This document shows positions 1 to 64,000 of a stretch of DNA of 64,000 bases, piece after piece (position 1 is the stretch's first letter; each line of letters begins with the position of its first letter). Below the pieces are notes generated by a model, which was not told where the DNA came from, did not search any database, and worked only from the letters and a program-made list of their open reading frames with translations. The stretch covers positions 1,549 through 65,548 of the forward strand of contig JBDGXC010000006.1 in assembly GCA_039584815.1 (NCBI GenBank), in the 5' to 3' direction. Made by a program: the position numbers and the translations under genes. This stretch comes from Gemmatimonadota bacterium. Lineage in GTDB: Bacteria; Gemmatimonadota; Gemmatimonadetes; Palauibacterales; Palauibacteraceae.

Positions 1-57
1 GCCTGTTGCGAGCGCGAGAAGGCCCACCATGATACACCCTCGACTTCTTCCGGATCG

Positions 58-849
58 TCAATCCCCGATCCGAAAGACCACATCCTCCCGCAGAGAGTCC
101 AGCACGGGGCGGAGAATCCGGATCTGCCCCTCCATGACCCGGACCGCGGTTTCGCCGTCCACCGTGACAGCGGCCTCGCGCGCCGATCGCGGCAGATCCA
201 CCCAGATCTCCCCGACCGTGCCGATCACCTCCAGGCGTCCAGGCGCCGTTACGAAGCGCGGACCTTCGCCCGCCTCTTCGACGCGCACCGTGGCACGCCC
301 CGCTTCCGTGAGCCTCACATGTACATTACTGTCCCGGCCGAAATTCCGCAGGCTCACTTCCACCCGACCGTCTTCCGGTGCCACCCCGACCACGGCCGGG
401 CCGACCGTCGGAGCACCTGCTGGATCGCCGGCTCGCGGCGCCGCTTCGTCCACCACCGACGCGGGCACCGGTGCGTCCGCCATCAAGGCCCCGAGCCACG
501 TGCGAACCGGGGATCCAGGGACGATCGCCGCTGCCGCTCCCGCCACCACGAGGATCAGGCCCGCCGCCCTGGCGAGGACTCCCCCACTCCGGCGCCACCA
601 CCGCCGTTCGGAGCGGCGGACGGCAGCCAGAGGGATCGGACCCGGATCCGCCGGCGTCGCCACCCCGTCATCGAGAGCCAGGATGGCCCGTGAGAACCAC
701 TCGGACTCACGCCGCAGGTCACCGATCCGGGTCAGGCACTCGGCGCAGGACTCCAGATGTCGGCGTATCCTCGCCGCGGCCTCCGGTTCGCCATCGAGCT
801 CGCCGTCGATCCAGGCTTGCAGGTCTCCGTCATTCGGGTGGGGCATTCT
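58..849 (-). CDS. Anti-sigma factor (zinc-binding ZAS-like motif H-x3-C-x2-C, single TM, proline/alanine-rich periplasmic tail)
   Basis: ORF 58..894(-). N-terminus MPHPNDGDLQAWIDGELDG...RRHLESCAECL is the classic ECF anti-sigma N-terminal domain. A hydrophobic segment follows. Its start overlaps the stop of the upstream ECF sigma gene by about 20 nt. Confidence 0.6.
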   Translation of the reverse strand, partial: RMPHPNDGDLQAWIDGELDGEPEAAARIRRHLESCAECLTRIGDLRRESEWFSRAILALDDGVATPADPGPIPLAAVRRSERRWWRRSGGVLARAAGLILVVAGAAAAIVPGSPVRTWLGALMADAPVPASVVDEAAPRAGDPAGAPTVGPAVVGVAPEDGRVEVSLRNFGRDSNVHVRLTEAGRATVRVEEAGEGPRFVTAPGRLEVIGTVGEIWVDLPRSAREAAVTVDGETAVRVMEGQIRILRPVLDSLREDVVFRIGD

Positions 850-1410
850 GTTCTCCCGGGGCCACGTAGGCCTCGCTGAACCTCTTGAGCGCACGTGCCA
901 CGAGCGCGCCGACCGACGTGGGCCGCACCCCCACCGCCCCGGCGATCTCCCTGTAGCGAAACCCCTCTTCCCGCATCAGCAGCATCTGTCGGTCACGGTC
1001 CGACAGGGTCGCGAGGGCTCGCCGGACCTGTTCGATCCTCTCCGCCCTCTCCAGGTCCTCGTGCGGCGAGCCCACGGGCATCGGTTGCTCTCCTCCCGCC
1101 GCCAGCAGCCGTCGCCTCCGATCGCGCGTGCGAACCCCGTCGCGCGCCAGATTCGTCGCCACCACGAAGATCCAGGGCCGTGCCTCGTCGCGCGGCAAAT
1201 CGTGCTCCAGGAGCCTCAGGAAGGCGTCCTGGACGACGTCCGCCGAGGCGTCGGCGTCCCCCGTGAACCGGTGCACGTACCGTATCAGAGAGGGGTACAG
1301 CTCCCGGTACACGGCCTGAAAGTCCTCGGGCCTCATTCGGAACGCTCGCTCCGGGTCGGTCGGCTCGTCGAAGGCCGACTCCCCGGGAGTCCGGCGCTGG
1401 CGAGCCATAC
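830..1410 (-). CDS. ECF (extracytoplasmic function) RNA polymerase sigma-70 family factor
   Basis: Translation shows sigma-70 region 2 (FQAVYRELYPSLIRYVHRFTGDADASADVVQDAFLRLL) and region 4 (LATLSDRDRQMLLMREEGFRYREIAGAVGVRPTSVGALVARALKRF). Start chosen at MARQRRTPGES (ATG 1408-1410). Confidence 0.8.
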
Positions 1411-1520
1411 CCGGTCCGCTTACCCGATAACGTGCGAGGAGTGCCCGAAGTGACAGGCGATAAATGAGAACCGGCCGCCCCGCTACGACTCGGGACGGCC
1501 GGTGATCCTGCCGGGAACGG

Positions 1521-1537
1521 GCTGCGGCGCGCAGCCG
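1521..1537 (-). terminator. GC-rich hairpin (GGCTGCG-GCG-CGCAGCC) just 3' of the TadG-like gene; possible terminator/attenuator
   Basis: Perfect 7-bp inverted repeat with a 3-nt loop, 8 nt downstream of the stop at 1545. No U-tract follows, which is common in high-GC taxa. Confidence 0.2.
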
Positions 1538-1544
1538 ACGGAGC

Positions 1545-2726
1545 TCAGTCGATGAGCCGCAGCGCCTTGAACAACGGCCCGGCTGTGGTGCCGTCATCGG
1601 GGTTGCCCGGCTTCACACCCGTGTACCCGATCCACCGGGCGTATACCGTCTTACCTTCGATTTTCTCGATGAACAGGCCCGCGAAGTTGGTGAACTTGAA
1701 CGGCTTCGAGCCGAGCTCGGGCTCTTCCGTCGGATCGAACAGAGGCACCGCACGGATGCGCGGCGAGTATTCGCGCCGGCAACTGGCGGCCTCGGTGCTG
1801 AACTCGAGCCCCGCGTCCACGATGCAGTTCTGCAGACCGTTCCAGCTCGCCGACGGATCCAGGTTGATCAGTTCCTTGAAGCCCTGCATCGTGGGGCCGG
1901 CCATGTTCCCGGGCTCGCTGTCCACCTCGATCCCTATGTGGAAGGAGATGGACGGATCCACGCAGCCCTTGATGTTCTCCCGGTAGTCCTCGGCGCCGTA
2001 CTGTAGGGGAGGCCGCCACGGATAATACCAGCTGGAGTTCATCGATCCCTCTCCGTCGTTAGACTTGAGGGCGATCTGGTGGCCGAGGTCGGCTTCCGAG
2101 TATCCGGTGAACCCCTCGTTGATCACCAGCTCATCCGATTCCGGGTTGGCCCATGGAATGTAGTAGTCGCCCATCTCAGCATCGAAGTCCGCCGGGTCGT
2201 TCTCCGCGCCGCCATTCTCGTACCACCGATCGGGGACTGCCACCGGGAGCAGGCACGGTATGCCGCCGGCCGCCGTAGCCTCGGCCGTCGCGGTGGCCGC
2301 GACGTCCACCAGGTCGATCCCGAAGACCCGGGCAAACACGGTCGGTACGGCCGTGCCACGGTCCCGGATGAGCCAGACGGTGACCTTCACGGTTAGGGCC
2401 TCCGTGTCCACCTCGATGTCATCCTTCTCCAGCACTACGGCCGAGCCCCGAACCTTGTTCTTCTTTGCGTATTCCGTGGCCAAAAACCTCGCCAGCTCCT
2501 CGTTCCCCGGAGACCCGACGAACGCTCCTGCCCCGGCGAGCGCGGCGGAGTCCGCCGCCCGCTGCGCTTCAAGGCGGGCCGTCGTGAGCAGCCCCACATC
2601 CACCGCGAGCGCGACGGCCGAAGTCAGGGCGAGCATCCCGCTGGCGACGACGATGAGCGCCGCTCCCCGCTCTTCCCGCACGCTGCGTCGCAAGCTGGTC
2701 CATTTGGAGTGCATCCGTTCAATCAT
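1545..2726 (-). CDS. TadE/TadG-like (Flp pilus assembly) protein with N-terminal TM anchor
   Basis: N-terminal segment RGAALIVVASGMLALTSAVALAVDVG is typical of the TadE-like domain, followed by a large extracytoplasmic domain. ATG 2726 is preceded by AGGAGC 6 nt upstream. No other tad genes lie nearby. Confidence 0.55.
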   Translation of the reverse strand: MIERMHSKWTSLRRSVREERGAALIVVASGMLALTSAVALAVDVGLLTTARLEAQRAADSAALAGAGAFVGSPGNEELARFLATEYAKKNKVRGSAVVLEKDDIEVDTEALTVKVTVWLIRDRGTAVPTVFARVFGIDLVDVAATATAEATAAGGIPCLLPVAVPDRWYENGGAENDPADFDAEMGDYYIPWANPESDELVINEGFTGYSEADLGHQIALKSNDGEGSMNSSWYYPWRPPLQYGAEDYRENIKGCVDPSISFHIGIEVDSEPGNMAGPTMQGFKELINLDPSASWNGLQNCIVDAGLEFSTEAASCRREYSPRIRAVPLFDPTEEPELGSKPFKFTNFAGLFIEKIEGKTVYARWIGYTGVKPGNPDDGTTAGPLFKALRLID

Positions 2727-2804
2727 CTGACGCTCCTGGGTAACGATGGGGCCGGCGCACACCATGGACGCGCCGCCATCGGTCCGGTGAAGGGCCAGAA
2801 TCAT

Positions 2805-3037
2805 GCGCGGAGTGTGAGGATTCGTCTCGCGTCGCGTGCTGACGATGTAATGAACTATCTGATAATTGTTTAGATCGTTAACATGAAGTGGATTCTACGC
2901 GATGGGGCGGGGAGCTGTGCGCCCGGACAGGCAGCAAAGCTTGGAGAAACCTGCAGGGAGTATCGACGGAGGACCACATCGGGCGTTTGAGGGAGCGGAA
3001 ACCGTCGTAACGTTCTTTGTGATTGGAAGTTGAGAGG
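2805..3037 (-). promoter_or_regulatory. AT-rich intergenic region upstream of TadG-like gene (putative promoter/leader)
   Basis: The local GC drops sharply (tgtaatgaactatctgataattgtttagatcgttaacatgaag). A TAGAAT hexamer lies on the minus strand near 2893-2898. Confidence 0.3.
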
Positions 3038-3460
3038 CTATTTTATCAGCAGCACGGGGACGCGGGCCAGGATCGCGACCTGGTGGCTGAGGCTGGCGAA
3101 TCCGGAGGCCGGAGTCTCGGAGTCCACGCGCCTCGAGCTCATCACGATCAGCTCCGTCGAAAGCTCCTCCGCGTTGCCGAGGATGTGCCGAAGCCGGTTG
3201 CCGTACTCGATGCGCTGTATCACCGCGACGCCGCTCCGGGCCACGGGTTCGGTCAGCTCGTCGAGCTCTCCGGCTGCCCGGTCGTGAAGACGCTGATAGA
3301 AATCCTCCAGCTCCTCGAACGGAAGATCGAGCGTCTCGATCACGTGGAGCAGGGTCATTTCGCCGTCCGGGCCCGCCAGGCGGCCGGCTACCTCCACGGC
3401 ACGGCGGTTTCGATCGGACAGATCGACCGGGACGAGGATTCGCTGGAACATTTGAGACAA
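3038..3460 (-). CDS. Universal stress protein (UspA family)
   Basis: 140 aa. ILVPVDLSDRNRRAVEVAG...LLHV...VMSSRR...GSVSHQV match the Usp fold motifs. Confidence 0.8.
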   Translation of the reverse strand: MSQMFQRILVPVDLSDRNRRAVEVAGRLAGPDGEMTLLHVIETLDLPFEELEDFYQRLHDRAAGELDELTEPVARSGVAVIQRIEYGNRLRHILGNAEELSTELIVMSSRRVDSETPASGFASLSHQVAILARVPVLLIK

Positions 3461-3470
3461 AGCCTCGCGT

Positions 3471-4880
3471 CTAGAGGTCGGGCGCGAATTCGAGCTTGAA
3501 CCCGAGCACGAGTGTCAGGCGCCAGAACCGGCCGCTGGTGGAATCCGACAGGAACTCCTCGTCCCGATCGTCGTCCGGAATCAGGTCGAAGCTTCGCAGG
3601 TCTTCTCGACCACCGAACTTGTAGGTGAGGCCGGTGGTGAACTCGGAGCGGCCGATCGAGAAGATGGCCCCGGCCCCGACCGTCCACAGGTTCCATGGCG
3701 TGGTCGTCGTGATGGCCTGATCGCCGACCTCGGAACCGGTGAGATCCGAGTAAAACGTAGCATATCCGCTGACCTTGTCGTTGAACGTCCGCTCGAGCCC
3801 CAGGGCCACGTTGACCAACCCCTTCATCGTGTTGGTGACGTCGGGGTCGACCACGAAGCTCGAGTCGGTCTGGGATTGAACCGGCTGGGCGTCGAGAATG
3901 GTGACGTCCACCTGGTTGAACCACTCCACGGCGATGTTGCCCTTCCAGCTCTCGCCCCTGTATTCGCCACCCGCTCCGATCGCCCAGGATGAGGCGTACC
4001 CGGAGGACAGGTCGTCCTGGAACGAGACCGTCACGGTCTCGAGCTCGGGTCCGACCCCTACCGTCTCGTACCCCAGGTCACCGCTCCCGAACATGTGGAG
4101 ACTCGGCATCGTCACGGTCAGTCCGAGGTTCCAGTGCGGGAATGACGTGCTGATGCCGATCTTGGTGAGAAGCCGCCAGTCATAGTAGTTGTAGGCTCTT
4201 CCGGAGTGGATGGAGCTCACCCCCGCGGTGTCGCCCGTGCCGGTAAGGCTGTTGCCGTAGCTCAATCTCTGGCTTCGGTTGGCCACGAACAGGCTGACCC
4301 CTAGGCCGAATCCTTCGAGCACGGGGGCGGCCCAGGTGAGGCCACCCCAGTACTCGCGCAGCCGGGTCTCGTAGTTGAGGGAGGCCGAGACCGACCCCTG
4401 TCCCTCGAACCCGGCCAGGCTGTCCCCGTCTACCGTGGCGCCCTTGGTGAAGCGGTACTCCAGGTTGTGACGCGTCAGGTACGAATAGGCCAGCCGGCTG
4501 GAGCCCAGGAAGCTGAACGGGATCTCACCGGCGATCAGTCCGGCCACCGCGTCGAACCGTGTGCTGGACAGATCGGTGCCCTCGAACAGGAAGTCCTCGT
4601 ACTTGATGTTGTCGAGCTCGAACACGTAACCGGTCAGCAGAGCCTCCGGCTGATCGACGATCGCCAAACCTCCGGGGTTGTAGTACACGGAGCTCAGGTC
4701 GCGCGAGCTCCCGATCACGGCGCCGCCCAGCAGCCGGGCCCGGTTGCCGTACTGGTTGGTCCACCACTGGGAGTCCTGCCCCGCGGCCGGGGCAGCCGTC
4801 AGCAGTACAAAGGCCGTCGCGCCGGCGAACGTCGCCCGACGACCTCGGGGTCTCGGTTCGACGCGGTCGATCGAGCGCAA
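3471..4880 (-). CDS. Putative outer-membrane beta-barrel protein (signal peptide, alternating amphipathic strands rich in G/Y/S/T)
   Basis: 469 aa. Has an N-terminal signal peptide (ATFAGATAFVLLTAAPAAGQD). Its composition is typical of OMP barrels. It sits 10 bp upstream of uspA on the same strand. Confidence 0.45.
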   Translation of the reverse strand: MRSIDRVEPRPRGRRATFAGATAFVLLTAAPAAGQDSQWWTNQYGNRARLLGGAVIGSSRDLSSVYYNPGGLAIVDQPEALLTGYVFELDNIKYEDFLFEGTDLSSTRFDAVAGLIAGEIPFSFLGSSRLAYSYLTRHNLEYRFTKGATVDGDSLAGFEGQGSVSASLNYETRLREYWGGLTWAAPVLEGFGLGVSLFVANRSQRLSYGNSLTGTGDTAGVSSIHSGRAYNYYDWRLLTKIGISTSFPHWNLGLTVTMPSLHMFGSGDLGYETVGVGPELETVTVSFQDDLSSGYASSWAIGAGGEYRGESWKGNIAVEWFNQVDVTILDAQPVQSQTDSSFVVDPDVTNTMKGLVNVALGLERTFNDKVSGYATFYSDLTGSEVGDQAITTTTPWNLWTVGAGAIFSIGRSEFTTGLTYKFGGREDLRSFDLIPDDDRDEEFLSDSTSGRFWRLTLVLGFKLEFAPDL

Positions 4881-4927
4881 CGCGAGCTCCGGAGAGGTGG
4901 TGAGGATTGCGGTTTCAGCGGTAGTTT

Positions 4928-6595
4928 ATGGTCTCGTCCCTCCAGATGCGACGGGGCAGCCACTGGCCGGAGGAGGTCCACGTGTCGGGACACGAGACCA
5001 GGAGGACGATCGCGCGAAAGGTCACCGACCCGAGCGAGGATCATCCCGGGCGCAGCGGGTTTCGCGGCCTGATGGCCGAGGTGCAGCGGGACAGCTACCG
5101 CAGGCTCGGCTGGATCGCGAGCGTGCTGGCCGGTCTCGGTATCGTCGTCCTCGCCGCGTATCTCCTGCTGCCCGCAGAGCACCAGGAACACGTCGGGATC
5201 GACATCCGGGCCCGACTCGCGCTCGTCGCGCTCGGCGGCACCGTGGCCCTCGTCACTCTGCTCCGCGATCTGCCGTCCCGCTGGTTCCCGGGCCTGGCGC
5301 TCCTGTTCGAGGTCGCCGTCGGAGCCGTGCTGGCGACCGAGTTCCTGTACTGGCACACGCTGGGCTCGGGAGCGGACTTCCTCCTCGGCGTCCCGCGCAC
5401 CACGCTGTGGGTCGTGTTCTTCGCCAACGTCGTCCCCCTGCGCCCCCGGGAGCACCTGCTCGGCGCAGGCCTCTCCACGGCATTCATTCTCATCTGGTTC
5501 GCGGTCGGAGGAGCGGCGGCGGCCGGGAACCTGGGTCCAGCCGCCGCGGAAGCCCTGTGGAGCCGCGGTCGGGAGCTCCTTCCGGGTCTCGTGCTGTCGG
5601 CCCTCGCGGCCAGTGCACTGGCGTACGTGTCCGCGCGCCGCGTATACGGACTGTCGCGCGCCCTGTCACGCGCGCGCAGGGTGGGCTCCTACGAGCTTAC
5701 CGAGCGGCTCGGCAAGGGAGGCATGGGAGAGGTATGGCGGGCCCGCCATCAGATGCTCGCCCGTCCGGCAGCGATCAAGCTCATCCGAAGCGACCGGACC
5801 GAGGGCACGAGCACGTCCGACGCAGAATACTACCTGGAGCGCTTCCAGCGTGAGGTGCAGGCGACGGCGCGTCTCCGATCGCCTCATACGATTCAGGTCT
5901 ACGACTACGGCATCACGCCGGACCGGGCCTTCTACTACGTGATGGAGCTGCTGGACGGGATCGACCTGGATCACTTCATCAAATCGTACGGCCCCATGCC
6001 AGCGGCGCGTGCCGTCCACGTCCTGCGGCACATGTGCCACTCTCTCGCCGAGGCGCACGACGCGGGCCTCATCCACCGGGATATCAAGCCGGCCAACGTC
6101 TTCCTGTGCCGCCAGGGACGGGACGTCGACCAGGTCAAAGTGCTCGACTTCGGGCTCGTGAAGGAGGTGGCCCGCCCGCAGTCTGCGATGCTTACACAGA
6201 TCGGCACGTTCGCCGGTACCCCAGCGTTCGGATCACCGGAGGCGGCGGCGGGAAAAGTCGACCAGCTGGGGCCGGCGGCGGACATCTATTCGGTGGGCTG
6301 CGTGGCGTACTGGCTGCTGACGGGCCAGACGGTGTTCAAGGCCGCGGGTGCCATGGAGATGCTCGCGTCTCACATCCGAGATGAGCCCGTCCCGCCATCC
6401 GAGCGGATCGAGCTGGAGCTTCCGCCGGAACTGGATCGGGTGATTCTGCGCTGCCTGGAGAAGGACCCGCAGACGCGCATCGGATCGGCGGACGAGCTGG
6501 ACGCCGATCTCGAACAGCTCCAGCGTACCTTTCCGTGGCCGGCCGAGACGGCGCGCGCCTGGTGGCTCGCGCATCGGCCGGATCCCGTCGCGTGA
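4928..6595 (+). CDS. Membrane-embedded sensor Ser/Thr protein kinase (polytopic N-terminal domain + Hanks-type kinase)
   Basis: Kinase subdomains are present: LGKGGMGEVWRA (Gly loop), AIKLI (Lys), HRDIKPANVFL (catalytic loop), DFGL, and GTPAFGSPE. About 230 aa of predicted TM helices precede the kinase. The true start may be downstream (MAEVQ, about 5072). Confidence 0.8.
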   Translation: MVSSLQMRRGSHWPEEVHVSGHETRRTIARKVTDPSEDHPGRSGFRGLMAEVQRDSYRRLGWIASVLAGLGIVVLAAYLLLPAEHQEHVGIDIRARLALVALGGTVALVTLLRDLPSRWFPGLALLFEVAVGAVLATEFLYWHTLGSGADFLLGVPRTTLWVVFFANVVPLRPREHLLGAGLSTAFILIWFAVGGAAAAGNLGPAAAEALWSRGRELLPGLVLSALAASALAYVSARRVYGLSRALSRARRVGSYELTERLGKGGMGEVWRARHQMLARPAAIKLIRSDRTEGTSTSDAEYYLERFQREVQATARLRSPHTIQVYDYGITPDRAFYYVMELLDGIDLDHFIKSYGPMPAARAVHVLRHMCHSLAEAHDAGLIHRDIKPANVFLCRQGRDVDQVKVLDFGLVKEVARPQSAMLTQIGTFAGTPAFGSPEAAAGKVDQLGPAADIYSVGCVAYWLLTGQTVFKAAGAMEMLASHIRDEPVPPSERIELELPPELDRVILRCLEKDPQTRIGSADELDADLEQLQRTFPWPAETARAWWLAHRPDPVA

Positions 6596-7839
6596 GCCTG
6601 CGCCGCGACCGGAGACCGACCGCCGCTTTACGGTCGGTTTTCCTGGCAGCCATGGTTCTCGCCCTCGGAACGGCGGCGCGGGCTCAGGACACCCCGGGCG
6701 GAGCCGACGGACCTCGCTTCCTGTCCGACGCGGCGCGTGTCTCCCTGATCACCATTCTCCCGGGCCAGCGGGTCTATTCGCTGTTCGGCCACAACGCGGT
6801 CCGCGTGGTCGATCCGGAGCGGGGCATCGACAACACGTACAACTTCGGAACCTTCGAGTTCGGGAATCCGCTGGCCTTCAGTGCGAAATTCCTGTATGGA
6901 GCCCTCGACTACCGACTCGCGAAGGGAGACTACGACCGCATGGTCGCGTACTATCCGAGCCGGGAGAATCGGCCGCTGATCGAGCAGTGGCTGGATCTGG
7001 ATGCGCGGCAGCGGGAGGCCATCTTTCGATTCCTGGAGTGGAACGCGCTCCCCGAGAACGCCACCTACCGGTACGACTTCTATTACGACAACTGCGCCAC
7101 CCGCATCCGGGACCTGTTCGAGCGGATCCTGGGGGTGGAACCGGGCACCGAGCCGTTGAGCCCGGGCCGCACGATGCGGCAGCTTCTGGACCCGTACCTC
7201 GTGGAAAGACCCCTGCTGCACCTGGGCATGGACTTCGGTCAGGGAGTGCCGGCGGACCGGTCTGCCACGGCGCGTGACGCGATGTTCCTTCCGGACCACC
7301 TGGCGTCCTGGATGGCCGACACCCGTCTGCGGGGACCGGACGGAGATCGGCCCCTGGTTGCGTCCACCGACTCGATCGGGTGGACGCCGGAGCGCTCGGG
7401 GCTCGATCCCGCGCCGGACTGGCCGGAGCTGCTGTTTGGGGCCGTCCTGGCGCTGGTGGTTTCCATCACATTCGTCGACGTGCGATCAGAACGCGGGGCG
7501 CGGCCGTGGCTGGACATTCCCCTGTACGGTCTCCTGGGCATCGCCGGGCTGTTCCTGGTGTTCATGTGGTTCGTTTCGCTCCACCCGGTCACGAAGCGGA
7601 ACACCCACATCCTGTGGGCCCTCCCGACGCATCTGGTGGTCGCCTGGGCCGTGGCGCGAAGCATCCGCCTCGGTCCGCGGCTGCGACTCTATCTGTGGGC
7701 CTGCGCGGCGTCCGCGGCCGTGTTCCTGGCCGGGGTCCCGTTCTGGGCTCAGGAGGTGCCTCTGGCGCTCGTCCCGCTCGCCGCCGCCGTGGGAGTGCGG
7801 AGCGTAGGACTGGCACTTACGCGACAGGATCAGCACTAG
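6592..7839 (+). CDS. DUF4105-like exported/membrane protein (N-terminal periplasmic domain + C-terminal TM helices)
   Basis: GTG 6592 overlaps the kinase stop (GTGA). Has a signal peptide and the motif ITILPGQRVYSLFGHNAVRV. The C-terminal half has multiple TM segments. Confidence 0.55.
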   Translation: MSLRRDRRPTAALRSVFLAAMVLALGTAARAQDTPGGADGPRFLSDAARVSLITILPGQRVYSLFGHNAVRVVDPERGIDNTYNFGTFEFGNPLAFSAKFLYGALDYRLAKGDYDRMVAYYPSRENRPLIEQWLDLDARQREAIFRFLEWNALPENATYRYDFYYDNCATRIRDLFERILGVEPGTEPLSPGRTMRQLLDPYLVERPLLHLGMDFGQGVPADRSATARDAMFLPDHLASWMADTRLRGPDGDRPLVASTDSIGWTPERSGLDPAPDWPELLFGAVLALVVSITFVDVRSERGARPWLDIPLYGLLGIAGLFLVFMWFVSLHPVTKRNTHILWALPTHLVVAWAVARSIRLGPRLRLYLWACAASAAVFLAGVPFWAQEVPLALVPLAAAVGVRSVGLALTRQDQH

Positions 7840-8936
7840 CCGCCACCCGGGCCCGTGAGCCGGGCCTCCATCGGGGCGGTGGCCCGGGCCTCGAGCCGTC
7901 CGTCCGTCTGGAGCACGAACAGGACCGCCAGTCCCTCACGTTCCGCCAGAGAGAGACCTTCATCGGGCCCCAACACGGCGAGAGCCGTGGCCCACGCGTC
8001 CGCCCGGGCGGCCTCCCGGTGCACGACGGTGACCGAGAACCCCTTCCAGCGCACCGGCCGGCCCGTCCGAGGATCAATGATGTGGGCGTACCGCACGCCC
8101 CCGATCTCGTAGAAGTCCCGGTAATCGCCCGACGTGGCCACCGCCTCATCCCGCAGCTGCAGGACACGGTACACACTGCGCATGTCCGGCACGGGAGCTT
8201 CCACCGCCACGGTCCAGCCGGTACCATCCGGCCTCCTGCCGCTGGCTCGTACTTCGCCTCCCACTTCGAGCGCGAAGTCGGGTACCCCGAGTGCGGCGAC
8301 GCCGCTCGCCGCCTGATCCACGGCGTACCCCTTCGCGACGGCCGACAGGTCTACCTCCACGTCCGGCACCGTCTTCGCTGCCGTGGAGTGTTCGGAATCG
8401 ATTCGGATCCGATCCAGCCCGACCCGGCCGCGCAGGCTGTCGAGCAGCGCTTGTCCCGGCGGCTCCGGCGTCCGGTCGCCCGCACCCGGTCCGAACCCCC
8501 ACGCGACGACCAGAGGGCCGACGGTCACATCCAGGGCCCCACCGGACGCCCTGCCGATATCTGCCGAGATGGACAGCACTTCCATGGTCTCGAGGGATAG
8601 ACGGATGGCCGTCGTATCGGAGGAGCGGTTGAACCGGGACAGCTGCGTCGTAGAGTCCCAGGTGGACATGAGACGCTCGACCCGATCGAGGCGTGCCTGC
8701 ACCGTGTCGGCGATCGCGCGTACCCAGGCTTCCGGCGCTCCCTCGGGAAGCGAGAGCTTGAGACTCCACGTCGTTCCCATCGTCGCGCCGCCCAGCTGAC
8801 GCACGCGGGCGGGTCGGTCGCCGTAGAAGGCCCGGCTGGCCAGTGAACCTAACACGATGGCCGTGATCAGCCCGGCGAGGAGCGGGATCCAGCTCCTCGG
8901 GCCCCACCCGCGGGGTGACGGTGCCCGGCGTTTCAC
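7836..8936 (-). CDS. apbE: FAD:protein FMN transferase (ApbE family flavin transferase)
   Basis: Motifs MGTTWSL, DVTVGP and a C-terminal ...HIIDPRTGRP...SVTVV...DAWATAL are present. There is an N-terminal TM anchor. Start set at GTG 8936. Confidence 0.8.
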   Translation of the reverse strand: MKRRAPSPRGWGPRSWIPLLAGLITAIVLGSLASRAFYGDRPARVRQLGGATMGTTWSLKLSLPEGAPEAWVRAIADTVQARLDRVERLMSTWDSTTQLSRFNRSSDTTAIRLSLETMEVLSISADIGRASGGALDVTVGPLVVAWGFGPGAGDRTPEPPGQALLDSLRGRVGLDRIRIDSEHSTAAKTVPDVEVDLSAVAKGYAVDQAASGVAALGVPDFALEVGGEVRASGRRPDGTGWTVAVEAPVPDMRSVYRVLQLRDEAVATSGDYRDFYEIGGVRYAHIIDPRTGRPVRWKGFSVTVVHREAARADAWATALAVLGPDEGLSLAEREGLAVLFVLQTDGRLEARATAPMEARLTGPGGG

Positions 8937-8983
8937 TTTCTGGCCCGGCGCGCCGGCCAGTGACGGTTGCCCATGTGCGTCTC

Positions 8984-9985
8984 TTACCCGGTCAGGGTCG
9001 CCACCATGATCGCTTTGATCGAGTGCATCCGGTTCTCCGCCTGGTCGAATACGATCGACGCCGGCGACTCGAACACGTCCTCGGTGACTTCCATGCCGTC
9101 GAGGCCGTACCGGCGATGGATGTCCTCGCCCACCGCCGTCTCCCGGTTGTGGAAAGCGGGCAGGCAGTGCAGGAACCTGACGTTCGAATTCCCGGTCTGT
9201 CGAAGGACGTCGCCGTTCACCTGGTAGGGCTTCAGCACGTCGATCCGCTCGCCCCACTTCTCGGGCGGCTCGCCCATGGACAGCCATACGTCCGTGTACA
9301 GGAAATCGGCGTCCCGGACGCCCTCCTCGACGCTCTCGGTGAGCGTGAGCCGCGCTCCGCTGGCGTCGGCCCACGCGCGACACCGGGCAACCAGCGACTC
9401 GACCGGCCAGTGGTCCCGCGGGGCGCAGAGTCGGACGTCCATCCCCAGCTTCGCTCCTCCTACGAGCAGGGAGCTGCCCACGTTGTTCGCGGCGTCCCCC
9501 AGGTAGCAGAAGCGGAGGTCCTCCGGTGCACGCCCGGCGTGCTCCATCATCGTCATCACGTCGGCAAGCGCCTGCGTTGGATGAAACTCGTCCGTGAGCC
9601 CGTTCCACACGGGCACGCCCGCGTGCTTCGCCAGGGACTCCACGCGATCCTGCCCGAAGCCTCGATACTCGATGCCGTCGTACATGCGCCCGAGGACACG
9701 GGCCGTGTCGGCGATCGATTCCTTGTGACCCAGCTGTGATCCGCTCGGTCCCAGGTAGGTGACGTGGGCTCCCTGATCGAAGGAGGCTACCTCGAAGGCG
9801 CACCGGGTGCGCGTCGACGTCTTCTCGAAGATGAGCGCGATGTTCGCTCCGGTCAGGCGTGGCATCTCCCGGTGCTCTCGCTTCGCGGCCTTCAGCTCGA
9901 ACGAAAGGTCCAGCAGATACCGGATCTCGTCCGGCTCGTAGTCGGCGAGCGTGAGAAAGCTGCGCCCCTTCAGGTCTGTGTTCAT
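8984..9985 (-). CDS. argF: Ornithine carbamoyltransferase
   Basis: 333 aa. Carbamoyl-phosphate motif STRTR, ornithine-binding HCLP and FLHCLPAFH are present. The protein is collinear with OTC proteins. It is unclear whether this is anabolic ArgF or catabolic ArcB. Confidence 0.85.
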
Positions 9986-10076
9986 CGTGTCCCGGGAAGT
10001 GGGGGTCTCGGGCCGCTCGGCCGGCCGGCCGAGTGGCCGTGTGATCTTCGCACCGGCGACGTCGCGGCGCTACAGC

Positions 10077-10640
10077 TCAAGGAGCCCGATCCGGAGCATC
10101 GCCTGCCGGCTCGAGCTCCCGCAGGGCGTCTTCCGAGAGCCGGAAGCGTCGGGTCACAGAGAGAGTGGGGCAACACATGGCGTCTCCCGGACCGTGCACG
10201 GTGAGATCCACGTGGATCTCGCCCTCGACGATGAAAATGCGGTCCACCGGAACTCGATCCCCGAGGAAGGCGGTCGCCACGCTCGCCGGCCGTCCGTCCC
10301 GGTTGAGGACCGCGGCCAGATCCTGAAAGACGCCGCTCCCTCCGGTGTTGGTTGAGAGGACGACCGCGGCATCGGGCAGACCGTCATCGTCCATGTCGCC
10401 CACGGCGTACTCGGGAACGAACAAGGTGACGATCCGGCGGGACACGTCCTCGAACTTACCGTCGATGAGTGAGATGTCCGCCTCTTCCACGTACGGAAGA
10501 GGATACGAGGCGTTACGAAGAGCCGCGGCGGACAATTCGGTCGCCTCCGTCGCCGCCCCGCCGGTCGGGCGGTCCCCCGGCGCACATGCCGGCACCGACG
10601 AGAGCACCGCTACGGCGACTGGCAACATCTCGCGGCGCAT
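10077..10640 (-). CDS. Hypothetical lipoprotein/exported protein
   Basis: Has a signal peptide MRREMLPVAVAVLSSVPACAPG ending in a lipobox-like motif. The start overlaps the upstream DUF481 stop (ATGA). Confidence 0.45.
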   Translation of the reverse strand: MRREMLPVAVAVLSSVPACAPGDRPTGGAATEATELSAAALRNASYPLPYVEEADISLIDGKFEDVSRRIVTLFVPEYAVGDMDDDGLPDAAVVLSTNTGGSGVFQDLAAVLNRDGRPASVATAFLGDRVPVDRIFIVEGEIHVDLTVHGPGDAMCCPTLSVTRRFRLSEDALRELEPAGDAPDRAP

Positions 10641-11695
10641 CAGAACGTATATCCGAGAGAGAATGTGAGACCGTAGTCGTTCGTGCTCTCGTTGGTGGAG
10701 GGGGAGCGGCTGTCGAAGTTGTCGAAGAGACGGAATCCGATCGTGAAGTCGCTGATCAGCTCGTACGCGAGGCGGGCAGAGAAGTCTATCCGCCACCGGC
10801 CCAGGTCGCTCAGGATAGGCATCACCGTAAGGGTGCTGGTGATGTCGGTCTTCGGACTGTCGAACCGAAAGAAGGCGAAGTCGGCGGAAATCGGAGCCTG
10901 CACCGTATTGGTGGCCCCCTGATCGTTGTCGTAGTCCTCGTTCGCGTACGCGAGAGAAGCGACGACGGCGAACGTCATCGCGTTGGTGTGGATGAGTTCT
11001 CGCGCTGCGCCGAGACCTATGCTCTGGCGCAGGTCGAGATCGATCTGCTGATTCTGTTCGAGCGATCCGAAGATCAGGGCGCTCCAGTGGTTTCCGAACA
11101 AGCGCCGTCCGTTCAGGCCGAGGTCATTGCGACTCGTTCCCTCCGCGTCTTCCTGCCGCTGGAAGTAGGTGCTGCCGTTCAGCTTGCTGGCCCACTTCTC
11201 GCCGCGGTACCCCACCTCCCCGGAGCCGTTGAGCTGCCGGTTGCTGTTGGCTTTCTGGAAGTCGAAGCCGATGTCTATGTACCCGTCGAGGCGGCTGAAG
11301 AAGCTGGCCCGAATCCGGGAGATCGCCACGATGTCCATCATCCGGACGGTCGCGGTATCGGTCAGAATGATCAGCAGTTCGCCCGGCGTGTCGCTCGCCG
11401 CGAGGCGACCGAAATGCCTCGCGCCGCGCTTGTTCTCGACGTCGAAGTAGTTCGTGCTCGTGAGGTGCGCGACCTTGTCCCACTCTACCGAGAGCGTGCC
11501 CATGTCGTCCGTCTTGTACGACAACTTCCCCCGGTTCAGCTCCTTCACCTCACCGGTGATCGCGTCTCCCCGGTACAGCACGAGAATATCCGTCTTCTGG
11601 GCGACAAGGGGCGCCGCGCCGACGAGCAGGAATGTCGTCGCGAGAGCCAGGAGCGAGCGCCTGGCGGTGGTCGATCGGATCGGGATCGCTCTCAA
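10640..11695 (-). CDS. DUF481-family outer-membrane beta-barrel protein
   Basis: 351 aa. Has a signal peptide and a C-terminus ...NDYGLTFSLGYTF (terminal aromatic). A truncated paralog lies at 45430-45870. Confidence 0.65.
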   Translation of the reverse strand: MRAIPIRSTTARRSLLALATTFLLVGAAPLVAQKTDILVLYRGDAITGEVKELNRGKLSYKTDDMGTLSVEWDKVAHLTSTNYFDVENKRGARHFGRLAASDTPGELLIILTDTATVRMMDIVAISRIRASFFSRLDGYIDIGFDFQKANSNRQLNGSGEVGYRGEKWASKLNGSTYFQRQEDAEGTSRNDLGLNGRRLFGNHWSALIFGSLEQNQQIDLDLRQSIGLGAARELIHTNAMTFAVVASLAYANEDYDNDQGATNTVQAPISADFAFFRFDSPKTDITSTLTVMPILSDLGRWRIDFSARLAYELISDFTIGFRLFDNFDSRSPSTNESTNDYGLTFSLGYTF

Positions 11696-11756
11696 ACGGT
11701 TCGCGTTCGGATGCGCCGGGCCGGGCTGCCGTCCGGCACCTCACCCGAACAGCTCC

Positions 11757-12821
11757 TCAGGCGAGCGTGATACCGTCGTCCAGGTACACGTCCTGGATGT
11801 GGTTGAGCAGCTCCACACCTTCGGTCATGGGCCTCTGGAACGCCTTGCGGCCCGAGATCAGGCCCGTTCCACCGGCTCTCTTGTTGATCACGGCCGTGCG
11901 AACGGCGTCGGCGAAGTCGTTGTCGCCGGATGCGCCACCGCTGTTGATGAGGCCGACACGCCCCATGTAGCAATTGGCGACCTGGTAACGGCATAGATCG
12001 ATCGGGTGGTCGGTCGTCAGCTCGTCGTAGATACGCTGATCGAAGCGGCCGTACTTGACGCCGTCCGCGTTCAGGGCCACGTAGCCGCCGTTGTTCTCCG
12101 GCAGCTTCTGCTTGATGATGTCGGCCTGGATAGTGACCCCCAGATGATTGGCCTGTCCGGTCAGGTCGGCGCTCGCGTGATAGTCCTGGTCCTTCTTGAA
12201 GGCCGAATTCCGCAGGTAGCACCACAGCACGGTCGCCATGCCCAGCTCGTGCGCGTACGCGAACGCTTCGGCCACCTCGACGATCTGCCGGTTGCTCTCC
12301 TCGGATCCGAAGTAGATGGTGGCGCCCACGGCCGCGGCGCCCATGTCGTACGCCTGCTGGATCGTGCCGAAGAAGACCTGGTCGAAGGCGTTCGGATACG
12401 TCAGCAGCTGGTTGTGGTTGAACTTCACCAGGAACGGGATCTTGTGCGCATACTTGCGCGCCACGGACCCCAGGACGCCGAACGTCGAGGCCACGGCGTT
12501 GCATCCGCCCTCCATCGCGAGCTCGACGATCCTCTCCGGATCGAAGTAGTCCGGGTTCTTGGCGAAGCTGGCGCCGGCGGCGTGCTCGATCCCCTGGTCT
12601 ACGGGCAGGATCGACATGTATCCCGTGCCCGCGAGTCGACCGTGCTGGTAGATCCACGTGAGGTTGCCCAGAGCCCGGTTATTGCGGTCGGACATCGTCC
12701 ACACGCGGTCGATGAAATCAGGGCCCGGCGCGTGCAGCCGATCCCTGTCGATGCCCTTGCAGCGGTGCTCGAGGAGGAACGAAGCGTCGTCGCCCAGGAG
12801 GCTCAGTATGTGGTCGTTCAT
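11757..12821 (-). CDS. fbaB: Class I fructose-bisphosphate aldolase (DhnA/FbaB type)
   Basis: Near-collinear with E. coli FbaB: [65 protein letters not shown] and [21 protein letters not shown] are all present. Start at [10 protein letters not shown]. Confidence 0.85.
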
Positions 12822-12907
12822 CGGTCTCTGCGGGTGCGGGTGGCACGTGCGACGTGAACCGGGGCAAGATGCGGATGGCGTCGCACGAAAGCAAAGCGCG
12901 CCGGCCG

Positions 12908-13249
12908 TCAATCTGAGGGAGAAGGCATCCCGTCGGCGGGAGGACCGCCTCCGTCTCCCGTGTCCGGGCCGGACACGATCTCCCTCCGCGGATACGGGAT
13001 GGCGCTGCCTTCCCTGGCCAGCCCCAGCCGTACGATCCGCGGCAGGTCCGCCGTGAGGGCCCACCAGTCGGCGGTGTGCACCCACGGCCACAGCTTGAGC
13101 CGCACTCTTCCGACCACGCCCGCCGCTTCGACGATGTCGTCGATGCCGTACGGACGGCTCGCCAGGATGGCCATCCCGGCGAACAAGTTGGACAGGGAGT
13201 CCTGGAACGCGAATCCTACGACCAGGTCGGCGACCCCGAGTCCGGCCAA
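12908..13249 (-). pseudogene. MscS-family mechanosensitive channel remnant (beta-domain + C-terminus only)
   Basis: 113-aa ORF with a TTG start. [30 protein letters not shown] (MscS TM3/beta region) is joined directly to ...WPWVH...[14 protein letters not shown] (MscS C-terminal motif). About 90 aa are missing in between. No TM1/TM2 is present. An in-frame stop lies just upstream. Confidence 0.45.
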
Positions 13250-13764
13250 CCGTCGGCTAATCGGTCACGACCGGCCACCGCGATCTGGAGCCGTCCCACC
13301 TCGCTCTCTACCGCGGCAGAGAGATTCCGGTCGTATCGGGCCCACCGGTCCGCAACGTCCAGTCCGAGAGAAGCGCCGGCGCTCAGCGTCCACTCCTCGT
13401 AGCGCCACAGCGTGTCGCCCCAGGCTCGTACGGCGCTGATGTCCGGCTCGAGCGGCCCGATCTCGGTCGGGCTCACGGAATCCCGGCGGCGACGCAGCTC
13501 CTGGAAATCCTCTTCGCCGCTGGCGAAGGAGGCCTCGATCCTTCCGAGGTGTTCCCCGATGTAGGCTCGCAGGAAGGACTCGAGCGAGTCGGCTGGCAGG
13601 GCGCCGGTGATCGCCGAGTCGGCGGCCATGCCCTGCGCTTGCACCGCTTCGCTCTCCTGGGCCCGCAACGGTCCGCCGATGAGGCAGAGAACGGCAGCCA
13701 GCGCCGGGATGGCGAGTCGCCGGCGTGCAACGCCAGGCCGCATTGCGATCGGAGACTGTCTCAT
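13216..13764 (-). CDS. Exported protein resembling the N-terminal periplasmic domain of MscK-type channels (possibly the 5' half of a disrupted channel gene)
   Basis: Signal peptide [36 protein letters not shown], then a charged helical domain. It ends 33 nt inside the MscS remnant in another frame. Confidence 0.35.
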
Positions 13765-13811
13765 CGCATATCTTCGCGGGTATCCGGTGGCACCTGCCCG
13801 GCCGCTATCCT

Positions 13812-14294
13812 TCAGTACTCGACTCGATCGTCCTTCGCCGCCCACCGGAGGAACGGCTCGTCCGCGCCGTCGATCTCCAGCCGCTGCAGCTGGTAGCGGC
13901 GACGCTCGGGCGGAAGACAGAACTCCTGATACATGTCGTGATCCTGGAAACCGGCGACTCGCGCGACGTCACGGCCGTTCGCGTAGTAGACCGCGGCCGG
14001 GTGAGCCCAGTACATGGCTCCGAGGCACATCGGGCACGGCTCGCTGCTCGCGAAGATCTCGCAGCCATCGAGTCGGAACGTCGCCAGCGTCCGGCACGCT
14101 TCCCGAATCGCCACGATCTCCGCGTGCGCCGTCGGATCGTTGTCCGGCGCGACCCGATTCCCCGCCCGGGCCACGATCTCGCCGTCCTTCACGACTACCG
14201 CCCCGAACGGACCACCGCCCCGCTCGACGCTCTCGGCCGCGACGCGAACCGCCTCGCGCAGAAACCGCTCCCTGTCCTGTCGTTTCAACGCCAC
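13812..14294 (-). CDS. CDA-fold nucleoside/guanine deaminase (CMP/dCMP-deaminase zinc-binding family)
   Basis: 160 aa. HAE...PCPMC zinc-binding signature (HAEIVAIREA....SSEPCPMCLGAM). Divergently transcribed from the xdh-like operon with a 175-bp shared upstream region. Confidence 0.8.
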   Translation of the reverse strand: MALKRQDRERFLREAVRVAAESVERGGGPFGAVVVKDGEIVARAGNRVAPDNDPTAHAEIVAIREACRTLATFRLDGCEIFASSEPCPMCLGAMYWAHPAAVYYANGRDVARVAGFQDHDMYQEFCLPPERRRYQLQRLEIDGADEPFLRWAAKDDRVEY

Positions 14295-14469
14295 CTCCCT
14301 GCCGACGTCCGGAGTTCGTCGTCCGGAGGAAGCTAGGACTCGTTCCCCCGCGGAACCAGCCGTCGGCCCGGTGTGGTTCCCATGTTGCCCGGCGCCGTTG
14401 TAACGTACACACTTATGCGGTGCCCGCGCGGCCCGGCTGCGGGTCGCGACCCCAGGCAGGAGGGCGACG

Positions 14470-16682
14470 TGAAACGCGTCGAAGGTCTCTCCAAGCTCAC
14501 CGGCGGCGAGCGCTTCGTCGACGACCTCCCGGTCGACGAGGTCCTGTGGGGCGGAACGGTGCGTAGTCCGGCATCACGCGGACGCATTCGGGATGTCCGT
14601 TTCGGCTCGGAAATCGACTGGTCGGAGTTCGTGGTGGTCGACCATCGCGACGTCCCGGGGCACAACTCGGTGTTCCTGATCGAGGCGGATCAGCCGGTGC
14701 TGGCGGCCGACCGCGTCGCTCATGTCCACGAGCCGGTCCTTCTCCTGGCTCATCCGTCGCGTGACGCCGTGCGTCGGGCGGTGGCGGCGGTCGAGATCGT
14801 CGTGGATTCGGAGCCGCCCGTGCTCGACTTCCGTGCTCCTCCGCAGCCGGAGCACATCCAGTACGGGACCGACAATGTGCTGAAGAGTCTCCGGATCGAG
14901 AAAGGGGAGGCGGAGCGTGCTCTCGCGGACGCGCCGATTGTCGTGGAGGGAGTGTATGACACCGGTGCGCAGGAGCATGTGTATCTCGAGACGCAGGGCA
15001 TGCTGGCGTGGGAAGAGGGCGGGGTGATCACCGTCGCGGGCTCCATGCAGTGTCCGTACTACATCGTGGACGCGTTCCGTCACGCGCTGAACCGCCCGAA
15101 GGACGGGATCCGCATCATCCAGGCGGCCACGGGAGGCGGGTTCGGCGGCAAGGAGGAGTTCCCCTCCGGCGTCGCGCTGCATGCCGCGCTCCTGGCGCTG
15201 AAGGCCGGACGACCGGTGAAGCTCGTGTACGAGCGGGCCGAGGACATGGTCGCCACCACGAAGCGTCACCCGTCCCACGTGCGCCATCGGACGGGCGTCG
15301 ATCGGGACGGACGCCTCCTCGCGCAGGACATCGAGGTCGTTCTGGACGGAGGAGCGTACGTGACCCTGTCGCCGGTCGTCCTGAGCCGTTCGATCATCCA
15401 CGCGGCCGGTCCGTACGCGTGTGATCACGTGCGGATCCGGGGCCGGGCGATGCTCACGAACTCGCCCCCGTTCGGGGCGTTCCGTGGCTTCGGAGCCCCG
15501 CAGAGCCAGTTCGCGTGTGAGCGTCACATGGACCGCGTCGCGGCCGCGCTGAACATGGATCCGATCGAGCTGCGCCGGCGAAACGTGCTCCGGCCCGGAC
15601 AGACCACGGCCACCGGACAGACGATCGACGACGGGGCCGACCGGGAGGAAGTGATGGATCGCGCCCTCGAGCTGTCGGAATACCGGCAGCGGAGCGCGGC
15701 ACATGCCCGGTTCAACGCGTCGGACCTCACGCGGCGGCGCGGTCTCGGCCTTGCGACGTTCTTCCACGGCGCCGGGTTCACCGGAGCGGGCGAGGTGCAC
15801 CTCGACTCGGAGGTGCACGTCGCCGGGTTGCCGGACGGCCGAGTGGAGGTCCGAACGGCCAACGTGGAGATGGGCCAGGGAACGCTGACGGTGTTCACGC
15901 AGCTGGTCACCGATCGTCTCGGCCTCGACCCGGCCGACGTGACCATCGCGCCGGTCGACACGGCTCTCATCCCGGACAGTGGGCCGACCGTCGCGTCGCG
16001 CACGGTGATGGTCGTGGGAGGCCTGGTGGAGAGGGCCTGCGACGATCTCAGGCACCGGCTGGGTCTCGCGGCCGACGCCGCGGGCGGGTCCGTGACCGGT
16101 GCCATCCGATCCTGGCACGCGGCGCATCCGGCCGCGGATCTGCTGGGGAGCGCAAGGTACCGGAAGCCCGACGACATCGAGTGGGACGAGGAAACCTATC
16201 GGGGGGATGCGTACGGGGCCTACGCGTGGGGTGCGTACGTGGCCGACGTCGAGGTGGACATGAGGACGTTCGTCGTTCACGTGCGGGATTTCGTGGCGGT
16301 GCAGGAGGTCGGGCGGGTCCTGAACGACACGCTGGCGCGCGGCCAGATCCAGGGAGGCGTGGTGCAGGCCCTGGGATGGACCCTCCTCGAGGAATGCAAG
16401 TGGCGCGACGGGGCGCTGGAGAACGGGCAGCTCACCAACTATGTCATCCCGACGACGGTAGATGTCCCGTCGATACGAGTGGCCTTCCTCGAGGCCCCCT
16501 ATCCGCAGGGAGCCGGAGGCGCGAAGGGAATCGGGGAGCTGCCGTTCGACGGGGTAGCGCCGGCCGTGGCCAACGCGGTAGCCGCGGCGACGGGGGCCGA
16601 TCCGCGGTCGATCCCCCTGACGCCGGAGCGGTTGCTGGACATGCTGCTCGAACAGCCGGAGGGACAGGGGGCCGGGAGGTGA
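14470..16682 (+). CDS. Xanthine-dehydrogenase-family molybdopterin-binding large subunit (XdhA/CoxL-like)
   Basis: GTG 14470 with GGAGGG 5 nt upstream. Motifs AQEHVYLETQ, ATGGGFGGKEEF, FRGFGAPQSQFA and the C-terminal GAKGIGELP (catalytic Glu) match the XOR family. Confidence 0.85.
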
Positions 16683-17191
16683 GCGGCGCGAGCGAAGTCC
16701 GGAACGGCGGGGCTGCCGACTGTGGTGAGGTCGAGCTCACCCTGGCGCTCAACGGCGAGTCGGTGACGGTTCGAACGTCGCCGTCGGCCCGCCTGCTTGA
16801 CGTGCTGCGCTACGACCTCGGTCTCACCGGAACCAAGGAAGGGTGCGGCGAGGGCGAGTGCGGCGCCTGCACGGTCCTGATGGACGGTCTGCCCGTCAAC
16901 TCCTGCCTCGTGCCCGGCTGGCAAGCCCGCGGTCGGGCCATCGAAACGGTGGAATCCGTTCCCGCGGCCGAGCTCACGGCCCTGCACGAGAGCGGAGCCA
17001 CCCAATGCGGCGCCTGCACGCCCGGCGTCGTGATGACGGCCTGGTGGGTACGGCGGAATCCCGACCTGGTCGATGAGCACACTCTGCGGGACATCATGGC
17101 GGGCAATCTGTGCCGGTGCACCGGCTACGACGGGATCATCGACGGCCTGGAGGTCTGGCTCGCCGCCGCGGGCCGGGAGCGCGCCCGGTGA
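16679..17191 (+). CDS. [2Fe-2S]-binding small subunit of xanthine dehydrogenase family
   Basis: GTG overlaps the upstream stop (GTGA). GCGEGECGACTV and CG.CTPG...LCRCTGY are the two 2Fe-2S cluster motifs. Confidence 0.85.
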   Translation: MSGASEVRNGGAADCGEVELTLALNGESVTVRTSPSARLLDVLRYDLGLTGTKEGCGEGECGACTVLMDGLPVNSCLVPGWQARGRAIETVESVPAAELTALHESGATQCGACTPGVVMTAWWVRRNPDLVDEHTLRDIMAGNLCRCTGYDGIIDGLEVWLAAAGRERAR

Positions 17192-18018
17192 AGGTCCTGT
17201 TCCCGGAGGGCCTGGACGAGGCCCTGGATCTGCTGGCCGCTCACCCGGAGGCGACGCCCATCGCCGGCGGAACGGACCTGTGCGTTCACTGGCCCGCGCA
17301 GCTGGATGCCGTGCGGCGCACATGGCTCGACCTGTCCGGAGTGCAAGAGCTGCAGGGCCACCACTGGACCGACCGGGAGCTCGTCCTCGGCGGTCGCTGC
17401 ACGTACTGGGACATCATCGGTGACGGACGTGCCGACTCCGAGCTGCCGCTGCTCGCGGAAGCGGCTCGCCGGGTGGGGGCCTTACAGATCCAGACCCGCG
17501 GGACCTGGGCCGGTAACATAGTCAACGCCTCCCCCGCAGCGGACGGCGTGCCGGTCCTGATGGCGTACGACGCCGTCGTCGTGCTCCGAGCCCGGGATGA
17601 ATCCGAAGAGGTTCCGCTGGCGGAGTTCTATCTTGGATACAAGGAGATGCGCCGACGACCGGATCAACTCGTCACGGCGATTCGGATTCCCAGACGGAGA
17701 TACGACTTCCAGTGGTTCGAGAAGGTCGGGACGCGAGCCGCGCAGGCGATCGCGAAGGTCGGCGTGGCCGTGACACGGCGCGGAGACGAGTGGCGGGTAG
17801 TGGCCAACAGCGTGGCCCCCACCGTGTGCCGGTGTCCCGCGCTCGAGACATTTCTGGGCTCCCGAAGAGCCGCGACCGGGCCGGAGGATCTACTCCCGGC
17901 GCTGCGCCGGGACGTTTCCCCGATCGACGACATCCGATCCACCGCTCGCTACCGGGAGCAGGTGCTGGCCCGTCTCCTGTACTTCGGCTTGCGGGACGAA
18001 TGTCCCTCGTTCACCTGA
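17188..18018 (+). CDS. FAD-binding medium subunit of xanthine dehydrogenase family (CoxM/XdhB-like)
   Basis: GTGA overlap with the FeS gene. Has ...TPIAGGTDL..., TWAGNIVNASPAADG and a C-terminal ..IRSTARYREQV, as in the FAD_binding_5/CO_deh_flav_C family. Confidence 0.8.
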   Translation: MKVLFPEGLDEALDLLAAHPEATPIAGGTDLCVHWPAQLDAVRRTWLDLSGVQELQGHHWTDRELVLGGRCTYWDIIGDGRADSELPLLAEAARRVGALQIQTRGTWAGNIVNASPAADGVPVLMAYDAVVVLRARDESEEVPLAEFYLGYKEMRRRPDQLVTAIRIPRRRYDFQWFEKVGTRAAQAIAKVGVAVTRRGDEWRVVANSVAPTVCRCPALETFLGSRRAATGPEDLLPALRRDVSPIDDIRSTARYREQVLARLLYFGLRDECPSFT

Positions 18019-18031
18019 CCCGGCGGTCGCG

Positions 18032-20740
<2,709 letters not shown>

Positions 20741-20754
20741 GGCGGGCGGCACCG

Positions 20755-22881
20755 ATGGCCCACCTGGTCCCGATTCCGTTCGGCGAGCTGGCGCTCCGCA
20801 TGTGTCACGAAGCCGAGGCGGCCGACGCCGTGTTCGATCTCCCGGAACGCAAATGGTGGGTGCCGGACCCGGCGTTCGACCTCTCGGCCCCGCACTTCGG
20901 CCGGCGCGCTTCCACGCCGGTCGGTCCGGCTGCCGGCCCCCACACGCAGCTCGCCCAGAACATCGTGCTGGCCTGGCTGGCGGGGGGCCGGATCATCGAG
21001 CTCAAGACGGTGCAGGTGAACGACCGGCTGGCCATTCCCCGACCGTGCATCCACGTGCCGAACGTGGGGTTCAACGTCGAATGGTCGCAGGAGCTGCGGG
21101 TCGAGGAGTCGCTGCGCGAGTACGCGAAGGCGGCGTACCTGATCGAGATCCTCAAGGCGACGCGGGCGTTCGGACGCTTCCCGTCGGACCACGGCATGAA
21201 GACGGTGTTCGATATCAGCGTCGGATACGATCTGGAGGGCATTCGAAGCGACAAGGTCACGCGGTTCCTCCGCGCGCTGCGGGACCCCGCGGTCCTGTTC
21301 GATGATCTGCGGAGCGAGCTGGGGGGTGAGCTGGCCCTGTACCGGGATCTGGACTTGCCGGTCCCGATCTCGGACTGCGTGACGCTGTCCACGTTCCACG
21401 GCTGTCCGGCGGACCAGATCGAGTCGATCGCACGGTACCTCCTCGAGGAGCTGGGCCTGCACGTGATCATCAAGCTGAACCCGACGCTGCTCGGATTCGA
21501 GACTGTGCGGGAGCTCCTGCACGGTCGCCTCGGATACTCGCATCTCGATCTGCGCCGCGAGGCGTTCGACGTCGACCTCCAGTACGAGGATGGACTGCAG
21601 ATGCTGCACCGGCTGCGGCCTCTGGCGGAGGCTCGCGGCACGGCCATAGGAGCGAAGTTCACGAACACCCTGGTGGTCCGGAACGACGCGACCGTGTTTC
21701 CGACGCAGACGGACCCGTGGATGTACGTCTCGGGCCCGCCGCTGCACGTGATCGCGATGAACCTCATGCAGCGCTTCCGGAGCGACCTCGGCTTCGAGTT
21801 TCCGGTCTCCTTCTCGGCGGGGATCGATGTGAAGAACTTTCCGGCGGCCGTGACCTGCGGGATGGTCCCCGTCACCACCTGCACCGACCTTCTCAGGCAG
21901 GGCGGCTTCGGTAGACTTCCCGGGTATCTGAAGGCCCTGAGCCGCGAGATGGAGAAAGCGGGCACGCGGTCGCGAGAGGCGTTCGTGCTGGCCGCGCACG
22001 GTCACGGCGCGGCCGCCATCGGGGAGACGTTCGGCGGCGGGGCGAGCGCCCTCCGCCTTCCGGAACAGGAAGTCGAGCGTCTGTCCCGACTGGCCGGAAC
22101 CGCGCCCGACGAGCTGCCGGAGGCGATCCGGGTGACGGCGCGCAGCGCCGGCCTCGACCCGGAAGCGGCCGTGCAGAGCGCGACCCGGACCGCGGGACGG
22201 CTGAACGGAAACGACATCGTGCCCACGCTGGCGGACGATCGCCGATATCACGCCGCGACGAACGCGAAGCCGCCCCGCCGCATCGACAGCACCCTGGAGC
22301 TGTATGATTGCATCAACTGTGACCTGTGCATCACGGCGTGCCCGAACGATGCCATCTTCGGCTACGCCGTCGAGCCGCGGAGTGTGGAAACCGACCGGAT
22401 CGTTGTCACCGACGACGGGATCGTCCGCGAAGCGGGAGCCGGGTACTCCGTGCGAGAGGGCCACCAGCTGGCGGTGTACGCGGGCGCCTGCAACGAGTGC
22501 TCCAACTGCGAGGTATACTGCCCGGAACGGGGAGCGCCCTTCCGTGTGAAGGAGCGCCTGTTCCCGTCGGCCGAGGCCTTCCGCGAGTCGCCGGATGACG
22601 GCTTCTGGCGGGCGGACCACCAGCTCCTGGCACGCCTCGGTGGATGCGAGCTGCGGCTCGAGGTGGACGAATCCGCGAACGAGGCTGTGGTGACGACGGG
22701 TGGACTGCGACTCGACCTTCGGTGGGATCCCCTCGAAGTGGTGGGCGGCACCGCGGGAGAGGGTGGAGCCGAGCCGCTGGACACGGCGCACCTGTGGCGG
22801 ATGCACACGGCGTGGGAGTCCATCTACCGATCCGCGCGACCCAATCCGGTGAGCCCGGGCGGGCGGCCCGCGCGAGCCTGA
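20755..22881 (+). CDS. YgfK-like oxidoreductase: large N-terminal domain of unknown function + 4Fe-4S dicluster ferredoxin domain
   Basis: 708 aa. Two CxxCxxCxxxCP motifs (CINCDLCITACP and CNECSNCEVYCP) lie near the C-terminus. The N-terminal 560 aa resembles the uncharacterised N-terminal half of YgfK-type proteins. No GltD-like NAD(P)/FAD domain is detected. Confidence 0.55.
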   Translation: MAHLVPIPFGELALRMCHEAEAADAVFDLPERKWWVPDPAFDLSAPHFGRRASTPVGPAAGPHTQLAQNIVLAWLAGGRIIELKTVQVNDRLAIPRPCIHVPNVGFNVEWSQELRVEESLREYAKAAYLIEILKATRAFGRFPSDHGMKTVFDISVGYDLEGIRSDKVTRFLRALRDPAVLFDDLRSELGGELALYRDLDLPVPISDCVTLSTFHGCPADQIESIARYLLEELGLHVIIKLNPTLLGFETVRELLHGRLGYSHLDLRREAFDVDLQYEDGLQMLHRLRPLAEARGTAIGAKFTNTLVVRNDATVFPTQTDPWMYVSGPPLHVIAMNLMQRFRSDLGFEFPVSFSAGIDVKNFPAAVTCGMVPVTTCTDLLRQGGFGRLPGYLKALSREMEKAGTRSREAFVLAAHGHGAAAIGETFGGGASALRLPEQEVERLSRLAGTAPDELPEAIRVTARSAGLDPEAAVQSATRTAGRLNGNDIVPTLADDRRYHAATNAKPPRRIDSTLELYDCINCDLCITACPNDAIFGYAVEPRSVETDRIVVTDDGIVREAGAGYSVREGHQLAVYAGACNECSNCEVYCPERGAPFRVKERLFPSAEAFRESPDDGFWRADHQLLARLGGCELRLEVDESANEAVVTTGGLRLDLRWDPLEVVGGTAGEGGAEPLDTAHLWRMHTAWESIYRSARPNPVSPGGRPARA

Positions 22882-22900
22882 CGGCGCCGGGGAAGAGCGT

Positions 22901-24319
22901 ATGCGGAAGCGACTCATCAATCTACGGATTCCGGCCGACGGCCCGGTGACGTCCGGAGCCGACACGGTCGAGCGGGACCTGTTGATCCGCGACGGTCGCA
23001 TCGCGGAGATCGTCCCGCCCGCCGGGCGTCCGGCCGAGGCGGACGAGGAACGCGTCGATCTGGAGAACGCCCTCGTCCTGCCGGGAGCGATCGACGGACA
23101 CGTCCACTTCGACGACCCCGGGTTCACGCACCGGGAGAACTTCGAGACGGGAACCCGCGCGGCTGCTGCCGGAGGCGTAACGTGCATCGTCGACATGCCG
23201 TGCACGTCGCTTCCGCCCGTCACGACCCGCGCCAACCTCGAGGCGAAGCTGTCCGTCATCGCACCCAGGGCGCACGTCGACTTCATGCTGTGGGGCGGCG
23301 CCTCGGCCAACTCGCTCGCCGACCCGGATTGGGCGCGCCACCTGGAGGAGCTCGTCGAGGACGGCGTGGCCGCGATCAAGGTGTACATGTTGTCCGGCAT
23401 GGACACGTTTCGTGACCTGACCGTGTCCCAGATCGAATCCGTGCTCCGTGAGACCCACCGTCTGGGGATCCCGGCGGGCGTGCACGCCGAGGACCGGGCA
23501 CAGGTGATCGAGTTGACCGAGCGACTGCGGGCCGAGGGAGCGAACGGGCCGCTGGACTACGCCGCGTCCAGACCGGCGGCTGCAGAGGTGTGCGCCGTCA
23601 CGGCGCTCCGCGACCTGTGCCGGCGCACGGGCGCGAGGGTGCACGTCGTGCACCTCGCTTCCGGCGAGGCTCTCGACGTGGTCACCGCGGCACGCGCCGA
23701 GGGACTGCTCCTGTCGGCCGAGACCTGCCCCCACTTCCTGGCGTTCACCGAGGCCGACCTCGAAGCGCAGGGTGCGCTGCTCAAAACCGCTCCGGTCGTG
23801 AAATCGGAGGCCGACAGGGCGCGGCTGTGGGAGGGAGTGGCCGGGGGCCAGCTCCAGTACGTGGCCACCGACCACGCGGCCGGGCAATGGCCGGAAGAGA
23901 AGCACACCGGCTCGATCTGGACGGACTACGGGGGCGTTCCCGGCGTGGAGATCCTGCTCCCGTACATGTACTCGGACGGATATCGCGCGGGGCGCCTGTC
24001 GCTCGCCCGGCTCGTCGAGGTCACGGCGTCCGAGCCGGCGCGGTTCTTCGGCATCGAGTCCCGCAAGGGACGCATGGCGGAAGGCCTGGACGCGGATCTG
24101 GCCGTGATCGACGAGGAGGACGACTGGACGGTCCGGGCATCGGACCTGCACAGCCTGAACCGGTACACGCCTCATGAAGGACAGCGACTGGCCGGACGAG
24201 TCCGGGCCACGCTCGTGCGGGGCGAAGAGGTGTTCCGGCGTCATCCGGGCGGTGCGGAGACCTTCGGTTCTCCCGGCCACGGGCACCGGGTGCGGCGTGA
24301 AACGCGGGTGGAGACATGA
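22901..24319 (+). CDS. Cyclic amidohydrolase (hydantoinase/allantoinase/dihydropyrimidinase family; HyuA-like)
   Basis: Has LPGAIDGHVHF, a carbamylated-Lys region AIKVYM, ...VHAED..., a VHVVHLAS-type motif and ATDHA. This is the amidohydrolase superfamily metal-ligand pattern of DHOase-like enzymes. Confidence 0.8.
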   Translation: MRKRLINLRIPADGPVTSGADTVERDLLIRDGRIAEIVPPAGRPAEADEERVDLENALVLPGAIDGHVHFDDPGFTHRENFETGTRAAAAGGVTCIVDMPCTSLPPVTTRANLEAKLSVIAPRAHVDFMLWGGASANSLADPDWARHLEELVEDGVAAIKVYMLSGMDTFRDLTVSQIESVLRETHRLGIPAGVHAEDRAQVIELTERLRAEGANGPLDYAASRPAAAEVCAVTALRDLCRRTGARVHVVHLASGEALDVVTAARAEGLLLSAETCPHFLAFTEADLEAQGALLKTAPVVKSEADRARLWEGVAGGQLQYVATDHAAGQWPEEKHTGSIWTDYGGVPGVEILLPYMYSDGYRAGRLSLARLVEVTASEPARFFGIESRKGRMAEGLDADLAVIDEEDDWTVRASDLHSLNRYTPHEGQRLAGRVRATLVRGEEVFRRHPGGAETFGSPGHGHRVRRETRVET

Positions 24320-25704
24320 GTGACGTCACGGTCCTCGGGCACGGAGACGTGATCACCGGCTGGGACGCCGCCGCCGTGATCCCGGATGGAGCCGTCGCGT
24401 GGAGCGGCGACCGGATCGTCGCCGTCGGGCCCGTCGAGGAGGTTCGAGCCGCGCATCCGGGGGCCGCGACGCTCGACGCCGGCGGTGGCCTCGTTCTGCC
24501 GGGTCTGGTGAACCTTCACCATCACTTCTATTCCGCACTGGCTCGCGGGCTCGACCCGGGCGTGCCGATGCGCGACTTCCCCGCGATCCTGGACCGTTTG
24601 TGGTGGCGCCTGGATCGCGCGCTGGATCCGGAGACCGTGCGACTGTCTGCTCTGCTCTCGGCCGCCGAGTGCGTGCGCTGGGGCTGCACGACCGTGTTCG
24701 ATCACCACGCCTCTCCCTCCTGCATCGAGGGAAGCCTCGACCTCATCGCGGGAGCGGTCGAAGCCGCGGGAATCTCGGCGGTCCTGTGCTACGAGGTGAG
24801 CGATCGCAACGGGGCGTCAGGTGCGCGTGCCGGGCTCGAGGAAAACTGGCGTTTCCTGGAGGAAAGGCAGACCGACCGGCGCGTGCGAGGCATGCTCGGC
24901 CTGCACGCCAGCTTCACGGTTCGCGATGTGACGCTGGCGGAAGCCGCGGGGCGGCGCCCACCCGGGACCGGCGTTCATGTGCACGTCGCCGAGCACCCGG
25001 TGGATGTGGAAGCGTCGATCCGCGCTTTCGGCGCCGGGCCGCTGGAGCGGCTCGCGGCCACGGAGCTGCTCGACGATCGCTCCCTGCTGGCGCACGCGAT
25101 CCATCTGGACGAGCGGGAGTACGAGCGAGCCGCGGCGGCGGGTGCGACGCTGATCCACAACCCGGAGTCCAACGCCAACAACGGCGTGGGACGGCTGGAC
25201 GTTCCGAGGGCCGCGGACCTCGGGTGCGCGATCGGCCTGGGCACGGACGGGATGTCGTCCGCCGTCCTGCGGGCACTGCGGGCCGCGTTCCTGGGATTGC
25301 GAGGCGGCGCGGAAGATCCCTCGCGGGGCTTCGACCACGTACCACGACTGCTCGCGACGAACGCCAGGGTCGCCGCCCGTCTGCTGGACGAACCGTTACT
25401 CGGCCAGCTTGCGCCCGGCGCTCCGGCCGACGTGGTCGTGGTCGATGCGCCCGCCCCCACGCCGTTCGGGCCGGAGAACCGGTTCGCTCACCTGGTGTAC
25501 GGGGTCGCCGAAGCGCCCGTGCGGCACACGGTGGCCCGCGGTAGAGTGCTTCTCGAGGACTACCTTCTCCGGACGCTGAACCTCGAGGCCATCGCGCTCG
25601 ACGCGCGGCGGGCGACACCCGGGCTGTGGGAGCGCTATCACGCCCTCGAGTGGAACACCCCGTACCTGGGCCCGGATGGCCCGTCCGTCAGGGAGGCGCA
25701 ATGA
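24316..25704 (+). CDS. SsnA-like amidohydrolase (chlorohydrolase/aminohydrolase family)
   Basis: ATGA overlap with the upstream gene. Has LPGLVNLHHHFYSAL, GCTTVFDHH, VHVHVAEH and GLGTDG, typical of the SsnA/guanine-deaminase-like branch. Confidence 0.75.
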   Translation: MSDVTVLGHGDVITGWDAAAVIPDGAVAWSGDRIVAVGPVEEVRAAHPGAATLDAGGGLVLPGLVNLHHHFYSALARGLDPGVPMRDFPAILDRLWWRLDRALDPETVRLSALLSAAECVRWGCTTVFDHHASPSCIEGSLDLIAGAVEAAGISAVLCYEVSDRNGASGARAGLEENWRFLEERQTDRRVRGMLGLHASFTVRDVTLAEAAGRRPPGTGVHVHVAEHPVDVEASIRAFGAGPLERLAATELLDDRSLLAHAIHLDEREYERAAAAGATLIHNPESNANNGVGRLDVPRAADLGCAIGLGTDGMSSAVLRALRAAFLGLRGGAEDPSRGFDHVPRLLATNARVAARLLDEPLLGQLAPGAPADVVVVDAPAPTPFGPENRFAHLVYGVAEAPVRHTVARGRVLLEDYLLRTLNLEAIALDARRATPGLWERYHALEWNTPYLGPDGPSVREAQ

Positions 25705-27164
25705 CTCACGTCGTGGACGCGGCCGCGCGGGAAAGGGCCGTCGAGCGGTGTCGCGAGCGCGGCGTCCTCATTCCCACGTTCGCCGAACAGCGCGATCCCT
25801 CGCTGGTCGATCCGGCCGTCAACCGGGCCCTGGCCGGCGTGGACGTTCAGGCGCTGGATCCACTCAACCTGTTCCGCATCACGTGGCACAACGATCCCGA
25901 CTCCGGAGGCTTCGGCGCGGTGGCCGCGATCGAGCTTCCATCCGAGCTCACGGGAGTGTCCGCCCGCGTGGTCGGGCTGGTGGGAGAGCTCTTCCCGACG
26001 GGCGCACACAAGGTCGGCGCCGCATTCGGGTGTCTCGTGCCCCGGCTTGTCACCGGTGCGTTCGACCCGACCATTCACAAGGCCGTGTGGCCCTCGACAG
26101 GCAATTACTGCCGGGGCGGGGCGTTCGACAGCCTTCTACTCGGGTGCGAGGCCGTGGCGATCCTGCCGGAAGAGATGAGCCGCGAGCGCTTCGAGTGGCT
26201 GGAGCGGGTGGGGGCGGAGATCATCGCGACGCCGGGCTGTGAGAGCAACGTCAAGGAAATCTTCGACATGTGCTGGGAGATCCGCCGCACACGGCCCGAG
26301 GCCGTGATCTTCAACCAGTTCGACGAGTTCGGCAACTACCTGTGGCACTATGGCTTGACCGGTCCTGCCGCGCACTCGGTGTTCGAGCGCCTCGCCGGTC
26401 CTGAGGACCGTTTCGCGGCCTGGGTAAGCGCCACGGGCTCGGGTGGAACGCTGGGGGCCGGGGACTATCTGAAACAGCGGTTCCCCGGTTGCCGGGTCAC
26501 AGCGGCGGAGGCGTTGCAGTGCCCCACCTTGCTGAACACCGGTTTCGGGGGGCACCGGATCGAGGGTATCGGGGACAAGCACGTCCCGTGGATCCACAAC
26601 GTCCGGAACACGGACTTCGTAGCGGCGATCGACGACGAGGCCACCATGCGGATCGCCCGTCTGTTCAACGAGCCGGCCGGTCACGAGCTGCTCGTCGGAC
26701 GCGGAGTTCCCGCGCCGGCGGTCGGTCGGCTCCCGTCACTCGGTCTCTCGTCTATCTGCAACCTGCTGGCCGCGATCAAGACGGCACGTTGGTTCGAGCT
26801 CGACGAGCACGACGTCCTCCTCACCCCGTTCACTGACGCCATGTGGCTGTATCAGACCCGGCTCGACGAGCTCTCGGCGGAGCGCGGCGCGTATCGAGAG
26901 CCGGACGCCGCGATCGACTTCGAGCGGCGACTGCTGGGCGCGACGACCGACCACGTGCGCGAGCTCACGCACCCGGACCGCAAGTCGATCCATAACCTGA
27001 AGTACTTCACGTGGGTTGAGCAGCAGGGCCGCACGGCGGAGGAGCTGGACGCGCTGTGGAGCCCCGCGTTCTGGACCGATCAGCAGGATCGCATTCCGGA
27101 GTGGGACGAGGCCATCGACGAGTTCAACGGCGACACGGGAGTCCTGGAGGGGTTGCGTGAGTAG
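25701..27164 (+). CDS. PLP-dependent fold-type II enzyme (TrpB-like lyase/thiolase family), 487 aa
   Basis: ATGA overlap with ssnA-like. PTGAHKVG resembles the TrpB HTGSHKIN PLP-lysine motif. A Gly-rich loop SATGSGGTLGAG is present. It is longer than TrpB, with an N-terminal extension. Confidence 0.65.
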   Translation: MTHVVDAAARERAVERCRERGVLIPTFAEQRDPSLVDPAVNRALAGVDVQALDPLNLFRITWHNDPDSGGFGAVAAIELPSELTGVSARVVGLVGELFPTGAHKVGAAFGCLVPRLVTGAFDPTIHKAVWPSTGNYCRGGAFDSLLLGCEAVAILPEEMSRERFEWLERVGAEIIATPGCESNVKEIFDMCWEIRRTRPEAVIFNQFDEFGNYLWHYGLTGPAAHSVFERLAGPEDRFAAWVSATGSGGTLGAGDYLKQRFPGCRVTAAEALQCPTLLNTGFGGHRIEGIGDKHVPWIHNVRNTDFVAAIDDEATMRIARLFNEPAGHELLVGRGVPAPAVGRLPSLGLSSICNLLAAIKTARWFELDEHDVLLTPFTDAMWLYQTRLDELSAERGAYREPDAAIDFERRLLGATTDHVRELTHPDRKSIHNLKYFTWVEQQGRTAEELDALWSPAFWTDQQDRIPEWDEAIDEFNGDTGVLEGLRE

Positions 27165-28401
27165 GCTGAGCGGATGGCTGGCCGATGCGGCTCGCGAGGC
27201 CGCCGTCGCGCACGAGGCGGAGATCGTGCGCTTCCTGCGTGAGATGATCGCGATACCGGCGGAGAGCGGAAACGAGGGCGAGCGGTGCCGACGGGTGCTG
27301 GAGGAGTACGAACGGCTGGGTTTCGATGAGGCGCGCTTCGATCGCCTGGGCAACGTCGTCGCCCGCTTGGGCGACGGTCCGCTGACGATCCTGCTGGATG
27401 GACACATCGACTGTGTCGGGATCGGCGATGCGTCGGCGTGGGCGCACGACCCGTTCATCGGAAAGCTCGAGGACGGCAAGGTGTGGGGCCGCGGAGCGGT
27501 GGACGAGCTTCCCGCTATCGCGTGCATGGCCTACGGCCTGAGCATGGCGCGCGAACGGGGCCTGCCGCCCGACGTCACCGTGTACCTGACGGCCTCCGTT
27601 ATGGAGGAGGATTGCGACGGGTACTGCCTGCGACACCTCATCGAGCAGGAGGGGATCCGGCCGGACGCCGTCGTGATCGGAGAGCCTACCGACCTCGGTG
27701 TGTATCGCGGGCAGCGAGGACGCGTGGAGGCTCTCATCACGGCCCGCGGGGTGTCGTCGCACGCCGCCCACCCGGAGGAAGGGGTGAACGCCCTGTATAA
27801 GCTGGCTCCGGTCCTGCTCGAGATCGAGGCGCTCAACGAGCGTCTTCCGCACGACGAGTTCCTCGGGAAGGGGACGGTGGTCGCCTCGTTCCTGGAGTGC
27901 GACTCGGCGTCCCTCAACGCCGTGCCGGCGGCGGCCCGTCTGTACGTGGATCGGCGATTGACGGCGGGCGAGACGGCGGAGGCGGCGGTCGAACAGATCC
28001 GCGCCCTGCCCGGGCTCGGCGACTCGGAAGTGGAGCTCCTGCGGTACGAGCGGAAGAGCTGGACGGGAGAGCGAGCCGCGCAGGACAAGGTGTTCCCGGC
28101 CTGGGTGCTTCCCGAGGAGCACGCTCTGGTGGGGGCTGTAGCCGAGGCCGTCGCGGCGGTGACGGGATCGCCTCCCGGCATTTCGCGCTGGGGATTCTCC
28201 ACCAACGGCGTCGCGACCATGGGACGGCACGGCATCCCCACGGTCGGCTTCGCCCCCGGGCTGGAGGAGCTGGCGCATACGACCGGGGAGTGGGTGGCGG
28301 TGGACGATCTGGTGACGGCCACCGCTGCGTACAGTCTGATCCCGGAGGCCGTGGCCGCACGCGTCGAGGATCTGCGGACCGATGGGGAGAAGTCCCGGTG
28401 A
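27156..28401 (+). CDS. M20-family peptidase/amidohydrolase (YgeY-like)
   Basis: The GTG start overlaps the upstream stop by 8 nt. Has LDGHIDCVG, WGRGAVDE, GEPTD and HAAHPEEGVNAL (M20 metal ligands and dimerisation domain). Confidence 0.8.
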
Positions 28402-29393
28402 ACGACTACGACATCATCGAAACGGCGAATCTCGGGGGGCGCGACTTCCTCTCCACGGAAGACTGGACCGTGGCAGAGCTGGAGACCCTGTTCTCGCTGG
28501 CGGCGAAGTTGAAGGCGGATCGCGCGGCCGGAGGTCGCACGCCGCTGCTCGTCGACAAGACGCTGTACATGATCTTCTTCGACTCGTCCACGCGGACCCG
28601 GAATTCGTTCGAGACCGGGATCACGCAACTCGGGGGACACGGGATCTACCTGTCGCCCGATCGCATGCAGATCAGCCACGGCGAGAACGCCCGAGACACG
28701 GCCAGCGTCCTGTCCCGGTACGGCGAGGCGATCGGGATCCGCCATTGCGCGTTCGGAGAGGGGAACGCGTACACGACCGAAGTGGCCGAGCACGCCTCGG
28801 TCCCCGTCCTCAACATGCAGTGCGACGTCTACCATCCCTGTCAGATCCTCGCCGACTACCTGACGATCCGGGAGCGCTTCGGAGACACCCGGGGACTGAA
28901 GCTGGGCGTGGCGTGGACGAGTGCGCCCAACTACGTGCGCCCGATCTCGGTCCCCCAGAGCCTGATTCTCATGATGCCTCGATTCGGGATCGACGTGACC
29001 CTCGCGTATCCGCCGGAGTTCCGCCTCATGCCGGAGATCGAAGAGCGAGCCAGCTGCAATGCGCGGGCCGCGGAATCCGGGTTCGAGATCTCGCATCGCT
29101 TCGAAGATGCGTTCGAGGACGCAGACGTCGTGATACCGAAGTCGTGGGGCCCCCTCGTGCACACGCGGGACACCGATGAGGGCCTGCGCCTCATCGAGGC
29201 CTATCCGGACTGGAGGTGCGACGCGAACCGGATGGCGCTGGGGAAGGAGCGCCTGATCTACATGCACCCTCTGCCCGCCGACCGCGGTCGAGAGGTAACC
29301 GACGAGGTAATCGACGGCCCGCACTCGGTGGTGTACGACGAGGCCGAGAATCGCCTGCACGTGCAGAAGGCGCTGATGGCGCTCACGATGTGA
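28396..29393 (+). CDS. YgeW-like carbamoyltransferase (ATCase/OTCase superfamily)
   Basis: GTGA overlap with the M20 gene. Has the carbamoyl-phosphate motif SSTRTRNSFE and HPLP (YMHPLPADRG). It is distinct from the OTC at 8984-9985. An in-frame upstream extension was rejected. Confidence 0.75.
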
Positions 29394-29397
29394 CGCG

Positions 29398-30639
29398 ATG
29401 AAGGCAGACTTCGTCCTCCGGTGCTCCGAGTGCGCACGCGAGCACGCCGAAGACCCGCGGCGTCTCGTGTGCGATCTGTGCGGCGAGCTCCAGGTGCCGG
29501 GAGGATCCACTCGGGGTGTGCTCGAAGTGGAGCTGGCTTCCCTGCCCGACCGATGGCCGGTCGAGCCGCCGGACGACCCGGGTTTTCTCACCTCCTTCCT
29601 GCCTGTCGCGACGTCGGACGCCTTCCCCGCGTTTCCGGCCGGCAACACCCCTCTCGTGTCCGCCCCCGCCCTGCGGCGCGAGCTCGGCATGCCCCGGCTG
29701 TGGATCAAGGACGACACGCGCAACCCGAGCGGCTCCACCAAGGATCGGGCTTCGCTGCTCGTGGCGGCCAAGGCTCGCGAATACGGTCTCGGGACGATCG
29801 CGACCGCCTCGACGGGAAACGCGGGGACAGCTCTGGCGGCCGTGTGCGCGGCGGCCGACCTGCGGGCCGTGGTGTTCGTCCCCGCGACCGCGCCCGAGGG
29901 AAAGCTGATCCAGATGCTGGCGTACGGCGCGGAGGTCCTGCCGGTGGACGGAACCTACGATCAGGCATTCGAGCTGTGCCTCGCGGCGTGTCGGGAATTC
30001 GCCTGGTACAACCGCAACACGGCTCTCAACCCGTTCACCGTCGAAGGCAAGAAGACGGTGGGGCTCGAGATCGCCCGGGGACTGGCTCCCGAGACTCCCG
30101 ATGTCGTCGTCGTTCCGGTGGGGGACGGGGTGATCCTGTCGGGCGTGGCGAAGGGGTTCGCCGACCTGGGTCGCGCCGGCCTGATCGACCGGCTGCCGCG
30201 CCTGCTCGCCGTTCAGCCGGTAGGCGCGGCGGCGATAGCTCGCGCGTGGCGCGCCGGATCGGAGGACGTGGAGCCGATCCCGGGAGCCCACAGCGTGGCC
30301 GACAGCCTGACGGTGGAGGCGCCGCGCGCCGCGCGCTTGTGCCTGCGTCGCCTGCGCGAAACGGGGGGCGGGGCCGTGACCGTCCCCGACGAGGCGATTC
30401 TGAGGGCGATACCGAGACTCGCCGCCCGGTCGGGAGTGTTCGCCGAACCCGCCGCGGCGGCGGGCCTCGCGGGGCTCGAACAAGCGGCCTCAGAAGGACT
30501 GGTGGACCGCGACGAGCGAATCGTCCTCGTGGTCACGGGCGCCGGTCTCAAGGACGTAGCCGCCGCCCGACGCTCGGTCCGGCGTCCCGATCCCGTCGCT
30601 CCGTCGCTGGAGGCCGTGGCCGGGCGGGTGCGCCCGTAG
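29398..30639 (+). CDS. Threonine-synthase-like PLP enzyme with N-terminal Cys4 zinc ribbon
   Basis: Collinear with short-form ThrC: NPSGSTKDRAS (versus NPTGSFKDRG), TASTGNAG, VFVP, GAEV..VDG.YD, NP...EGKKT and LTGAGLKD. The N-terminus has CSEC...CDLCG. Confidence 0.75.
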   Translation: MKADFVLRCSECAREHAEDPRRLVCDLCGELQVPGGSTRGVLEVELASLPDRWPVEPPDDPGFLTSFLPVATSDAFPAFPAGNTPLVSAPALRRELGMPRLWIKDDTRNPSGSTKDRASLLVAAKAREYGLGTIATASTGNAGTALAAVCAAADLRAVVFVPATAPEGKLIQMLAYGAEVLPVDGTYDQAFELCLAACREFAWYNRNTALNPFTVEGKKTVGLEIARGLAPETPDVVVVPVGDGVILSGVAKGFADLGRAGLIDRLPRLLAVQPVGAAAIARAWRAGSEDVEPIPGAHSVADSLTVEAPRAARLCLRRLRETGGGAVTVPDEAILRAIPRLAARSGVFAEPAAAAGLAGLEQAASEGLVDRDERIVLVVTGAGLKDVAAARRSVRRPDPVAPSLEAVAGRVRP

Positions 30640-30671
30640 GAGAGGGGCCGCAGCCAGGCGTGGCCGGCCCG

Positions 30672-31313
30672 TCAGAGTCGTCGAGCGAGACGGAGGATGA
30701 ATTGCCACCCCTCGTTTCGCAGGTTCTGCTCCTTGACCGCGTCGCTGATCCCCCACGAGTAGCGGGCCTCGAACACCACCATGTCCCCATCGCCGACGGC
30801 GTAGGACAGGCCGCCGCCCGCCGGGACGGCCCATTCGAGCGTCGCTCCGCCGAGCTCGGTGTCCTTGCAGCTCATCTTGTCAGCTTCGTCAATGGCCGCC
30901 TCGCACTTGAGGTTGAAGCCGGCCGCGATGCCGCCGTATCCGATCAGGCCCCACGTGGAACCGAGCGGCAACAGGATCTCGACCAGAAGTGGGGCCTCAA
31001 CGTAGTTGAGCTCGATGTCGAAGGAGCGAAGATCCGGGATCGAGCCGGTCAGCCCCTGGCCGCCCTTCTGGTTGTAGTTCACGCCCAGGTTGACGGCGAT
31101 GATCGAGCTGATGACGCGCTCCCCGTAGGCGCCGGCGAAGAAGCCCCACTCGTCGTCGCCGCGCGTCGTCACGTAGTCGCCGGTCATGTGGGTCATGGTC
31201 GCGCCGACCGAGAGGCCCCAGCCCTCGCCCTGTGCCGTGCCAGGCCTCGGCGCGGCGAGGAGCACGAGGGCCGCCAGGCCGACGATCGCGGTGGTACCGG
31301 GCTTCGAAGTCAC
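30672..31313 (-). CDS. Small outer-membrane beta-barrel protein (OmpA-like 8-strand barrel family)
   Basis: 213 aa. Signal peptide AIVGLAALVLLAAPRPGTAQG, Gly/aromatic-rich strands and a C-terminal ...WQFILRLARRL. Confidence 0.55.
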   Translation of the reverse strand: MTSKPGTTAIVGLAALVLLAAPRPGTAQGEGWGLSVGATMTHMTGDYVTTRGDDEWGFFAGAYGERVISSIIAVNLGVNYNQKGGQGLTGSIPDLRSFDIELNYVEAPLLVEILLPLGSTWGLIGYGGIAAGFNLKCEAAIDEADKMSCKDTELGGATLEWAVPAGGGLSYAVGDGDMVVFEARYSWGISDAVKEQNLRNEGWQFILRLARRL

Positions 31314-31374
31314 GCGTCCTCCACAGTCTGAGGGGAGACGGGGCCGCGGAACGCGCGGCGCGCCGGGCGATGGC

Positions 31375-32340
31375 TCACTCGCACACGACGTCGAACGTCG
31401 TGCTCACCGTGTCGCCGGCGACCACGGTGACCGAGCGTGGGTTCTCGTCCACCGCACAGTTCTCCAGGACGTCGACCAGCCGGACGGCGTGGGCAGTGGC
31501 GCTCAGGGCCGGGAATACGACCGCGTCGCTCGGCCCGATCGCCGACGACCGTTGTCCGTCCACCGTGACCACGAAGTCTCGGTCCATGTTCGTTCCGGCG
31601 GTGCTTGTCGCAACGCGCAGGGCACCGACCTCCTGCCCCACTACCGAGACGGTGCCGGACGGCGCGACGGGCTGGATGCTCAGCGAGTCCTCGTACACGT
31701 AGATGCCCTCCACCTTGGCCACCAGCCGGTAGCGCTCGCTGTTCCCCAGAGAGCCGCTGATGAAGCCCGCCGCTCCGTCCGGAACCGCGGTGGACACCAC
31801 GGAATGTCGGAGCGCGTCCCGGTTCACCCACTCGATGGTGTCGCCGAGCACGACTTCCACGCTGTCGCCCCCGAGCGGCACCTCGAACCGATCGATCAGG
31901 ATCTCGATCAGCACCACGGTGGTTCGGATGTCGAACTCCACGGACTCGCCCCCGTCGCCGGCGATCGTGGCAGTAACCTCGATTTCGCCGAGCAGCGGAC
32001 CCGGCGTGACCAGCACCGAGGCCTCGCCCTGTTCGTCCGTGACCGAGCTCGACCAGGAGAGGGTCGCGACACCGCGCGTGATGGTCCACAGGATCTCGAC
32101 GTCCGGCACGGGAACGGATCCGGCCTGCGCCTGCACGATCAGGGACTGGCCGAGAACCTCCGAGGTGCGGCCGTTCTGCAGATCGCCGGATACGATGAAC
32201 AGTGCGTCCGCTCTCGCGTCACCCGACCCGCCCCCGACTCCGACGATCAGGTCTGTGTCGTCGCACGCCCCGAGGACGAAGAGCACCGCCGCTCCCGCGC
32301 CCGCGACGCAGCCGGCCAAGGTCCGTCCCCGACGCCTCAC
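31375..32340 (-). CDS. Lipoprotein with Ig-like and cupredoxin-like (copper-ligand-less) domains
   Basis: Lipobox LGAC. The [17 protein letters not shown] segment resembles the cupredoxin fold, but no Cys/Met copper ligands are visible. Confidence 0.45.
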
Positions 32341-33224
32341 GGGCCCGCAACCACGGGCACCCGCCCGGACCGCGCCGGCGGTCGAACCTCTCGCTCACCG
32401 GCGACGGCGATGATCTCGCGCAGGATGTCCGCCGGAACGCCCTGGTGTGGATCGCAGCGCAGCTCCGAGCGTTCCGTCCCCGGCGCCAGGATCTCCACCA
32501 GAAGCCCGTGGACGCCCGCATCCAGGGCCGCCCGGCTGGTCTCCTCGACCCGTGTCCACTCCCCGGTGGCGTGGGACGGATCGCCGATGACCGGAAGAGG
32601 AGTGGCCCGGCGCAACGGCGCGATCACATCCAGATCGAACTCGGAGCGGGCGTGATTCCACGAACAGTCCCGACGCACGCCCCGCTCGCACAGCACGATC
32701 TTCCGGTTGCCGCCACGGGCGATGTATTCCGCCGCGCACAGCCATTCCTCCAGCGTCGCGCTGAACCCCCGCTTCAGGAGGACCGGAACGTCCACACGAC
32801 CCACTTCCGTCAGGAGCGGGAAGTTCTGCATCGAGCGGGACCCGATCTGGAGCATGTCCGCCAATGCTGCGACCCGGTCCACGAGGCGCGGATCCTGCAC
32901 CTCGGTGACGATGCCGAGTCCGGTCTCCTGCCGCACACGGGTCAGGATCTCGAGCCCTTCGTCGCCGAGTCCCTGGAACGAGTACGGGCTCGTGCGGGGC
33001 TTGAAGGCACCGCCGCGCAGAAGGTCAGCGCCCGCCTCGAGAGAGGCGCGTGCCGCACTGAGAGTCTGATCGTACGATTCCACGGCGCACGGACCCGCGA
33101 TGATCACGGGTCGCGTTCCGCCGATCGGTACGCCGGCTACTTCGACGACGTACGTGGTGGACGGATCGGCGTAGTCGGGCCAGTTGCGCCGCAATATGCT
33201 GAGGTTGGAAAGACCGCCGGTCAT
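32337..33224 (-). CDS. 3-deoxy-7-phosphoheptulonate (DAHP) synthase, class I-beta (AroF/KdsA-like fold)
   Basis: 295 aa. [24 protein letters not shown] and the C-terminal GVHGLLVE are present. There is no regulatory extension. Confidence 0.7.
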
Positions 33225-33306
33225 CTCCGCCCGTCTCGATTCGCGTTACACTTCCGAGGCCAGCGCGGTAAGATACACCGGCGCGTGTGGTTGTTCTAGC
33301 AAGTCG

Positions 33307-33957
33307 CTAGGAATCGGCGCGGATGGCGTCCGCGATCTGCCGGGCCAGGGACGCGACGAGCCGGCTCTGGGCGGCCGCGGACGCCTTGAACGTCGGCGCT
33401 TCCACCGGCTCCCGCGCCTCGATCACCCCTCCCGCGACGGTCTCGCCCGAACCGCGCCGCACCTCCCACTGGCCGACCAGGGAGACCGCGCCGGACGTAT
33501 CGCGTTCGAACCGCGCCACGTCGATGCGCACCGTGTAGTCCGGGCTCTCGGTCCGGTACCACGGGTACAGGAGAATCTCGTCCGCCTGGAGCAGGAAGCC
33601 CACGTCCCGTCCGAGCGCGGTGAGGAACGCGTCCCCCAGGGGCTCGGCCCAGCGCTCGGTCTCGGCGAACCGGAGCTCGTTGTCGGTCACCCGGGTGACC
33701 ATGCGTGTGCGGCCCAGGTAGGAAGGAAGACTCACCGGGCCGACCCCGATCGTCTGTCCGAGCGGAGCTTCGGCCTCACCTCGTGCCGGTTCGGCGTTCT
33801 CGCCGCCCACCCCTGCGGCAGACCGGAGCCCGGGGTCGTCGGGCATGGCCGTGATCACGTAGTAGCGGGTCGGATCCGGCTTCGGATTCAGCGAACACGA
33901 CGTCAGGAATCCGACGATGAGAATCGCGGTGGCCATCAGGCTTGCATGCCTCTTCAT
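33307..33957 (-). CDS. ABC-transport auxiliary lipoprotein (PqiC/YmbA, DUF330-like)
   Basis: Signal peptide plus lipobox LTSC. It sits immediately downstream of the MCE gene (4-nt overlap). Confidence 0.55.
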   Translation of the reverse strand: MKRHASLMATAILIVGFLTSCSLNPKPDPTRYYVITAMPDDPGLRSAAGVGGENAEPARGEAEAPLGQTIGVGPVSLPSYLGRTRMVTRVTDNELRFAETERWAEPLGDAFLTALGRDVGFLLQADEILLYPWYRTESPDYTVRIDVARFERDTSGAVSLVGQWEVRRGSGETVAGGVIEAREPVEAPTFKASAAAQSRLVASLARQIADAIRADS

Positions 33958-34943
33958 CGATCCTCCTCGACGTTCTTGCCGCGCAACAGGGCGCTCGGAT
34001 TCTGCTGCAGGTAGTCGGCCAGCTCGGCCAGTGCCGCTGTCGCGGCCGCGATGCCGGACAGTGACCTCTCGAGCTCCGTCAACAGGGGCGAGCCGGGCTC
34101 GACGAGGGTCCGCAGATTCGTCAGCGTGGCCTGCAACTCCTCCGCCGCGGCCTGGAGCTCCTCCGAGCTGGAATTGATGCTGGGTCGCATGGACACCATC
34201 GTGGAATCGGCCCTGGCCGTGACGCGTTGGATCGACTCCAGCGTGACACGCAGCTCCTGGAGCGTGGCCGGGACGTCGGCAAGAGCGGTCCTTGCCTCCT
34301 TGGCCGATGCGAGCTCTCCGACGTTGTGCGCCGCACTCGTGATCGCCGCGACCAGGCCCTCCACGTCCAGGGCCGTGAGCTTGGACATCAGGCCCTGCAC
34401 GTCACGCTCGAGCCACTCCAGGCCGGTGGAGATCGTGGGCACCTCGAAGGCGTTCACCTGAGGATCGTTTACCATCTCGGCCGGCGATCCGGGATGGACA
34501 GCGAGCGCGATGTACTTCCTTCCGGTCAGGATGCTCTCGACCGAGAGCTCGGCCCGCATGCCACCTTCCACCATGGCGGCCGCGGTCGCCGGGTCGCCCA
34601 CATCCACCACCGATCCTTCGCGGCGCAGGAGATCCCGGTCCAGCTCGTAGAACACGGGGATCCGGAGGTTGATCTCCCAATCCTCGAACTCTTCGGCCGT
34701 GTCCACGGGCTCATCCTCCGTTGCCCTGAGCCGGACCGCCGTGACCTGGCCGATGCGCACACCCATGAACTTGACGGGAGCACCCACATTCAGGCCGTTC
34801 ACCGAGCCCTCGAACCAGGAGATGTACCGTACGGTGTCCTTGAAGAGCTTCCCGCTCCCCAGAAGCACGACCGCGATGGTGGCCAGGGCTACGCCACCGA
34901 TCACGAAGCCCCCCACCAGCGTGGGGTTGGCGCGTCTGCTCAT
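33954..34943 (-). CDS. MCE-family (MlaD/PqiB-like) substrate-binding protein
   Basis: N-terminal TM then the MCE domain (VRYISWFEGSVNGLNVGAPVKFMGVRIGQV). The C-terminal half is coiled-coil. Confidence 0.8.
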   Translation of the reverse strand: MSRRANPTLVGGFVIGGVALATIAVVLLGSGKLFKDTVRYISWFEGSVNGLNVGAPVKFMGVRIGQVTAVRLRATEDEPVDTAEEFEDWEINLRIPVFYELDRDLLRREGSVVDVGDPATAAAMVEGGMRAELSVESILTGRKYIALAVHPGSPAEMVNDPQVNAFEVPTISTGLEWLERDVQGLMSKLTALDVEGLVAAITSAAHNVGELASAKEARTALADVPATLQELRVTLESIQRVTARADSTMVSMRPSINSSSEELQAAAEELQATLTNLRTLVEPGSPLLTELERSLSGIAAATAALAELADYLQQNPSALLRGKNVEEDR

Positions 34944-34947
34944 GCTC

Positions 34948-35724
34948 TCACTCTCCCCGGTGCAGGAACGTGCGCACCGCGGGGTCTTCTGAATGGTCCC
35001 GGAGCTCGGCCGGGTGGCCCACGGCCGTGGCCGTCCGGGTATTGGTGTCGAGAAAGATACTATTGGTCGCGATGGTGAAGATGCTCGGAAGCTCGTGTGT
35101 CACCACGACGAAGGTGGTTCCAAGGCTCTCCCGCAGCTCCATGATCAGCTCGTCCAGAAGGTGCGAGCTGATGGGGTCGAGGCCGGCGGACGGCTCGTCG
35201 ACGAACAGGATCTCCGGATCGAGCGCCATGGCGCGCGCGAGGCCGGCCCGCTTCCGCATGCCGCCACTGATCTCGGCCGGATAGTAGTCCTCGAAGCCGC
35301 GCAATCCCACCAGGGCCAGTTTGAGCGACGCCACGGCCCGGATCTCGTGGGAGTTGAGCTCGGTGTATTCCTCGAGCGGCAGCGCGATGTTCTCCGACAG
35401 CGTCATCGAGCTCCACAGCGCTCCCCCCTGGAACAGGACACCGAACCGACGCAGGAGGGTCTCCCGTTCTTCGAGCGAGGCGCGCGTGAAGTTCACACCG
35501 TCGAAGAAGATCTCACCCCTGGCCGGTTCCACCATCCCCAGCAGGTGTCGCATCAGGGTGCTCTTCCCGCACCCGCTTCCACCCATGATCACGAACACGT
35601 CACCGCGAAGCACGTCGAAGTCGAGGTCCCGCATGACCACGAAATCGCCGTACGCCATGGTCAGGTCCCGCACGGAGATCTGCACGTCCGGCCGAGCCGC
35701 GGGCGTGGGGGCCGAGTCTCTCAT
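34948..35724 (-). CDS. ABC transporter ATP-binding protein (MlaF-like)
   Basis: Walker A GGSGCGKST, ABC signature ISGGMRKRAGLARA and Walker B ILFVDEPSAGLD are present. Confidence 0.85.
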   Translation of the reverse strand: MRDSAPTPAARPDVQISVRDLTMAYGDFVVMRDLDFDVLRGDVFVIMGGSGCGKSTLMRHLLGMVEPARGEIFFDGVNFTRASLEERETLLRRFGVLFQGGALWSSMTLSENIALPLEEYTELNSHEIRAVASLKLALVGLRGFEDYYPAEISGGMRKRAGLARAMALDPEILFVDEPSAGLDPISSHLLDELIMELRESLGTTFVVVTHELPSIFTIATNSIFLDTNTRTATAVGHPAELRDHSEDPAVRTFLHRGE

Positions 35725-36872
35725 CAGATTCCGAACACCCAGGAGATGACCTGGGTGATACCGCAGGCCACGATGATGGCGATGACGCCGTTCACGACGG
35801 CTCGCGTGGCCGCGTCACCGACGGCCGACGCGCTGCTCCCAGCCTCCATGCCCTGCTTGCAGCCCGCCACCGCGACGAGGAGACCGTACACGGTCCCCTT
35901 GATCACGCCCGGGATGAAGTGCGTCATGTTCAGCGAGGCCGTGGTCTGCTGGATATAGGCCCTGGGCGTAAGGTCCAGCAGCCCGGTGCCCACGACATAA
36001 CCTCCCAGGATGCCCACGAAGTCGGCATAGATCGTGAGCAGCGGCATCATCAGCACCAGGGCCGCGATCCGTGGAACGACCAGGAACTCCATGGGCGAGA
36101 TTCCCGTGGCGCGGAGCGCGTCGATCTCCTCGGTTACCTTCATGGTCCCGAGCTGCGCCGCGTAGGCCGCACCGCTCCGCCCGGCCACCACGATCGCCGT
36201 CATGAACGCCGCCATATCGCGGACCATCCCCACGGCTACCAGGTCTGCGACGTAGATGGCCGCCCCGAACTGCTCCAGCTGCACCGCGCCGACGAACGCC
36301 AGGATCAGGCCGAACAGGAACGAGACGAGCGATACGATGCCGAGCGCATCGGCTCCGGCCTGCTGAATCAGGAGACGCAGATCAGACCTGCGGTAGCGGG
36401 CCCGTCCGCGCAGGAACCGGCCGAACGCCTGCGTGGCCTCGCCCAGGAACCGCACTTCGGACACGGTCGCGTCCCGCACTCGGAACCCGAAGCGGCCGGC
36501 CACGGCCAGCCATGGTTCCCGCTCCGGTGCGACCCGGGTGCCCCCGCGCTCTGGCACGGCGCGCGCCAGGTCCACCAGGCGCCTCACGCCGTCGGGAAGG
36601 CCCGCCCGTTCGACCGGAACACCCCGCTCGTCCGCCGCATCCTCCACCCCCTGAAGAAAGGTGAGGACGCTGCTGTCCCAACCCCCGAGTCCCCCCGCGT
36701 CATATCGCACGCCCGCCGGAGGTGGTGAGGCGTCGAGCGCGGCCTCGACGGCCGTCGTGCCTGGCAGGTGGGCCCGAATCTGCCACGTACCGCCAAGGCC
36801 CACGATCAGATCGTCGCCGACGCGCTCGAGCCAGACTTTCGGTCCGTCCGGCGACGTGAGCCTCTCGGACAT
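35724..36872 (-). CDS. MlaE-type ABC permease with N-terminal STAS (MlaB-like) domain fusion
   Basis: About 100 aa of STAS-like sequence (MSERLTSPDGPKVWLERVGDDLIVGLGGTW...) are followed by the MlaE permease core (EEIDALRATGISPMEFLVVPR...). The upstream in-frame extension into the AI-2E gene was rejected. Confidence 0.7.
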   Translation of the reverse strand: MSERLTSPDGPKVWLERVGDDLIVGLGGTWQIRAHLPGTTAVEAALDASPPPAGVRYDAGGLGGWDSSVLTFLQGVEDAADERGVPVERAGLPDGVRRLVDLARAVPERGGTRVAPEREPWLAVAGRFGFRVRDATVSEVRFLGEATQAFGRFLRGRARYRRSDLRLLIQQAGADALGIVSLVSFLFGLILAFVGAVQLEQFGAAIYVADLVAVGMVRDMAAFMTAIVVAGRSGAAYAAQLGTMKVTEEIDALRATGISPMEFLVVPRIAALVLMMPLLTIYADFVGILGGYVVGTGLLDLTPRAYIQQTTASLNMTHFIPGVIKGTVYGLLVAVAGCKQGMEAGSSASAVGDAATRAVVNGVIAIIVACGITQVISWVFGI

Positions 36873-36874
36873 CG

Positions 36875-38092
36875 TCAGGCGTCGCTCCCCGGGCCGTCGC
36901 TTTCCTCGACGTCGGGAGATCCGACGTTCCTCGCGCCCGCGTCCATCCCCTTCATCCTGGGACGCGAGTCCGATCCCGGCGCCACTATCACGGGAATGCC
37001 CGCGACCGTGTCGGTAAGCGGCATCTCCACGAGCGGCAGGTACTCGGAGAACATCTCGCCGTAAATCTCCCACACGGTGACCCACAGCGCCGCCACGATC
37101 GGTCCGATGATGATGCCGGACGCTCCGAACAGGATGATGCCCCCGAGCGTGCTGAGGAGAACCAGCAGGTCCGACATCTGGGTGTCCCGGCCCACGAGGC
37201 GGGGCCGCAGCACGTTGTCCACCGTGCCCACAACGACGGCACACCAGGTCCCGAGCCCGATCGCGGCCCCCGTGTGTCCGAGCGCCAGCAGGTAGATCAG
37301 TGCAGGCACCCACACGAGTGCGGTCCCGATTCCCGGGATGATCGACAGGACCATCATCACGACGGACCAGAACGCCCATCCCTTGATACCGACGATCCAG
37401 AACGCGATGCCGGCCAGCCCGCCCTGCAGGACTCCGATGACCAGGGTCCCCTTGATCGTGGCGCGCGCCACGGACACGAACTTCGCGACGAGCCGGTTCT
37501 CGGCATCCGACTCGAGCGGTATGTAGTAGAGAACCTTCGCCAGATACTCTTTCCCATGGACGAGGAAGAAGAACATGGCATACAGCATGACGAACATGTG
37601 GAAGAAGAACACGGCCGTGCCGCGGCTCGCGGCGGCCACCGAGCTCACCAGGAAGGTCCCCAGTCGGCCCGCGAACTCAGCCACCTTCACCGAGATCAGG
37701 TCCTGGTAGGGCTGAATGGTCTCCCAGAACGGAATCCGCTGGAGCAGTCCGTCGAGCTCTTGCGGCTGCGACATTTCGCGTTCCACGAAGGGCCCCACGG
37801 ACGCGCTGACCTCCAAGGCCTGCGCTACGACGATTCCGAGAAAAGCCATGATCGGCACGATGAGCACGACCACGAACACGAGGACCGTGAGCACGGCCGC
37901 CGTGGTCTTCCGGCCACGCAGACGGCGCGCCATGCGACTGTATAGTCCGTGCATCATCCCGCTGAACACGGCCGCCATGAACACGCTTTCGAGGAAGCTC
38001 CGGATCATCCCGAAGAAGACGGCCGTGATCAACAGGGCGAGGACGATGAGGAAGATCCCCTCGAACTTCTTGCGATCTTCCAGGACTGTCAT
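36875..38092 (-). CDS. AI-2E family transporter (PerM/UPF0118)
   Basis: 406 aa and polytopic. Conserved IKGTLVIGVLQGGLAGIAFWIVGI and LSIIPGIGTALVWVPA are present. Start at MTVLEDRKKF (ATG 38092). Confidence 0.7.
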   Translation of the reverse strand: MTVLEDRKKFEGIFLIVLALLITAVFFGMIRSFLESVFMAAVFSGMMHGLYSRMARRLRGRKTTAAVLTVLVFVVVLIVPIMAFLGIVVAQALEVSASVGPFVEREMSQPQELDGLLQRIPFWETIQPYQDLISVKVAEFAGRLGTFLVSSVAAASRGTAVFFFHMFVMLYAMFFFLVHGKEYLAKVLYYIPLESDAENRLVAKFVSVARATIKGTLVIGVLQGGLAGIAFWIVGIKGWAFWSVVMMVLSIIPGIGTALVWVPALIYLLALGHTGAAIGLGTWCAVVVGTVDNVLRPRLVGRDTQMSDLLVLLSTLGGIILFGASGIIIGPIVAALWVTVWEIYGEMFSEYLPLVEMPLTDTVAGIPVIVAPGSDSRPRMKGMDAGARNVGSPDVEESDGPGSDA

Positions 38093-38279
38093 CGTGATCT
38101 CCCGACTCTGAAAAAGGGACTGCGACACGGGAAGCTCGCGCCTCGCGTGCCGGTTTCGCAATCCCGCGCGGCGCTTTTCTTTCCGTCGTGGCCCCATTAT
38201 CGTCCCGGACCGCAGGCGACAGCGGTCGTCAGCCACCCGGCGCACGTGTCCCGAGCACAAGACAGGAGGGTCCCGCCGC

Positions 38280-39656
38280 ATGGATCCGAGCACCCGCCAG
38301 CAGCGCGACACCTGGGGCTCCAAGGTCGCATTCATTCTCGCCGCGGCGGGCAGCGCGATCGGACTCGGCAATATCTGGGGATTCCCCACGGTCGCAGGGC
38401 AAAACGGCGGAGCGGCCTTCCTCCTGATCTACCTGGCCGCCGTCGCGCTGATCGGGGCCCCCGTGATGCTGGCCGAGCTCATCGTCGGGCGCCGCACGCA
38501 ACGCAATCCGGTCGGCGCGTTCAAGGCGCTCGCCCCCGGATCGGCGTGGGTCGTGGTGGGCGGGCTCGGCGTGCTCACCGGTATCATGATCCTGAGCTTC
38601 TACTCGGTGATCGCGGGATGGACGCTGGCCTACATCTTCAAGACGCTGGCAGGGACGTTCGGGCCGGAGACCGACACCGGCGCGATCTTCGACCAGCTGG
38701 CGGGCGGCGCCCTGCCGGCCATCTCGTGGCACTTGTTGTTCATGATCATCACGATCCTCGTAGTGCTGGGAGGCGTGCGGGACGGGATCGAACGCTGGAC
38801 CAAGGTCCTGATGCCGGTGCTGTTCGTCCTCTTGGTCCTGCTCGCCGTCCGGGCCGTGACCCTCTCCGGCGCCACGGCCGGTCTCGAGTTCTATCTCCGG
38901 CCCGACTTCAGCAAGGTCACGGGCACCGTAGTCCTGGCCGCCATCGGGCAGGCGTTCTTCAGCCTCAGCCTCGGCATGGGGGCAATGATCACGTACGGCT
39001 CCTACGTGTCCAGAAGGGACGACCTTGTATCATCGGCCGGGTGGGTCACGGCCGCCGACACGACGATAGCGATCCTGGCGGGGCTGATCATCTTCCCCAC
39101 CCTGTTCCACGCCGGGCTCGAGCCGGGCGCCGGCGGGCCGGGAATGGTGTTCGTGGTCCTCACGTCGCTCCTCTCGTCGATCCCGCCCGCGCCCTATGGC
39201 GGGGTGATCTTCGGAACCGGCTTCTTCCTGCTCCTGGGCATCGCGGCGCTTACGTCCAGCGTCTCGCTCCTCGAGGTCGTGACGTCGTGGGCGGTGGACG
39301 AGCGGGGAGCGTCGCGCCGCAGGGCCGCGATCACCGTCGGCGCAATCGCCTTTCTGGTTGGGATTCCGAGCGCCCTGGCGAACGGCGCCGTGGACTGGTT
39401 GTCGAACCTGCCCGGGATCGGCATGGATTTCCTGTCGTTCCTGTTCGTGGTGTTCGGTCAGTACTCGCTCGTGCTGGGCGCGCTGCTGATCAGCCTGTTC
39501 GTGGGCTGGGTTTGGGGCATTCGCGAGGCGGGTGACGAGGTGCGGGAGAACGACGGTGAGTTTCCGCTGGGCCGCACGTGGAGCTTCCTGATCCGTTTCG
39601 TGTGCCCGATCGCGATTCTGGCGATCCTGGTGAAGCTGGTGGTGGACCTGGTGTAG
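38280..39656 (+). CDS. Sodium-dependent transporter, neurotransmitter:sodium symporter (NSS/SNF) family
   Basis: The N-terminal WGSKVAFILAAAGSAIGLGNIWGFP....NGGAAFLLIYL is the NSS signature. It has about 11-12 TM segments. Confidence 0.85.
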   Translation: MDPSTRQQRDTWGSKVAFILAAAGSAIGLGNIWGFPTVAGQNGGAAFLLIYLAAVALIGAPVMLAELIVGRRTQRNPVGAFKALAPGSAWVVVGGLGVLTGIMILSFYSVIAGWTLAYIFKTLAGTFGPETDTGAIFDQLAGGALPAISWHLLFMIITILVVLGGVRDGIERWTKVLMPVLFVLLVLLAVRAVTLSGATAGLEFYLRPDFSKVTGTVVLAAIGQAFFSLSLGMGAMITYGSYVSRRDDLVSSAGWVTAADTTIAILAGLIIFPTLFHAGLEPGAGGPGMVFVVLTSLLSSIPPAPYGGVIFGTGFFLLLGIAALTSSVSLLEVVTSWAVDERGASRRRAAITVGAIAFLVGIPSALANGAVDWLSNLPGIGMDFLSFLFVVFGQYSLVLGALLISLFVGWVWGIREAGDEVRENDGEFPLGRTWSFLIRFVCPIAILAILVKLVVDLV

Positions 39657-39660
39657 ACGT

Positions 39661-40683
39661 CTAGTCGTCCGGAGACACTGTCCACGTCCGGCCGCCGTAT
39701 AACAGATCCGCCAACCCCCGCCCCTCGGACTCGGGCTGCACCTGGGCAAGCACCTGACGATCGAAGGTGGGAGCCGGATCGTGATACAGCACCCCCACGG
39801 CCATCGGGAACGCGGGTGGCTCGAGGGCGGCCAGCATCGTGGCCAGCGTGCGGTTGGTGCTGTCGTGCACCACCACATCGGCTTCCGTGACCCCGTCTTC
39901 CCCGATCCTGACGACCTCCAGCGTCCAATTCGCCGGGTTCAGCCGCAGGCCGTTCTCGTCATCTCGCCCGAAGCGCAGAGGCTCACCGTGCGCGACGTGC
40001 AACTGCGCGTCCAACGCCGTCTCCTTGTCCGTGAAATCGGCGAACGTCTTGTCGTTGAACACGATACAGTTCTGAAATATCTCCACGAACGACGTCCCGG
40101 CGTGCGCGTGCGCCTGCTTGAGCATGTCCACGAGGTGCGTCTGGCTGATGTCGATGGAACGAGCCACGAAGCGCGCTCCCACCCCGAGGGCCATGGTGGC
40201 CGGGCTGATGGGATTGGCGACCGACCCGCGTGGCGTGGTCGGTGACAACGTGCCCCGCTTGGACGTCGGCGACACCTGCCCCTTGGTCAGTCCGTAGATC
40301 TCGTTGTTGAACAGGATGACGTTCAGATCGACGTTGCGGCGCAGGGCGTGCACGAGATGGTTGCCGCCGATGCTGAGGCCGTCTCCGTCCCCCGTGATCA
40401 CCCACACATCGAGGTCGGGGTTCGCCAGCTTGGTTCCCGTGGCGATGGCCGGCGCTCGCCCGTGAATCGTATGGAAACCGTACGTCGCCATGTAATACGG
40501 AAAGCGCGACGAGCAGCCGATCCCGGAGATGAACACGCTCTGCTCGCGCGGGACCTCGAGCTCGGCGAGCGTCTTCTGGATCGCCTTCAGGATCGCGTAG
40601 TCCCCGCAGCCCGGGCACCAGCGCACCTCCTGGTCGGACGCGAAGTCCTTCGGCTTGAGCTGCGGCAAAACGGAATGGCTCAC
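39661..40683 (-). CDS. korB: 2-oxoglutarate/2-oxoacid:ferredoxin oxidoreductase beta subunit (TPP-binding)
   Basis: WCPGCGDY, GIGCSSR, the TPP motif VITGDGDGLSIGGNHL and NNEIYGLTKGQ are present. GTG overlaps the korA stop by 4 nt. Confidence 0.85.
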   Translation of the reverse strand: MSHSVLPQLKPKDFASDQEVRWCPGCGDYAILKAIQKTLAELEVPREQSVFISGIGCSSRFPYYMATYGFHTIHGRAPAIATGTKLANPDLDVWVITGDGDGLSIGGNHLVHALRRNVDLNVILFNNEIYGLTKGQVSPTSKRGTLSPTTPRGSVANPISPATMALGVGARFVARSIDISQTHLVDMLKQAHAHAGTSFVEIFQNCIVFNDKTFADFTDKETALDAQLHVAHGEPLRFGRDDENGLRLNPANWTLEVVRIGEDGVTEADVVVHDSTNRTLATMLAALEPPAFPMAVGVLYHDPAPTFDRQVLAQVQPESEGRGLADLLYGGRTWTVSPDD

Positions 40684-42590
40684 GCTGAACTCTCCACTCC
40701 CCGGACGGCCCGTCGGATCGCCGTCTCGATGTCGGCGATCCGGAACGGACGACCGGCCACCCGATTGAATCCTTCGGCCGGAATCAGGTACCGGCCGCGG
40801 AGCATGCTGAGCAGCTGGCCCGCGTTCAGCTCGGGCACCAGCACCCGCTCGAAGCGACCCAGCAGTTCCCCGAGGTTGCGGGGAAACGGTGACAGGTAGC
40901 GCAGGTGGATGTGTGACACGTCGAGGCCCGCGGCGCGACACCGCTCGACGGCCTTGTACAGGCTGCCGTAGGTCGAGCCCCAGCCGACCACTGCCAGTGC
41001 TCCTTCAGAAGCCCCCAGCTCAACGACCTGCTCGGGAATGTCGTCCGCGATCCCGGCGATCTTGCGGGCCCGCAGTCGGGTCATCTCGTCGTGGTTGTCC
41101 GGATCGTACGAAATGTCGCCCGTCGTCGCGTCGCGCTCGATGCCCCCGATCCGGTGCTCCAGGCCCGGCGTGCCGGGCAGGGCCCACGGGCGGGCGAGCG
41201 TGGAGGGATTCCGCACGAACGGCTGAAACCCCTCCGGGTCGGTTCGGAACGCGACCGGGAAGTCGTCCAGCGACTCGAGGTCCGGTACCCGCCAGGGCTC
41301 GGCCGCGTTGGCCAGGTAGGCGTCCGACAGGACGAACACGGGAGTCATGTACCGCGTGGCGAGGCGAACCGCCTCACGGCCGACGTGGAAGCAGTCGGCC
41401 GGCGTGGCCGGGGCGATCACGGCGACCGGCGCGTCGGAGTTGCGGCCGTGCACGGCCTGGAGAAGGTCCGCCTGCTCCGTCTTGGTCGGCAGTCCCGTCG
41501 ATGGTCCGCCCCGTTGCGAGTTGACGACGACCAGCGGAAGCTCCGTCGCCACGGCCAGGCCGATCGCCTCCGTCTTGAGCGCGATTCCGGGGCCGGAGCT
41601 GGAGGTGACGCCGAGCGCGCCCGCGTACGAGGCGCCGATGGCGGCGCAGGCGGCCGCGATCTCATCCTCGGCCTGGAACGTGACCACGCCGAGCTCCTTC
41701 ATCTGGGCCAACAGGTGAAGGAGCGGGGAAGCCGGAGTGATGGGATACGAGGCGAACACCATGCGGCTCAGCCCGGATGACTTGAGACCCGACACGAGGC
41801 CCCACGCCAGCGCGTCGGTGCCGCTGACGGTCCGGTACAGTCCGGGCTCGAGCTCGGCCTTCGAGACGGTGTAACCGGGGATCCGCGTCGGCATCTCCAC
41901 CGTCTCGCCGAACGCGTGCCCCGCGCTCAGCGCGGCCACGGCGGCCCGCGCCACGACCTCGTTGCCGGCGAACTTGTTCTCCAGCCACTCCACGGTGGCC
42001 CGCTTATCCCGATCGAACATCCAGAGCAGCAGGCCGAGGGACCACATGTTGCGGCTGCGCAGGGCATCGCGGGACGACAGGCCCAGGTCCTCGACCGCGT
42101 TTCGCGTGAGTTGTCCGACGTCGAGCGGAATCACCTGGTAGGGGGCGAGGCTGTTGTCGTCGAGCGGATTGGTCTCGTAGTCGGCCTTGGTCAGATTGCG
42201 GGAGGTGAAGGAACCGGTGTCCAGAACGACCGTTCCTCCGATCCGCAGGTCCCTCACGTTGACCTTGAGGGCCGCCGGATTCAGGGCCACCAGGACGTCG
42301 AGCTCGTCACCGGCCGTCTTGACGTCCACCGCCCCGAAGTGGATCTGGAACGACGACACGCCGTAGGTGGTGCCGGCGGGCGCGCGGATCTCGGCCGGGT
42401 AGTCGGGGAACGTGGCGAGATCGCTGCCCGCGAGAGCGTTCTCCATGGTGAACTGGGTACCCGCGAGCTGCATCCCGTCCCCGGAGTCGCCGGCGAAGCG
42501 CACGACGACGGAGTCACGCACCTCGCGCATCACCGGTCCGGACGCCGCGGCGAGGCCGCCCCCGCCCGAAGAGCTGTCCTGGTCGATCAT
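40680..42590 (-). CDS. korA: 2-oxoglutarate/2-oxoacid:ferredoxin oxidoreductase alpha subunit
   Basis: VVRFAGDSGDGMQLAGTQF at the N-terminus. The pyruvate-flavodoxin oxidoreductase central and transketolase-like domains follow. 637 aa. Confidence 0.85.
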   Translation of the reverse strand: MIDQDSSSGGGGLAAASGPVMREVRDSVVVRFAGDSGDGMQLAGTQFTMENALAGSDLATFPDYPAEIRAPAGTTYGVSSFQIHFGAVDVKTAGDELDVLVALNPAALKVNVRDLRIGGTVVLDTGSFTSRNLTKADYETNPLDDNSLAPYQVIPLDVGQLTRNAVEDLGLSSRDALRSRNMWSLGLLLWMFDRDKRATVEWLENKFAGNEVVARAAVAALSAGHAFGETVEMPTRIPGYTVSKAELEPGLYRTVSGTDALAWGLVSGLKSSGLSRMVFASYPITPASPLLHLLAQMKELGVVTFQAEDEIAAACAAIGASYAGALGVTSSSGPGIALKTEAIGLAVATELPLVVVNSQRGGPSTGLPTKTEQADLLQAVHGRNSDAPVAVIAPATPADCFHVGREAVRLATRYMTPVFVLSDAYLANAAEPWRVPDLESLDDFPVAFRTDPEGFQPFVRNPSTLARPWALPGTPGLEHRIGGIERDATTGDISYDPDNHDEMTRLRARKIAGIADDIPEQVVELGASEGALAVVGWGSTYGSLYKAVERCRAAGLDVSHIHLRYLSPFPRNLGELLGRFERVLVPELNAGQLLSMLRGRYLIPAEGFNRVAGRPFRIADIETAIRRAVRGVESSA

Positions 42591-42627
42591 TCCAGCGCCT
42601 TTCGATGCGCTCGGCAGACGCGTCCGT

Positions 42628-43488
42628 TCAGCCGAGAACGCGGGCCAGATACGCCTTGAGTCGGCTCCACGCATGCGCCGCCGGACCCGCGGCCGTTTCC
42701 GGGTCGCGGTCGACCCACAACCAGAAACCGTGGTTCACGTCGTCGTACACGTGGATGTCGTTCTCCACTCCGGCGCTGCGGAGGGCCTCGGCGAATCTCT
42801 CCACCTGCTCGGGTGGGATTCCGCTGTCCAGCTCCGCGAACGTACCGTAGACCGGGTGATCGATCGACGCCAGCACATCGGGATCCTCGACCAGCCGGCC
42901 GTAGAAGATGGCCGTGCCGTCGTGGTTTTCCCCACCGAGGGCGAAGCTCAGAGCCACGCCACCCCCGAAACACCAGCCCATGGCCGCCACCTTGCCGGTG
43001 ACGTCGGACCGGTTCCGCAGATACGCCACCGCCGCGTTCAGATTGGCGATGATGAGCTCCGGGTCGGCCTGCGCCTCCCGCATCAAGGCCACGTTCTCCG
43101 CGCGGTCGCTCCCGGTCCGGCCCGCGTACAGGTCCGCCGCCAGAGCCACGTAGCCTTCGTCCGCCAGGGCATCGGCTACCTGCCGGACCCGGTCTACCAG
43201 CCCGTTCCACTCGTGAATCAGGATGACCGCCGCGAACGGACCTTCGCCGTCCGGGGCGACGACGTACCCGCGAGTCGCGGGATCCACCTCGAAGTAGGCC
43301 AGCTCCGCTCCCTGGAGCTCCGCCCCCTGCCCGAGAATCGCGGCCGGGATCTGCGATTCCTGCTGCGCGTGCGATTCTCCTGACGAGGAGCGGCTCGCGT
43401 GCCCGGCTCGCGCAGAGTCTCCCGCGCAAGCGATCGCGGCCAGTCCCAGCAGCTGTATTGCAGCCAGCACGCCGCCGCACTTTCTCAT
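42628..43488 (-). CDS. Dienelactone hydrolase family protein (secreted alpha/beta hydrolase)
   Basis: Signal peptide. Motifs VILIHEWNGL, nucleophile-elbow GWCFGGG and a C-terminal HGF are present. Confidence 0.75.
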   Translation of the reverse strand: MRKCGGVLAAIQLLGLAAIACAGDSARAGHASRSSSGESHAQQESQIPAAILGQGAELQGAELAYFEVDPATRGYVVAPDGEGPFAAVILIHEWNGLVDRVRQVADALADEGYVALAADLYAGRTGSDRAENVALMREAQADPELIIANLNAAVAYLRNRSDVTGKVAAMGWCFGGGVALSFALGGENHDGTAIFYGRLVEDPDVLASIDHPVYGTFAELDSGIPPEQVERFAEALRSAGVENDIHVYDDVNHGFWLWVDRDPETAAGPAAHAWSRLKAYLARVLG

Positions 43489-43708
43489 GCTCTTCTCCAC
43501 GTAGGACCTCCCGAGAACCGTCAACCCTGAGCGCGCGCCCGAACGCCCCAGGATAGTCGGACTTCCTCCCGGGCGTAAGCGCGATGCCCGTGCGTCGCGA
43601 TCGGGCTTGGCATCCGGCTCGCCGCAGTACAGCTTACAAGACCCCGGAGTCAGGGTGATCCGACACCGGGTTCCGGGACCCTATCGACCGCGTGAACGGA
43701 CCAGGCGC

Positions 43709-45415
43709 ATGACGAACGGCGACGACAGGAAGGCCCTCGACTTTATCCGATCCATGGTGGAGGAGGACATCCGCACCGGGAAGTACGGCGGCCGCGTGGC
43801 CACGCGGTTTCCGCCGGAGCCCAACGGATACCTCCACATCGGTCACACGAAGGCGCTGTGGCTCAACTACGGCATTGCAGAGGAGTACGGCGGGACGTTC
43901 AATCTCCGGTTCGATGATACGAATCCGACGAACGAGGAGCAGCGGTACGTCGACGCGATGATCGAGGACATCCGGTGGATGGGAATCGACTGGGAGGACC
44001 GGTTGTACTTCGCCTCGGACTACTTCGAGCAGATGTACGACTTCGGCGAGCAGCTGATTCGCGCCGGCAAGGCCTACATCGACAGCCTCAGCGAAGCCGG
44101 GATCCGGGAATACCGCGGCACGATCACCGAGGCGGGACGGAACAGCCCGTACCGTGACCGACCCGTGGACGAGAGCCTGGATCTGTTCCGGCGCATGCGG
44201 GCCGGAGAGTTCGGGGACGGGGCGCACGTGCTGAGGGCGAGAATCGACATGGCGCATCCGAACATGCTGATGCGGGACCCGCTGCTGTTTCGGATTCGCC
44301 ATGAGCATCATTACCGGCAGGGCGACGACTGGTGCATATACCCGATGTACGACTACGCGCACTGTCTCGAGGACGCGATCGAGGGCATCACGCATTCCCT
44401 GTGCACGCTCGAGTTCAAGGTGAACCGGGAAATCTACGACTGGGTCCTCGACGCCGTAGGGTTCGAGCATCCGCGCACGGAGCAGACCGAGTTCGCGCGG
44501 CTCAACATCGACTACACGATCATGAGCAAGCGAAAGCTCATCCAGCTCGTGGAGGGCGGATACGTGGCCGGGTGGGATGATCCGCGCATGCCCACGGTGG
44601 CGGGACTTCGGCGCCGGGGGGTCACTCCGGAGGCGATCAGGAAGTTCAACGAGATGAACGGCGTCGCGGATGTCGACAGCCGCATCGAGTACTCGCGCCT
44701 CGAGTTCGCCATACGGGACGACCTCAACTGGCGAGCTCCACGGCGGCTGGCCGTCCTCGACCCGCTCAAGGTCGTAATCACGGATTATCCCGAGGGCAAG
44801 ACCGAGTGGATCGAGGCGCCGGAGTTCCCGCACGATGTGGGCAAGGAGGGCACGCGGCGCATGCCCTTCACGGGGGAAATCTGGATCGAGCGCTCGGATT
44901 TCATGGAGGAGCCGTACCGCAAGTTCTATCGGCTCGCGCCGGACCGGGAAGTCCGCCTGCGACACGCCTACGTCATCAAGTGCGATGAAGTGGTGAAGGA
45001 ACCGGAGACGGGAGAGATCCTTGAGCTGCGATGCTCACACGACAGCGACACCATGGGGGCGAACCCGGCCGACGGCCGGAGAGTCCGCGGCACGATCCAC
45101 TGGGTATCCGCGGAGCACGCTCATCCAGCGGAAGTGCGCCTGTACGACCGTCTGTTCTCGGTGCCGGACCCGGAGGCGGATCTGGAGGAGGGCCAGGACT
45201 TCGTCGTGAACCTGAACCCGGAATCGCTCGTGGTCGTGGAGAACGCGCGGTTGGAGCCCGCCCTGGCCGAGGACTCGCCGGGCACGCGGTACCAGTTCGA
45301 GCGGCACGGCTACTTCATGAGCGATCCGGAGGACTCGACCGCAGATCGTCTGGTGTTCAACCGGACCGTCACTCTCCGCGACAGCTGGGCGAAGATCGCG
45401 GCGAAGCGCAGGTAA
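43709..45415 (+). CDS. glnS: Glutaminyl-tRNA synthetase
   Basis: TRFPPEPNGYLHIGHTKA (HIGH), IMSKRKL (KMSKS) and a beta-barrel anticodon-binding C-terminus. 568 aa and collinear with GlnRS. Confidence 0.9.
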   Translation: MTNGDDRKALDFIRSMVEEDIRTGKYGGRVATRFPPEPNGYLHIGHTKALWLNYGIAEEYGGTFNLRFDDTNPTNEEQRYVDAMIEDIRWMGIDWEDRLYFASDYFEQMYDFGEQLIRAGKAYIDSLSEAGIREYRGTITEAGRNSPYRDRPVDESLDLFRRMRAGEFGDGAHVLRARIDMAHPNMLMRDPLLFRIRHEHHYRQGDDWCIYPMYDYAHCLEDAIEGITHSLCTLEFKVNREIYDWVLDAVGFEHPRTEQTEFARLNIDYTIMSKRKLIQLVEGGYVAGWDDPRMPTVAGLRRRGVTPEAIRKFNEMNGVADVDSRIEYSRLEFAIRDDLNWRAPRRLAVLDPLKVVITDYPEGKTEWIEAPEFPHDVGKEGTRRMPFTGEIWIERSDFMEEPYRKFYRLAPDREVRLRHAYVIKCDEVVKEPETGEILELRCSHDSDTMGANPADGRRVRGTIHWVSAEHAHPAEVRLYDRLFSVPDPEADLEEGQDFVVNLNPESLVVVENARLEPALAEDSPGTRYQFERHGYFMSDPEDSTADRLVFNRTVTLRDSWAKIAAKRR

Positions 45416-45429
45416 AGGGACCGCATCGC

Positions 45430-45870
45430 GCCGACCGCAGAGCCACCAGTCCCACCCGAGAGCGAGCGTGGTCCCGTAATCGTTCTTGGCAGCCCCCTCC
45501 GGCGGCCTGCTGTCGTACTGATCGTAGAAGCTGAAGCTCAGGTAGAAGTCGCCGAACAGGTCCTGCCGGTACTTGATGTCGAAGTCCGCGCGAACGCGGC
45601 CGGACTCGCTGAGGCTCGGGTACACCAGCAAGCTCGACCCGATGTCGTTCTCCCAGTCCCCGAACGTGAAGAAGTTGAAAGAGGTCGCCAACAACGCCTC
45701 CGCCGAGGTGGTCGCCTCGAGCCCCGTGTACCCCTCCCGGTTGCCCAGCAGACCGACCGCCCAACGCCACTCGACCTTGTTGGACTGGAGGATGTCCCTG
45801 CCGCCGAAGGCACCGAGCAGGAGTCGCAACTCCAGGTCCAGTTCCTGATTCTGTTCCAGCTGCGTGAATG
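45430..45870 (-). pseudogene. Remnant of a DUF481 outer-membrane protein paralog (C-terminal third only; stop lost)
   Basis: The translation ...LGAFTQLEQNQELDLELRLLLGAFGGRDIL...NDYGTTLALGWDW aligns with residues about 190-350 of the intact DUF481 gene (FGSLEQNQQIDLDLRQSIGLGAAREL...NDYGLTFSLGYTF). There is no N-terminal part and no start. The frame runs on into antisense glnS. Confidence 0.45.
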
Positions 45871-45885
45871 CGCCGAGGGCCTCGA

Positions 45886-46404
45886 CTAGCCGCCCATTCC
45901 CCCTCCCTCGTCCGCCGTCGGACCGTAGATCATCGGCAGCGGCACGCCGAGCGAGCGCAGGTATACGCCGAGCTGCGCCCTGTGGTGAACGAGGTGGTTC
46001 AGGACCTGCCGGCGGAACACCATGTATTTCGGCGCCGACATCAGTACCTGATCCCCCATCTTCATGGTCCAGTCCCGGTGAAACTCTTCATCGCCCGTGG
46101 CCGCGAGGTTGTCCCGACATTTCGCCTCCGCCGCGTCAAGCTCGGCGAGAATCTCCTCCTTCGCCCGCATCTCGCGCGGCGTCCAGCTCTGCATCTCGGG
46201 CGAAAGGAAGTCGAGGTCGTCGGTCGTGAGGATCGACATCGACCAGCCAGCGAGCTCTGCGACGTGCGTGGCCAGACGACTCAGGCTCATCGATTTCTCG
46301 TGCGGCTTCCAGTCCCAGCGTCCGTCGGGGAGACGGTCCAGCAGTGCGCGCGTAGCCTGGAATTCCTCGTCGAGCTCGGCGAGGAGAAGACCGGCGATCG
46401 TCAT
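45886..46404 (-). CDS. DinB/YfiT-like metal-dependent hydrolase-fold protein (DinB_2 family)
   Basis: 172 aa. W.PHEKSMSL..L..HV...... and the His-rich NHLVHHRAQL motif are typical of DinB-like four-helix bundle proteins. Confidence 0.7.
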   Translation of the reverse strand: MTIAGLLLAELDEEFQATRALLDRLPDGRWDWKPHEKSMSLSRLATHVAELAGWSMSILTTDDLDFLSPEMQSWTPREMRAKEEILAELDAAEAKCRDNLAATGDEEFHRDWTMKMGDQVLMSAPKYMVFRRQVLNHLVHHRAQLGVYLRSLGVPLPMIYGPTADEGGGMGG

Positions 46405-46466
46405 CGGAAGCTCCTGTATCTGGGGACCTCAAGTTCGGCGCGGGAACGGCGGATCTCCGGCACTGC

Positions 46467-48125
46467 TCAAGGAGGTGGCTGGGCCCGGTAGTTGATGACG
46501 GGAATGGTGCGGCGCGGGAACGCGAAACCGGACCCGAAGGCGAACACCCAGCGATCACCGCTGACGTCCTTCCCGATCCTGTACACCAGGTCCGCGCGGC
46601 CCGTCATGGCAACCGTCGAGAGGGCCGAGCCCAATCGGAGACCCGCGCCGACGCTCCCTCCGCTACGGGCAGACTGGTCGTCGTACCAGGCCCCTCCGTA
46701 GTCGAAGAACGCCCCGAACCCGATTCCCACAAGGTTCAGGAACTTGTCCACCGCGTAGAAACGGTGCTCGATCTGGGCCCACCACGTGCGGGTGCCGACG
46801 AACGAGTGGGCCTCCCATCCACGGGGGGCGTTCTCGAAGCCCAGGTCGAACTCGTTGCCGGGAGCCGGATTCCAGAGGCGTCCGAACTGCATCTGGATGG
46901 CCGTGGAATGGCGCTCGGCCGGCTTGAATCCCCCCGCCACGTTGAAGATGACGCGGCCTGAGTCCTGCACGGCGGCGTTCCACAGGTAGTTGGCCTCGAT
47001 CGACGTCCACACCCAGCCGCGCCCGCCGACGACGCCGGATTGGCCGGTGGAGGCCTGCAGGCCGAGGCCGACTCCGGTGCCCGCCCAGCCGAAGCTCTCC
47101 GGAGCGAGCGTGGCGGTCACGCGCACCGTCGAGCTGAGGTCTATGTCCTCGGTGCCGAAACCGTTGAAGCGCTGGTATTGGCGGTACCTCACCTTGCTGA
47201 TCTCGCCCCACAGGCCCAAGGTGCCATAGATCGAGTCCTCGACCATGCCGGCGGCATCCGGATCCAGGAAGTACTGCTCGTTGCGGATTCCGACCGTGGC
47301 ACCGAAGCGGAGGTAGTTGCCCGTGCGGGCCGTCGTGGCCAGACCTGCGTTGAGGTTGTTGACGAAAGCGTCCCTGCGATACACGGTCGTGTCGAGGACG
47401 GTGGTGTCGGCCACATCCTCGACCCGGTACTGCAGGATGTCCTGGTCCGCCCACAGTCCGTCCCACTCGTAGCTCCCGGAGCTCTCCGTGTTGCGGAACG
47501 GGAGGCCGACGATCCAGTTTCCGTTCTTTCCGTCCGACAGCCCCGCGTAGTTGCCCGCGACGTCGATGTTCGATCTGAACGTCCGGTCGAAATCCGCCGA
47601 CGCGTTCAGGCCGTCTCGGTCCAGCTCCTTGACGTAGGCCGCGTATACCTGGTTTCCGGTCCCGAGCAGGTTGATCTCGTTGATTCCGAACGTACCGGTC
47701 CAGTCGCCGGTCGAGGCGATGGAGAACTTGAACTTGGGCTTGGTGCTCCACCCGTCCTGGCTGCGCACGACGATCGCGAGGCGTCCGTCTTCCAGCGTCG
47801 TGCTGTCCATGGACAGCTCGCGGAAGATCCGCTTGAGTCGAAGCTGGCGCTCGGACTCGGCAATGGCGGCGGAATCGTACGGCTCTCCGCGCTCGAACTG
47901 CAGGTAGTCGCGGATCACGTACTCCTTGGTCACGATGTGGAGCTTGTTCATGATCCGGAAGATTCCGCTGCTCGCGGCTTCCTCCTCATTGAACACGTTG
48001 TCGCGCGTGATGATGACCGTGTCGATGATCGCCGGACGGGAGGCGACCTCCTGTGCGGGGGCCGGGACGGCGAGGAACGCGGCCGCGGCCGCTCCGACGA
48101 GGACCTGGACGGGGTGGGGTCTCAT
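46467..48125 (-). CDS. Omp85-family outer-membrane protein (POTRA + surface-antigen D15 beta-barrel)
   Basis: Signal peptide. The C-terminal barrel carries FDLGFENAPRGW, FYAVDKFLNLVGIGFGAFFDYGGAW and a terminal ...FGSGFAFPRRTIPVINYRAQPPP. Confidence 0.75.
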   Translation of the reverse strand: MRPHPVQVLVGAAAAAFLAVPAPAQEVASRPAIIDTVIITRDNVFNEEEAASSGIFRIMNKLHIVTKEYVIRDYLQFERGEPYDSAAIAESERQLRLKRIFRELSMDSTTLEDGRLAIVVRSQDGWSTKPKFKFSIASTGDWTGTFGINEINLLGTGNQVYAAYVKELDRDGLNASADFDRTFRSNIDVAGNYAGLSDGKNGNWIVGLPFRNTESSGSYEWDGLWADQDILQYRVEDVADTTVLDTTVYRRDAFVNNLNAGLATTARTGNYLRFGATVGIRNEQYFLDPDAAGMVEDSIYGTLGLWGEISKVRYRQYQRFNGFGTEDIDLSSTVRVTATLAPESFGWAGTGVGLGLQASTGQSGVVGGRGWVWTSIEANYLWNAAVQDSGRVIFNVAGGFKPAERHSTAIQMQFGRLWNPAPGNEFDLGFENAPRGWEAHSFVGTRTWWAQIEHRFYAVDKFLNLVGIGFGAFFDYGGAWYDDQSARSGGSVGAGLRLGSALSTVAMTGRADLVYRIGKDVSGDRWVFAFGSGFAFPRRTIPVINYRAQPPP

Positions 48126-48261
48126 CGAGAGAGCGATCTCGCTTGAGCCGTGGACGGTTGAGTGAACGAGGCAAACTATTCACTGCCTGGCGCTAGCGCA
48201 CGCTCCGGCAGGAGGTTTGGCCAGTCGCCGCCGGACTCCTAGATTGGCGCTCTCATGGGGT

Positions 48262-48849
48262 TCAGGAGGAGGCTCGCCACTTCCCGACCGGTCCGCGCTC
48301 GGCACCGGTCGCCTCGTTGTCCAGCACGGCCGATGACGTCCGGTAGATCACCTCCCCGAGAGCCATGCCACCCAGTGTCGTGTTGAATACGTCATTGCCC
48401 GCCATCGGGTGACGCTCCGCACAGCACTCCCACATCAGGCTGCCGGTCAGCGTCAGCGGCAGCGCCCTCCAGAAGCCCATTCCGTTGGACCGGGCCGCAT
48501 TGTGGTAAAGCGCTCCATCGTACGCGTGTTCCGACAGGTTCGTGGCGAACGGGTTCGTGTCCCACTTGAAGCCGTTCATGATGTTGTCCCACGTCCTTGG
48601 ACACACGACCGTGAAGTCGGCTTGTCGGACGTAGTAGTTGACGCTCCACGCGAAGACATTGATCCCGATGACTTCGCCGGCGGCGACCAGCGGACGCGCG
48701 GTGACCCCCCAGGCGTCCACATGGTGTGTATCCTGCGCCCGCAGCCCGTCGTTCATGCACAGGATCATCAAGACGAGAGCCAGGAAGCGAAGCCCCCTCG
48801 CCCGGCTCCTTCGTACGCGCACGTTGCTCGGAGAATCGTGTATCCGCAT
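48262..48849 (-). CDS. Hypothetical secreted protein
   Basis: Signal peptide (LRFLALVLMILCMNDGLRAQD). No recognisable domain. The codon usage is consistent with neighbouring genes. Confidence 0.4.
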   Translation of the reverse strand: MRIHDSPSNVRVRRSRARGLRFLALVLMILCMNDGLRAQDTHHVDAWGVTARPLVAAGEVIGINVFAWSVNYYVRQADFTVVCPRTWDNIMNGFKWDTNPFATNLSEHAYDGALYHNAARSNGMGFWRALPLTLTGSLMWECCAERHPMAGNDVFNTTLGGMALGEVIYRTSSAVLDNEATGAERGPVGKWRASS

Positions 48850-48908
48850 ACGAAGACGAGTTCTTAGCGCTCCGGCACATCCAAGTACGTGAGAGGTCTA
48901 CCCCGGTT

Positions 48909-49277
48909 TCAGCCTCCCGGGGCCGGCCCCCCGCGCCGGAGCCTGGTACGCGCCTTCACGGTGAGGGAAACCAGGGCGACGAGGAATCCGGCGAAGAAGA
49001 TGCCGCTGCCGAACAGTGCGACGTGCTGGCCGACCCCCGGGGCGAACGAGACGTCGGCCACGAGACCGAGCAGTCCGGCGATGGCCCCGGCGCCCGCGGC
49101 GACGATCCCGATCAGGCGAACCCAATCGGCACTCGTCTGCGGGGGATCTTCCTCACGCAGCAGACGCCACATCATGAACGCGACCACGCCCACGGCGATC
49201 GCGATCACGACATAGGAGAAGGGATCGCCCTCGCTCAGTCCTTCGAGAATCCTGCGGATGAGCCTGCCATCGTCCAC
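48909..49277 (-). CDS. Hypothetical small membrane protein (2-3 TM)
   Basis: 122 aa with hydrophobic helices (YVVIAIAVGVVAFMMW; LIGIVAAGAGAIAGLLGLV; IFFAGFLVALVSL). Confidence 0.4.
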   Translation of the reverse strand: MDDGRLIRRILEGLSEGDPFSYVVIAIAVGVVAFMMWRLLREEDPPQTSADWVRLIGIVAAGAGAIAGLLGLVADVSFAPGVGQHVALFGSGIFFAGFLVALVSLTVKARTRLRRGGPAPGG

Positions 49278-49391
49278 TATGAGGCCTCCAGCCCACCGGG
49301 TCCGGCAGAGTCGTCCAACCCTGGTCCAACCTGCAGAGATGATAGCATCTCCGGCACTACTTTCATACGGGTCGCGGCCGATTTCGTGCCG

Positions 49392-49583
49392 TCAGTCCCG
49401 GTCTCGGAAGTAGACGATCATGGGGCGGATCAACAGAAGCAGGCCGATCGCGACAAACGCCCAGATATTCTGCTTCACGAAGTCGGCCAGAAGGGCGCCC
49501 GCGACCATGCCCAAGAGGAGCATGCTCCATTTGAACAGGGCCAGGTCAATGGGGCGCCACGGCCTTTTCCGGAACAGCTTCAT
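49392..49583 (-). CDS. Hypothetical small membrane protein (63 aa, 2 TM)
   Basis: MKLFRKRPWRPIDLALFKWSMLLLGMVAGALLADFVKQNIWAFVAIGLLLLIRPMIVYF. Start chosen at the internal ATG of the 84-aa ORF. Confidence 0.35.
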   Translation of the reverse strand: MKLFRKRPWRPIDLALFKWSMLLLGMVAGALLADFVKQNIWAFVAIGLLLLIRPMIVYFRDRD

Positions 49584-49711
49584 GCGACCTCCAGCGGGTG
49601 ATTCGACTCTCGTGTCTGTGCGGTGCCCGCCACTGGCGCACGGCACGCCCGGCCTCGAATGTAGAAGGCGACGCGCCGGACGTCACGGTGCACGAACCCC
49701 GCGGGGATCTC

Positions 49712-50617
49712 ATGTGCGACGAGCAGACAGACAGGCGTCCCGAAGACGCCGAGTCGCCCCCGGCCGCTGACGAGGCCTCGAGTTCCGAGACGCACCCGGA
49801 GGCCGAGGCGGCTTCGGGGGCTCACATCCGCCAGGAGTGGCTGCGCACCGTTGCATGGGCCGGCGGCGCCACCGGGGCCGCGATCCTCGTGTGGCTGGCG
49901 TGGACGTGGATCACGTGGCCCGACGTCGGAGCGCTGCGTGCCGACAACCCCGCGACTACGGCCTTCATCGAGATGTATCGGGAGTCGCAACGCGAGCAGG
50001 GACGCGGCGAGGCGGTCGACTGGACGTGGGTACCGTACGACGAGATCTCATCGAACCTGAAGCGCGTCGTGGTCGCGAGCGAGGACACCGAGTTCTTCTT
50101 CCACGACGGGTTCTCGGAACACGAGCTGCGGGAGGCGCTCAAGAAGGCCGTACGCGAGCGGGAGGCGCCGCGCGGAGCGTCCACTATCACGCAGCAGCTC
50201 GCCAAGAACTTGTGGCTGTCGCCACGGCGCACTCTCACCCGGAAGCTCCGGGAGGGCATCCTCACTCGCCAGCTGGAGAGTGAGCTCTCCAAGGAGCGGA
50301 TCCTGGAGCTGTATCTGAACTTGGTCGAGCTCGGACCCGGCGTGTACGGGGCGGAGGCAGCGGCGAGACGGTACTTCGGGATCGCGGCGACGGACCTGTC
50401 GCTCCGCCAGGCCGCCATGCTCGCGGCGGCGCTCCCCCGACCGAAGCGCTGGAATCCCACGAGCGATAGCGAATACTATGCCCGACGCGTGGATCGCATT
50501 CTGGAGATCGAGCGGCAGCTCGAGTACCTCGACCGGTACATCGGGACTCCGGCACCCGCATCGGTCCACGTTGACCCTCCCGCGATCGAGGATCCCTCCG
50601 AGATGGAATCGCCATAG
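49712..50617 (+). CDS. mtgA: Monofunctional biosynthetic peptidoglycan transglycosylase
   Basis: GT51 motifs ASEDTEFFFHDGFS, GASTITQQLAKNL, RKLREGILTRQLE and YLNLVELGPGVYGAEAAARRYF. N-terminal TM anchor. Confidence 0.85.
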   Translation: MCDEQTDRRPEDAESPPAADEASSSETHPEAEAASGAHIRQEWLRTVAWAGGATGAAILVWLAWTWITWPDVGALRADNPATTAFIEMYRESQREQGRGEAVDWTWVPYDEISSNLKRVVVASEDTEFFFHDGFSEHELREALKKAVREREAPRGASTITQQLAKNLWLSPRRTLTRKLREGILTRQLESELSKERILELYLNLVELGPGVYGAEAAARRYFGIAATDLSLRQAAMLAAALPRPKRWNPTSDSEYYARRVDRILEIERQLEYLDRYIGTPAPASVHVDPPAIEDPSEMESP

Positions 50618-50680
50618 GCTCGCTCCGGCTCCGCGGGTGCGCGAATCGTCATCGCGCGGCAGACGAAGTATCATGTTCAC

Positions 50681-51637
50681 ATGGCCCGGAGTCGATCACC
50701 GGGAACGTCATTCCCGGCCTACACTGGTCTTACACCGTCGGAGCTCCACGACAGGGCGCGGCGCGCCGTGTCGCATCTGGCGGACTGTCGTCTGTGCCCC
50801 AGAGACTGCGGGGTGGACCGCCTCGCCGATCGCTGGTCCGCCTGCAAGACCGGCCGGTACGCCAGCGTGAGCAGTTGCTTCCCTCACTTCGGTGAGGAGG
50901 ATTGCCTGCGGGGCGCCCGGGGGTCCGGCACGGTGTTCTTCGCGCACTGCAACCTCCGCTGCGTGTTCTGTCAGAACTACGACATCAGCCAGGCGGGGCG
51001 TCCTGGAGCCGGGCGCGGACTGCGGCCGCACGAGCTCGCCACGCTCATGCTCGAGCTGCAGGCGCGCGGCTGTCACAACATCAATCTCGTGACGCCGGAG
51101 CACGTCGTTCCGCAGATCCTCGAATCGCTTCCGCTCGCCGTGGAGGACGGTCTGCGGCTCCCCATCGTGTACAACACGAGCGCGTACGACTCGCTGGACA
51201 GCATCGACCTCCTGGGCGGAATCGTGGACATCTACATGCCCGACTTCAAGCTGTGGTCCGGCGAGCGGAGCCGGACCTGGCTCAAGGCGAGCGACTATCC
51301 GGCCGTGGCGCGGGCGGCGATCCGGGCTATGCACCTGCAGGTGGGTTCCCTCGAGCTGGACGCGGGCGGACTGGCGCGGCGGGGCGTGCTCGTCCGGCAC
51401 CTGATGATGCCCGGCTGCTTCGACGAGACGGCATCGATCCTGGGCTGGCTGGCGGACGAGCTGGGGCCCGGCACGTATGTCAACCTGATGGACCAGTACC
51501 GGCCGGCGGGAAAGGTCGACGGGCGACACTATCCGGAGCTCGATCGACGGGTTCCCGCGGCCGAGGTCCAGAAAGCCGTGGCACTCGCCGAACGGCTGGG
51601 GCTCCGACTGGACCAACGGGCGGCCGTTCCGCCCTAG
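50681..51637 (+). CDS. Radical SAM enzyme, pyruvate-formate-lyase-activating-enzyme-like (PflX/YjjW family)
   Basis: CNLRCVFCQNY (CxxxCxxC). An upstream Cys cluster CRLCPRDCG is also present. 318 aa. Confidence 0.75.
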   Translation: MARSRSPGTSFPAYTGLTPSELHDRARRAVSHLADCRLCPRDCGVDRLADRWSACKTGRYASVSSCFPHFGEEDCLRGARGSGTVFFAHCNLRCVFCQNYDISQAGRPGAGRGLRPHELATLMLELQARGCHNINLVTPEHVVPQILESLPLAVEDGLRLPIVYNTSAYDSLDSIDLLGGIVDIYMPDFKLWSGERSRTWLKASDYPAVARAAIRAMHLQVGSLELDAGGLARRGVLVRHLMMPGCFDETASILGWLADELGPGTYVNLMDQYRPAGKVDGRHYPELDRRVPAAEVQKAVALAERLGLRLDQRAAVPP

Positions 51638-51903
51638 GGCGGAACACCGTCGCCCCGGAACCTCCAGGGTCCCGGGGCGGCGGTGGCTCACCGCGAGCGC
51701 CGGTCTGCGGCTCGGCTCAGTCGGACGCCGCGATCGACTCGGCGGGCTCGTCCTCCAGTACCCTCACCTCGCCGAAGCCGAGGGCCCGCACGGGCTCTTC
51801 GATCTGGGAAAGATCTCCTACGACGACCCACGTCAGCTGCCCGGGCGCCCGGCGAACGCCGGGCGCCCCGCGATCGGCCACCCCTCGCGTGGCTCCGATC
51901 ACC

Positions 51904-52491
51904 CTAGCTGCAGGTGACGTCCTTCTTGTTGACCGATCCGTCCGAGCTCGACGGATCGATCGTGCAGGTGATGACCAGCACGACGTTACCCGCTGGCTGC
52001 TCTACCGTGATCTGGGCGTAATAGAAGGCCAGGTCATCGATCGTCTCCACCCAGTTCGGGTTCGGGCAATCCGGCGCACCGGGGATTACGGATGGAGGCG
52101 CGATCGTCGTCACGCTGAACGGCGTGTTCCCGTTCTTGACCTCTGTCTCCGGGATCGAGACCGAGCCGGCCACCGTGATCGGGGCCGGGTTCTGGCCGGG
52201 CGCCGCGTTGCCGCCATTGTTGGTGCACGTCGACGTCACGTCTGCCGTGGCCTCGATGCTGATGCGCACGTCACCGTTCCCGAGGCCGGAGAGCTCGCCG
52301 GACGCGTTGAGCGTGAGCCCGCCGTCGTAAAATGACGGCTCGGCGTTCTTTCCACCCTTCAGGTGGACGTTCGCGAAGCTCGCCGTCTGCTCGACGACCA
52401 CGTCGTCCGACATGCCCGTGGGTGGAGCCTGGTCGCAGCTCATCGCCACGAAGGCGGTGATCAGGATACAGATGGGGATGCGCGCTCGCAT
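51904..52491 (-). CDS. Hypothetical lipoprotein
   Basis: Signal peptide plus lipobox (ITAFVAMSC). The mature protein is Ser/Thr/Gly-rich and likely beta-rich. Confidence 0.45.
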   Translation of the reverse strand: MRARIPICILITAFVAMSCDQAPPTGMSDDVVVEQTASFANVHLKGGKNAEPSFYDGGLTLNASGELSGLGNGDVRISIEATADVTSTCTNNGGNAAPGQNPAPITVAGSVSIPETEVKNGNTPFSVTTIAPPSVIPGAPDCPNPNWVETIDDLAFYYAQITVEQPAGNVVLVITCTIDPSSSDGSVNKKDVTCS

Positions 52492-53547
52492 GGGAACCTC
52501 CCTTGTTTTGGGGACAACCGGCGCTCAAGCGCCGCATGTGTCCCGCAGGATGCGCGGGCTGGATGCCCGCGGAAGCCTCCTTCGGCAGCCAGGCAACCCC
52601 GGCGTATCGGGCCCGAAATTCCTGGCTTTGCGTACCGACAGCACGCTGCCGGCGTGCCCTTGTCGGAAGGCGCACAACGCACACTTAGCTACCTCTTGAT
52701 GCCGTCAGGCTGACGGGACCGGTCGCGACGGGCCTCATGCGGGCGGTGTCCCGCGGGACAGCGCATGAAGGGCGGATCAGGCGACCTTGCAGATAAGATC
52801 AAGGCTTTCCTGGTGCAGGTCAAGTGTTGTAGACATGCCACATGGAGGTTGGAAACACCGTCTGCGAGGCGGTGCTTTCCAGGTCGTCGGGGCCCGGCCG
52901 TTCGGGCTGCGGAAGCTTGAGAAGAAGCCTCGGATCAGGTCCTCGAACGACCCGGTACGGACGTGGTCCCGCATCCGCTTGCTGACAAGCCGGGTGAATC
53001 TGATCTCCGGTCCGGTTCGTACGTACGTGTGAGCAGGAGGTGACACGTGGAACGATGCCACGGTCGGACGAAATCGGGAGATCGCTGTAAACGGTCGGCC
53101 CGCGAGGGCTCGTCCTGCTGCGCGATCCACGCCGCGCAGGCGGAGGCGACGCCCGGAGAAGCGGACGCCACGGATCAGCCGTCAGAGGAACGAGGAACGC
53201 TGGACACCCTTGTCCTCGTTGCTGCTACAGGAGTTGTCGTCGTAGCGCTCCTCACGGTCCGGCGCTTCTTCCGGATTCTGTAGTGGGCCGCTAGCGCATC
53301 CTACTCGAGGTGATGCGCTGGGAAGGATAGGACGAGCCTACTCCTCTACGTTCGGAGGTTTCCCGGACGCGGACCAGGTGCCTTATCCGCTCATCCCCGG
53401 CAACCTGGGAACGAGCATTGGCGCTCGCCTTCGGTGCTCGCGGTAGCTCTCGCCGAACCGACGATGGCGATCCGGTTTGCCTTCGCGTCCCATGCGTCGC
53501 TACCGTTCCCCCCGCTCACCTGCCGGCCCATCCTCGAGGAGACGCAC

Positions 53548-54165
53548 ATGGAACGCCGACTGAAGCCCCTGGCGGCCTTCACCTTCGGCTACCTGGCCAT
53601 CGCGCTTGCGGCCGGAATCCGAAGCGGCAACAGCGAGTTCCTGTTCTACATCGGCGTGATGCTGATACTGATCGGAGTGGTATGGGCGGTCAATCGATCG
53701 GTCCGGCTGAGCACGGGCGTGCTGTGGGCGCTCAGCGTGTGGGGGCTGGCACACATGGCGGGCGGGCTGGTGGTGGTGCCTGAAGGCTGGCCGGTCGTCG
53801 GCGAGAGCCGGATCCTGTACACGCTGTGGCTGATCCCGGGACGACTGAAATACGACCACATCGTGCATGCCTACGGATTCGGAACGACCACGTGGGTGTG
53901 CTGGCAGGGGCTGAAGAGCGCCGTACAGAAGAAATCCGGCTTCGCCGTTGCGCCGACCTTCGGGCTGCTTACCCTGGCCGCCGCCGCAGGCCTGGGCTTC
54001 GGCGCCCTGAACGAAGTCGTCGAGTTCGTGGCCACCCTGACGATGCCCGAAACCAACGTGGGCGGATACGTGAACACGGGCTGGGACCTGGTCGCCAACA
54101 CCGTGGGGGCAGCAGTGGCGGTGTTGCTGATCCGGCGATTCGATCGGCGCCGTTCCCGTGCTTGA
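53548..54165 (+). CDS. DUF2238-like polytopic membrane protein
   Basis: 205 aa with 6-7 hydrophobic helices. Start at MERRLKPLAAFTFGYL (ATG 53548). Confidence 0.5.
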   Translation: MERRLKPLAAFTFGYLAIALAAGIRSGNSEFLFYIGVMLILIGVVWAVNRSVRLSTGVLWALSVWGLAHMAGGLVVVPEGWPVVGESRILYTLWLIPGRLKYDHIVHAYGFGTTTWVCWQGLKSAVQKKSGFAVAPTFGLLTLAAAAGLGFGALNEVVEFVATLTMPETNVGGYVNTGWDLVANTVGAAVAVLLIRRFDRRRSRA

Positions 54166-54318
54166 GCAGGGAGGATCTCTGGCTCTGCCGGACGGACCCG
54201 CGCCGCTGGAGCAGGCGCCTGCCGCCGTGTGGGCAGGGCACAGCGCCCGGCGAGCCACCGCAGGCGCTATGCCCGTCAATCCCGAAGGAGTGGGCCCTCA
54301 ACCCAGGCCGGGTACCAA

Positions 54319-54759
54319 CTAGTCCTTGATCGGCACCATGACGTGCACGTAGGGCGTGTCCCTCCACATCACCCACGGCCCACCACTATCGGGGTGCGTC
54401 GGCAGGCCCGTCAGCATCTCGGCATCCGGCACCACGAGCATGAGGTGCGGGCCTCCGGGCGGAAGCCATTCATTGTCTGGTGTAGCCTCTGTGGCGTATG
54501 GGTCTACATTGCTTCCGCCCTCGGAACAGCAATTGAGCATGTACCCGAAGCCGGTGTCTCTTATCGTCGGCTCGGTCTTGCCCGTGTAAGCCTCGAGCCA
54601 ATTCATCCAGGGTGCGTCAAGACACATCGGCTGCTCGCCTGGAATGCACGTCCAGCCGTTCGTGCCCTCTCTGAGCACGTTTCCCTCTCCGTCCATGATC
54701 GTCGCATCCGCCGCTATGGAAGCCGGTGCAGCGCTCTCCGCGCTCGTGATCTGCTCCAT
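54319..54759 (-). CDS. Hypothetical Cys-containing protein (possibly 5'-truncated by frameshift; see findings)
   Basis: 146-aa ORF. In frame immediately upstream of the ATG is a signal-peptide-like h-region (AAFVLTGLSIGTTTLHAQE) preceded by a stop and lacking any start codon. Confidence 0.3.
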   Translation of the reverse strand: MEQITSAESAAPASIAADATIMDGEGNVLREGTNGWTCIPGEQPMCLDAPWMNWLEAYTGKTEPTIRDTGFGYMLNCCSEGGSNVDPYATEATPDNEWLPPGGPHLMLVVPDAEMLTGLPTHPDSGGPWVMWRDTPYVHVMVPIKD

Positions 54760-54815
54760 CGCGGCACACGGATTCTCTTGCGCATGGAGCGTCGTCGTTC
54801 CGATTGACAGGCCGG

Positions 54816-55049
54816 TCAGGACGAACGCGGCACGCTACCGTCGGGATTCTGTCTTACATGGAAGCTGAGATTCCTCCAGTTTCCAGCCGAGTTGACGTAA
54901 TGACCACTCCCGGTCACGACCGCTGTCTCGCCTCCGCTGGAAGCTTGAAGGCTCAGATCCGGCCCCACTACGGCCTCCATTGCGCTGTCGTCGCAGCTCA
55001 GGACGAGCGGCAGCAGAGCGAGCAGCGGGAGGAACACGAGGCGCTTCAC
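54816..55049 (-). CDS. Small lipoprotein (78 aa)
   Basis: GTG 55049 with GGAGG 6 nt upstream. Signal peptide plus lipobox VKRLVFLPLLALLPLVLSC. Confidence 0.4.
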   Translation of the reverse strand: MKRLVFLPLLALLPLVLSCDDSAMEAVVGPDLSLQASSGGETAVVTGSGHYVNSAGNWRNLSFHVRQNPDGSVPRSS

Positions 55050-55182
55050 AGCACACCTCCTTCGCAGGATGGGCGCGTTGCCGGAAGGGGGAATACCGGC
55101 GGGACTGTACGGTACAGCTGGTACGGCAGGTGTGGCGGACCAGCGGGGGAGGCTGACGAAGTGTAATCTAGTGCCTCGTCCA

Positions 55183-55210
55183 CCGCCGTGCGAGCAGAGC
55201 GCTGGGCGGG
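55183..55210 (+). repeat. Dispersed intergenic repeat, copy 1 (core CCGCCGTGCGAGCAGAGCG)
   Basis: Same-orientation match to copies at 55801, 56602, 58213, 63191 and 63781. Confidence 0.5.
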
Positions 55211-55316
55211 ACGTCGACCTGGCTTCTGTCCGCAGGAGACAACGGCTTTCGCATGTCCGGTTGAACGGGGCAAGCGGCCGGGCAGTGGTCTGAACAGGTG
55301 AAAGAGGATCCGTAAG

Positions 55317-55793
55317 GTGATGAAACCAGTACTGATCGGAGCGGTTGCCGGTGTGGTGGGCACTCTGATGATGGACGTATTGAACGCTGTGGGCGCCCGG
55401 ACCGGAATCATCACCCGGATAGACCACCGAATGATAGGGAGAGTATCGTGCGGATGGGTGCGGGGACGTTTCCTCTATGCGCATCCGGGAGACGTGCAAA
55501 ACGTTGCCAACGAACTGATCTACGGTTACGCCGCGCACTATCTCATCGGTATCCTTCTCGCGAGTGCGTACGTGGTCGGCTGGCATCTGTTGATCGGTGG
55601 ACCCACCTCCCTGGTTTGGGCCGTCGCGTACGGCGTTGCCACGACCGTGGCGGCGTACTTCTTCCTGCTTCCTTCCATCGGGCTGGGCGTATGCGGAAGA
55701 CGCTCACCTCACGGCATCAAGCTGCCCCTTTCCAGTCTGATCAACCACCTGTTCTATGGACTGGGCATCGCCGCGGGGATCGCACTGGTTTGA
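55317..55793 (+). CDS. DUF2938-like membrane protein
   Basis: 158 aa with 4 predicted TM helices. Reasonable start (ATGATGAAA) and coding periodicity. Confidence 0.5.
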   Translation: MMKPVLIGAVAGVVGTLMMDVLNAVGARTGIITRIDHRMIGRVSCGWVRGRFLYAHPGDVQNVANELIYGYAAHYLIGILLASAYVVGWHLLIGGPTSLVWAVAYGVATTVAAYFFLLPSIGLGVCGRRSPHGIKLPLSSLINHLFYGLGIAAGIALV

Positions 55794-55800
55794 CACACCC

Positions 55801-55830
55801 GTCAGCGTGCGAGCAAAGCGGAGCGACCAG
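55801..55830 (+). repeat. Dispersed intergenic repeat, copy 2 (CAGCGTGCGAGCAAAGCGGAGCG)
   Basis: Lies 8 nt after the DUF2938 stop and shares 17 of 19 core positions with copy 5. Confidence 0.5.
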
Positions 55831-55928
55831 CCTCCCACAGCAGGCCTTCGAGCCTTGGCGAGACAAACCGGGCGCTTCCAGTACTCGCGTGGCCGGAAGG
55901 GTGCGACTCCGGCTAGGGCTGATCGTCC

Positions 55929-56528
55929 TCAGGGTCGGGTTTCGCGAGGTCTTCCCCGATCAGAGCCGCCTCCGGTCGGGGTGATCGTCCCCTTCCACGT
56001 GCTAGTACGCATGGTCTCGCTGGAGTAGGTCCTGCTCGTCTGAGTCGACTGCTCAGCTACCAGGACCACGTAGTTCTCGCCATAGGCCTTGGCGCACCTT
56101 GGACAAGTGGTGTACCAGTAATAGAGCTTCGTCGGAGGACGGCCCCGTCTCTCCAGAAGGATCGACATTTCTCTGGCCCACTTGCTTGCCTTGCTGTAAG
56201 GCCCCTCGAACGGTTTCGTAAAGAAGGTGCCGGAGATGCGCTCCATCTGTGCACCCGGAACTTCCTTTGACACGGCGATGTACACGTTGGCACCCCAGAG
56301 CGAGTCTTCGTCACTGAGCATTAGGTGGTCAGGAACCAGGGCATCTGCGGCCTCGATACGCTCCGTGTTCTTCTTCATCACGCGACCGAAGTTCAAAGGC
56401 ACGTGGAACAGACTCCGCACACGGTCTCGGACGAAGAGCTTGTCCTGCCAGATGATCTCTTGTTCGTCCCACGGTGCGGGGTCGAATCGTGGACAGCAAC
56501 CGGTTTCGCTCTTCTCATTCATTGCCAC
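55929..56528 (-). CDS. Hypothetical cysteine-rich protein (GCCPRFDPAPWD ... CPRC motifs)
   Basis: The N-terminus MNEKSETGCCPRFDPAPWDEQEI and downstream YYWYTTCPRCAKAYGENYVVL suggest a metal-binding site. The C-terminal tail is low-complexity and may be over-extended. Confidence 0.45.
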   Translation of the reverse strand: MAMNEKSETGCCPRFDPAPWDEQEIIWQDKLFVRDRVRSLFHVPLNFGRVMKKNTERIEAADALVPDHLMLSDEDSLWGANVYIAVSKEVPGAQMERISGTFFTKPFEGPYSKASKWAREMSILLERRGRPPTKLYYWYTTCPRCAKAYGENYVVLVAEQSTQTSRTYSSETMRTSTWKGTITPTGGGSDRGRPRETRP

Positions 56529-56601
56529 CGCCTCCGCATTCAGGCCCGTCTGCCTTCAGCGACAGAGCCACACCTTCCTCAATATACAGGCGCTTGGTCG
56601 C

Positions 56602-56630
56602 CCGCCGCCGCGCGAGCAAAGCGCAGCGTC
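56602..56630 (+). repeat. Dispersed intergenic repeat, copy 3 (CCGCCGCCGCGCGAGCAAAGCGCAGCG)
   Basis: Intergenic between the Cys-rich gene start and the APC permease stop. Confidence 0.5.
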
Positions 56631-56689
56631 CGCCGAGGCGCTGGCTGGGAGATTGACTGCATCCCCGCCTACGCGTCGGGCCTGTTCCT

Positions 56690-58027
56690 TCATTCCCTCA
56701 CGCGGTAACGCACCGTGATCCACCCCGAGAGCCACAGGACGCCGAGCATGGCACCCGCACCGAGGGCCAGCGCCGGCTGCGTCCATACGACGACCGCCAG
56801 GACGAGGAAGTAGAGCAACAAGGTGGCAGCTGGTAACCACGGATACAGCGGAACCTTGAGCGGTCGCGCCAACCGCGGCTGAAGCCTACGAAGCCTGAAG
56901 ATCCCGCTCAGCACTACAAGATCAACCGTGATGGCGACGGTCATCATGAAGCGGATCAAGAACTCGAAGGTGCCGCTCACCGCCAGCCCGAGAATCAATA
57001 CTGTGACGAACATCAACGCCGGCCCCGGTGTGCCTCCGGCCCCGACTCTCGTGAAGTGCGACGGCGCCAGCCCGTCCCTGGCCAGACCGAACATGACTCG
57101 CGGCATCCCCAGAAAATTGACGTTCAGAGAGCTGAGCAGGATCACCAGACTGGCTACGGTGACGAGCGTTCCGGCCGCCGCCCCGAGAATCCCTCGCAGG
57201 GCATCCGCGGCCACCAGCGAGGAACCCGCCATTTCCTGAGGAGTGAGCGCAGCCAAGTATGCGACATTGAGCAGTAGATACAATCCGGCGACGGCGGCCG
57301 CTCCCCCGACGAGGATGCGGGGAAGGTTTCGCCCGGGGTTCTTCGTCTCCTCCGCCATCTTGGCCGCATCCTCCCAGCCGTAGTAGGCAAAAGCCACGGA
57401 CTGGTATGCCAGGGCGAAGCCAAGCAGGCCCGCCAATTCGGGGTCCACCTCCATCGTGGCACCGAATCCGCGACCGTCGCCGCCAAGCACTCCGGCGGCA
57501 CAGATCGCCAGAAGGACGAACACCTTGGCGACGGTGGAGATATTCTGGAAGCCCCGCCCCGTACGGAGACCCCGAGAATGAAGGACGAAGAACCCCATCG
57601 CCACGGCGGCGGCCAGCAACGGCACCGAACCCCGTCCCAGCAGCAGAACGAGATACTCGGCGATGACCACCGCTTTGGCCGCGCCGGAGAAAGCCCGTGT
57701 GACCAGGATCTCGGACCAGCCAGCGAGGAAGCCGACTTGCGGTCCGTAGGCCTCTCGCGCGTAGACGTACTTGCCGCCCGCCTCGGGCAGTGCGGCCGCC
57801 ATTTCGGCCAGCACCAGGGTGCTCAGAGCCACGACGACGCCGCCCAGGAACCACACGCCGAGAATGGCAAGCGGGTTGCCCAGGTATGCTGCGATCAGGC
57901 CCGGTGTACGGAGAATTCCGGCCCCGATGACCATCCCGACAGTGACGGCCAGGCCGTCCCGCACCCCCAGAATCCTCTGCAGCTCTCCAGGGCGCGGCTT
58001 CGCAGTCTCCTTCGAACGTGAGCTCAT
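56690..58027 (-). CDS. APC-superfamily amino acid/polyamine permease
   Basis: 445 aa with 12 TM. LAVTVGMVIGAGILRTPG matches the APC N-terminal consensus. Confidence 0.8.
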   Translation of the reverse strand: MSSRSKETAKPRPGELQRILGVRDGLAVTVGMVIGAGILRTPGLIAAYLGNPLAILGVWFLGGVVVALSTLVLAEMAAALPEAGGKYVYAREAYGPQVGFLAGWSEILVTRAFSGAAKAVVIAEYLVLLLGRGSVPLLAAAVAMGFFVLHSRGLRTGRGFQNISTVAKVFVLLAICAAGVLGGDGRGFGATMEVDPELAGLLGFALAYQSVAFAYYGWEDAAKMAEETKNPGRNLPRILVGGAAAVAGLYLLLNVAYLAALTPQEMAGSSLVAADALRGILGAAAGTLVTVASLVILLSSLNVNFLGMPRVMFGLARDGLAPSHFTRVGAGGTPGPALMFVTVLILGLAVSGTFEFLIRFMMTVAITVDLVVLSGIFRLRRLQPRLARPLKVPLYPWLPAATLLLYFLVLAVVVWTQPALALGAGAMLGVLWLSGWITVRYRVRE

Positions 58028-58212
58028 TCAGGACCGCCCCGTCCACTCATGTATTCACACATCTCTCTGTGTTCGTATCGCACCACCAATAAGACGCGTA
58101 GCGGTGGGGCTGCTGCATACTCGTCATTGCCGAGGCGGTCGCTGCCGTCCCTCGAAGACCGGTGCCTCCGTCCGCCGGGGATCGAGGTATGGCGAACGCA
58201 ACCGAGAGAACC

Positions 58213-58237
58213 CCGCCGTGCGACCAAAGCGCAGCCC
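58213..58237 (+). repeat. Dispersed intergenic repeat, copy 4 (CCGCCGTGCGACCAAAGCGCAGC)
   Basis: Lies in the 320-bp gap upstream of the APC permease. Confidence 0.5.
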
Positions 58238-58344
58238 CCGCAGTGCCGCCGCCGGGATGCGAGCCGTGGTGAGACCCGGGCGCCGCGAGACAGCCTTTGA
58301 CTCCCCGAGCGGGAGGCCTCCGAGGGAGTCCCGGCGGTTTTACT

Positions 58345-58638
58345 CTAGGACGTCACCTTCGCGAGGGCTTTTCGTAGATCGTCGGCGTTCATGACCGGCA
58401 CAAACTCGACTGCCGCGTCGAGATTCTGGAAGAGTGGTTCCGCGATCTGTGGAATCTGTGATGGATCAGCCATATCGAAGAACATCATTCCGGCGCGCTC
58501 TCCGTGCTCGGCCAGGAAGTACGCTGCCTCTGGCTCAAGTAGCTGGAGCAATGCCTCGATCGTCTGACCGACCGAGCCGTCCATGACTGCCTGGTTGCCC
58601 GTTTCAACTGGAACCGTCCATCTCAGCATCGTGCGCAT
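58345..58638 (-). CDS. Hypothetical small protein (about 98 aa)
   Basis: MRTMLRWTVPVETGNQAVMDGSVGQTIEALLQLLEPEAAYFLAEHGERAGMMFFDMADPSQIPQIAEPLFQNLDAAVEFVPVMNADDLRKALAKVTS is an alpha/beta-like small protein. Start uncertain. Confidence 0.3.
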   Translation of the reverse strand: MRTMLRWTVPVETGNQAVMDGSVGQTIEALLQLLEPEAAYFLAEHGERAGMMFFDMADPSQIPQIAEPLFQNLDAAVEFVPVMNADDLRKALAKVTS

Positions 58639-58861
58639 TTCGGCCTCCTCCGTCGTGAACTTGCGATCGTGGCGCGGATCAGCGTTGCCATCCCAATAAC
58701 GCCAAGCGGCTGGTTCGAGGTCAAGCGAAGTGCAGAGCATCTCGCTGGCTGCGAGTTGCCGGGCGCCCTGTGCGGAAGAGAAGGCTGCTGTAAAGGCAGG
58801 GCAGTAACAGAGCTGAGTGTAATGACCGGGCCGCTGCCGGCATTCGAGCCTCGGCGAGCGA

Positions 58862-59201
58862 CTACCGCCCTCTACCAGGTTTCGCCACGACGAACCGCTG
58901 CCCTCGCGCCGTCGGGCAGGGGACCTCTGCACTCACGCCCTCCGCCGCCACCTCAGCCACGAATCCCTCACACATCTCACCATCGCGGAAATGCATCGGG
59001 AACAGCACCGGCACATCGAATTCGCGAGCAAGGTGAACGGCCCGAGACACGTGAGGCCATCTGTGGCCCGGGAGTCCGGCGACGAACGCCACGTCGATTT
59101 GGCAAGACCAGCAGCGCGTCGCCGAGGCGAACCGCCCAGCCTGCATGGCCCAGGAACCATACGGTCGCCTGGTCGCCACTTTGAGCGGACACTGCAGTCA
59201 C
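58862..59201 (-). pseudogene. Remnant of an MBL-fold metallo-hydrolase gene (N-terminal about 30 aa and C-terminal about 70 aa in different frames; middle deleted)
   Basis: Frame A has MTAVSAQSGDQATVWFLGHAGWAVRLGDALLV (MBL beta-1/beta-2). Frame B has IDVAFVAGLPGHRWPHVSRAVHLAREFDVPVLFPMHF (MBL C-terminal His motif). Only about 340 bp in total. Confidence 0.4.
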
Positions 59202-59513
59202 CGGCGGCCGGGTGCTGGAGTCTCAGATCCTCTCCAGAGAGATCCCATGTTCGGGTTCTCGTCCGGTGACACCATCTTGATGGTCACGGAATCGCCCGCG
59301 AAAGTGAGCGCCCACGTGTACACGTCAGTGGCCTCACCAGGCGTTGTCGTGAGCGTAGTCCCGGTCTGTGACCACAGCCACTCGAAGGATACGGGAGTCT
59401 CGACGTCCTGATTCCACGGCTGAATCAAGACACCTGCGACACTCACGGTTCCGTCGTTCGCGAACGTCCAACTGTCGGTGACGATCCACTCGCCCGCGGA
59501 CGTGGTGAGGCCA

Positions 59514-59858
59514 TCAGTCCTGGCTGTCGGGCCACTCGAACTCGGGCGCCAACACGGCGTTCGCGTTCGTCGTGATGCGAAGACGGAGTTCCTTCAGGGG
59601 GCGGTAGTCGGGATCGTTCACGAAGTCGTGAACGGCCTGCTCGGACGGGAACCGCAGAACCACGACACCGTCGGCGGGCTCCCCCTGGAGGGCCTCGGTC
59701 TCGAAGGCGGCCACCAGTACCTCCGCGCCATGCTTCGCCAGGAAGGGCAGAACGGCGGGAACGTACTGTTCAGAATACGCCGTTTGATCCATGACGGTCT
59801 GTGTGAGAATGAAGTAAGCGGCCATCTTTGTCTCCTCGGTGAGCGCACCTTGGGCCAT
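59514..59858 (-). CDS. DUF1330-family protein
   Basis: MAAYFILTQTVMDQTAYSEQYVPAVLPFLAKHGAEVLVAAFETEALQGEPADGVVVLRFPSEQAVHDFVNDPDYRPLKELR matches the roughly 95-aa DUF1330 pattern. Confidence 0.5.
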   Translation of the reverse strand: MAQGALTEETKMAAYFILTQTVMDQTAYSEQYVPAVLPFLAKHGAEVLVAAFETEALQGEPADGVVVLRFPSEQAVHDFVNDPDYRPLKELRLRITTNANAVLAPEFEWPDSQD

Positions 59859-60026
59859 AGTCACCCCAGAATTGCTGTTTCGGGTCTGACCGGGGAACTG
59901 GCAATGTGGCCAACAGCCAGCTGGAGGCAATGAGGGGAGACCTGCACTCTCGGCCCTGAAGATTTCCCTGATCCGCGCCGTCGGGTCGTCCATAGCGACC
60001 GGGGTCCCGAAAGATAGATTGTATGC

Positions 60027-60848
60027 ATGAATCAGGAATGGAGTTTTCGACGGGAACTTCGGCCAAAGGACGTCCCGGGTTTGGTGCGGCTCGGTAATCA
60101 GGTAGCTGACGGTGGGTATGTAGTACCCCTCTGGATCGTGGAGTCAACGGATGTCCTGCTCACGCTGGGGATGGGTCGTGAGTGGACATTCGACGAAGAC
60201 GTTGTCCGGATACGGCCAGGCGTGTCGATCGTGGGTGTAGATCACAGCGTTCATGCTGCGTCTTTTCGATCGTTGTTGCATCGATCACAGTTGAAACAGG
60301 CGGTATTTCGGTTCCTTGGCCACACGTCCAAGGCGACCAAGTACGCAGCGCGAGTCGACGTCGCCCGGCTCTATCAGCGGTTGTTCACGGCTCCCAATGT
60401 TCATATCGAGAAAGCCGTTGCTTCTCACAGCTCGACGTCGACAGTCACGATCGACGAACTGTTCACCGTCGTGAGATCGGATCGACCGCACCGCGTCTTG
60501 TTTGCCATGGATATCGAGGGTGGCGAGTACGACGTGGTCGATGACATTCTCCGATATCATTCCGCGATCAATATGATCGTGACTGAGTTTCACTACATCG
60601 GACAACGTCTTGATGAGTTCGAGAGATCGATCACAAAGATAAAGAGGTCATTTGACATCGTGCATCTGCATGGAAACAACTGTGGACCGTACAATCACGA
60701 GCTCGACATTCCTGAGGTGGTTGAGATCACCTTCGTTCATCGATCGCTTATGCCACCGGACAGTCAACACTCCGCAGATCAGCGTCCACTCCCCGGGCTG
60801 GACGTACCGAATAAGCCAGGGTCACCGGATTACGTTCTTCACATTTGA
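60027..60848 (+). CDS. FkbM-family methyltransferase
   Basis: 273 aa. VLFAMDIEGGEYDVV and TEFHY match the FkbM SAM-methyltransferase core. GC is about 53%, against about 68% for the window. Confidence 0.65.
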   Translation: MNQEWSFRRELRPKDVPGLVRLGNQVADGGYVVPLWIVESTDVLLTLGMGREWTFDEDVVRIRPGVSIVGVDHSVHAASFRSLLHRSQLKQAVFRFLGHTSKATKYAARVDVARLYQRLFTAPNVHIEKAVASHSSTSTVTIDELFTVVRSDRPHRVLFAMDIEGGEYDVVDDILRYHSAINMIVTEFHYIGQRLDEFERSITKIKRSFDIVHLHGNNCGPYNHELDIPEVVEITFVHRSLMPPDSQHSADQRPLPGLDVPNKPGSPDYVLHI

Positions 60849-60949
60849 ACTGCCAGACACGCCCGAGGCGCTTCCGGCGAGCTAGTGATGTCTGTTTGGG
60901 CTGCCGCGAAAGCGTTTCCGCGTGGAGGCCCTGTTCTCCACTCTGCACT

Positions 60950-62253
60950 CTACGGTGGCGGCTGGGCCCGATAGTTGACCGTCGGGATCGTGCGTCTGGG
61001 AAAGGCGAAACCGGAGCCGAAGACGAACGTCCACCTGCTGCCGCTGACGGTTCCACCGACGTTGTACGCGAGGTCCATCCGTCCGGTCATTGCCACCGTG
61101 CTCAGGGCCGACCCCAGGCGTAAACCGACTCCGACGCTCCCACCGCTGCGTGGCTCCTGACCTTCGTACCAGGCTCCGCCGTAGTCAGGGAAGGCCCCGA
61201 ATCCGATCCCAACCAGATTGAGGAACTTGTCTACCGCGAAGTAGCGGTGCTCGATCGATGTCCACCACATCTTGTTGCCGACGAACGAGTGAGCCACCCA
61301 GCCACGCGGTGCGTTCTCGAACCCGAGGTCGAATTCGTCCCCCGGTTTCTGGTTCCACAGCCGTCCGACCTGCACCTGCACCGCCGTGGAGTGGCGTGTA
61401 GCCGGCTTATAGCCCGCAGCCAGACTGAAGACGACACGGCCGGAGTCCCTGGCCGCGCCGCCCCACTGGTAGTCTCCGTCGATCGCTGTCCAGGCCCATC
61501 CCCGGCCGCTCAATCCGCTATGACCACTCGATGCCTGCACTCTGATCCCTAATCCCGATCCCTGCCAGCCGAATGCGTCGGGGCCAGGGTGGTCGTGAGC
61601 CGAAGCCTGGCACTGAGGTCCAGGTCTTCGGTGCCGAAGCCGTTGGACTTCCGGAGCTGCTGGAACCAGATCTTGCTGATCTCCGCCCACGCGCTCACGG
61701 TCCCGTAAACCGAATCCTCGGCCATTTCGGTGGCCTCGGGCGACTGGAAGAACGATTCGTTACGTGCATCAACCGTCGCCCCCCAGCGCAGGTGGTCGCC
61801 TGTCGAGTGGCGACTGGCGAGGGCCGCCGTAAGGTTGTTGATGAACGCATCCCTTCGGTACGTAGTCGTATCCAGGACCACTCCGTCCGGGGTGTCCTCG
61901 GCCCGATACCGCAGCACATCCTGGTCCGCTCGCGACCCATCCCATTCGTAGCTCTCAGAGCTCTCGGTATTCCTGAATGGCCTGCCGAGGACCCAGTTCG
62001 CGTTCTTCCCGTCCGACATACCGGCATAGTTGAGCAGGAGGTCGATTTCCGACCCGAACATCCGATCGAGATCCAGAGTCGTGTTCAATCCGTGCCGGTC
62101 TATCTCTTTCACGTACGCGAGGTATACCTGGTTCCCGGTTCCCAGCAGGTTGACCTCATTGATCCCCAGAGTCCCAGTCCAATCGCCGTTCGAGGCGACC
62201 GCGAGCTTGAGCTTCGGCTTGAGGGTCCACCCGTCCCGCGTGACGACTCTCAC
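60950..62253 (-). pseudogene. Frameshifted, 5'-truncated paralog of the Omp85 gene at 46467-48125
   Basis: ORFs 61549..62253 and 60950..61690 overlap in different frames. Together they align with residues about 130-552 of the intact copy (WSTKPKFKFSIASTGDWTGTFGINE versus WTLKPKLKLAVASNGDWTGTLGINE; identical C-terminus FGSGFAFPRRTIP.VNYRAQPPP). There is no signal peptide or start. Confidence 0.6.
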
Positions 62254-62478
62254 GGGTCCTGCTCAGCCTCGTCGTGCTCAATCTCGTGCGCAACTCGGCC
62301 GATGCCATGGCCGAGGTCGGCCCCTCCCGCAGCCAGGCACCGGCTCAAGGGAGGACGGCGGACCCGGGCGTCCGGCACCCGGATCGCCTGTTTCCCTCGG
62401 GATCGGGAGCGGTGGAAGCACGCGCCCGACGGGCAGCGCCGCCGACAGACTCGTGGAGGATCCACGCGGGAAGGCAAC

Positions 62479-63088
62479 CGTGATTCGCTATCGACCCATC
62501 CTCGTTGCGCTCGGAGTCGTGTTTCTCGGCCTGGCTGGCTGTACCGACGACCCCGTACAGCCGGAATCCAAGCTGTTCGCCGTCAGTGGCTCGGTCTCGG
62601 GTCTCAGTGTGCCGGGTCTGTCCCTGCAGAACGATGGTGATTTTCTGACCATTACGACAAACGGCAGGTTCGAGTTCCCTACCCTTTTGGAGAATCGATC
62701 CAGCTACGACGTGCAGGTGTTTTCCCATCCGAATGGGAAGACGTGCGTGGTGGCGAACGGGAGCGGCACGATACTCGGAGGAGACGTGTCGAACATCCTC
62801 GTGACCTGTACCGACGACGCTTCTCAAACCACCTTCCTTGTGGGTGGAGACTGTGACTGCGACCTGACGGCGGATAATCCGCTCATCCTCAGCAACAACG
62901 GCAGCGATTTCCTCACGCTGAGCGGCGGTGGAGATTTCATCTTCGCCGAGCGGCTGCCTGACGGCGCCTCCTACGCGGTGGCCGTCGCCAGTCGGCCCAC
63001 GGGCCAGACGTGCTTTATCTTCGGAGGCAGTGGAAAGGTCTCGGGAGCGAACGTCACCGACGTAATGGTCAGCTGCCGGGATCTGTAG
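62479..63088 (+). CDS. Lipoprotein with two tandem about 70-aa repeats
   Basis: GTG 62479 with signal plus lipobox FLGLAGC. The repeats are LSLQNDGDFLTITTNGRFEFPTLLENRSSYDVQVFSHPNGKTCVVANGSG...VTC and LILSNNGSDFLTLSGGGDFIFAERLPDGASYAVAVASRPTGQTCFIFGGSG...VSC. Confidence 0.5.
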
Positions 63089-63190
63089 CCGTCGGCCGCA
63101 CTCGTTGTTCGCTCATGCAGGCTGTGGGCGTGAATGGTTGGAGGGGAATGCGGCCGATGCGATCCGGGCACTGGCCAGCAATTCCTATCG

Positions 63191-63235
63191 CGCGCCGTGC
63201 GAGCAAAGCGAAGCGCCCGGCGCGAACCGAGCGAG
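63191..63235 (+). repeat. Dispersed intergenic repeat, copy 5 (CGCGCCGTGCGAGCAAAGCGAAGCGCCCGGCGCGAACCGAGCGAG)
   Basis: The longest copy. It contains the inverted repeat CGCGCCG...CGGCGCG. Confidence 0.5.
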
Positions 63236-63412
63236 CCCCTACTACGCTTCCTGAGCCATCGGGAAGCCGGCATCCCGCCACGCGCCGACTCCTCCGTCCA
63301 GCACCTTGACGTTGGTCCAGCCTCGGTTCCTATACTCGGCCGCCCTACCGACGGCTGTGGCGTCGTGGAGTCAACCGCAGTAGAAGATCAATTCTCTGGC
63401 GGTGGACAGTAT

Positions 63413-63444
63413 AAGCGAAGCGCCCGGCGTGAACCGGGCGCTGG
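63413..63444 (+). repeat. Dispersed intergenic repeat, partial copy 6 (AAGCGAAGCGCCCGGCGTGAACCGGGCGCT)
   Basis: Shares the 3' half (AAGCGAAGCGCCCGGCG.GAACC) with copy 5. Forms a perfect 9-bp hairpin AGCGCCCGG-cgtgaa-CCGGGCGCT. Confidence 0.45.
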
Positions 63445-63477
63445 GTTGGCACTTACAGGTGATCCCCCGTCGTGGGG

Positions 63478-63708
63478 TCATGTTTCATGCTCTGGAATGC
63501 TGTACGCATTAAGGATTGTCGGCTTCGTCGTGATCCTTCCCTCAACGTACAGCGGCATCAATTCGTCTCTGTGGTCCTTCCTTTGGTAGTAGTGCACTGT
63601 ACCTGCGACGAGTGCATAGAGGCTTCCCATTACTGCGGCACACCCTCCACCCATGATCAGGATAAACTTACCCAGTAGTACCAGTGTTTCTACGGTTTCC
63701 GGTTCCAT
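63478..63708 (-). CDS. Hypothetical small membrane protein (76 aa) in low-GC patch
   Basis: MEPETVETLVLLGKFILIMGGGCAAVMGSLYALVAGTVHYYQRKDHRDEL... has two hydrophobic helices. GC is markedly lower than the flanks. Confidence 0.3.
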   Translation of the reverse strand: MEPETVETLVLLGKFILIMGGGCAAVMGSLYALVAGTVHYYQRKDHRDELMPLYVEGRITTKPTILNAYSIPEHET

Positions 63709-63780
63709 GTTGGGCTCGCCTCCGTCGCTTGTCGATACGTCCGGTCTTCTGCTTCATCAATAGTGCTCGGGTGCACCATT

Positions 63781-63820
63781 CCGCCGCCGTGCGAGCAGAG
63801 CAGGGCGCCCGGCGCGAAAC
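63781..63820 (+). repeat. Dispersed intergenic repeat, copy 7 (CCGCCGCCGTGCGAGCAGAGCAGGGCGCCCGGCGCGAAACC)
   Basis: Matches copies 1 and 5. A GTGCGAGC-containing hairpin (TGCGAGCttcttgGCTCGCA) follows at 63906-63925. Confidence 0.5.
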
Positions 63821-64000
63821 CAGACTCAAGCGGAAACGGGGAAGCCCTGGAAGACTCCCCCGCTCCGACGAGCCTTGCTCGGCTAGCTCCCAAAGGATAG
63901 CGGCACGGTGCGAGCTTCTTGGCTCGCAGCTCCATTGCCAGGACGTCGAGCAGTAGTGGCTCGCATCTCTACAATGCGTGCAAAACAAGCCGCGTCAACC

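Follow-up and report, generated by a model that had tools for sequence, protein, structure and literature searches.

Oxygen-independent breakdown of uric acid and other purines was solved in 2025 in gut bacteria, with E. coli and Clostridium as examples. The E. coli ygeW-xdhD locus encodes the reductive 2,8-dioxopurine pathway of urate degradation, which was reconstituted in the same year (bioRxiv 10.1101/2025.05.19.654654 = PMC12507026; bioRxiv 10.1101/2025.04.24.650524). Thus, the remark in a first-pass annotation of the DNA analysed here that this pathway is poorly resolved biochemically no longer applies. According to the published pathway work, the molybdenum (Mo) enzyme of Clostridium lacks an FAD subunit and shares only ~25% identity with E. 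coli XdhD; the Clostridium reductase of the urate pathway has no FAD domain.

In this study, we analysed a 64-kb stretch of Gemmatimonadota DNA, hereafter called the window. It carries an operon of eleven genes (g1 to g11) and a divergent deaminase gene (g0). BLASTP against the K-12 locus gave matches of 30-45% identity, to YgeY (g9, 45%), YgfK (g5, 37.5%, partial), YgeW (g10, 36%), SsnA (g7, 35%) and HyuA (g6, 30%), and counterparts of every E. coli pathway step were found in the window except YgeX. These matches and the conserved gene set described below support the first-pass view of a pathway module homologous to the E. coli cluster. The operon differs from the E. coli locus in that it has a true xanthine dehydrogenase (XDH) and a guanine deaminase built in, its Fe-S/Mo fusion enzyme belongs to TIGR03311 and not to XdhD, its hydantoinase scores as an allantoinase, its carbamoyltransferase shares only 36% identity with YgeW and YgeX is missing, with a proposed replacement. 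The operon and the deaminase together probably encode a complete purine-to-pyruvate route in which we infer every substrate, a form of the reductive 2,8-dioxopurine pathway particular to this lineage. Since g1-g3, g5, g6, g7 and g10 all score below the NCBIfam equivalog cut-offs for E. coli-type enzymes, their orthology is judged from best match and context.

Organization of the operon

The ORF listing, third-position GC periodicity and inspection of start codons define eleven co-directional genes on the + strand at 14469-30639 (~16 kb). The junctions from g1 to g11 are, in order, -4, -4, +13, +14, +19, -4, -4, -8, -4 and +4 nt, so the tight spacing noticed at first pass was borne out, with overlaps or gaps of at most 19 bp. 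ATGA/GTGA-type overlaps at six of the ten junctions are compatible with translational coupling. The g1 gene, preceded by AGGAGG, starts with GTG at 14469, one base away from the 14470 first given. For g9, a start at 27157 is favoured over the alternative at 27226 because family models align from residue 13, although the choice is slightly uncertain. The g0 gene lies on the - strand (13812-14294), 174 bp from g1, and the region between the two starts (14295-14468) presumably holds promoter or regulatory elements. This region has neither an Rfam family match nor a sigma-70 consensus, and inside the cluster no consensus promoter was found, a consensus that may not apply to the phylum Gemmatimonadota. 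The sole terminator-like site in the cluster is a - strand hairpin within g4. These results carry little weight, since the consensus may not suit the phylum.

The Pfam/NCBIfam content of g1-g11 agrees with the domain inventory first described. In tblastn searches of the 64-kb window with E. coli queries, YqeA, YqeB, YqeC, MocA, YgeV and a purine permease were not found, and YgeX gave just a weak partial match within g11. Pfam/NCBIfam scans of the larger flanking ORFs returned unrelated functions only. By tblastn and these scans, the window lacks a carbamate kinase, genes for Mo-cofactor or selenium maturation, a purine transporter and a regulator, in line with the absences of kinase, maturation/selenium genes and regulator listed before. 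Selenium dependence is expected of TIGR03311 enzymes.

A pair of PLP enzymes proposed to stand in for YgeX

The g8 gene (25701-27164, +) encodes a 487-aa CysK/CBS-like PLP enzyme of fold-type II with a Pfam PALP domain only, a member of an uncharacterised and highly conserved family. It has more than 8000 homologues, which are 72-80% identical across Gemmatimonadota and Acidobacteriota and are named just 'cysteine synthase' or 'PLP-dependent enzyme' in the source databases; at least 597 matching stretches were confirmed among species-representative genomes. Its score against the CysK model (88 bits, cut-off 351) argues against a cysteine synthase. The core of the AF2 model (pLDDT 81) resembles CysK/CBS with TM of 0.75-0.8, the Foldseek alignments covering ~310-370 of the 487 residues. 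Judged from this model, g8 groups with the beta-replacement enzymes (CysK/CBS) and not with ammonia-lyases, which speaks against a lyase role.

The g11 product (29398-30639, +) is a ThrC-like PLP enzyme of fold-type II with an N-terminal 4-Cys zinc ribbon (Pfam PALP, 262 bits). It passes TIGR00260 (183 > 167) but fails PRK08197 (271 < 303). The four solved ThrCs all carry Arg in the motif NP-x-R-[LI]-EG, and g11 has Thr in that column; the motif is present in 52 of 55 g11-like genes, Arg occupies the ThrC column in none, and STGN-A occurs in all 55. With these residues, a role as threonine synthase does not seem plausible.

The two genes recur together beside SsnA, YgeY, carbamoyltransferase, carbamate kinase and Mo enzymes in a survey of 162 loci from many phyla, and a YgeX-type gene was absent from all 162. 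The YgeX-free loci include four with a YgeY 70-76% identical, and two (one of them among these four) with a YgeW 66-69% identical, to the E. coli protein. Fifty genome loci centred on g8 measure 15 kb or more. In 38 of them a g11-like gene is found no farther than 10 kb from g8; carbamoyltransferase was found in 31 of the 50, YgeY/M20 in 23, SsnA in 21, Mo enzyme in 20 and carbamate kinase in 18. Conversely, of 22 metagenome loci of this length centred on g11, 14 contain g8. From this genomic association we propose that g8 and g11 replace the diaminopropionate ammonia-lyase YgeX and would yield pyruvate and ammonia, so that the last step appears to proceed via two uncharacterised vitamin-B6 enzymes and not via the known one. 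The ThrC-like enzyme, which had been assigned to the ammonia-lyase position by itself, would keep its place there as one half of a conserved pair. YgeX accepts both enantiomers of diaminopropionate, D and L, by means of Lys77 and Asp120. Because the position equivalent to Asp120 is Thr in both g8 and g11, the two might divide the enantiomers between them, or one of the pair might take a mono-ureido intermediate as its substrate. Seven of the 50 long g8 loci have no pathway gene within 10 kb, 13 have only 'lower-pathway' genes near g8, and some g11-like genes stand alone; therefore the pair could serve a broader ureido-amino-acid module.

A single PLP enzyme would be chemically enough, and one of the two may be an isofunctional diaminopropionate ammonia-lyase while its partner, with a housekeeping or unrelated function (true threonine synthase or cysteine synthase), travels along. 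The match of g11 to the broad thrC model and the database name of g8 fit this idea, which we regard as unlikely but worth keeping in mind. The g11 family lacks the Arg of the solved ThrCs, and g8 falls far below the CysK cut-off. Moreover, the two genes lie close together in at least 10 phyla in varying gene orders, for which hitch-hiking is hard to invoke.

Hydrolases, carbamoyltransferase and the allantoin question

The g7 product (24316-25704, +) is an SsnA-family amidohydrolase. SsnA models are by far its best families (NF005540, 406.7 of 444; TIGR03314, 388 of 455.5), the next family reaching 160 bits. It would hydrolyse the reduced pyrimidine ring to ureidomethylhydantoin. The cyclic amidohydrolase g6 (22901-24319, +), in the HyuA position, would open the hydantoin to 2,3-diureidopropionate. 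It had been called HyuA-like, and its match to HyuA is indeed full length; however, it passes the allantoinase model TIGR03178 (372.2 > 357.85). The g10 product (28398-29393, +; Pfam OTCace_N, OTCace) is a catabolic carbamoyltransferase in the YgeW role, for which we propose the phosphorolysis of one ureido group to an amine and carbamoyl phosphate. It matches YgeW over the full length with 205 bits, compared with 31% identity and 136 bits for the window's own OTC, and it is below every NCBIfam cut-off (OTC, 272 of 306; YgeW, 208 of 453). A true YgeW (59-66% identical to E. coli) stands in its place in five loci. The other ureido group would be hydrolysed to 2,3-diaminopropionate by g9 (27157-28401, +), an M20 hydrolase that passes the YgeY models (NF009555, 445.5 > 321; TIGR03526, 427.5 > 321.5).

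The score of g6 raises the question of an oxidative, allantoin-type route, with XDH as the source of urate, g6 as a true allantoinase and g10 acting on an allantoin-derived ureido compound such as ureidoglycine or oxalurate (compare Rubrobacter UGTCase and E. coli oxamate transcarbamylase). The operon does have a genuine XDH and a carbamoyltransferase of catabolic type, and such a route has been proposed for another high-GC bacterium (PMC4016543). Nevertheless, this route is improbable. The scanned ORFs of the operon and its surroundings include no uricase, HIU hydrolase, OHCU decarboxylase, allantoicase or ureidoglycolate enzyme, whereas SsnA, YgeY, the YgfK half and the TIGR03311 Mo enzyme mark the reductive route. 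Furthermore, g6 alone can be lost: no g6 lies between g5 and g7 in six loci, and several relatives without it are otherwise colinear. This loss also counts against the complete reductive route. Allantoin and ureidomethylhydantoin are one CH2 apart, so the allantoinase-like fold of g6 also suits the reductive route.

Molybdenum enzymes and the short reductase

In the reductive route, g0 would convert guanine to xanthine. The CDA-fold deaminase (Pfam dCMP_cyt_deam_1) noted earlier as divergent from the operon start is more exactly a guanine deaminase; it matches the B. subtilis enzyme 1wkq/1tiy over the full length (152 bits, E 1e-43, residues 7-159 vs 10-163). In some relatives the guanine deaminase gene is located within the operon: the g0 homologue directly precedes g4, in the same orientation, in two loci, and in another it adjoins YgfK. 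The g1-g3 genes would convert hypoxanthine and xanthine to urate. They encode the molybdopterin-binding large subunit (g1, 14469-16682, +; Pfam Ald_Xan_dh_C, MoCoBD_1, MoCoBD_2), the 2x[2Fe-2S] small subunit (g2, 16679-17191, +; Fer2, Fer2_2; overlapping g1 by 4 nt) and the FAD-binding subunit (g3, 17188-18018, +; FAD_binding_5, CO_deh_flav_C), that is, the complete conventional XDH recognised at first pass. The best NCBIfam matches of g1 are pucD/XdhA, below cut-offs, and its top-scoring PDB entry is chain B of R. capsulatus XDH (252 bits); it is 29% identical to E. coli XdhA. It has the R. capsulatus residues at the GGKE, KRH, FRGFG, F-T and GE(P/L)P motifs, which we take to be the XDH active-site residues. 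The best families of g2 are pucE/XdhC (39% identity to E. coli XdhC). In relatives the three genes are kept or lost as a set. An apparent g3-g4 fusion in one relative was rejected as a frameshift artefact.

The Fe-S and molybdopterin fusion enzyme g4 (18032-20740, +) would reduce urate to 2,8-dioxopurine. It shares its domain architecture with XdhD, to which it had been likened, but its family is another one: it passes the equivalog cut-off of TIGR03311, 'selenium-dependent XDH' (889.9 > 830.45), reaches only 190 bits against the XdhD model TIGR03313 (cut-off 1102) and lacks the XdhD-specific insertion around E606, so that membership of the XdhD family is rejected. Like the Clostridium Mo enzyme, it has no FAD subunit of its own and is 25% identical to E. 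coli XdhD. Of five g4-like genes (851-873 aa) that likewise pass TIGR03311, four lie close to ssnA in other phyla; for the fifth, the contig ends at that gene. Such ~850-aa proteins near ssnA occur in Clostridia, Desulfobacteraceae and unassigned metagenome contigs, and C. sporogenes DOPDH, with Mo domains at aa 307-839, is of the same size class. We infer that g4 is of the Clostridium DOPDH type. DOPDH is reported to work only under anaerobic conditions. Gemmatimonadota in culture are mostly aerobes, and this counts against the reductive urate reading.

The g5 product (20755-22881, +) is a short YgfK and would reduce 2,8-dioxopurine. The homology to YgfK seen at first pass stands for only two parts of that protein, residues 7-428 and 905-997 of E. 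coli YgfK, and the match to TIGR03315 is confined to residues 4-401 (395 bits, cut-off 835). The g5 protein thus consists of the substrate-reducing half and a 2x[4Fe-4S] dicluster (515-591, Pfam), and lacks the entire NAD(P)H/FAD module, unlike E. coli YgfK; the Clostridium reductase likewise has no FAD domain. Electrons would therefore have to come from ferredoxin or another Fe-S protein, for example the co-expressed XDH. The short form is also found in seven other loci, and in relatives it sometimes adjoins a separate GltD/YgfT-like gene.

Several components are below equivalog cut-offs, the second PDB match of g4, after D. gigas aldehyde oxidoreductase, is the large subunit of nicotinate dehydrogenase, and g5 and g6 belong to the DPD/DHOD-like reductases and the dihydropyrimidinase/hydantoinase superfamily, respectively. 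The operon could accordingly be imagined to degrade another N-heterocycle (a pyrimidine via a Pyd-like reductive route, nicotinate or a modified purine), its likeness to the urate cluster reflecting shared superfamilies only. This is very improbable, as g4 keeps the purine-type equivalents of Glu802, Arg880 and Phe914 in an alignment to rat XDH and the Glu of the Glu1261 motif (MAFFT), g1 has the XDH motifs, a guanine deaminase is attached, and SsnA, YgeY, the YgfK half, the TIGR03311 enzyme and the carbamoyltransferase recur jointly. The reductive urate route is further supported by the equivalog-level matches of g4 and g9 and by the family of g7.

Conservation of the module

That g8, g10 and g11 form diaminopropionate or ureidoalanine as a biosynthetic module attached to the purine cluster (an SbnA-like PLP enzyme paired with a diaminopropionate transcarbamylase, on the model of the viomycin or zwittermicin pathways) is hardly credible: such transcarbamylases exist (PMC4581275), but the resemblance of g8 to SbnA-family enzymes is weak (35 bits, cut-off 350), the module regularly accompanies carbamate kinase, YgeY, SsnA and hydantoinase, a catabolic signature, and neither NRPS nor other biosynthetic genes came to light in the loci surveyed for pathway genes. 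No closer kinship of the proteins to unrelated pathways emerged, and their co-localisation is conserved. Thirteen loci found through g8 jointly hold a Mo enzyme, reductase, SsnA, M20 hydrolase, carbamoyltransferase and ThrC-like gene. The g4-g11 block is colinear in MAGs of Gemmatimonadota, Acidobacteriota and Rhodothermales, in seven loci, and two more, cut by contig ends, keep the same order.

Organization of the operon and its surroundings

Eleven plus-strand genes, g1 to g11, occupy positions 14469 to 30639 of the Gemmatimonadota window (G+C 60-71%), and their limits were set by third-position GC periodicity, ORF listing and inspection of candidate starts. From g1 to g11 the junctions measure -4, -4, +13, +14, +19, -4, -4, -8, -4 and +4 nt. 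A further gene, g0 (13812-14294), is located on the opposite strand and starts 174 bp from g1. The physical description of the operon in the first-pass annotation was borne out, the sole difference being one base in the start of g1. Gene identities were assigned by NCBIfam and Pfam scans and by direct BLASTP against the ygeW-xdhD region of E. coli K-12 (comparison locus L001). No counterpart of the carbamate kinase YqeA, of the Se/Mo-cofactor maturation genes (YqeB, YqeC and SelD), of MocA or YgeV, or of a purine permease was found in the 64-kb window.

An Rfam scan of the whole window gave no purine, xanthine or other riboswitch at the gathering threshold. A consensus promoter scan across the operon found none, the consensus being uninformative for this phylum, and a terminator scan, which is likewise uninformative for this phylum, gave a single minus-strand hairpin inside g4. 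The functions encoded by the larger flanking ORFs are unrelated, namely Mla transport, DAHP synthase, outer-membrane proteins, a 2-oxoacid:ferredoxin oxidoreductase and GlnRS. Two other neighbors have no relation to the operon. One is a class I fructose-bisphosphate aldolase ORF (11757-13091, minus strand), in which ~90 residues precede the family match beginning at residue 92; this N-terminal extension may be a mere effect of choosing the first possible start codon. The other is a Ser/Thr kinase (4928-6595, plus strand) whose kinase domain begins only at residue ~250.

Probable assignment to the reductive urate route

The first-pass annotation took the operon for a variant of the E. coli ygeW-xdhD cluster for anaerobic purine/urate catabolism and regarded the E. 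coli pathway as poorly resolved. The latter view has been overtaken, because two studies published in 2025 solved the pathway, from gut bacteria and with gout therapy in view (PMC12507026; bioRxiv 10.1101/2025.04.24.650524). The first step, reduction of urate to 2,8-dioxopurine, is catalysed in E. coli by XdhD-YgfM and in C. sporogenes by the selenium-dependent XdhAC/DOPDH (PMC12507026; bioRxiv 10.1101/2025.04.24.650524). The next, reduction of 2,8-dioxopurine, falls to YgfK, whose place UacX takes in C. difficile (PMC12507026). According to the 2025 studies, SsnA opens the ring to give ureidomethylhydantoin and HyuA yields 2,3-diureidopropionate. YgeW then phosphorolyses one ureido group to carbamoyl phosphate, from which YqeA produces ATP, YgeY hydrolyses the other ureido group, and YgeX converts 2,3-diaminopropionate to pyruvate and ammonia.

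Once updated in this way, the reading of the operon as a urate/purine cluster variant is upheld. The operon is real and conserved, and its assignment to the reductive (2,8-dioxopurine) urate route is, in our judgment, probable. Guanine, hypoxanthine or xanthine would be converted to urate via g0 and g1-g3, urate would pass through the reductive pathway via g4, g5, g7, g6, g10 and g9, and a final PLP-dependent step to pyruvate and ammonia would be performed by g8/g11. The pathway itself is now known, and the new elements are the g8/g11 pair and the electron-donor question.

Enzymes proposed to feed purines into the route

The g0 product aligned over its full length with the B. subtilis guanine deaminase 1wkq (152 bits, E = 1e-43, residues 7-159 against 10-163), and its sequence identifies it as a CDA-fold guanine deaminase. 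Pfam domains mark g1, g2 and g3 as the Mo, 2x[2Fe-2S] and FAD subunits of a xanthine-dehydrogenase (XDH) type enzyme. The best PDB match of g1 was the Rhodobacter capsulatus XDH (252 bits), with which it agrees at the motifs GGKE, KRH, FRGFG, F-T and GE(P/L)P. We take these motifs to hold the purine-binding and catalytic residues of XDH, presumably E232, R310, F344, F459/T460 and E730 in the R. capsulatus numbering. The three subunits and the purine-binding residues place g1-g3 among the XDHs, and since every NCBIfam equivalog score fell below its cut-off, g1-g3 represent a divergent member.

The proposed entry molybdenum enzyme

The g4 protein (902 aa) is a fusion of Fe-S and Mo domains. It passes the model TIGR03311 for selenium-dependent xanthine dehydrogenase (889.9 bits, cut-off 830.45), reaches only 190 bits with the XdhD model TIGR03313 (cut-off 1102) and is 25% identical to E. 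coli XdhD. The 11-residue XdhD insertion carrying E606 is absent from g4, as it is from g1 and XdhA, so g4 is not of the XdhD type. Unlike XdhD, g4 has kept the Cys motifs of the 2Fe-2S domains. Five g4-like genes from Clostridia, Desulfobacteraceae and unassigned metagenome contigs encode proteins of 851-873 aa, all of which pass TIGR03311; four are close to ssnA, and the contig of the fifth ends at the gene. The Mo domains of the C. sporogenes DOPDH (XdhAC, EDU35963.1), the urate/2,8-dioxopurine Mo enzyme, are residues 307-839, a span compatible with the 848-position TIGR03311 model. From the size of the g4-like proteins, their TIGR03311 membership and their ssnA context, we infer that g4 is of the DOPDH type.

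Active-site residues were also considered for this assignment. The published differences of DOPDH are F1009V and A1078T/S, and in the HMMER alignment to rat XDH g4 has Asn at F1009 and Ala/Ser at 1078/1079. This region aligns ambiguously, so the residues were dropped as a marker of DOPDH; they hint no more than weakly at a loss of the aromatic residue. The idea that g3 serves as the FAD partner of g4, in the manner of YgfM-XdhD, was rejected: g1-g3 are gained or lost as a unit, and g4 stands alone in most relatives. It had been prompted by locus L002, where a called gene for a 1184-aa FAD + Fe-S + Mo protein (1056-4610) gives the impression that g3 and g4 are fused; because the g3 homologue there changes frame for its last 35 residues, an assembly frameshift is the most likely cause.

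The proposed reductase and its possible electron supply

By BLASTP, g5 (708 aa) aligns only to residues 7-428 (37.5%) and 905-997 of YgfK, and it scores 395 bits with TIGR03315 (cut-off 835), covering model positions 4-398. The substrate-reducing half and the 4Fe-4S dicluster motif are present, and the NAD(P)H/FAD module of YgfK (~429-904) is missing. Since neither g4 nor g5 has a flavin or pyridine-nucleotide module, their electrons probably come from ferredoxin or another Fe-S protein.

The donor may be the co-expressed xanthine dehydrogenase or ferredoxin. Oxidation of hypoxanthine to urate would release four electrons and the two reductive steps that follow would consume four, so a coupling within the operon is an attractive possibility. 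If this is true, hypoxanthine breakdown would be internally redox-balanced. The lack of a pyridine-nucleotide module in both the reductase and the Mo enzyme also touches the question of the physiological donor of DOPDH. About 9 kb downstream of the operon, the minus strand (39661-42674) encodes a two-subunit 2-oxoacid:ferredoxin oxidoreductase with POR, POR_N, PFOR_II and TPP_enzyme_C domains. It might supply g4 and g5, both of them flavin-less, with reduced ferredoxin; pyruvate is the end product of the pathway.

Proposed enzymes of ring opening and ureido cleavage

The SsnA models were the top matches of g7 (406.7 and 388 bits), slightly below their cut-offs of 444 and 455.5, with the next family at 160, and over 434 aa g7 shares 35% identity with E. 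coli SsnA. Thus g7 belongs to the SsnA-family amidohydrolases, which are the cluster marker in Li et al. (PMC12507026). The g9 protein passes the YgeY models NF009555 (445.5 bits, cut-off 321) and TIGR03526 (427.5 bits, cut-off 321.5), is 45% identical to E. coli YgeY and is a YgeY-type M20 hydrolase.

The carbamoyltransferase g10 is 36% identical to YgeW and nearer to it than to the window's own ornithine carbamoyltransferase. It is 65 residues shorter than YgeW, scores 208 and 196 bits with the YgeW models (cut-offs 453 and 500) and falls below every curated cut-off, outside the knotted YgeW family. It is likely to be a functional analogue of YgeW, because true YgeW takes its place in other g8-containing clusters. 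The canonical ornithine carbamoyltransferase (8984-9985, minus strand; TIGR00658, 415 bits, cut-off 281) lies 4 kb upstream of the operon and, because the window has no carbamate kinase, could be a consumer of the carbamoyl phosphate made by g10. In four loci (L003, L036, L061 and L077) two carbamoyltransferases and a carbamate kinase are present with no M20/YgeY-type hydrolase. This version might convert both ureido groups to carbamoyl phosphate and ATP and would then conserve more energy as ATP.

The cyclic amidohydrolase g6 is 30% identical to HyuA; its best score is with allantoinase, and it passes TIGR03178. An allantoin-type route for the operon is suggested by this score, but every other enzyme of that route is missing from the ORFs scanned in and around the operon, and g6, absent from six otherwise colinear loci, is the gene most easily dispensed with. 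Catabolism of a different heterocycle is disfavoured by the attached guanine deaminase and by active-site residues of purine type in both g1 and g4. A biosynthetic role of g8, g10 and g11 is hard to reconcile with the carbamate kinase and hydrolases that regularly accompany them.

Comparison with known clusters

The E. coli cluster (PMC12507026) and the operon have in common the families for ring reduction, for two ring openings and for two ureido cleavages, and a fusion of Fe-S and Mo domains at the entry. They differ in that g4 belongs to TIGR03311 and not to TIGR03313, is without the E606 insertion and lacks a dedicated partner of the YgfM type, and in that g5 is without YgfK ~429-904. YgeX, YqeA, YqeB/C, MocA and YgeV are absent from the 64 kb, whereas a conventional XDH, a guanine deaminase and two other PLP enzymes are added. 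The genes of the window form one operon, in another order.

For the 2,8-dioxopurine cluster of C. sporogenes and C. difficile (Liu et al. 2025, bioRxiv 10.1101/2025.04.24.650524; the C. difficile variant in Li et al. 2025, PMC12507026), the 2025 studies describe a Mo enzyme that lacks an FAD subunit and whose electron donor is not known; the C. difficile protein named XdhD is 25.6% identical to E. coli XdhD, and UacX is without an FAD domain. These traits of the Clostridium proteins are also seen in g4 and g5. The entry protein in both is an Fe-S/Mo protein of ~850-900 aa with no FAD subunit and ~25% identity to XdhD. The reductase of C. difficile has no FAD domain, implying a ferredoxin-type donor, and g5 likewise has no FAD module, although UacX is homologous to PydA and g5 is a YgfK in truncated form. 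YgeX has been retained by Clostridia and is absent from the window, and C. difficile has the hydrolase UacY where the window has the carbamoyltransferase g10.

Co-localization of these families had already been recognized by Barba et al. in 2013 (PMC4016543), who reported the neighbourhood [quoted passage not shown] across genomes. No pathway was assigned to it, and neither a g8/g11 PLP pair nor a truncated YgfK was described.

What is probably the same pathway, tightly packed together with purine-feeding steps, is now seen in phyla of soil and sediment (Gemmatimonadota, Acidobacteriota and others) that are unmentioned in the 2025 papers, and the window points to a possible alternative last step by g8 and g11.

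The PLP enzymes g8 and g11

Both g8 and g11 are fold-type II PLP enzymes, as is YgeX, and they take the same place in the cluster; their similarity to YgeX is marginal. For g8 it amounts to E = 4e-4 over 46 aa. For g11 it is 23% identity over 134 aa, and tblastn of the window with E. coli YgeX gave only a weak partial match inside g11. A local G-N-x-x-R-G substrate-loop motif is common to g8 and YgeX, and g8 is longer by ~75 residues at its N terminus and by ~110 at its C terminus. Asp120 of YgeX, which presumably enables that enzyme to deprotonate the D-isomer, corresponds to Thr in both g8 and g11.

The g8 family has more than 8000 homologues. Its members are 72-80% identical across Gemmatimonadota and Acidobacteriota and ~60% identical to those of Chloroflexota, and databases label them only "cysteine synthase" or "PLP-dependent enzyme". 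With the CysK model TIGR01139, g8 scored 87.8 bits (cut-off 350.95). In its AlphaFold2 model (pLDDT 81, pTM 0.86) the core superposes on CysK, CBS and beta-cyanoalanine synthase with TM 0.75-0.8 at 21-26% identity, and the Foldseek alignments cover only ~310-370 of the 487 residues. From the secondary-structure map of this model, the remainder is attributed to helical N-terminal (~75 residues) and C-terminal (~110 residues) segments. In score, length and architecture, g8 is thus distinct from CysK/CysM, and the label "cysteine synthase" is misleading. Assigning a function to g8 would mend many annotations.

The g11 protein can be aligned from end to end with the ThrC structures 2zsj, 6cgq, 2d1f and 1uim, has an N-terminal Zn ribbon, passes the broad model TIGR00260 (183 bits, cut-off 167) and fails PRK08197 (271 bits, cut-off 303). 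It departs from threonine synthase near the site for the O-phosphohomoserine phosphate: the Arg of the motif NP-x-R-[LI]-EG, common to all four solved ThrCs, is Thr in g11, and T88 and S155 are replaced by Ala. We take this Arg (R160 in the T. thermophilus numbering) to bind the phosphate of O-phosphohomoserine. The region was visible in 52 of 55 g11-like genes of the fetched loci, and Arg was found there in none of the 52. Therefore g11 is unlikely to be a threonine synthase, despite passing the broad thrC model.

No YgeX orthologue was found in the 64-kb window or in 162 related loci, where the sole YgeX similarities were 54-63-bit partial matches on g11-like genes. YgeX is also absent where YgeY is 70-76% identical to that of E. 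coli (L075, L142, L143 and L163) and where YgeW is 66-69% identical (L075 and L148). Within 10 kb of g8 in 50 g8-centred loci of at least 15 kb, a g11-like gene was the most frequent of the companions scored (38), followed by a carbamoyltransferase (31), a YgeY/M20 hydrolase (23), a YgfK/DPD-type reductase (22), SsnA (21), the Mo enzyme (20), carbamate kinase (18) and a hydantoinase (18). Reciprocally, when a diverse alignment of g11-like proteins was searched against metagenome contigs, g8 was present, with the same companions, in 14 of the 22 loci of at least 15 kb.

Thirteen long g8 loci carry only genes of the lower pathway, as in a Chloroflexia locus with the order carbamoyltransferase, carbamate kinase, Bmp/PnrA-type ABC transporter, g11, g8. 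These loci imply that the g8/g11 pair may belong to a more general ATP-yielding module for ureido-amino acids. In L053, from Chloroflexia, the operon lacks ring-cleaving enzymes and comprises carbamate kinase, two carbamoyltransferases and an ABC transporter of the Bmp/PnrA type, and a family-2 glycosyltransferase gene (9030-9971) lies between the g11-like and g8 genes. The 1.1-kb g11-g8 spacing recurs in about 11 other loci, the glycosyltransferase having been identified in L053 only. In two metagenome contigs (L085 and L093) a g11-like gene of 63-65% identity is beside a YgeV-like sigma-54 regulator and has no further gene of the pathway nearby, a setting that suggests paralogous use of the ThrC-like enzyme.

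On balance, we lean slightly toward the view that g8 and/or g11 take the place of YgeX. The two might divide the D and L substrates between them, or alternatively one of them might act on a mono-ureido intermediate; our confidence in any specific chemistry is low. A wider proposal is tentative, and we put its chances somewhat short of even: g8 and the Arg-less g11 would form an undescribed two-enzyme exit of the pathway that replaces the diaminopropionate ammonia-lyase, at least one of them catalysing a reaction to which no enzyme family has so far been assigned, and g4/g5 may take electrons from XDH or ferredoxin. Candidates for the new reaction would be an enantiomer-specific diaminopropionate lyase, or beta-elimination or replacement on ureido-alanine. 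Such an exit would be present in hundreds of mostly uncultured species of at least ten phyla. In our literature search, no paper was found that describes the g8/g11 pair or links these families to the pathway. A published neighbourhood analysis scored YgeX merely as Pfam PF00291, so g8 and g11 would have been counted there as YgeX.

Conservation across loci

A search with g8, limited to one genome per species, confirmed at least 597 matching stretches, from which 80 loci were fetched; two further loci came from exact-protein look-ups, and tblastn was run with the window and E. coli proteins. The genes g4-g11 are in the same order in L002, L004, L006, L007, L009, L011 and L027, and likewise in L005 and L012, which are broken off at contig ends. 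The Mo enzyme, reductase, SsnA, M20 hydrolase, carbamoyltransferase and ThrC-like protein occur all together in 13 loci. Upstream of g4, g1-g3 are found in the closest relatives only, and in L010 and L020 the guanine deaminase gene is directly upstream of g4 on the same strand.

The reductase slot is variable: it holds the short YgfK alone, the short YgfK beside a GltD/YgfT-like gene, a DPD-like fusion of Fer4_20, Pyr_redox_2 and DHO_dh (L003), or full-length YgfK (L077 and L078). Carbamate kinase adjoins the cluster in L013, L022 and L024, and YqeB-like genes do so in L024, L026, L030 and L033.

The flanking genes for an outer-membrane protein, Big_1, DAHP synthase, MlaD and MlaF are colinear with several of the contigs in which the operon is colinear, and the DAHP synthase shares 81-83% identity with the corresponding proteins of MAG contigs labelled Gemmatimonadota. 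The window is accordingly placed in this phylum or in a near relative of it. One colinear contig, L004 (CAXMRU010000295.1), is from a MAG labelled Akkermansiaceae. It has 67% G+C, matches the gene order of the window, housekeeping flanks included, with 58-84% amino acid identity, and is probably a mis-binned Gemmatimonadota contig.

Follow-up and report, generated by a model that had tools for sequence, protein, structure and literature searches.

The window analysed here is a 64-kb stretch of a contig from a Gemmatimonadota bacterium. A first-pass annotation described seven short repeats near its right end, all between genes and all pointing the same way. What are these repeats? We found that they are copies of an undescribed, lineage-specific junction, composed of a GC-rich hairpin and a 21-24-base core, that separates single accessory genes within integron-like arrays of some Gemmatimonadota. 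Most likely, the element is where a phage-type integrase inserts mobile DNA. The repeats are not canonical integron sites.

The repeats form a single-orientation array at one end of the window

We built a covariance model (CM) from related copies and searched the whole window with filters off. There were eight matches at E<=4e-4, on one strand only and all inside 54210-63830. The other 54 kb of the window contained no CM match at E<=4e-4, and the next-best match in the window scored 17.8 bits (E=0.019). The motif GCCGTGCGAGCAAAGCG, with up to three mismatches, matched the window seven times compared to 0.59 expected, and none of 100 shuffled sequences reached seven matches. Six of these matches were at 55185-63802, every one on the + strand. 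The seventh (40536, - strand, three mismatches) was recovered by neither nhmmer nor the covariance model.

The repeats are real. All seven copies listed by the first-pass annotation are present at the positions it gave, and they share one orientation. Its statement that the first 55 kb lack copies holds except for a degenerate copy at 54210-54270. The copies also align well beyond the 17-mer core, through the hairpin module (alignment A2). As written, they are uniformly on the + strand, but the functional orientation is the reverse complement; our working orientation is the gene strand, which is the window minus strand. One annotated feature did not survive: the "hairpin" at 63906-63925 is merely a partial core-like sequence, GCTCGCAC, in an ORF-less spacer. 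The 54210 copy, a ninth copy at the window end and a fragment at 58831-58858 were absent from the original list.

The annotation was correct that this is not a CRISPR array. Copies are 207-4979 bp apart with genes between them, unlike the regular ~25-50 nt spacers of CRISPR. GC content is 0.61-0.63 across the array, compared to 0.67-0.69 in the remainder of the window.

Anatomy of the element

On the gene strand, each unit runs from a gene stop to a hairpin, the U-rich tract TTCGCTTT, the invariant core GCTCGCACGGCGGCGGGCGGG, promoter-like motifs, and the next start codon, which is ~60-120 nt past the core. The hairpin (AGCGCCCGG...CCGGGCGCT) is GC-rich and has either a loop of 6 nt or an inserted 36-nt inner hairpin. 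The long form is 54 nt; the outer 9-bp stem is common to both forms (alignment A2). Conservation takes the form of a single unbroken 24-nt block, TGCTCGCACGGCGGCGGGCGGGAT. Around this block, several different modules on the left (L1, L2 and others) and on the right (R1 and others) are variously combined. In the core, no pair of inverted binding arms is evident on either side of a central region.

The hairpin was 90.9% paired across 22 copies, compared to 35-51% in slid controls. One U·G pair is fixed and several G·U changes affect one side only, consistent with folding of the gene strand. These properties might point to a structured RNA, either non-coding or cis-regulatory, for example the 3' end of an sRNA, a processing site, or a leader. 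We think this very improbable. Covariation was not above that in shuffled alignments (one pair changed on both sides, as in 265/500 shuffles), fold z-scores were insignificant in seven of the eight regions folded, and the most conserved part of the element is unpaired. Nor does the element match a curated Rfam family: there were no matches at gathering score in the window, and in the 46 kb of loci that carry the best copies, at E<=1, there were two matches to the tRNA model and one chance match to a plastid 5'UTR family, none at the element.

Genes and junctions in the array

The array, from left to right in window coordinates, begins with the degenerate copy at 54210..54270 (-; CM R1 41.7 bits, E 5.5e-8; find_repeats family D1). 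This is the last array junction. It lies 45-57 nt past the stop of a DUF2238 gene, and its core is GCCCACACGGCGG. Next are two ORFs (146 aa and 77 aa) at 54319..55049 (-), assigned by L130 gene calls and protein clustering to a secreted-protein family that recurs beside elements in seven loci; the pair is probably a split pseudogene. The copy at 55171..55236 (-; CM 25 bits, E 4e-4; also an nhmmer and core-motif match) has the core GCTCGCACGGCGG, seen on the + strand as CCGCCGTGCGAGC at 55183-55195, and a degenerate hairpin module.

A DUF2938 membrane protein at 55320..55793 (+; Pfam PF11158, E 2.4e-22) is antisense to the array. Its stop codon abuts the long-form copy at 55790..55878 (-; CM 53.4 bits, a seed member; alignment A2), which has a ~54-nt imperfect hairpin and then a core truncated after GCTCGCACG. 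A Bact_hydrolase family protein (55929..56528, -; Pfam PF20603, E 3e-64) and an amino-acid permease (56690..58027, -; Pfam PF13520, E 1e-50) are separated by the copy at 56593..56644 (-; CM 38.7 bits, non-seed; also sequence context), with the permease stop on one side and the hydrolase start ~75 nt past the core. Another long-form copy (58201..58286, -; CM 44.2 bits, seed; alignment A2) is in the gap between a DUF3303-like gene and the permease gene.

The next 4.9 kb (58345..63088) have no intact junction. This stretch contains the DUF3303-like gene (-), a DUF1330 gene (-), an FkbM methyltransferase-like gene (+), a 202-aa ORF (+), and two ORFs without family assignment at 60950-62253 (-); several of these genes look decayed. 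It also contains an isolated, coreless inner-hairpin fragment, TTCGAGCCTCGGCGAG, at 58831..58858 (find_repeats family D3; no strand assigned), which is probably a decayed junction.

The short-form copy at 63180..63237 (-; CM 53.4 bits, seed) consists of hairpin, U-rich tract and core. Between it and the junction at 63413 is a C-terminal fragment of a rhodanese gene with an in-frame stop (63243..63400, -; Pfam PF00581, E 9e-5 on conceptual translation). The partial copy at 63413..63442 (-; CM 37.3 bits, model positions 3-38 only; fold z-score -2.35) has a perfect 9-bp hairpin (AGCGCCCGG/CCGGGCGCT) followed by TTCGCTT, and the truncated rhodanese CDS takes the place of the core. A gene for a 76-aa hydrophobic protein (63478..63708, -; exact protein on record, no Pfam match) starts ~66 nt downstream of the copy at 63772..63830 (-; CM 39.4 bits, non-seed; also sequence context). 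The ninth copy is cut by the window end. Its in-window part (63984..64000, -) ends with the 5' arm of the hairpin, and its full extent is 63984-64036, as seen in L001 (reverse complement, 660-705) and L130 (3992-4044, CM 31.4 bits).

Cassettes of the family contain genes for small secreted or NTF2-like proteins, cold-shock proteins and outer-membrane proteins, as well as pseudogenes. Such contents are typical of accessory arrays. The window array is identical in four MAGs, and therefore presence/absence polymorphism of cassettes was not caught at this locus. There is no integrase in the window and none within 10 kb beyond it.

Orientation of the element follows gene direction in related loci

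We found that the family is widespread in a Gemmatimonadota clade, which the first-pass annotation had missed. It is present as same-orientation arrays in Gemmatimonadota MAGs and metagenomes; related loci totalling 293 kb contained 80 CM matches (E<=0.01). Five control loci (~71 kb in total) had no CM matches. Strand was uniform in L003 (8/8), L006 (7/7), L084 (10/10), L130 (10/10), L011 (4/4), and L010, L028 and L095 (3/3 each); L124 alone was mixed. The element was also oriented relative to genes. Genes starting on its sense strand accounted for 36/49 near neighbours after the core, at a median of 85 nt, and genes ending before the hairpin for 33/48 near neighbours. Approximately 30% of neighbouring genes were antisense to the element.

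The main alternative to a recombination junction is a regulatory module propagated without a dedicated recombinase, with a terminator for the upstream gene and a promoter-proximal or operator core for the downstream gene. The hairpin and U-rich tract would be an intrinsic terminator, and the module would have spread by gene duplication, gene conversion and homologous recombination, as a "mobile promoter/terminator". We regard this as a serious possibility, if a rather doubtful one. The link between element orientation and gene direction is consistent with it, as are the paralogous families (Ser/Thr kinases, SnoaL-like proteins) that carry the element together with shared 5'UTRs. A simple terminator scan flagged two copies on the gene strand, at 63233-63214 (-) within the 63180..63237 copy and at L003 5155-5172; most copies were unflagged. 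The stem is strong and the tail, UUCGCUUUGCU, is borderline (5 U in 8 nt). The annotation had suggested terminator sites, and this is plausible for the hairpin and U-rich tract, but on the strand opposite to the one it had used. Promoter-like motifs (GGGATGnTAnnnT, or TTGAC 2-6 nt past the core) overlap the right end of the core or lie immediately after it. At least eight cores end in GGGATG, with N-TAnnnT next, resembling an extended -10 element. These motifs at the right end of the core therefore leave room for a regulatory role.

Other results fit a regulatory module poorly. A sigma-70 promoter scan gave nothing above shuffled sequences, and the good promoter in L136 (TTGACA-N17-TATCTC) is 40 nt downstream of the core and outside it. 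There is one conserved 24-nt block rather than two boxes with a free spacer. Some copies face an antisense gene or a spacer without an ORF (window 55806 and 63193; spacings of 207-385 bp), and there are no copies in the dozens of intergenic regions in the 54 kb of core genome. For the shared operator proposed in the annotation, which is possible, the single block and the copies without a following gene likewise make a poor fit.

The element is unlikely to be a selfish repeat

A selfish, self-inserting repeat (REP-, MITE- or PATE-like), either a single-stranded hairpin substrate of an HUH/RAYT-type enzyme or a miniature transposon, might also accumulate in non-essential DNA. A hairpin with a conserved single-stranded tail recalls REP elements or the ends of IS200/IS605. 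The family is modular, with short, long and other hairpin modules, and some intergenic regions carry differing combinations of them. There are hairpin-only copies (window 63413 and 51844; L071 5636). However, REP/RAYT systems typically have hundreds of dispersed intergenic copies, often in inverted pairs, and a RAYT (Y1 transposase) gene in the genome. In the window and related loci we found direct orientation, with zero copies in the 54 kb of core genome compared to nine in 10 kb. No Y1_Tnp, RAYT or other recurring transposase appeared near the elements (25 families listed among 99 neighbouring proteins, with a single rve domain). A MITE has little support as well: at ~60 copies inspected with their flanks, the ends were not mutual inverted repeats and no target-site duplications were visible. 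We found no locus that differed by the presence or absence of the element alone. Based on these results we consider a selfish repeat improbable, and the annotation's REP/MITE-like interpretation is poorly supported.

The element does resemble REP/BIME sequences (RAYT-associated mosaic repeats) and "mobile promoters": it is a short, modular, intergenic sequence that is GC-rich, forms a hairpin, and may act as a terminator or promoter. It differs from them in its confinement to accessory arrays, its polarity along the genes, its lack of inverted pairs, and its position at the edges of reassorting cassettes and an integrase island.

Homology of cassettes and of an integrase island stops at the core

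We found that blocks of homology between otherwise unrelated loci end at the element. A cold-shock cassette is shared by L095 (73-660) and L010 (546-1109) with 83.5% identity. Both ends of the block are within elements, and the flanks are unrelated. Elements likewise bound a 58-aa ORF shared by L010 and L057, as well as the 5' end of a 397-aa gene shared by L028 and L011.

Two integrases, P0121 and P0122, are 76% identical and match Pfam Phage_integrase and PHROG 1. Each is at the end of an island of >10 kb with primase/helicase-like genes; after it come a 54-aa DNA-binding ORF and an arm with direct repeats (AAAGTGAC x2). This island was found in two different contexts. L139 (6777-8812) and L104 (203-2242) are 79.6% identical over 2043 nt, and this homology breaks off precisely at the core's last base. 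Past that base there is an L1 hairpin in one locus and an L2 hairpin in the other. Thus, the boundary of the integrase-bearing element coincides with the repeat, as it would at an att site. An island boundary at the core edge is not what a regulatory module would predict.

These comparisons reveal one junction of the island. A second core was absent from the 10 kb upstream of the L143 integrase and from the 10.2-kb contig L022; these contigs stop short of the island's other end. More distant homologues of the P0121/P0122 integrase adjoin real tRNA genes, and tRNA genes are classical att targets. The annotation had listed recombination scars among several options, and this is close to the reading that the homology blocks best support.

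The array resembles integrons and accretion islands and differs from both

Integrons are the textbook bacterial route for stockpiling single-gene cassettes. Like integron arrays and CALINs, the arrays described here have one orientation, mostly single-gene accessory cassettes, lower GC content than the genome around them, and sometimes no adjacent integrase. As with attC sites, a lineage-specific imperfect hairpin with a variable terminal part is downstream of each gene, and copies within a lineage are alike. An integrase-less cassette array (CALIN) with the repeats as attC sites is nonetheless scarcely credible. A Python scan of both strands for attC boxes (RYYYAAC/GTTRRRY, 45-150 nt apart) found one pair per strand in the window and none beyond 54000, and the consensus element has no AAC/GTT boxes at the stem ends. 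The invariant part of the element is not a pair of R''/R' boxes but an unpaired tail of 21-24 nt on the 3' side of the hairpin. tblastn with IntI1 had no match in the window or in most arrays, and the 10 kb beyond the window had no integrase either, unlike a complete integron with IntI next to its array. The linked recombinases are only phage-type integrases on islands, and P0121 and P0122 have no match to NCBIfam integron-integrase models. Unlike integron cassettes, those here appear to carry their own promoters, and ~30% of the genes are antisense.

Tandem accretion at att sites is known from ICE/CIME accretion-mobilisation in Streptococcus, from SCCmec/pseudo-SCC composites at rlmH, and from tandem islands at tRNA genes. 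The arrays here are similar in having direct repeats of a putative att core between successive units, an integrase-bearing element with the same junction, and mostly recombinase-less units that may be mobilised in trans. They differ in that units are as small as 0.2-1.6 kb and often a single gene, that the core is joined to a conserved hairpin, and that a genome has arrays at several loci instead of a single anchor gene. For the array in the window, neither an anchor gene nor a tRNA was found. A third comparison is to pdif modules, the gene modules of Acinetobacter plasmids flanked by 28-bp AT-rich XerC/XerD sites in alternating orientation. These too are small, integron-independent modules bounded by short recombination sites, but the sites here are GC-rich, directly oriented and hairpin-bearing, with no evident link to Xer.

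A model for array growth

Our results are most consistent with the repeats being recombination junctions of the att type, from which integron-like cassette arrays are built; the hairpin would serve as a terminator as well. We hold this explanation with even confidence. The core would be an att-type site. Phage-type tyrosine integrases encoded on separate islands in the same lineage would recombine circular DNA into an existing core, and every insertion would duplicate the core. Serial insertions would therefore build an array of one orientation, with units of the form core - promoter/5'UTR/gene/hairpin - core. Most units would lack an integrase and be moved in trans. Each cassette would bring its own promoter, just after the core, and the hairpin and U-rich tract probably also end transcription of the upstream cassette.

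However, the integrase may exploit a pre-existing, abundant repeat as a target, and the arrays might not be its creation. Homologous recombination between repeats of 40-90 bp could also reshuffle cassettes.

Implications

The element also accounts for breaks in assemblies; contig L001 ends between two copies. The element consensus is a simple marker of accessory-gene hot spots in Gemmatimonadota MAGs, and the core and the P0121/P0122 integrase are a testable substrate-enzyme pair. If the regulatory explanation is right, the element would still be a lineage-specific terminator/promoter module not described before, of use in annotation and of modest interest.

To our knowledge, few integron-independent cassette systems (pdif modules, SCC arrays) have been described, and these are mostly clinical. 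We tentatively propose, as a possibility well short of an even one, that Gemmatimonadota have integron-independent cassette capture, in which promoter-bearing, hairpin-ended, single-gene cassettes would enter and be rearranged at a 21-24-nt core through phage-type tyrosine integrases encoded on separate islands and acting in trans, giving integron-like arrays at several loci per genome. If phage-type integrases do use these junctions, attC-based tools such as IntegronFinder would be blind to such arrays, and a poorly studied environmental phylum would have evolved a second solution to cassette stockpiling.

Copies of the element in the window

We found that the window contains nine copies of a repeated intergenic element. 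The first-pass annotation had claimed a family of seven; the family was borne out, and the higher count comes from matches to a covariance model and a copy cut by the end of the window. With up to three mismatches allowed, the 17-mer core GCCGTGCGAGCAAAGCG matched the window 7 times, vs 0.59 expected. Six of these seven matches were on the plus strand, between 55185 and 63802. A repeat search added a degenerate copy at 54222 and a partial copy at 63413. It also found a second motif, TTCGAGCCTTGGCGAG, after the core in the longer copies.

A covariance model of the element, seeded with 22 related copies, was searched unfiltered against the entire window. There were 8 matches (E ≤ 4e-4), on one strand and all inside 54210-63830. 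The runner-up (17.8 bits, E 0.019) was at 51844-51874, outside the array. It is a bare, perfect GC palindrome (GGGCGCCCGG-CGAACG-CCGGGCGCCC), like the element hairpin but without a core. Two contigs continue the window, L001 (JGI 3300041083) and L130 (from a metagenome-assembled genome, MAG). They complete the copy cut by the window end (CAACCGTGCGAGGGAAGCGCCTGGCGTGAACCGGGCGCC, window 63984-64036). The break of contig L001 between two copies suggests that the repeats cause assemblies to fragment. GC content over the last 8 kb of the window is 0.61-0.63, down from 0.67-0.69. The spacing of copies (207-4979 bp) rules out a CRISPR array, as stated earlier.

Anatomy and orientation of the element

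Aligned copies of the element read best not on the strand first chosen but on its complement. Read this way, the aligned copies have a 9 bp outer stem, AGCGCCCGG/CCGGGCGCT. In the short form the stem encloses a 6-nt loop, TTCACG; in the long form a 36-nt inner hairpin (GTCTCGCC-AAGGCTCGAATGCCTGC-GGCGG) sits between TT and CACG of that loop. The hairpin is followed on its 3' side by TTCGCTTT, or the variant TTTCGCTT, and then by an invariant block, GCTCGCACGGCGGCGGGCGGG(AT). In some copies another hairpin type, GGGGCNGC...GCNGCCCC, replaces the first, and further copies have the core alone. Conservation forms a single uninterrupted 24-nt block with a sharp left edge, around which left and right modules vary in several combinations.

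The element mostly lies between genes that share its sense. After the core, 36 of 49 near neighbors were genes, with a start codon a median of 85 nt downstream on the element's sense strand. Before the hairpin, 33 of 48 near neighbors were genes ending there. Hand-curated counts of G·U vs A·C, about 8 to 4, favor the gene strand and are only suggestive.

The hairpin positions paired in 90.9% of cells, vs 35-51% with the partners slid, and covariation did not exceed that of shuffles. The hairpin is thus a conserved palindrome, without covariation support beyond that. We give little weight to a structured RNA: of 8 regions folded as single copies, 7 had insignificant z-scores, the exception being a perfect hairpin at 63413, and no Rfam family matched the element, with the window searched at gathering score and 46 kb with the best copies at E ≤ 1. 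Canonical attC sites receive similarly little weight. A motif scan found no RYYYAAC...GTTRRRY pair in the array, the conserved part is the unpaired tail rather than the R boxes, and neither the window nor most arrays gave an IntI-like gene in a tblastn probe. A group II intron 5' end (GTGCG) was rejected as a candidate, with no matches to intron RNA or reverse transcriptase.

The family in other genomes

The exact long-form pattern matched three Gemmatimonadota MAGs, and the nearest named relative of a neighboring protein is from Candidatus Palauibacterales. An 18-mer scan of metagenomes gave 120 loci, of which about 30 were true members and the rest chance matches in an unrelated coding region. 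Most raw k-mer matches fall outside the family because a widespread gene family unrelated to it (...GCACCGTGGCGCCGACATGGA...GGCAT; loci L013, L014, L016, L026, L027, L031, L036 and others) also has the 18-mer, CCGCCGTGCGAGCARAGC, antisense near its 5' end. In plasmid, phage and viral collections the motif was essentially absent, with marginal chance matches only. Nothing relevant to it was found in the searchable literature, and the family appears to be undescribed.

Over 293 kb of loci the covariance model found 80 copies; five control loci had no matches. Arrays of uniform polarity are the rule: copies on one strand numbered 8/8, 7/7, 10/10, 10/10 and 4/4, and 3/3 in each of three loci, and one locus (L124) was mixed. 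The 99 neighboring proteins were mostly SnoaL/DUF4440-type NTF2-like proteins, cold-shock proteins, outer-membrane barrels and kinases. We consider a REP/MITE-like selfish repeat improbable: the element ends have neither terminal inverted repeats nor target-site duplications, and no Y1/RAYT transposase recurs among these neighbors.

Many of the accessory gene units between two elements (cassettes) have CCCTCCT(C/G) boxes in the 5'UTR after the core (L093 ~3120-3230, L008 ~6040-6160, L021 ~975-1030, and L088, L075 and L003). These boxes could pair with an AGGAGG ribosome-binding site, and may be translational control hairpins common to otherwise unrelated cassettes.

Genes of the array

Genes on the sense strand of the array are a split secreted-protein gene, Bact_hydrolase, an amino-acid permease, a DUF3303-like gene, DUF1330, two unassigned ORFs, a rhodanese fragment and a gene for a 76-aa membrane protein. 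Those on the antisense strand are DUF2938, an FkbM-like methyltransferase gene and a 202-aa ORF. Several of these are split or truncated and probably pseudogenes: the secreted-protein family member (54319-55049, minus strand), now two ORFs of 77 aa and 146 aa; the unassigned pair of 196 aa and 234 aa (60950-62253, minus strand); and the FkbM methyltransferase-like gene (60027-60848, plus strand), whose third-position GC is low (0.61).

The partial copy at 63413 fits the proposed recombination at the core: its hairpin and TTCGCTT, without a core, are fused to the middle of a rhodanese gene and the break point is exactly the core's left edge. The rhodanese-domain C-terminal fragment (63243-63400, minus strand; Pfam E 9e-5) has an in-frame stop. 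Beyond the window end (L130 1-4000; L001) are genes for a Na+/H+ exchanger with a TrkA_N domain, a baeRF_family10 protein and an Rrf2-type regulator. Within 10 kb past the window end (L130, L001) there were no more copies after the array and no recombinase.

Reassortment of cassettes

Comparisons among loci indicate that cassettes reassort. A cold-shock gene and its 5'UTR follow the core in five loci with different upstream neighbors. A block of homology between L095 (73-660) and L010 (546-1109) has both ends in elements and unrelated flanks, and a 58-aa ORF and the 5' end of a 397-aa gene show the same pattern. Homologous recombination between repeats could account for this reassortment.

The window's own array had no cassette polymorphism: four MAGs have the same genes in the same order, and L130, the one MAG contig aligned, is 99.9% identical to the window over 14 kb. 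A search through DUF2238 orthologues (80-84% identity) found no syntenic empty site. Their neighborhoods were unrelated, and the orthologue in L136 sits inside a different array.

L084 (6095-6140, 7745-7812) and L022 (9860-9910) contain copies of another repeat family, module X (GACCGGCGCTCT[C/G]AGGCGCTCAGC..CGCACCCCCACCCTCCACCGGGACC). In L084 a 461-aa gene is flanked by module X, and in L022 the interval from the same tRNA-Arg(cct) to module X lacks this gene, apparently a further presence/absence difference of the cassette type. Cores in L084_607, L118 and L011_9432 are also followed by module X.

An integrase island ends at the core

Some related loci carry an island of >10 kb, observed at one junction. 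It encodes a tyrosine integrase of the phage type (P0121 in L022/L104; P0122, 76% identical, in L139/L140/L143) as well as primase/helicase-like proteins. After the integrase come a 54-aa DNA-binding ORF, an arm in which AAAGTGAC occurs twice as a direct repeat, a tRNA-like remnant and the core. L139 and L104 are homologous over 2043 nt, up to the last base of the core; past it they differ, one with the first type of hairpin and the other with the second. Uniform array polarity, the continuous conserved block with its varying modules, and cassette reassortment all suggest that the core may be a recombination junction; the ending of the island there is the most telling evidence. Three other loci also have this arm after the core, and an integrase fragment of this type is present in L011. 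The integrase might merely exploit an abundant repeat as a target.

More distant homologues of the island integrase adjoin genuine tRNA genes, which are classical att targets. Next to cores there are tRNA-like 3' halves (weak Rfam tRNA match, 24 bits; L084 8930-9020, L011 ~14080, L007 ~7670, L071 7060-7150), preceded by direct repeats, GGTGACA-N5-GGTGACA. In L071 a reverse tRNA-like copy follows a truncated integrase. These halves look like remnants of tRNA-targeting islands within arrays. A tRNA or tmRNA anchor for the array itself was rejected: the window has no such gene, and tRNA genes of related loci are not adjacent to elements.

A different explanation is a propagated terminator/promoter module. 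Promoter-like motifs at or just past the core's right end (GGGATG-N-TAnnnT, TTGAC, or TATATTGAT slightly further) sustain a purely regulatory reading, and a terminator scan called two copies terminator-like on the gene strand. We regard this explanation as a minority possibility. Scans for sigma-70 promoters and terminators showed no enrichment vs shuffles.

Proposed mechanism

We suggest that the core is an att-type site. An integrase would insert a circular element into an existing core, duplicating it, and serial insertions would give an array of one orientation. Each unit would consist of the right half of one core, promoter, 5'UTR, gene, hairpin and left half of the next core, the hairpin and UUCGCUUU probably terminating the upstream cassette. 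Most units would have no integrase and would be moved in trans, like integron cassettes or CIMEs.

The array resembles an integron cassette array or CALIN in how it works, and tandem accretion at att sites (ICE/CIME, composite SCC elements). Unlike integrons, it has neither the defining attC boxes nor IntI, and therefore lies outside the integron family. The IntI probe found generic Xer/phage-type recombinases only, in L018 and L116. The 23-nt match in L116 (54% GC) is probably due to chance. The Xer/IntI-like tyrosine recombinase of L018 (9395-10555, plus strand), 2.7 kb from an element and convergent with the cassettes, scored 79 bits to XerA_Arch and 60 bits to the integron-integrase model TIGR02249, both far under cut-offs.

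We put the chance that the repeats are recombination junctions at about even, because no integrase lies in the window or up to 10 kb beyond it, no gain or loss was caught in the window's array, and there are alternatives to integrase-built arrays.
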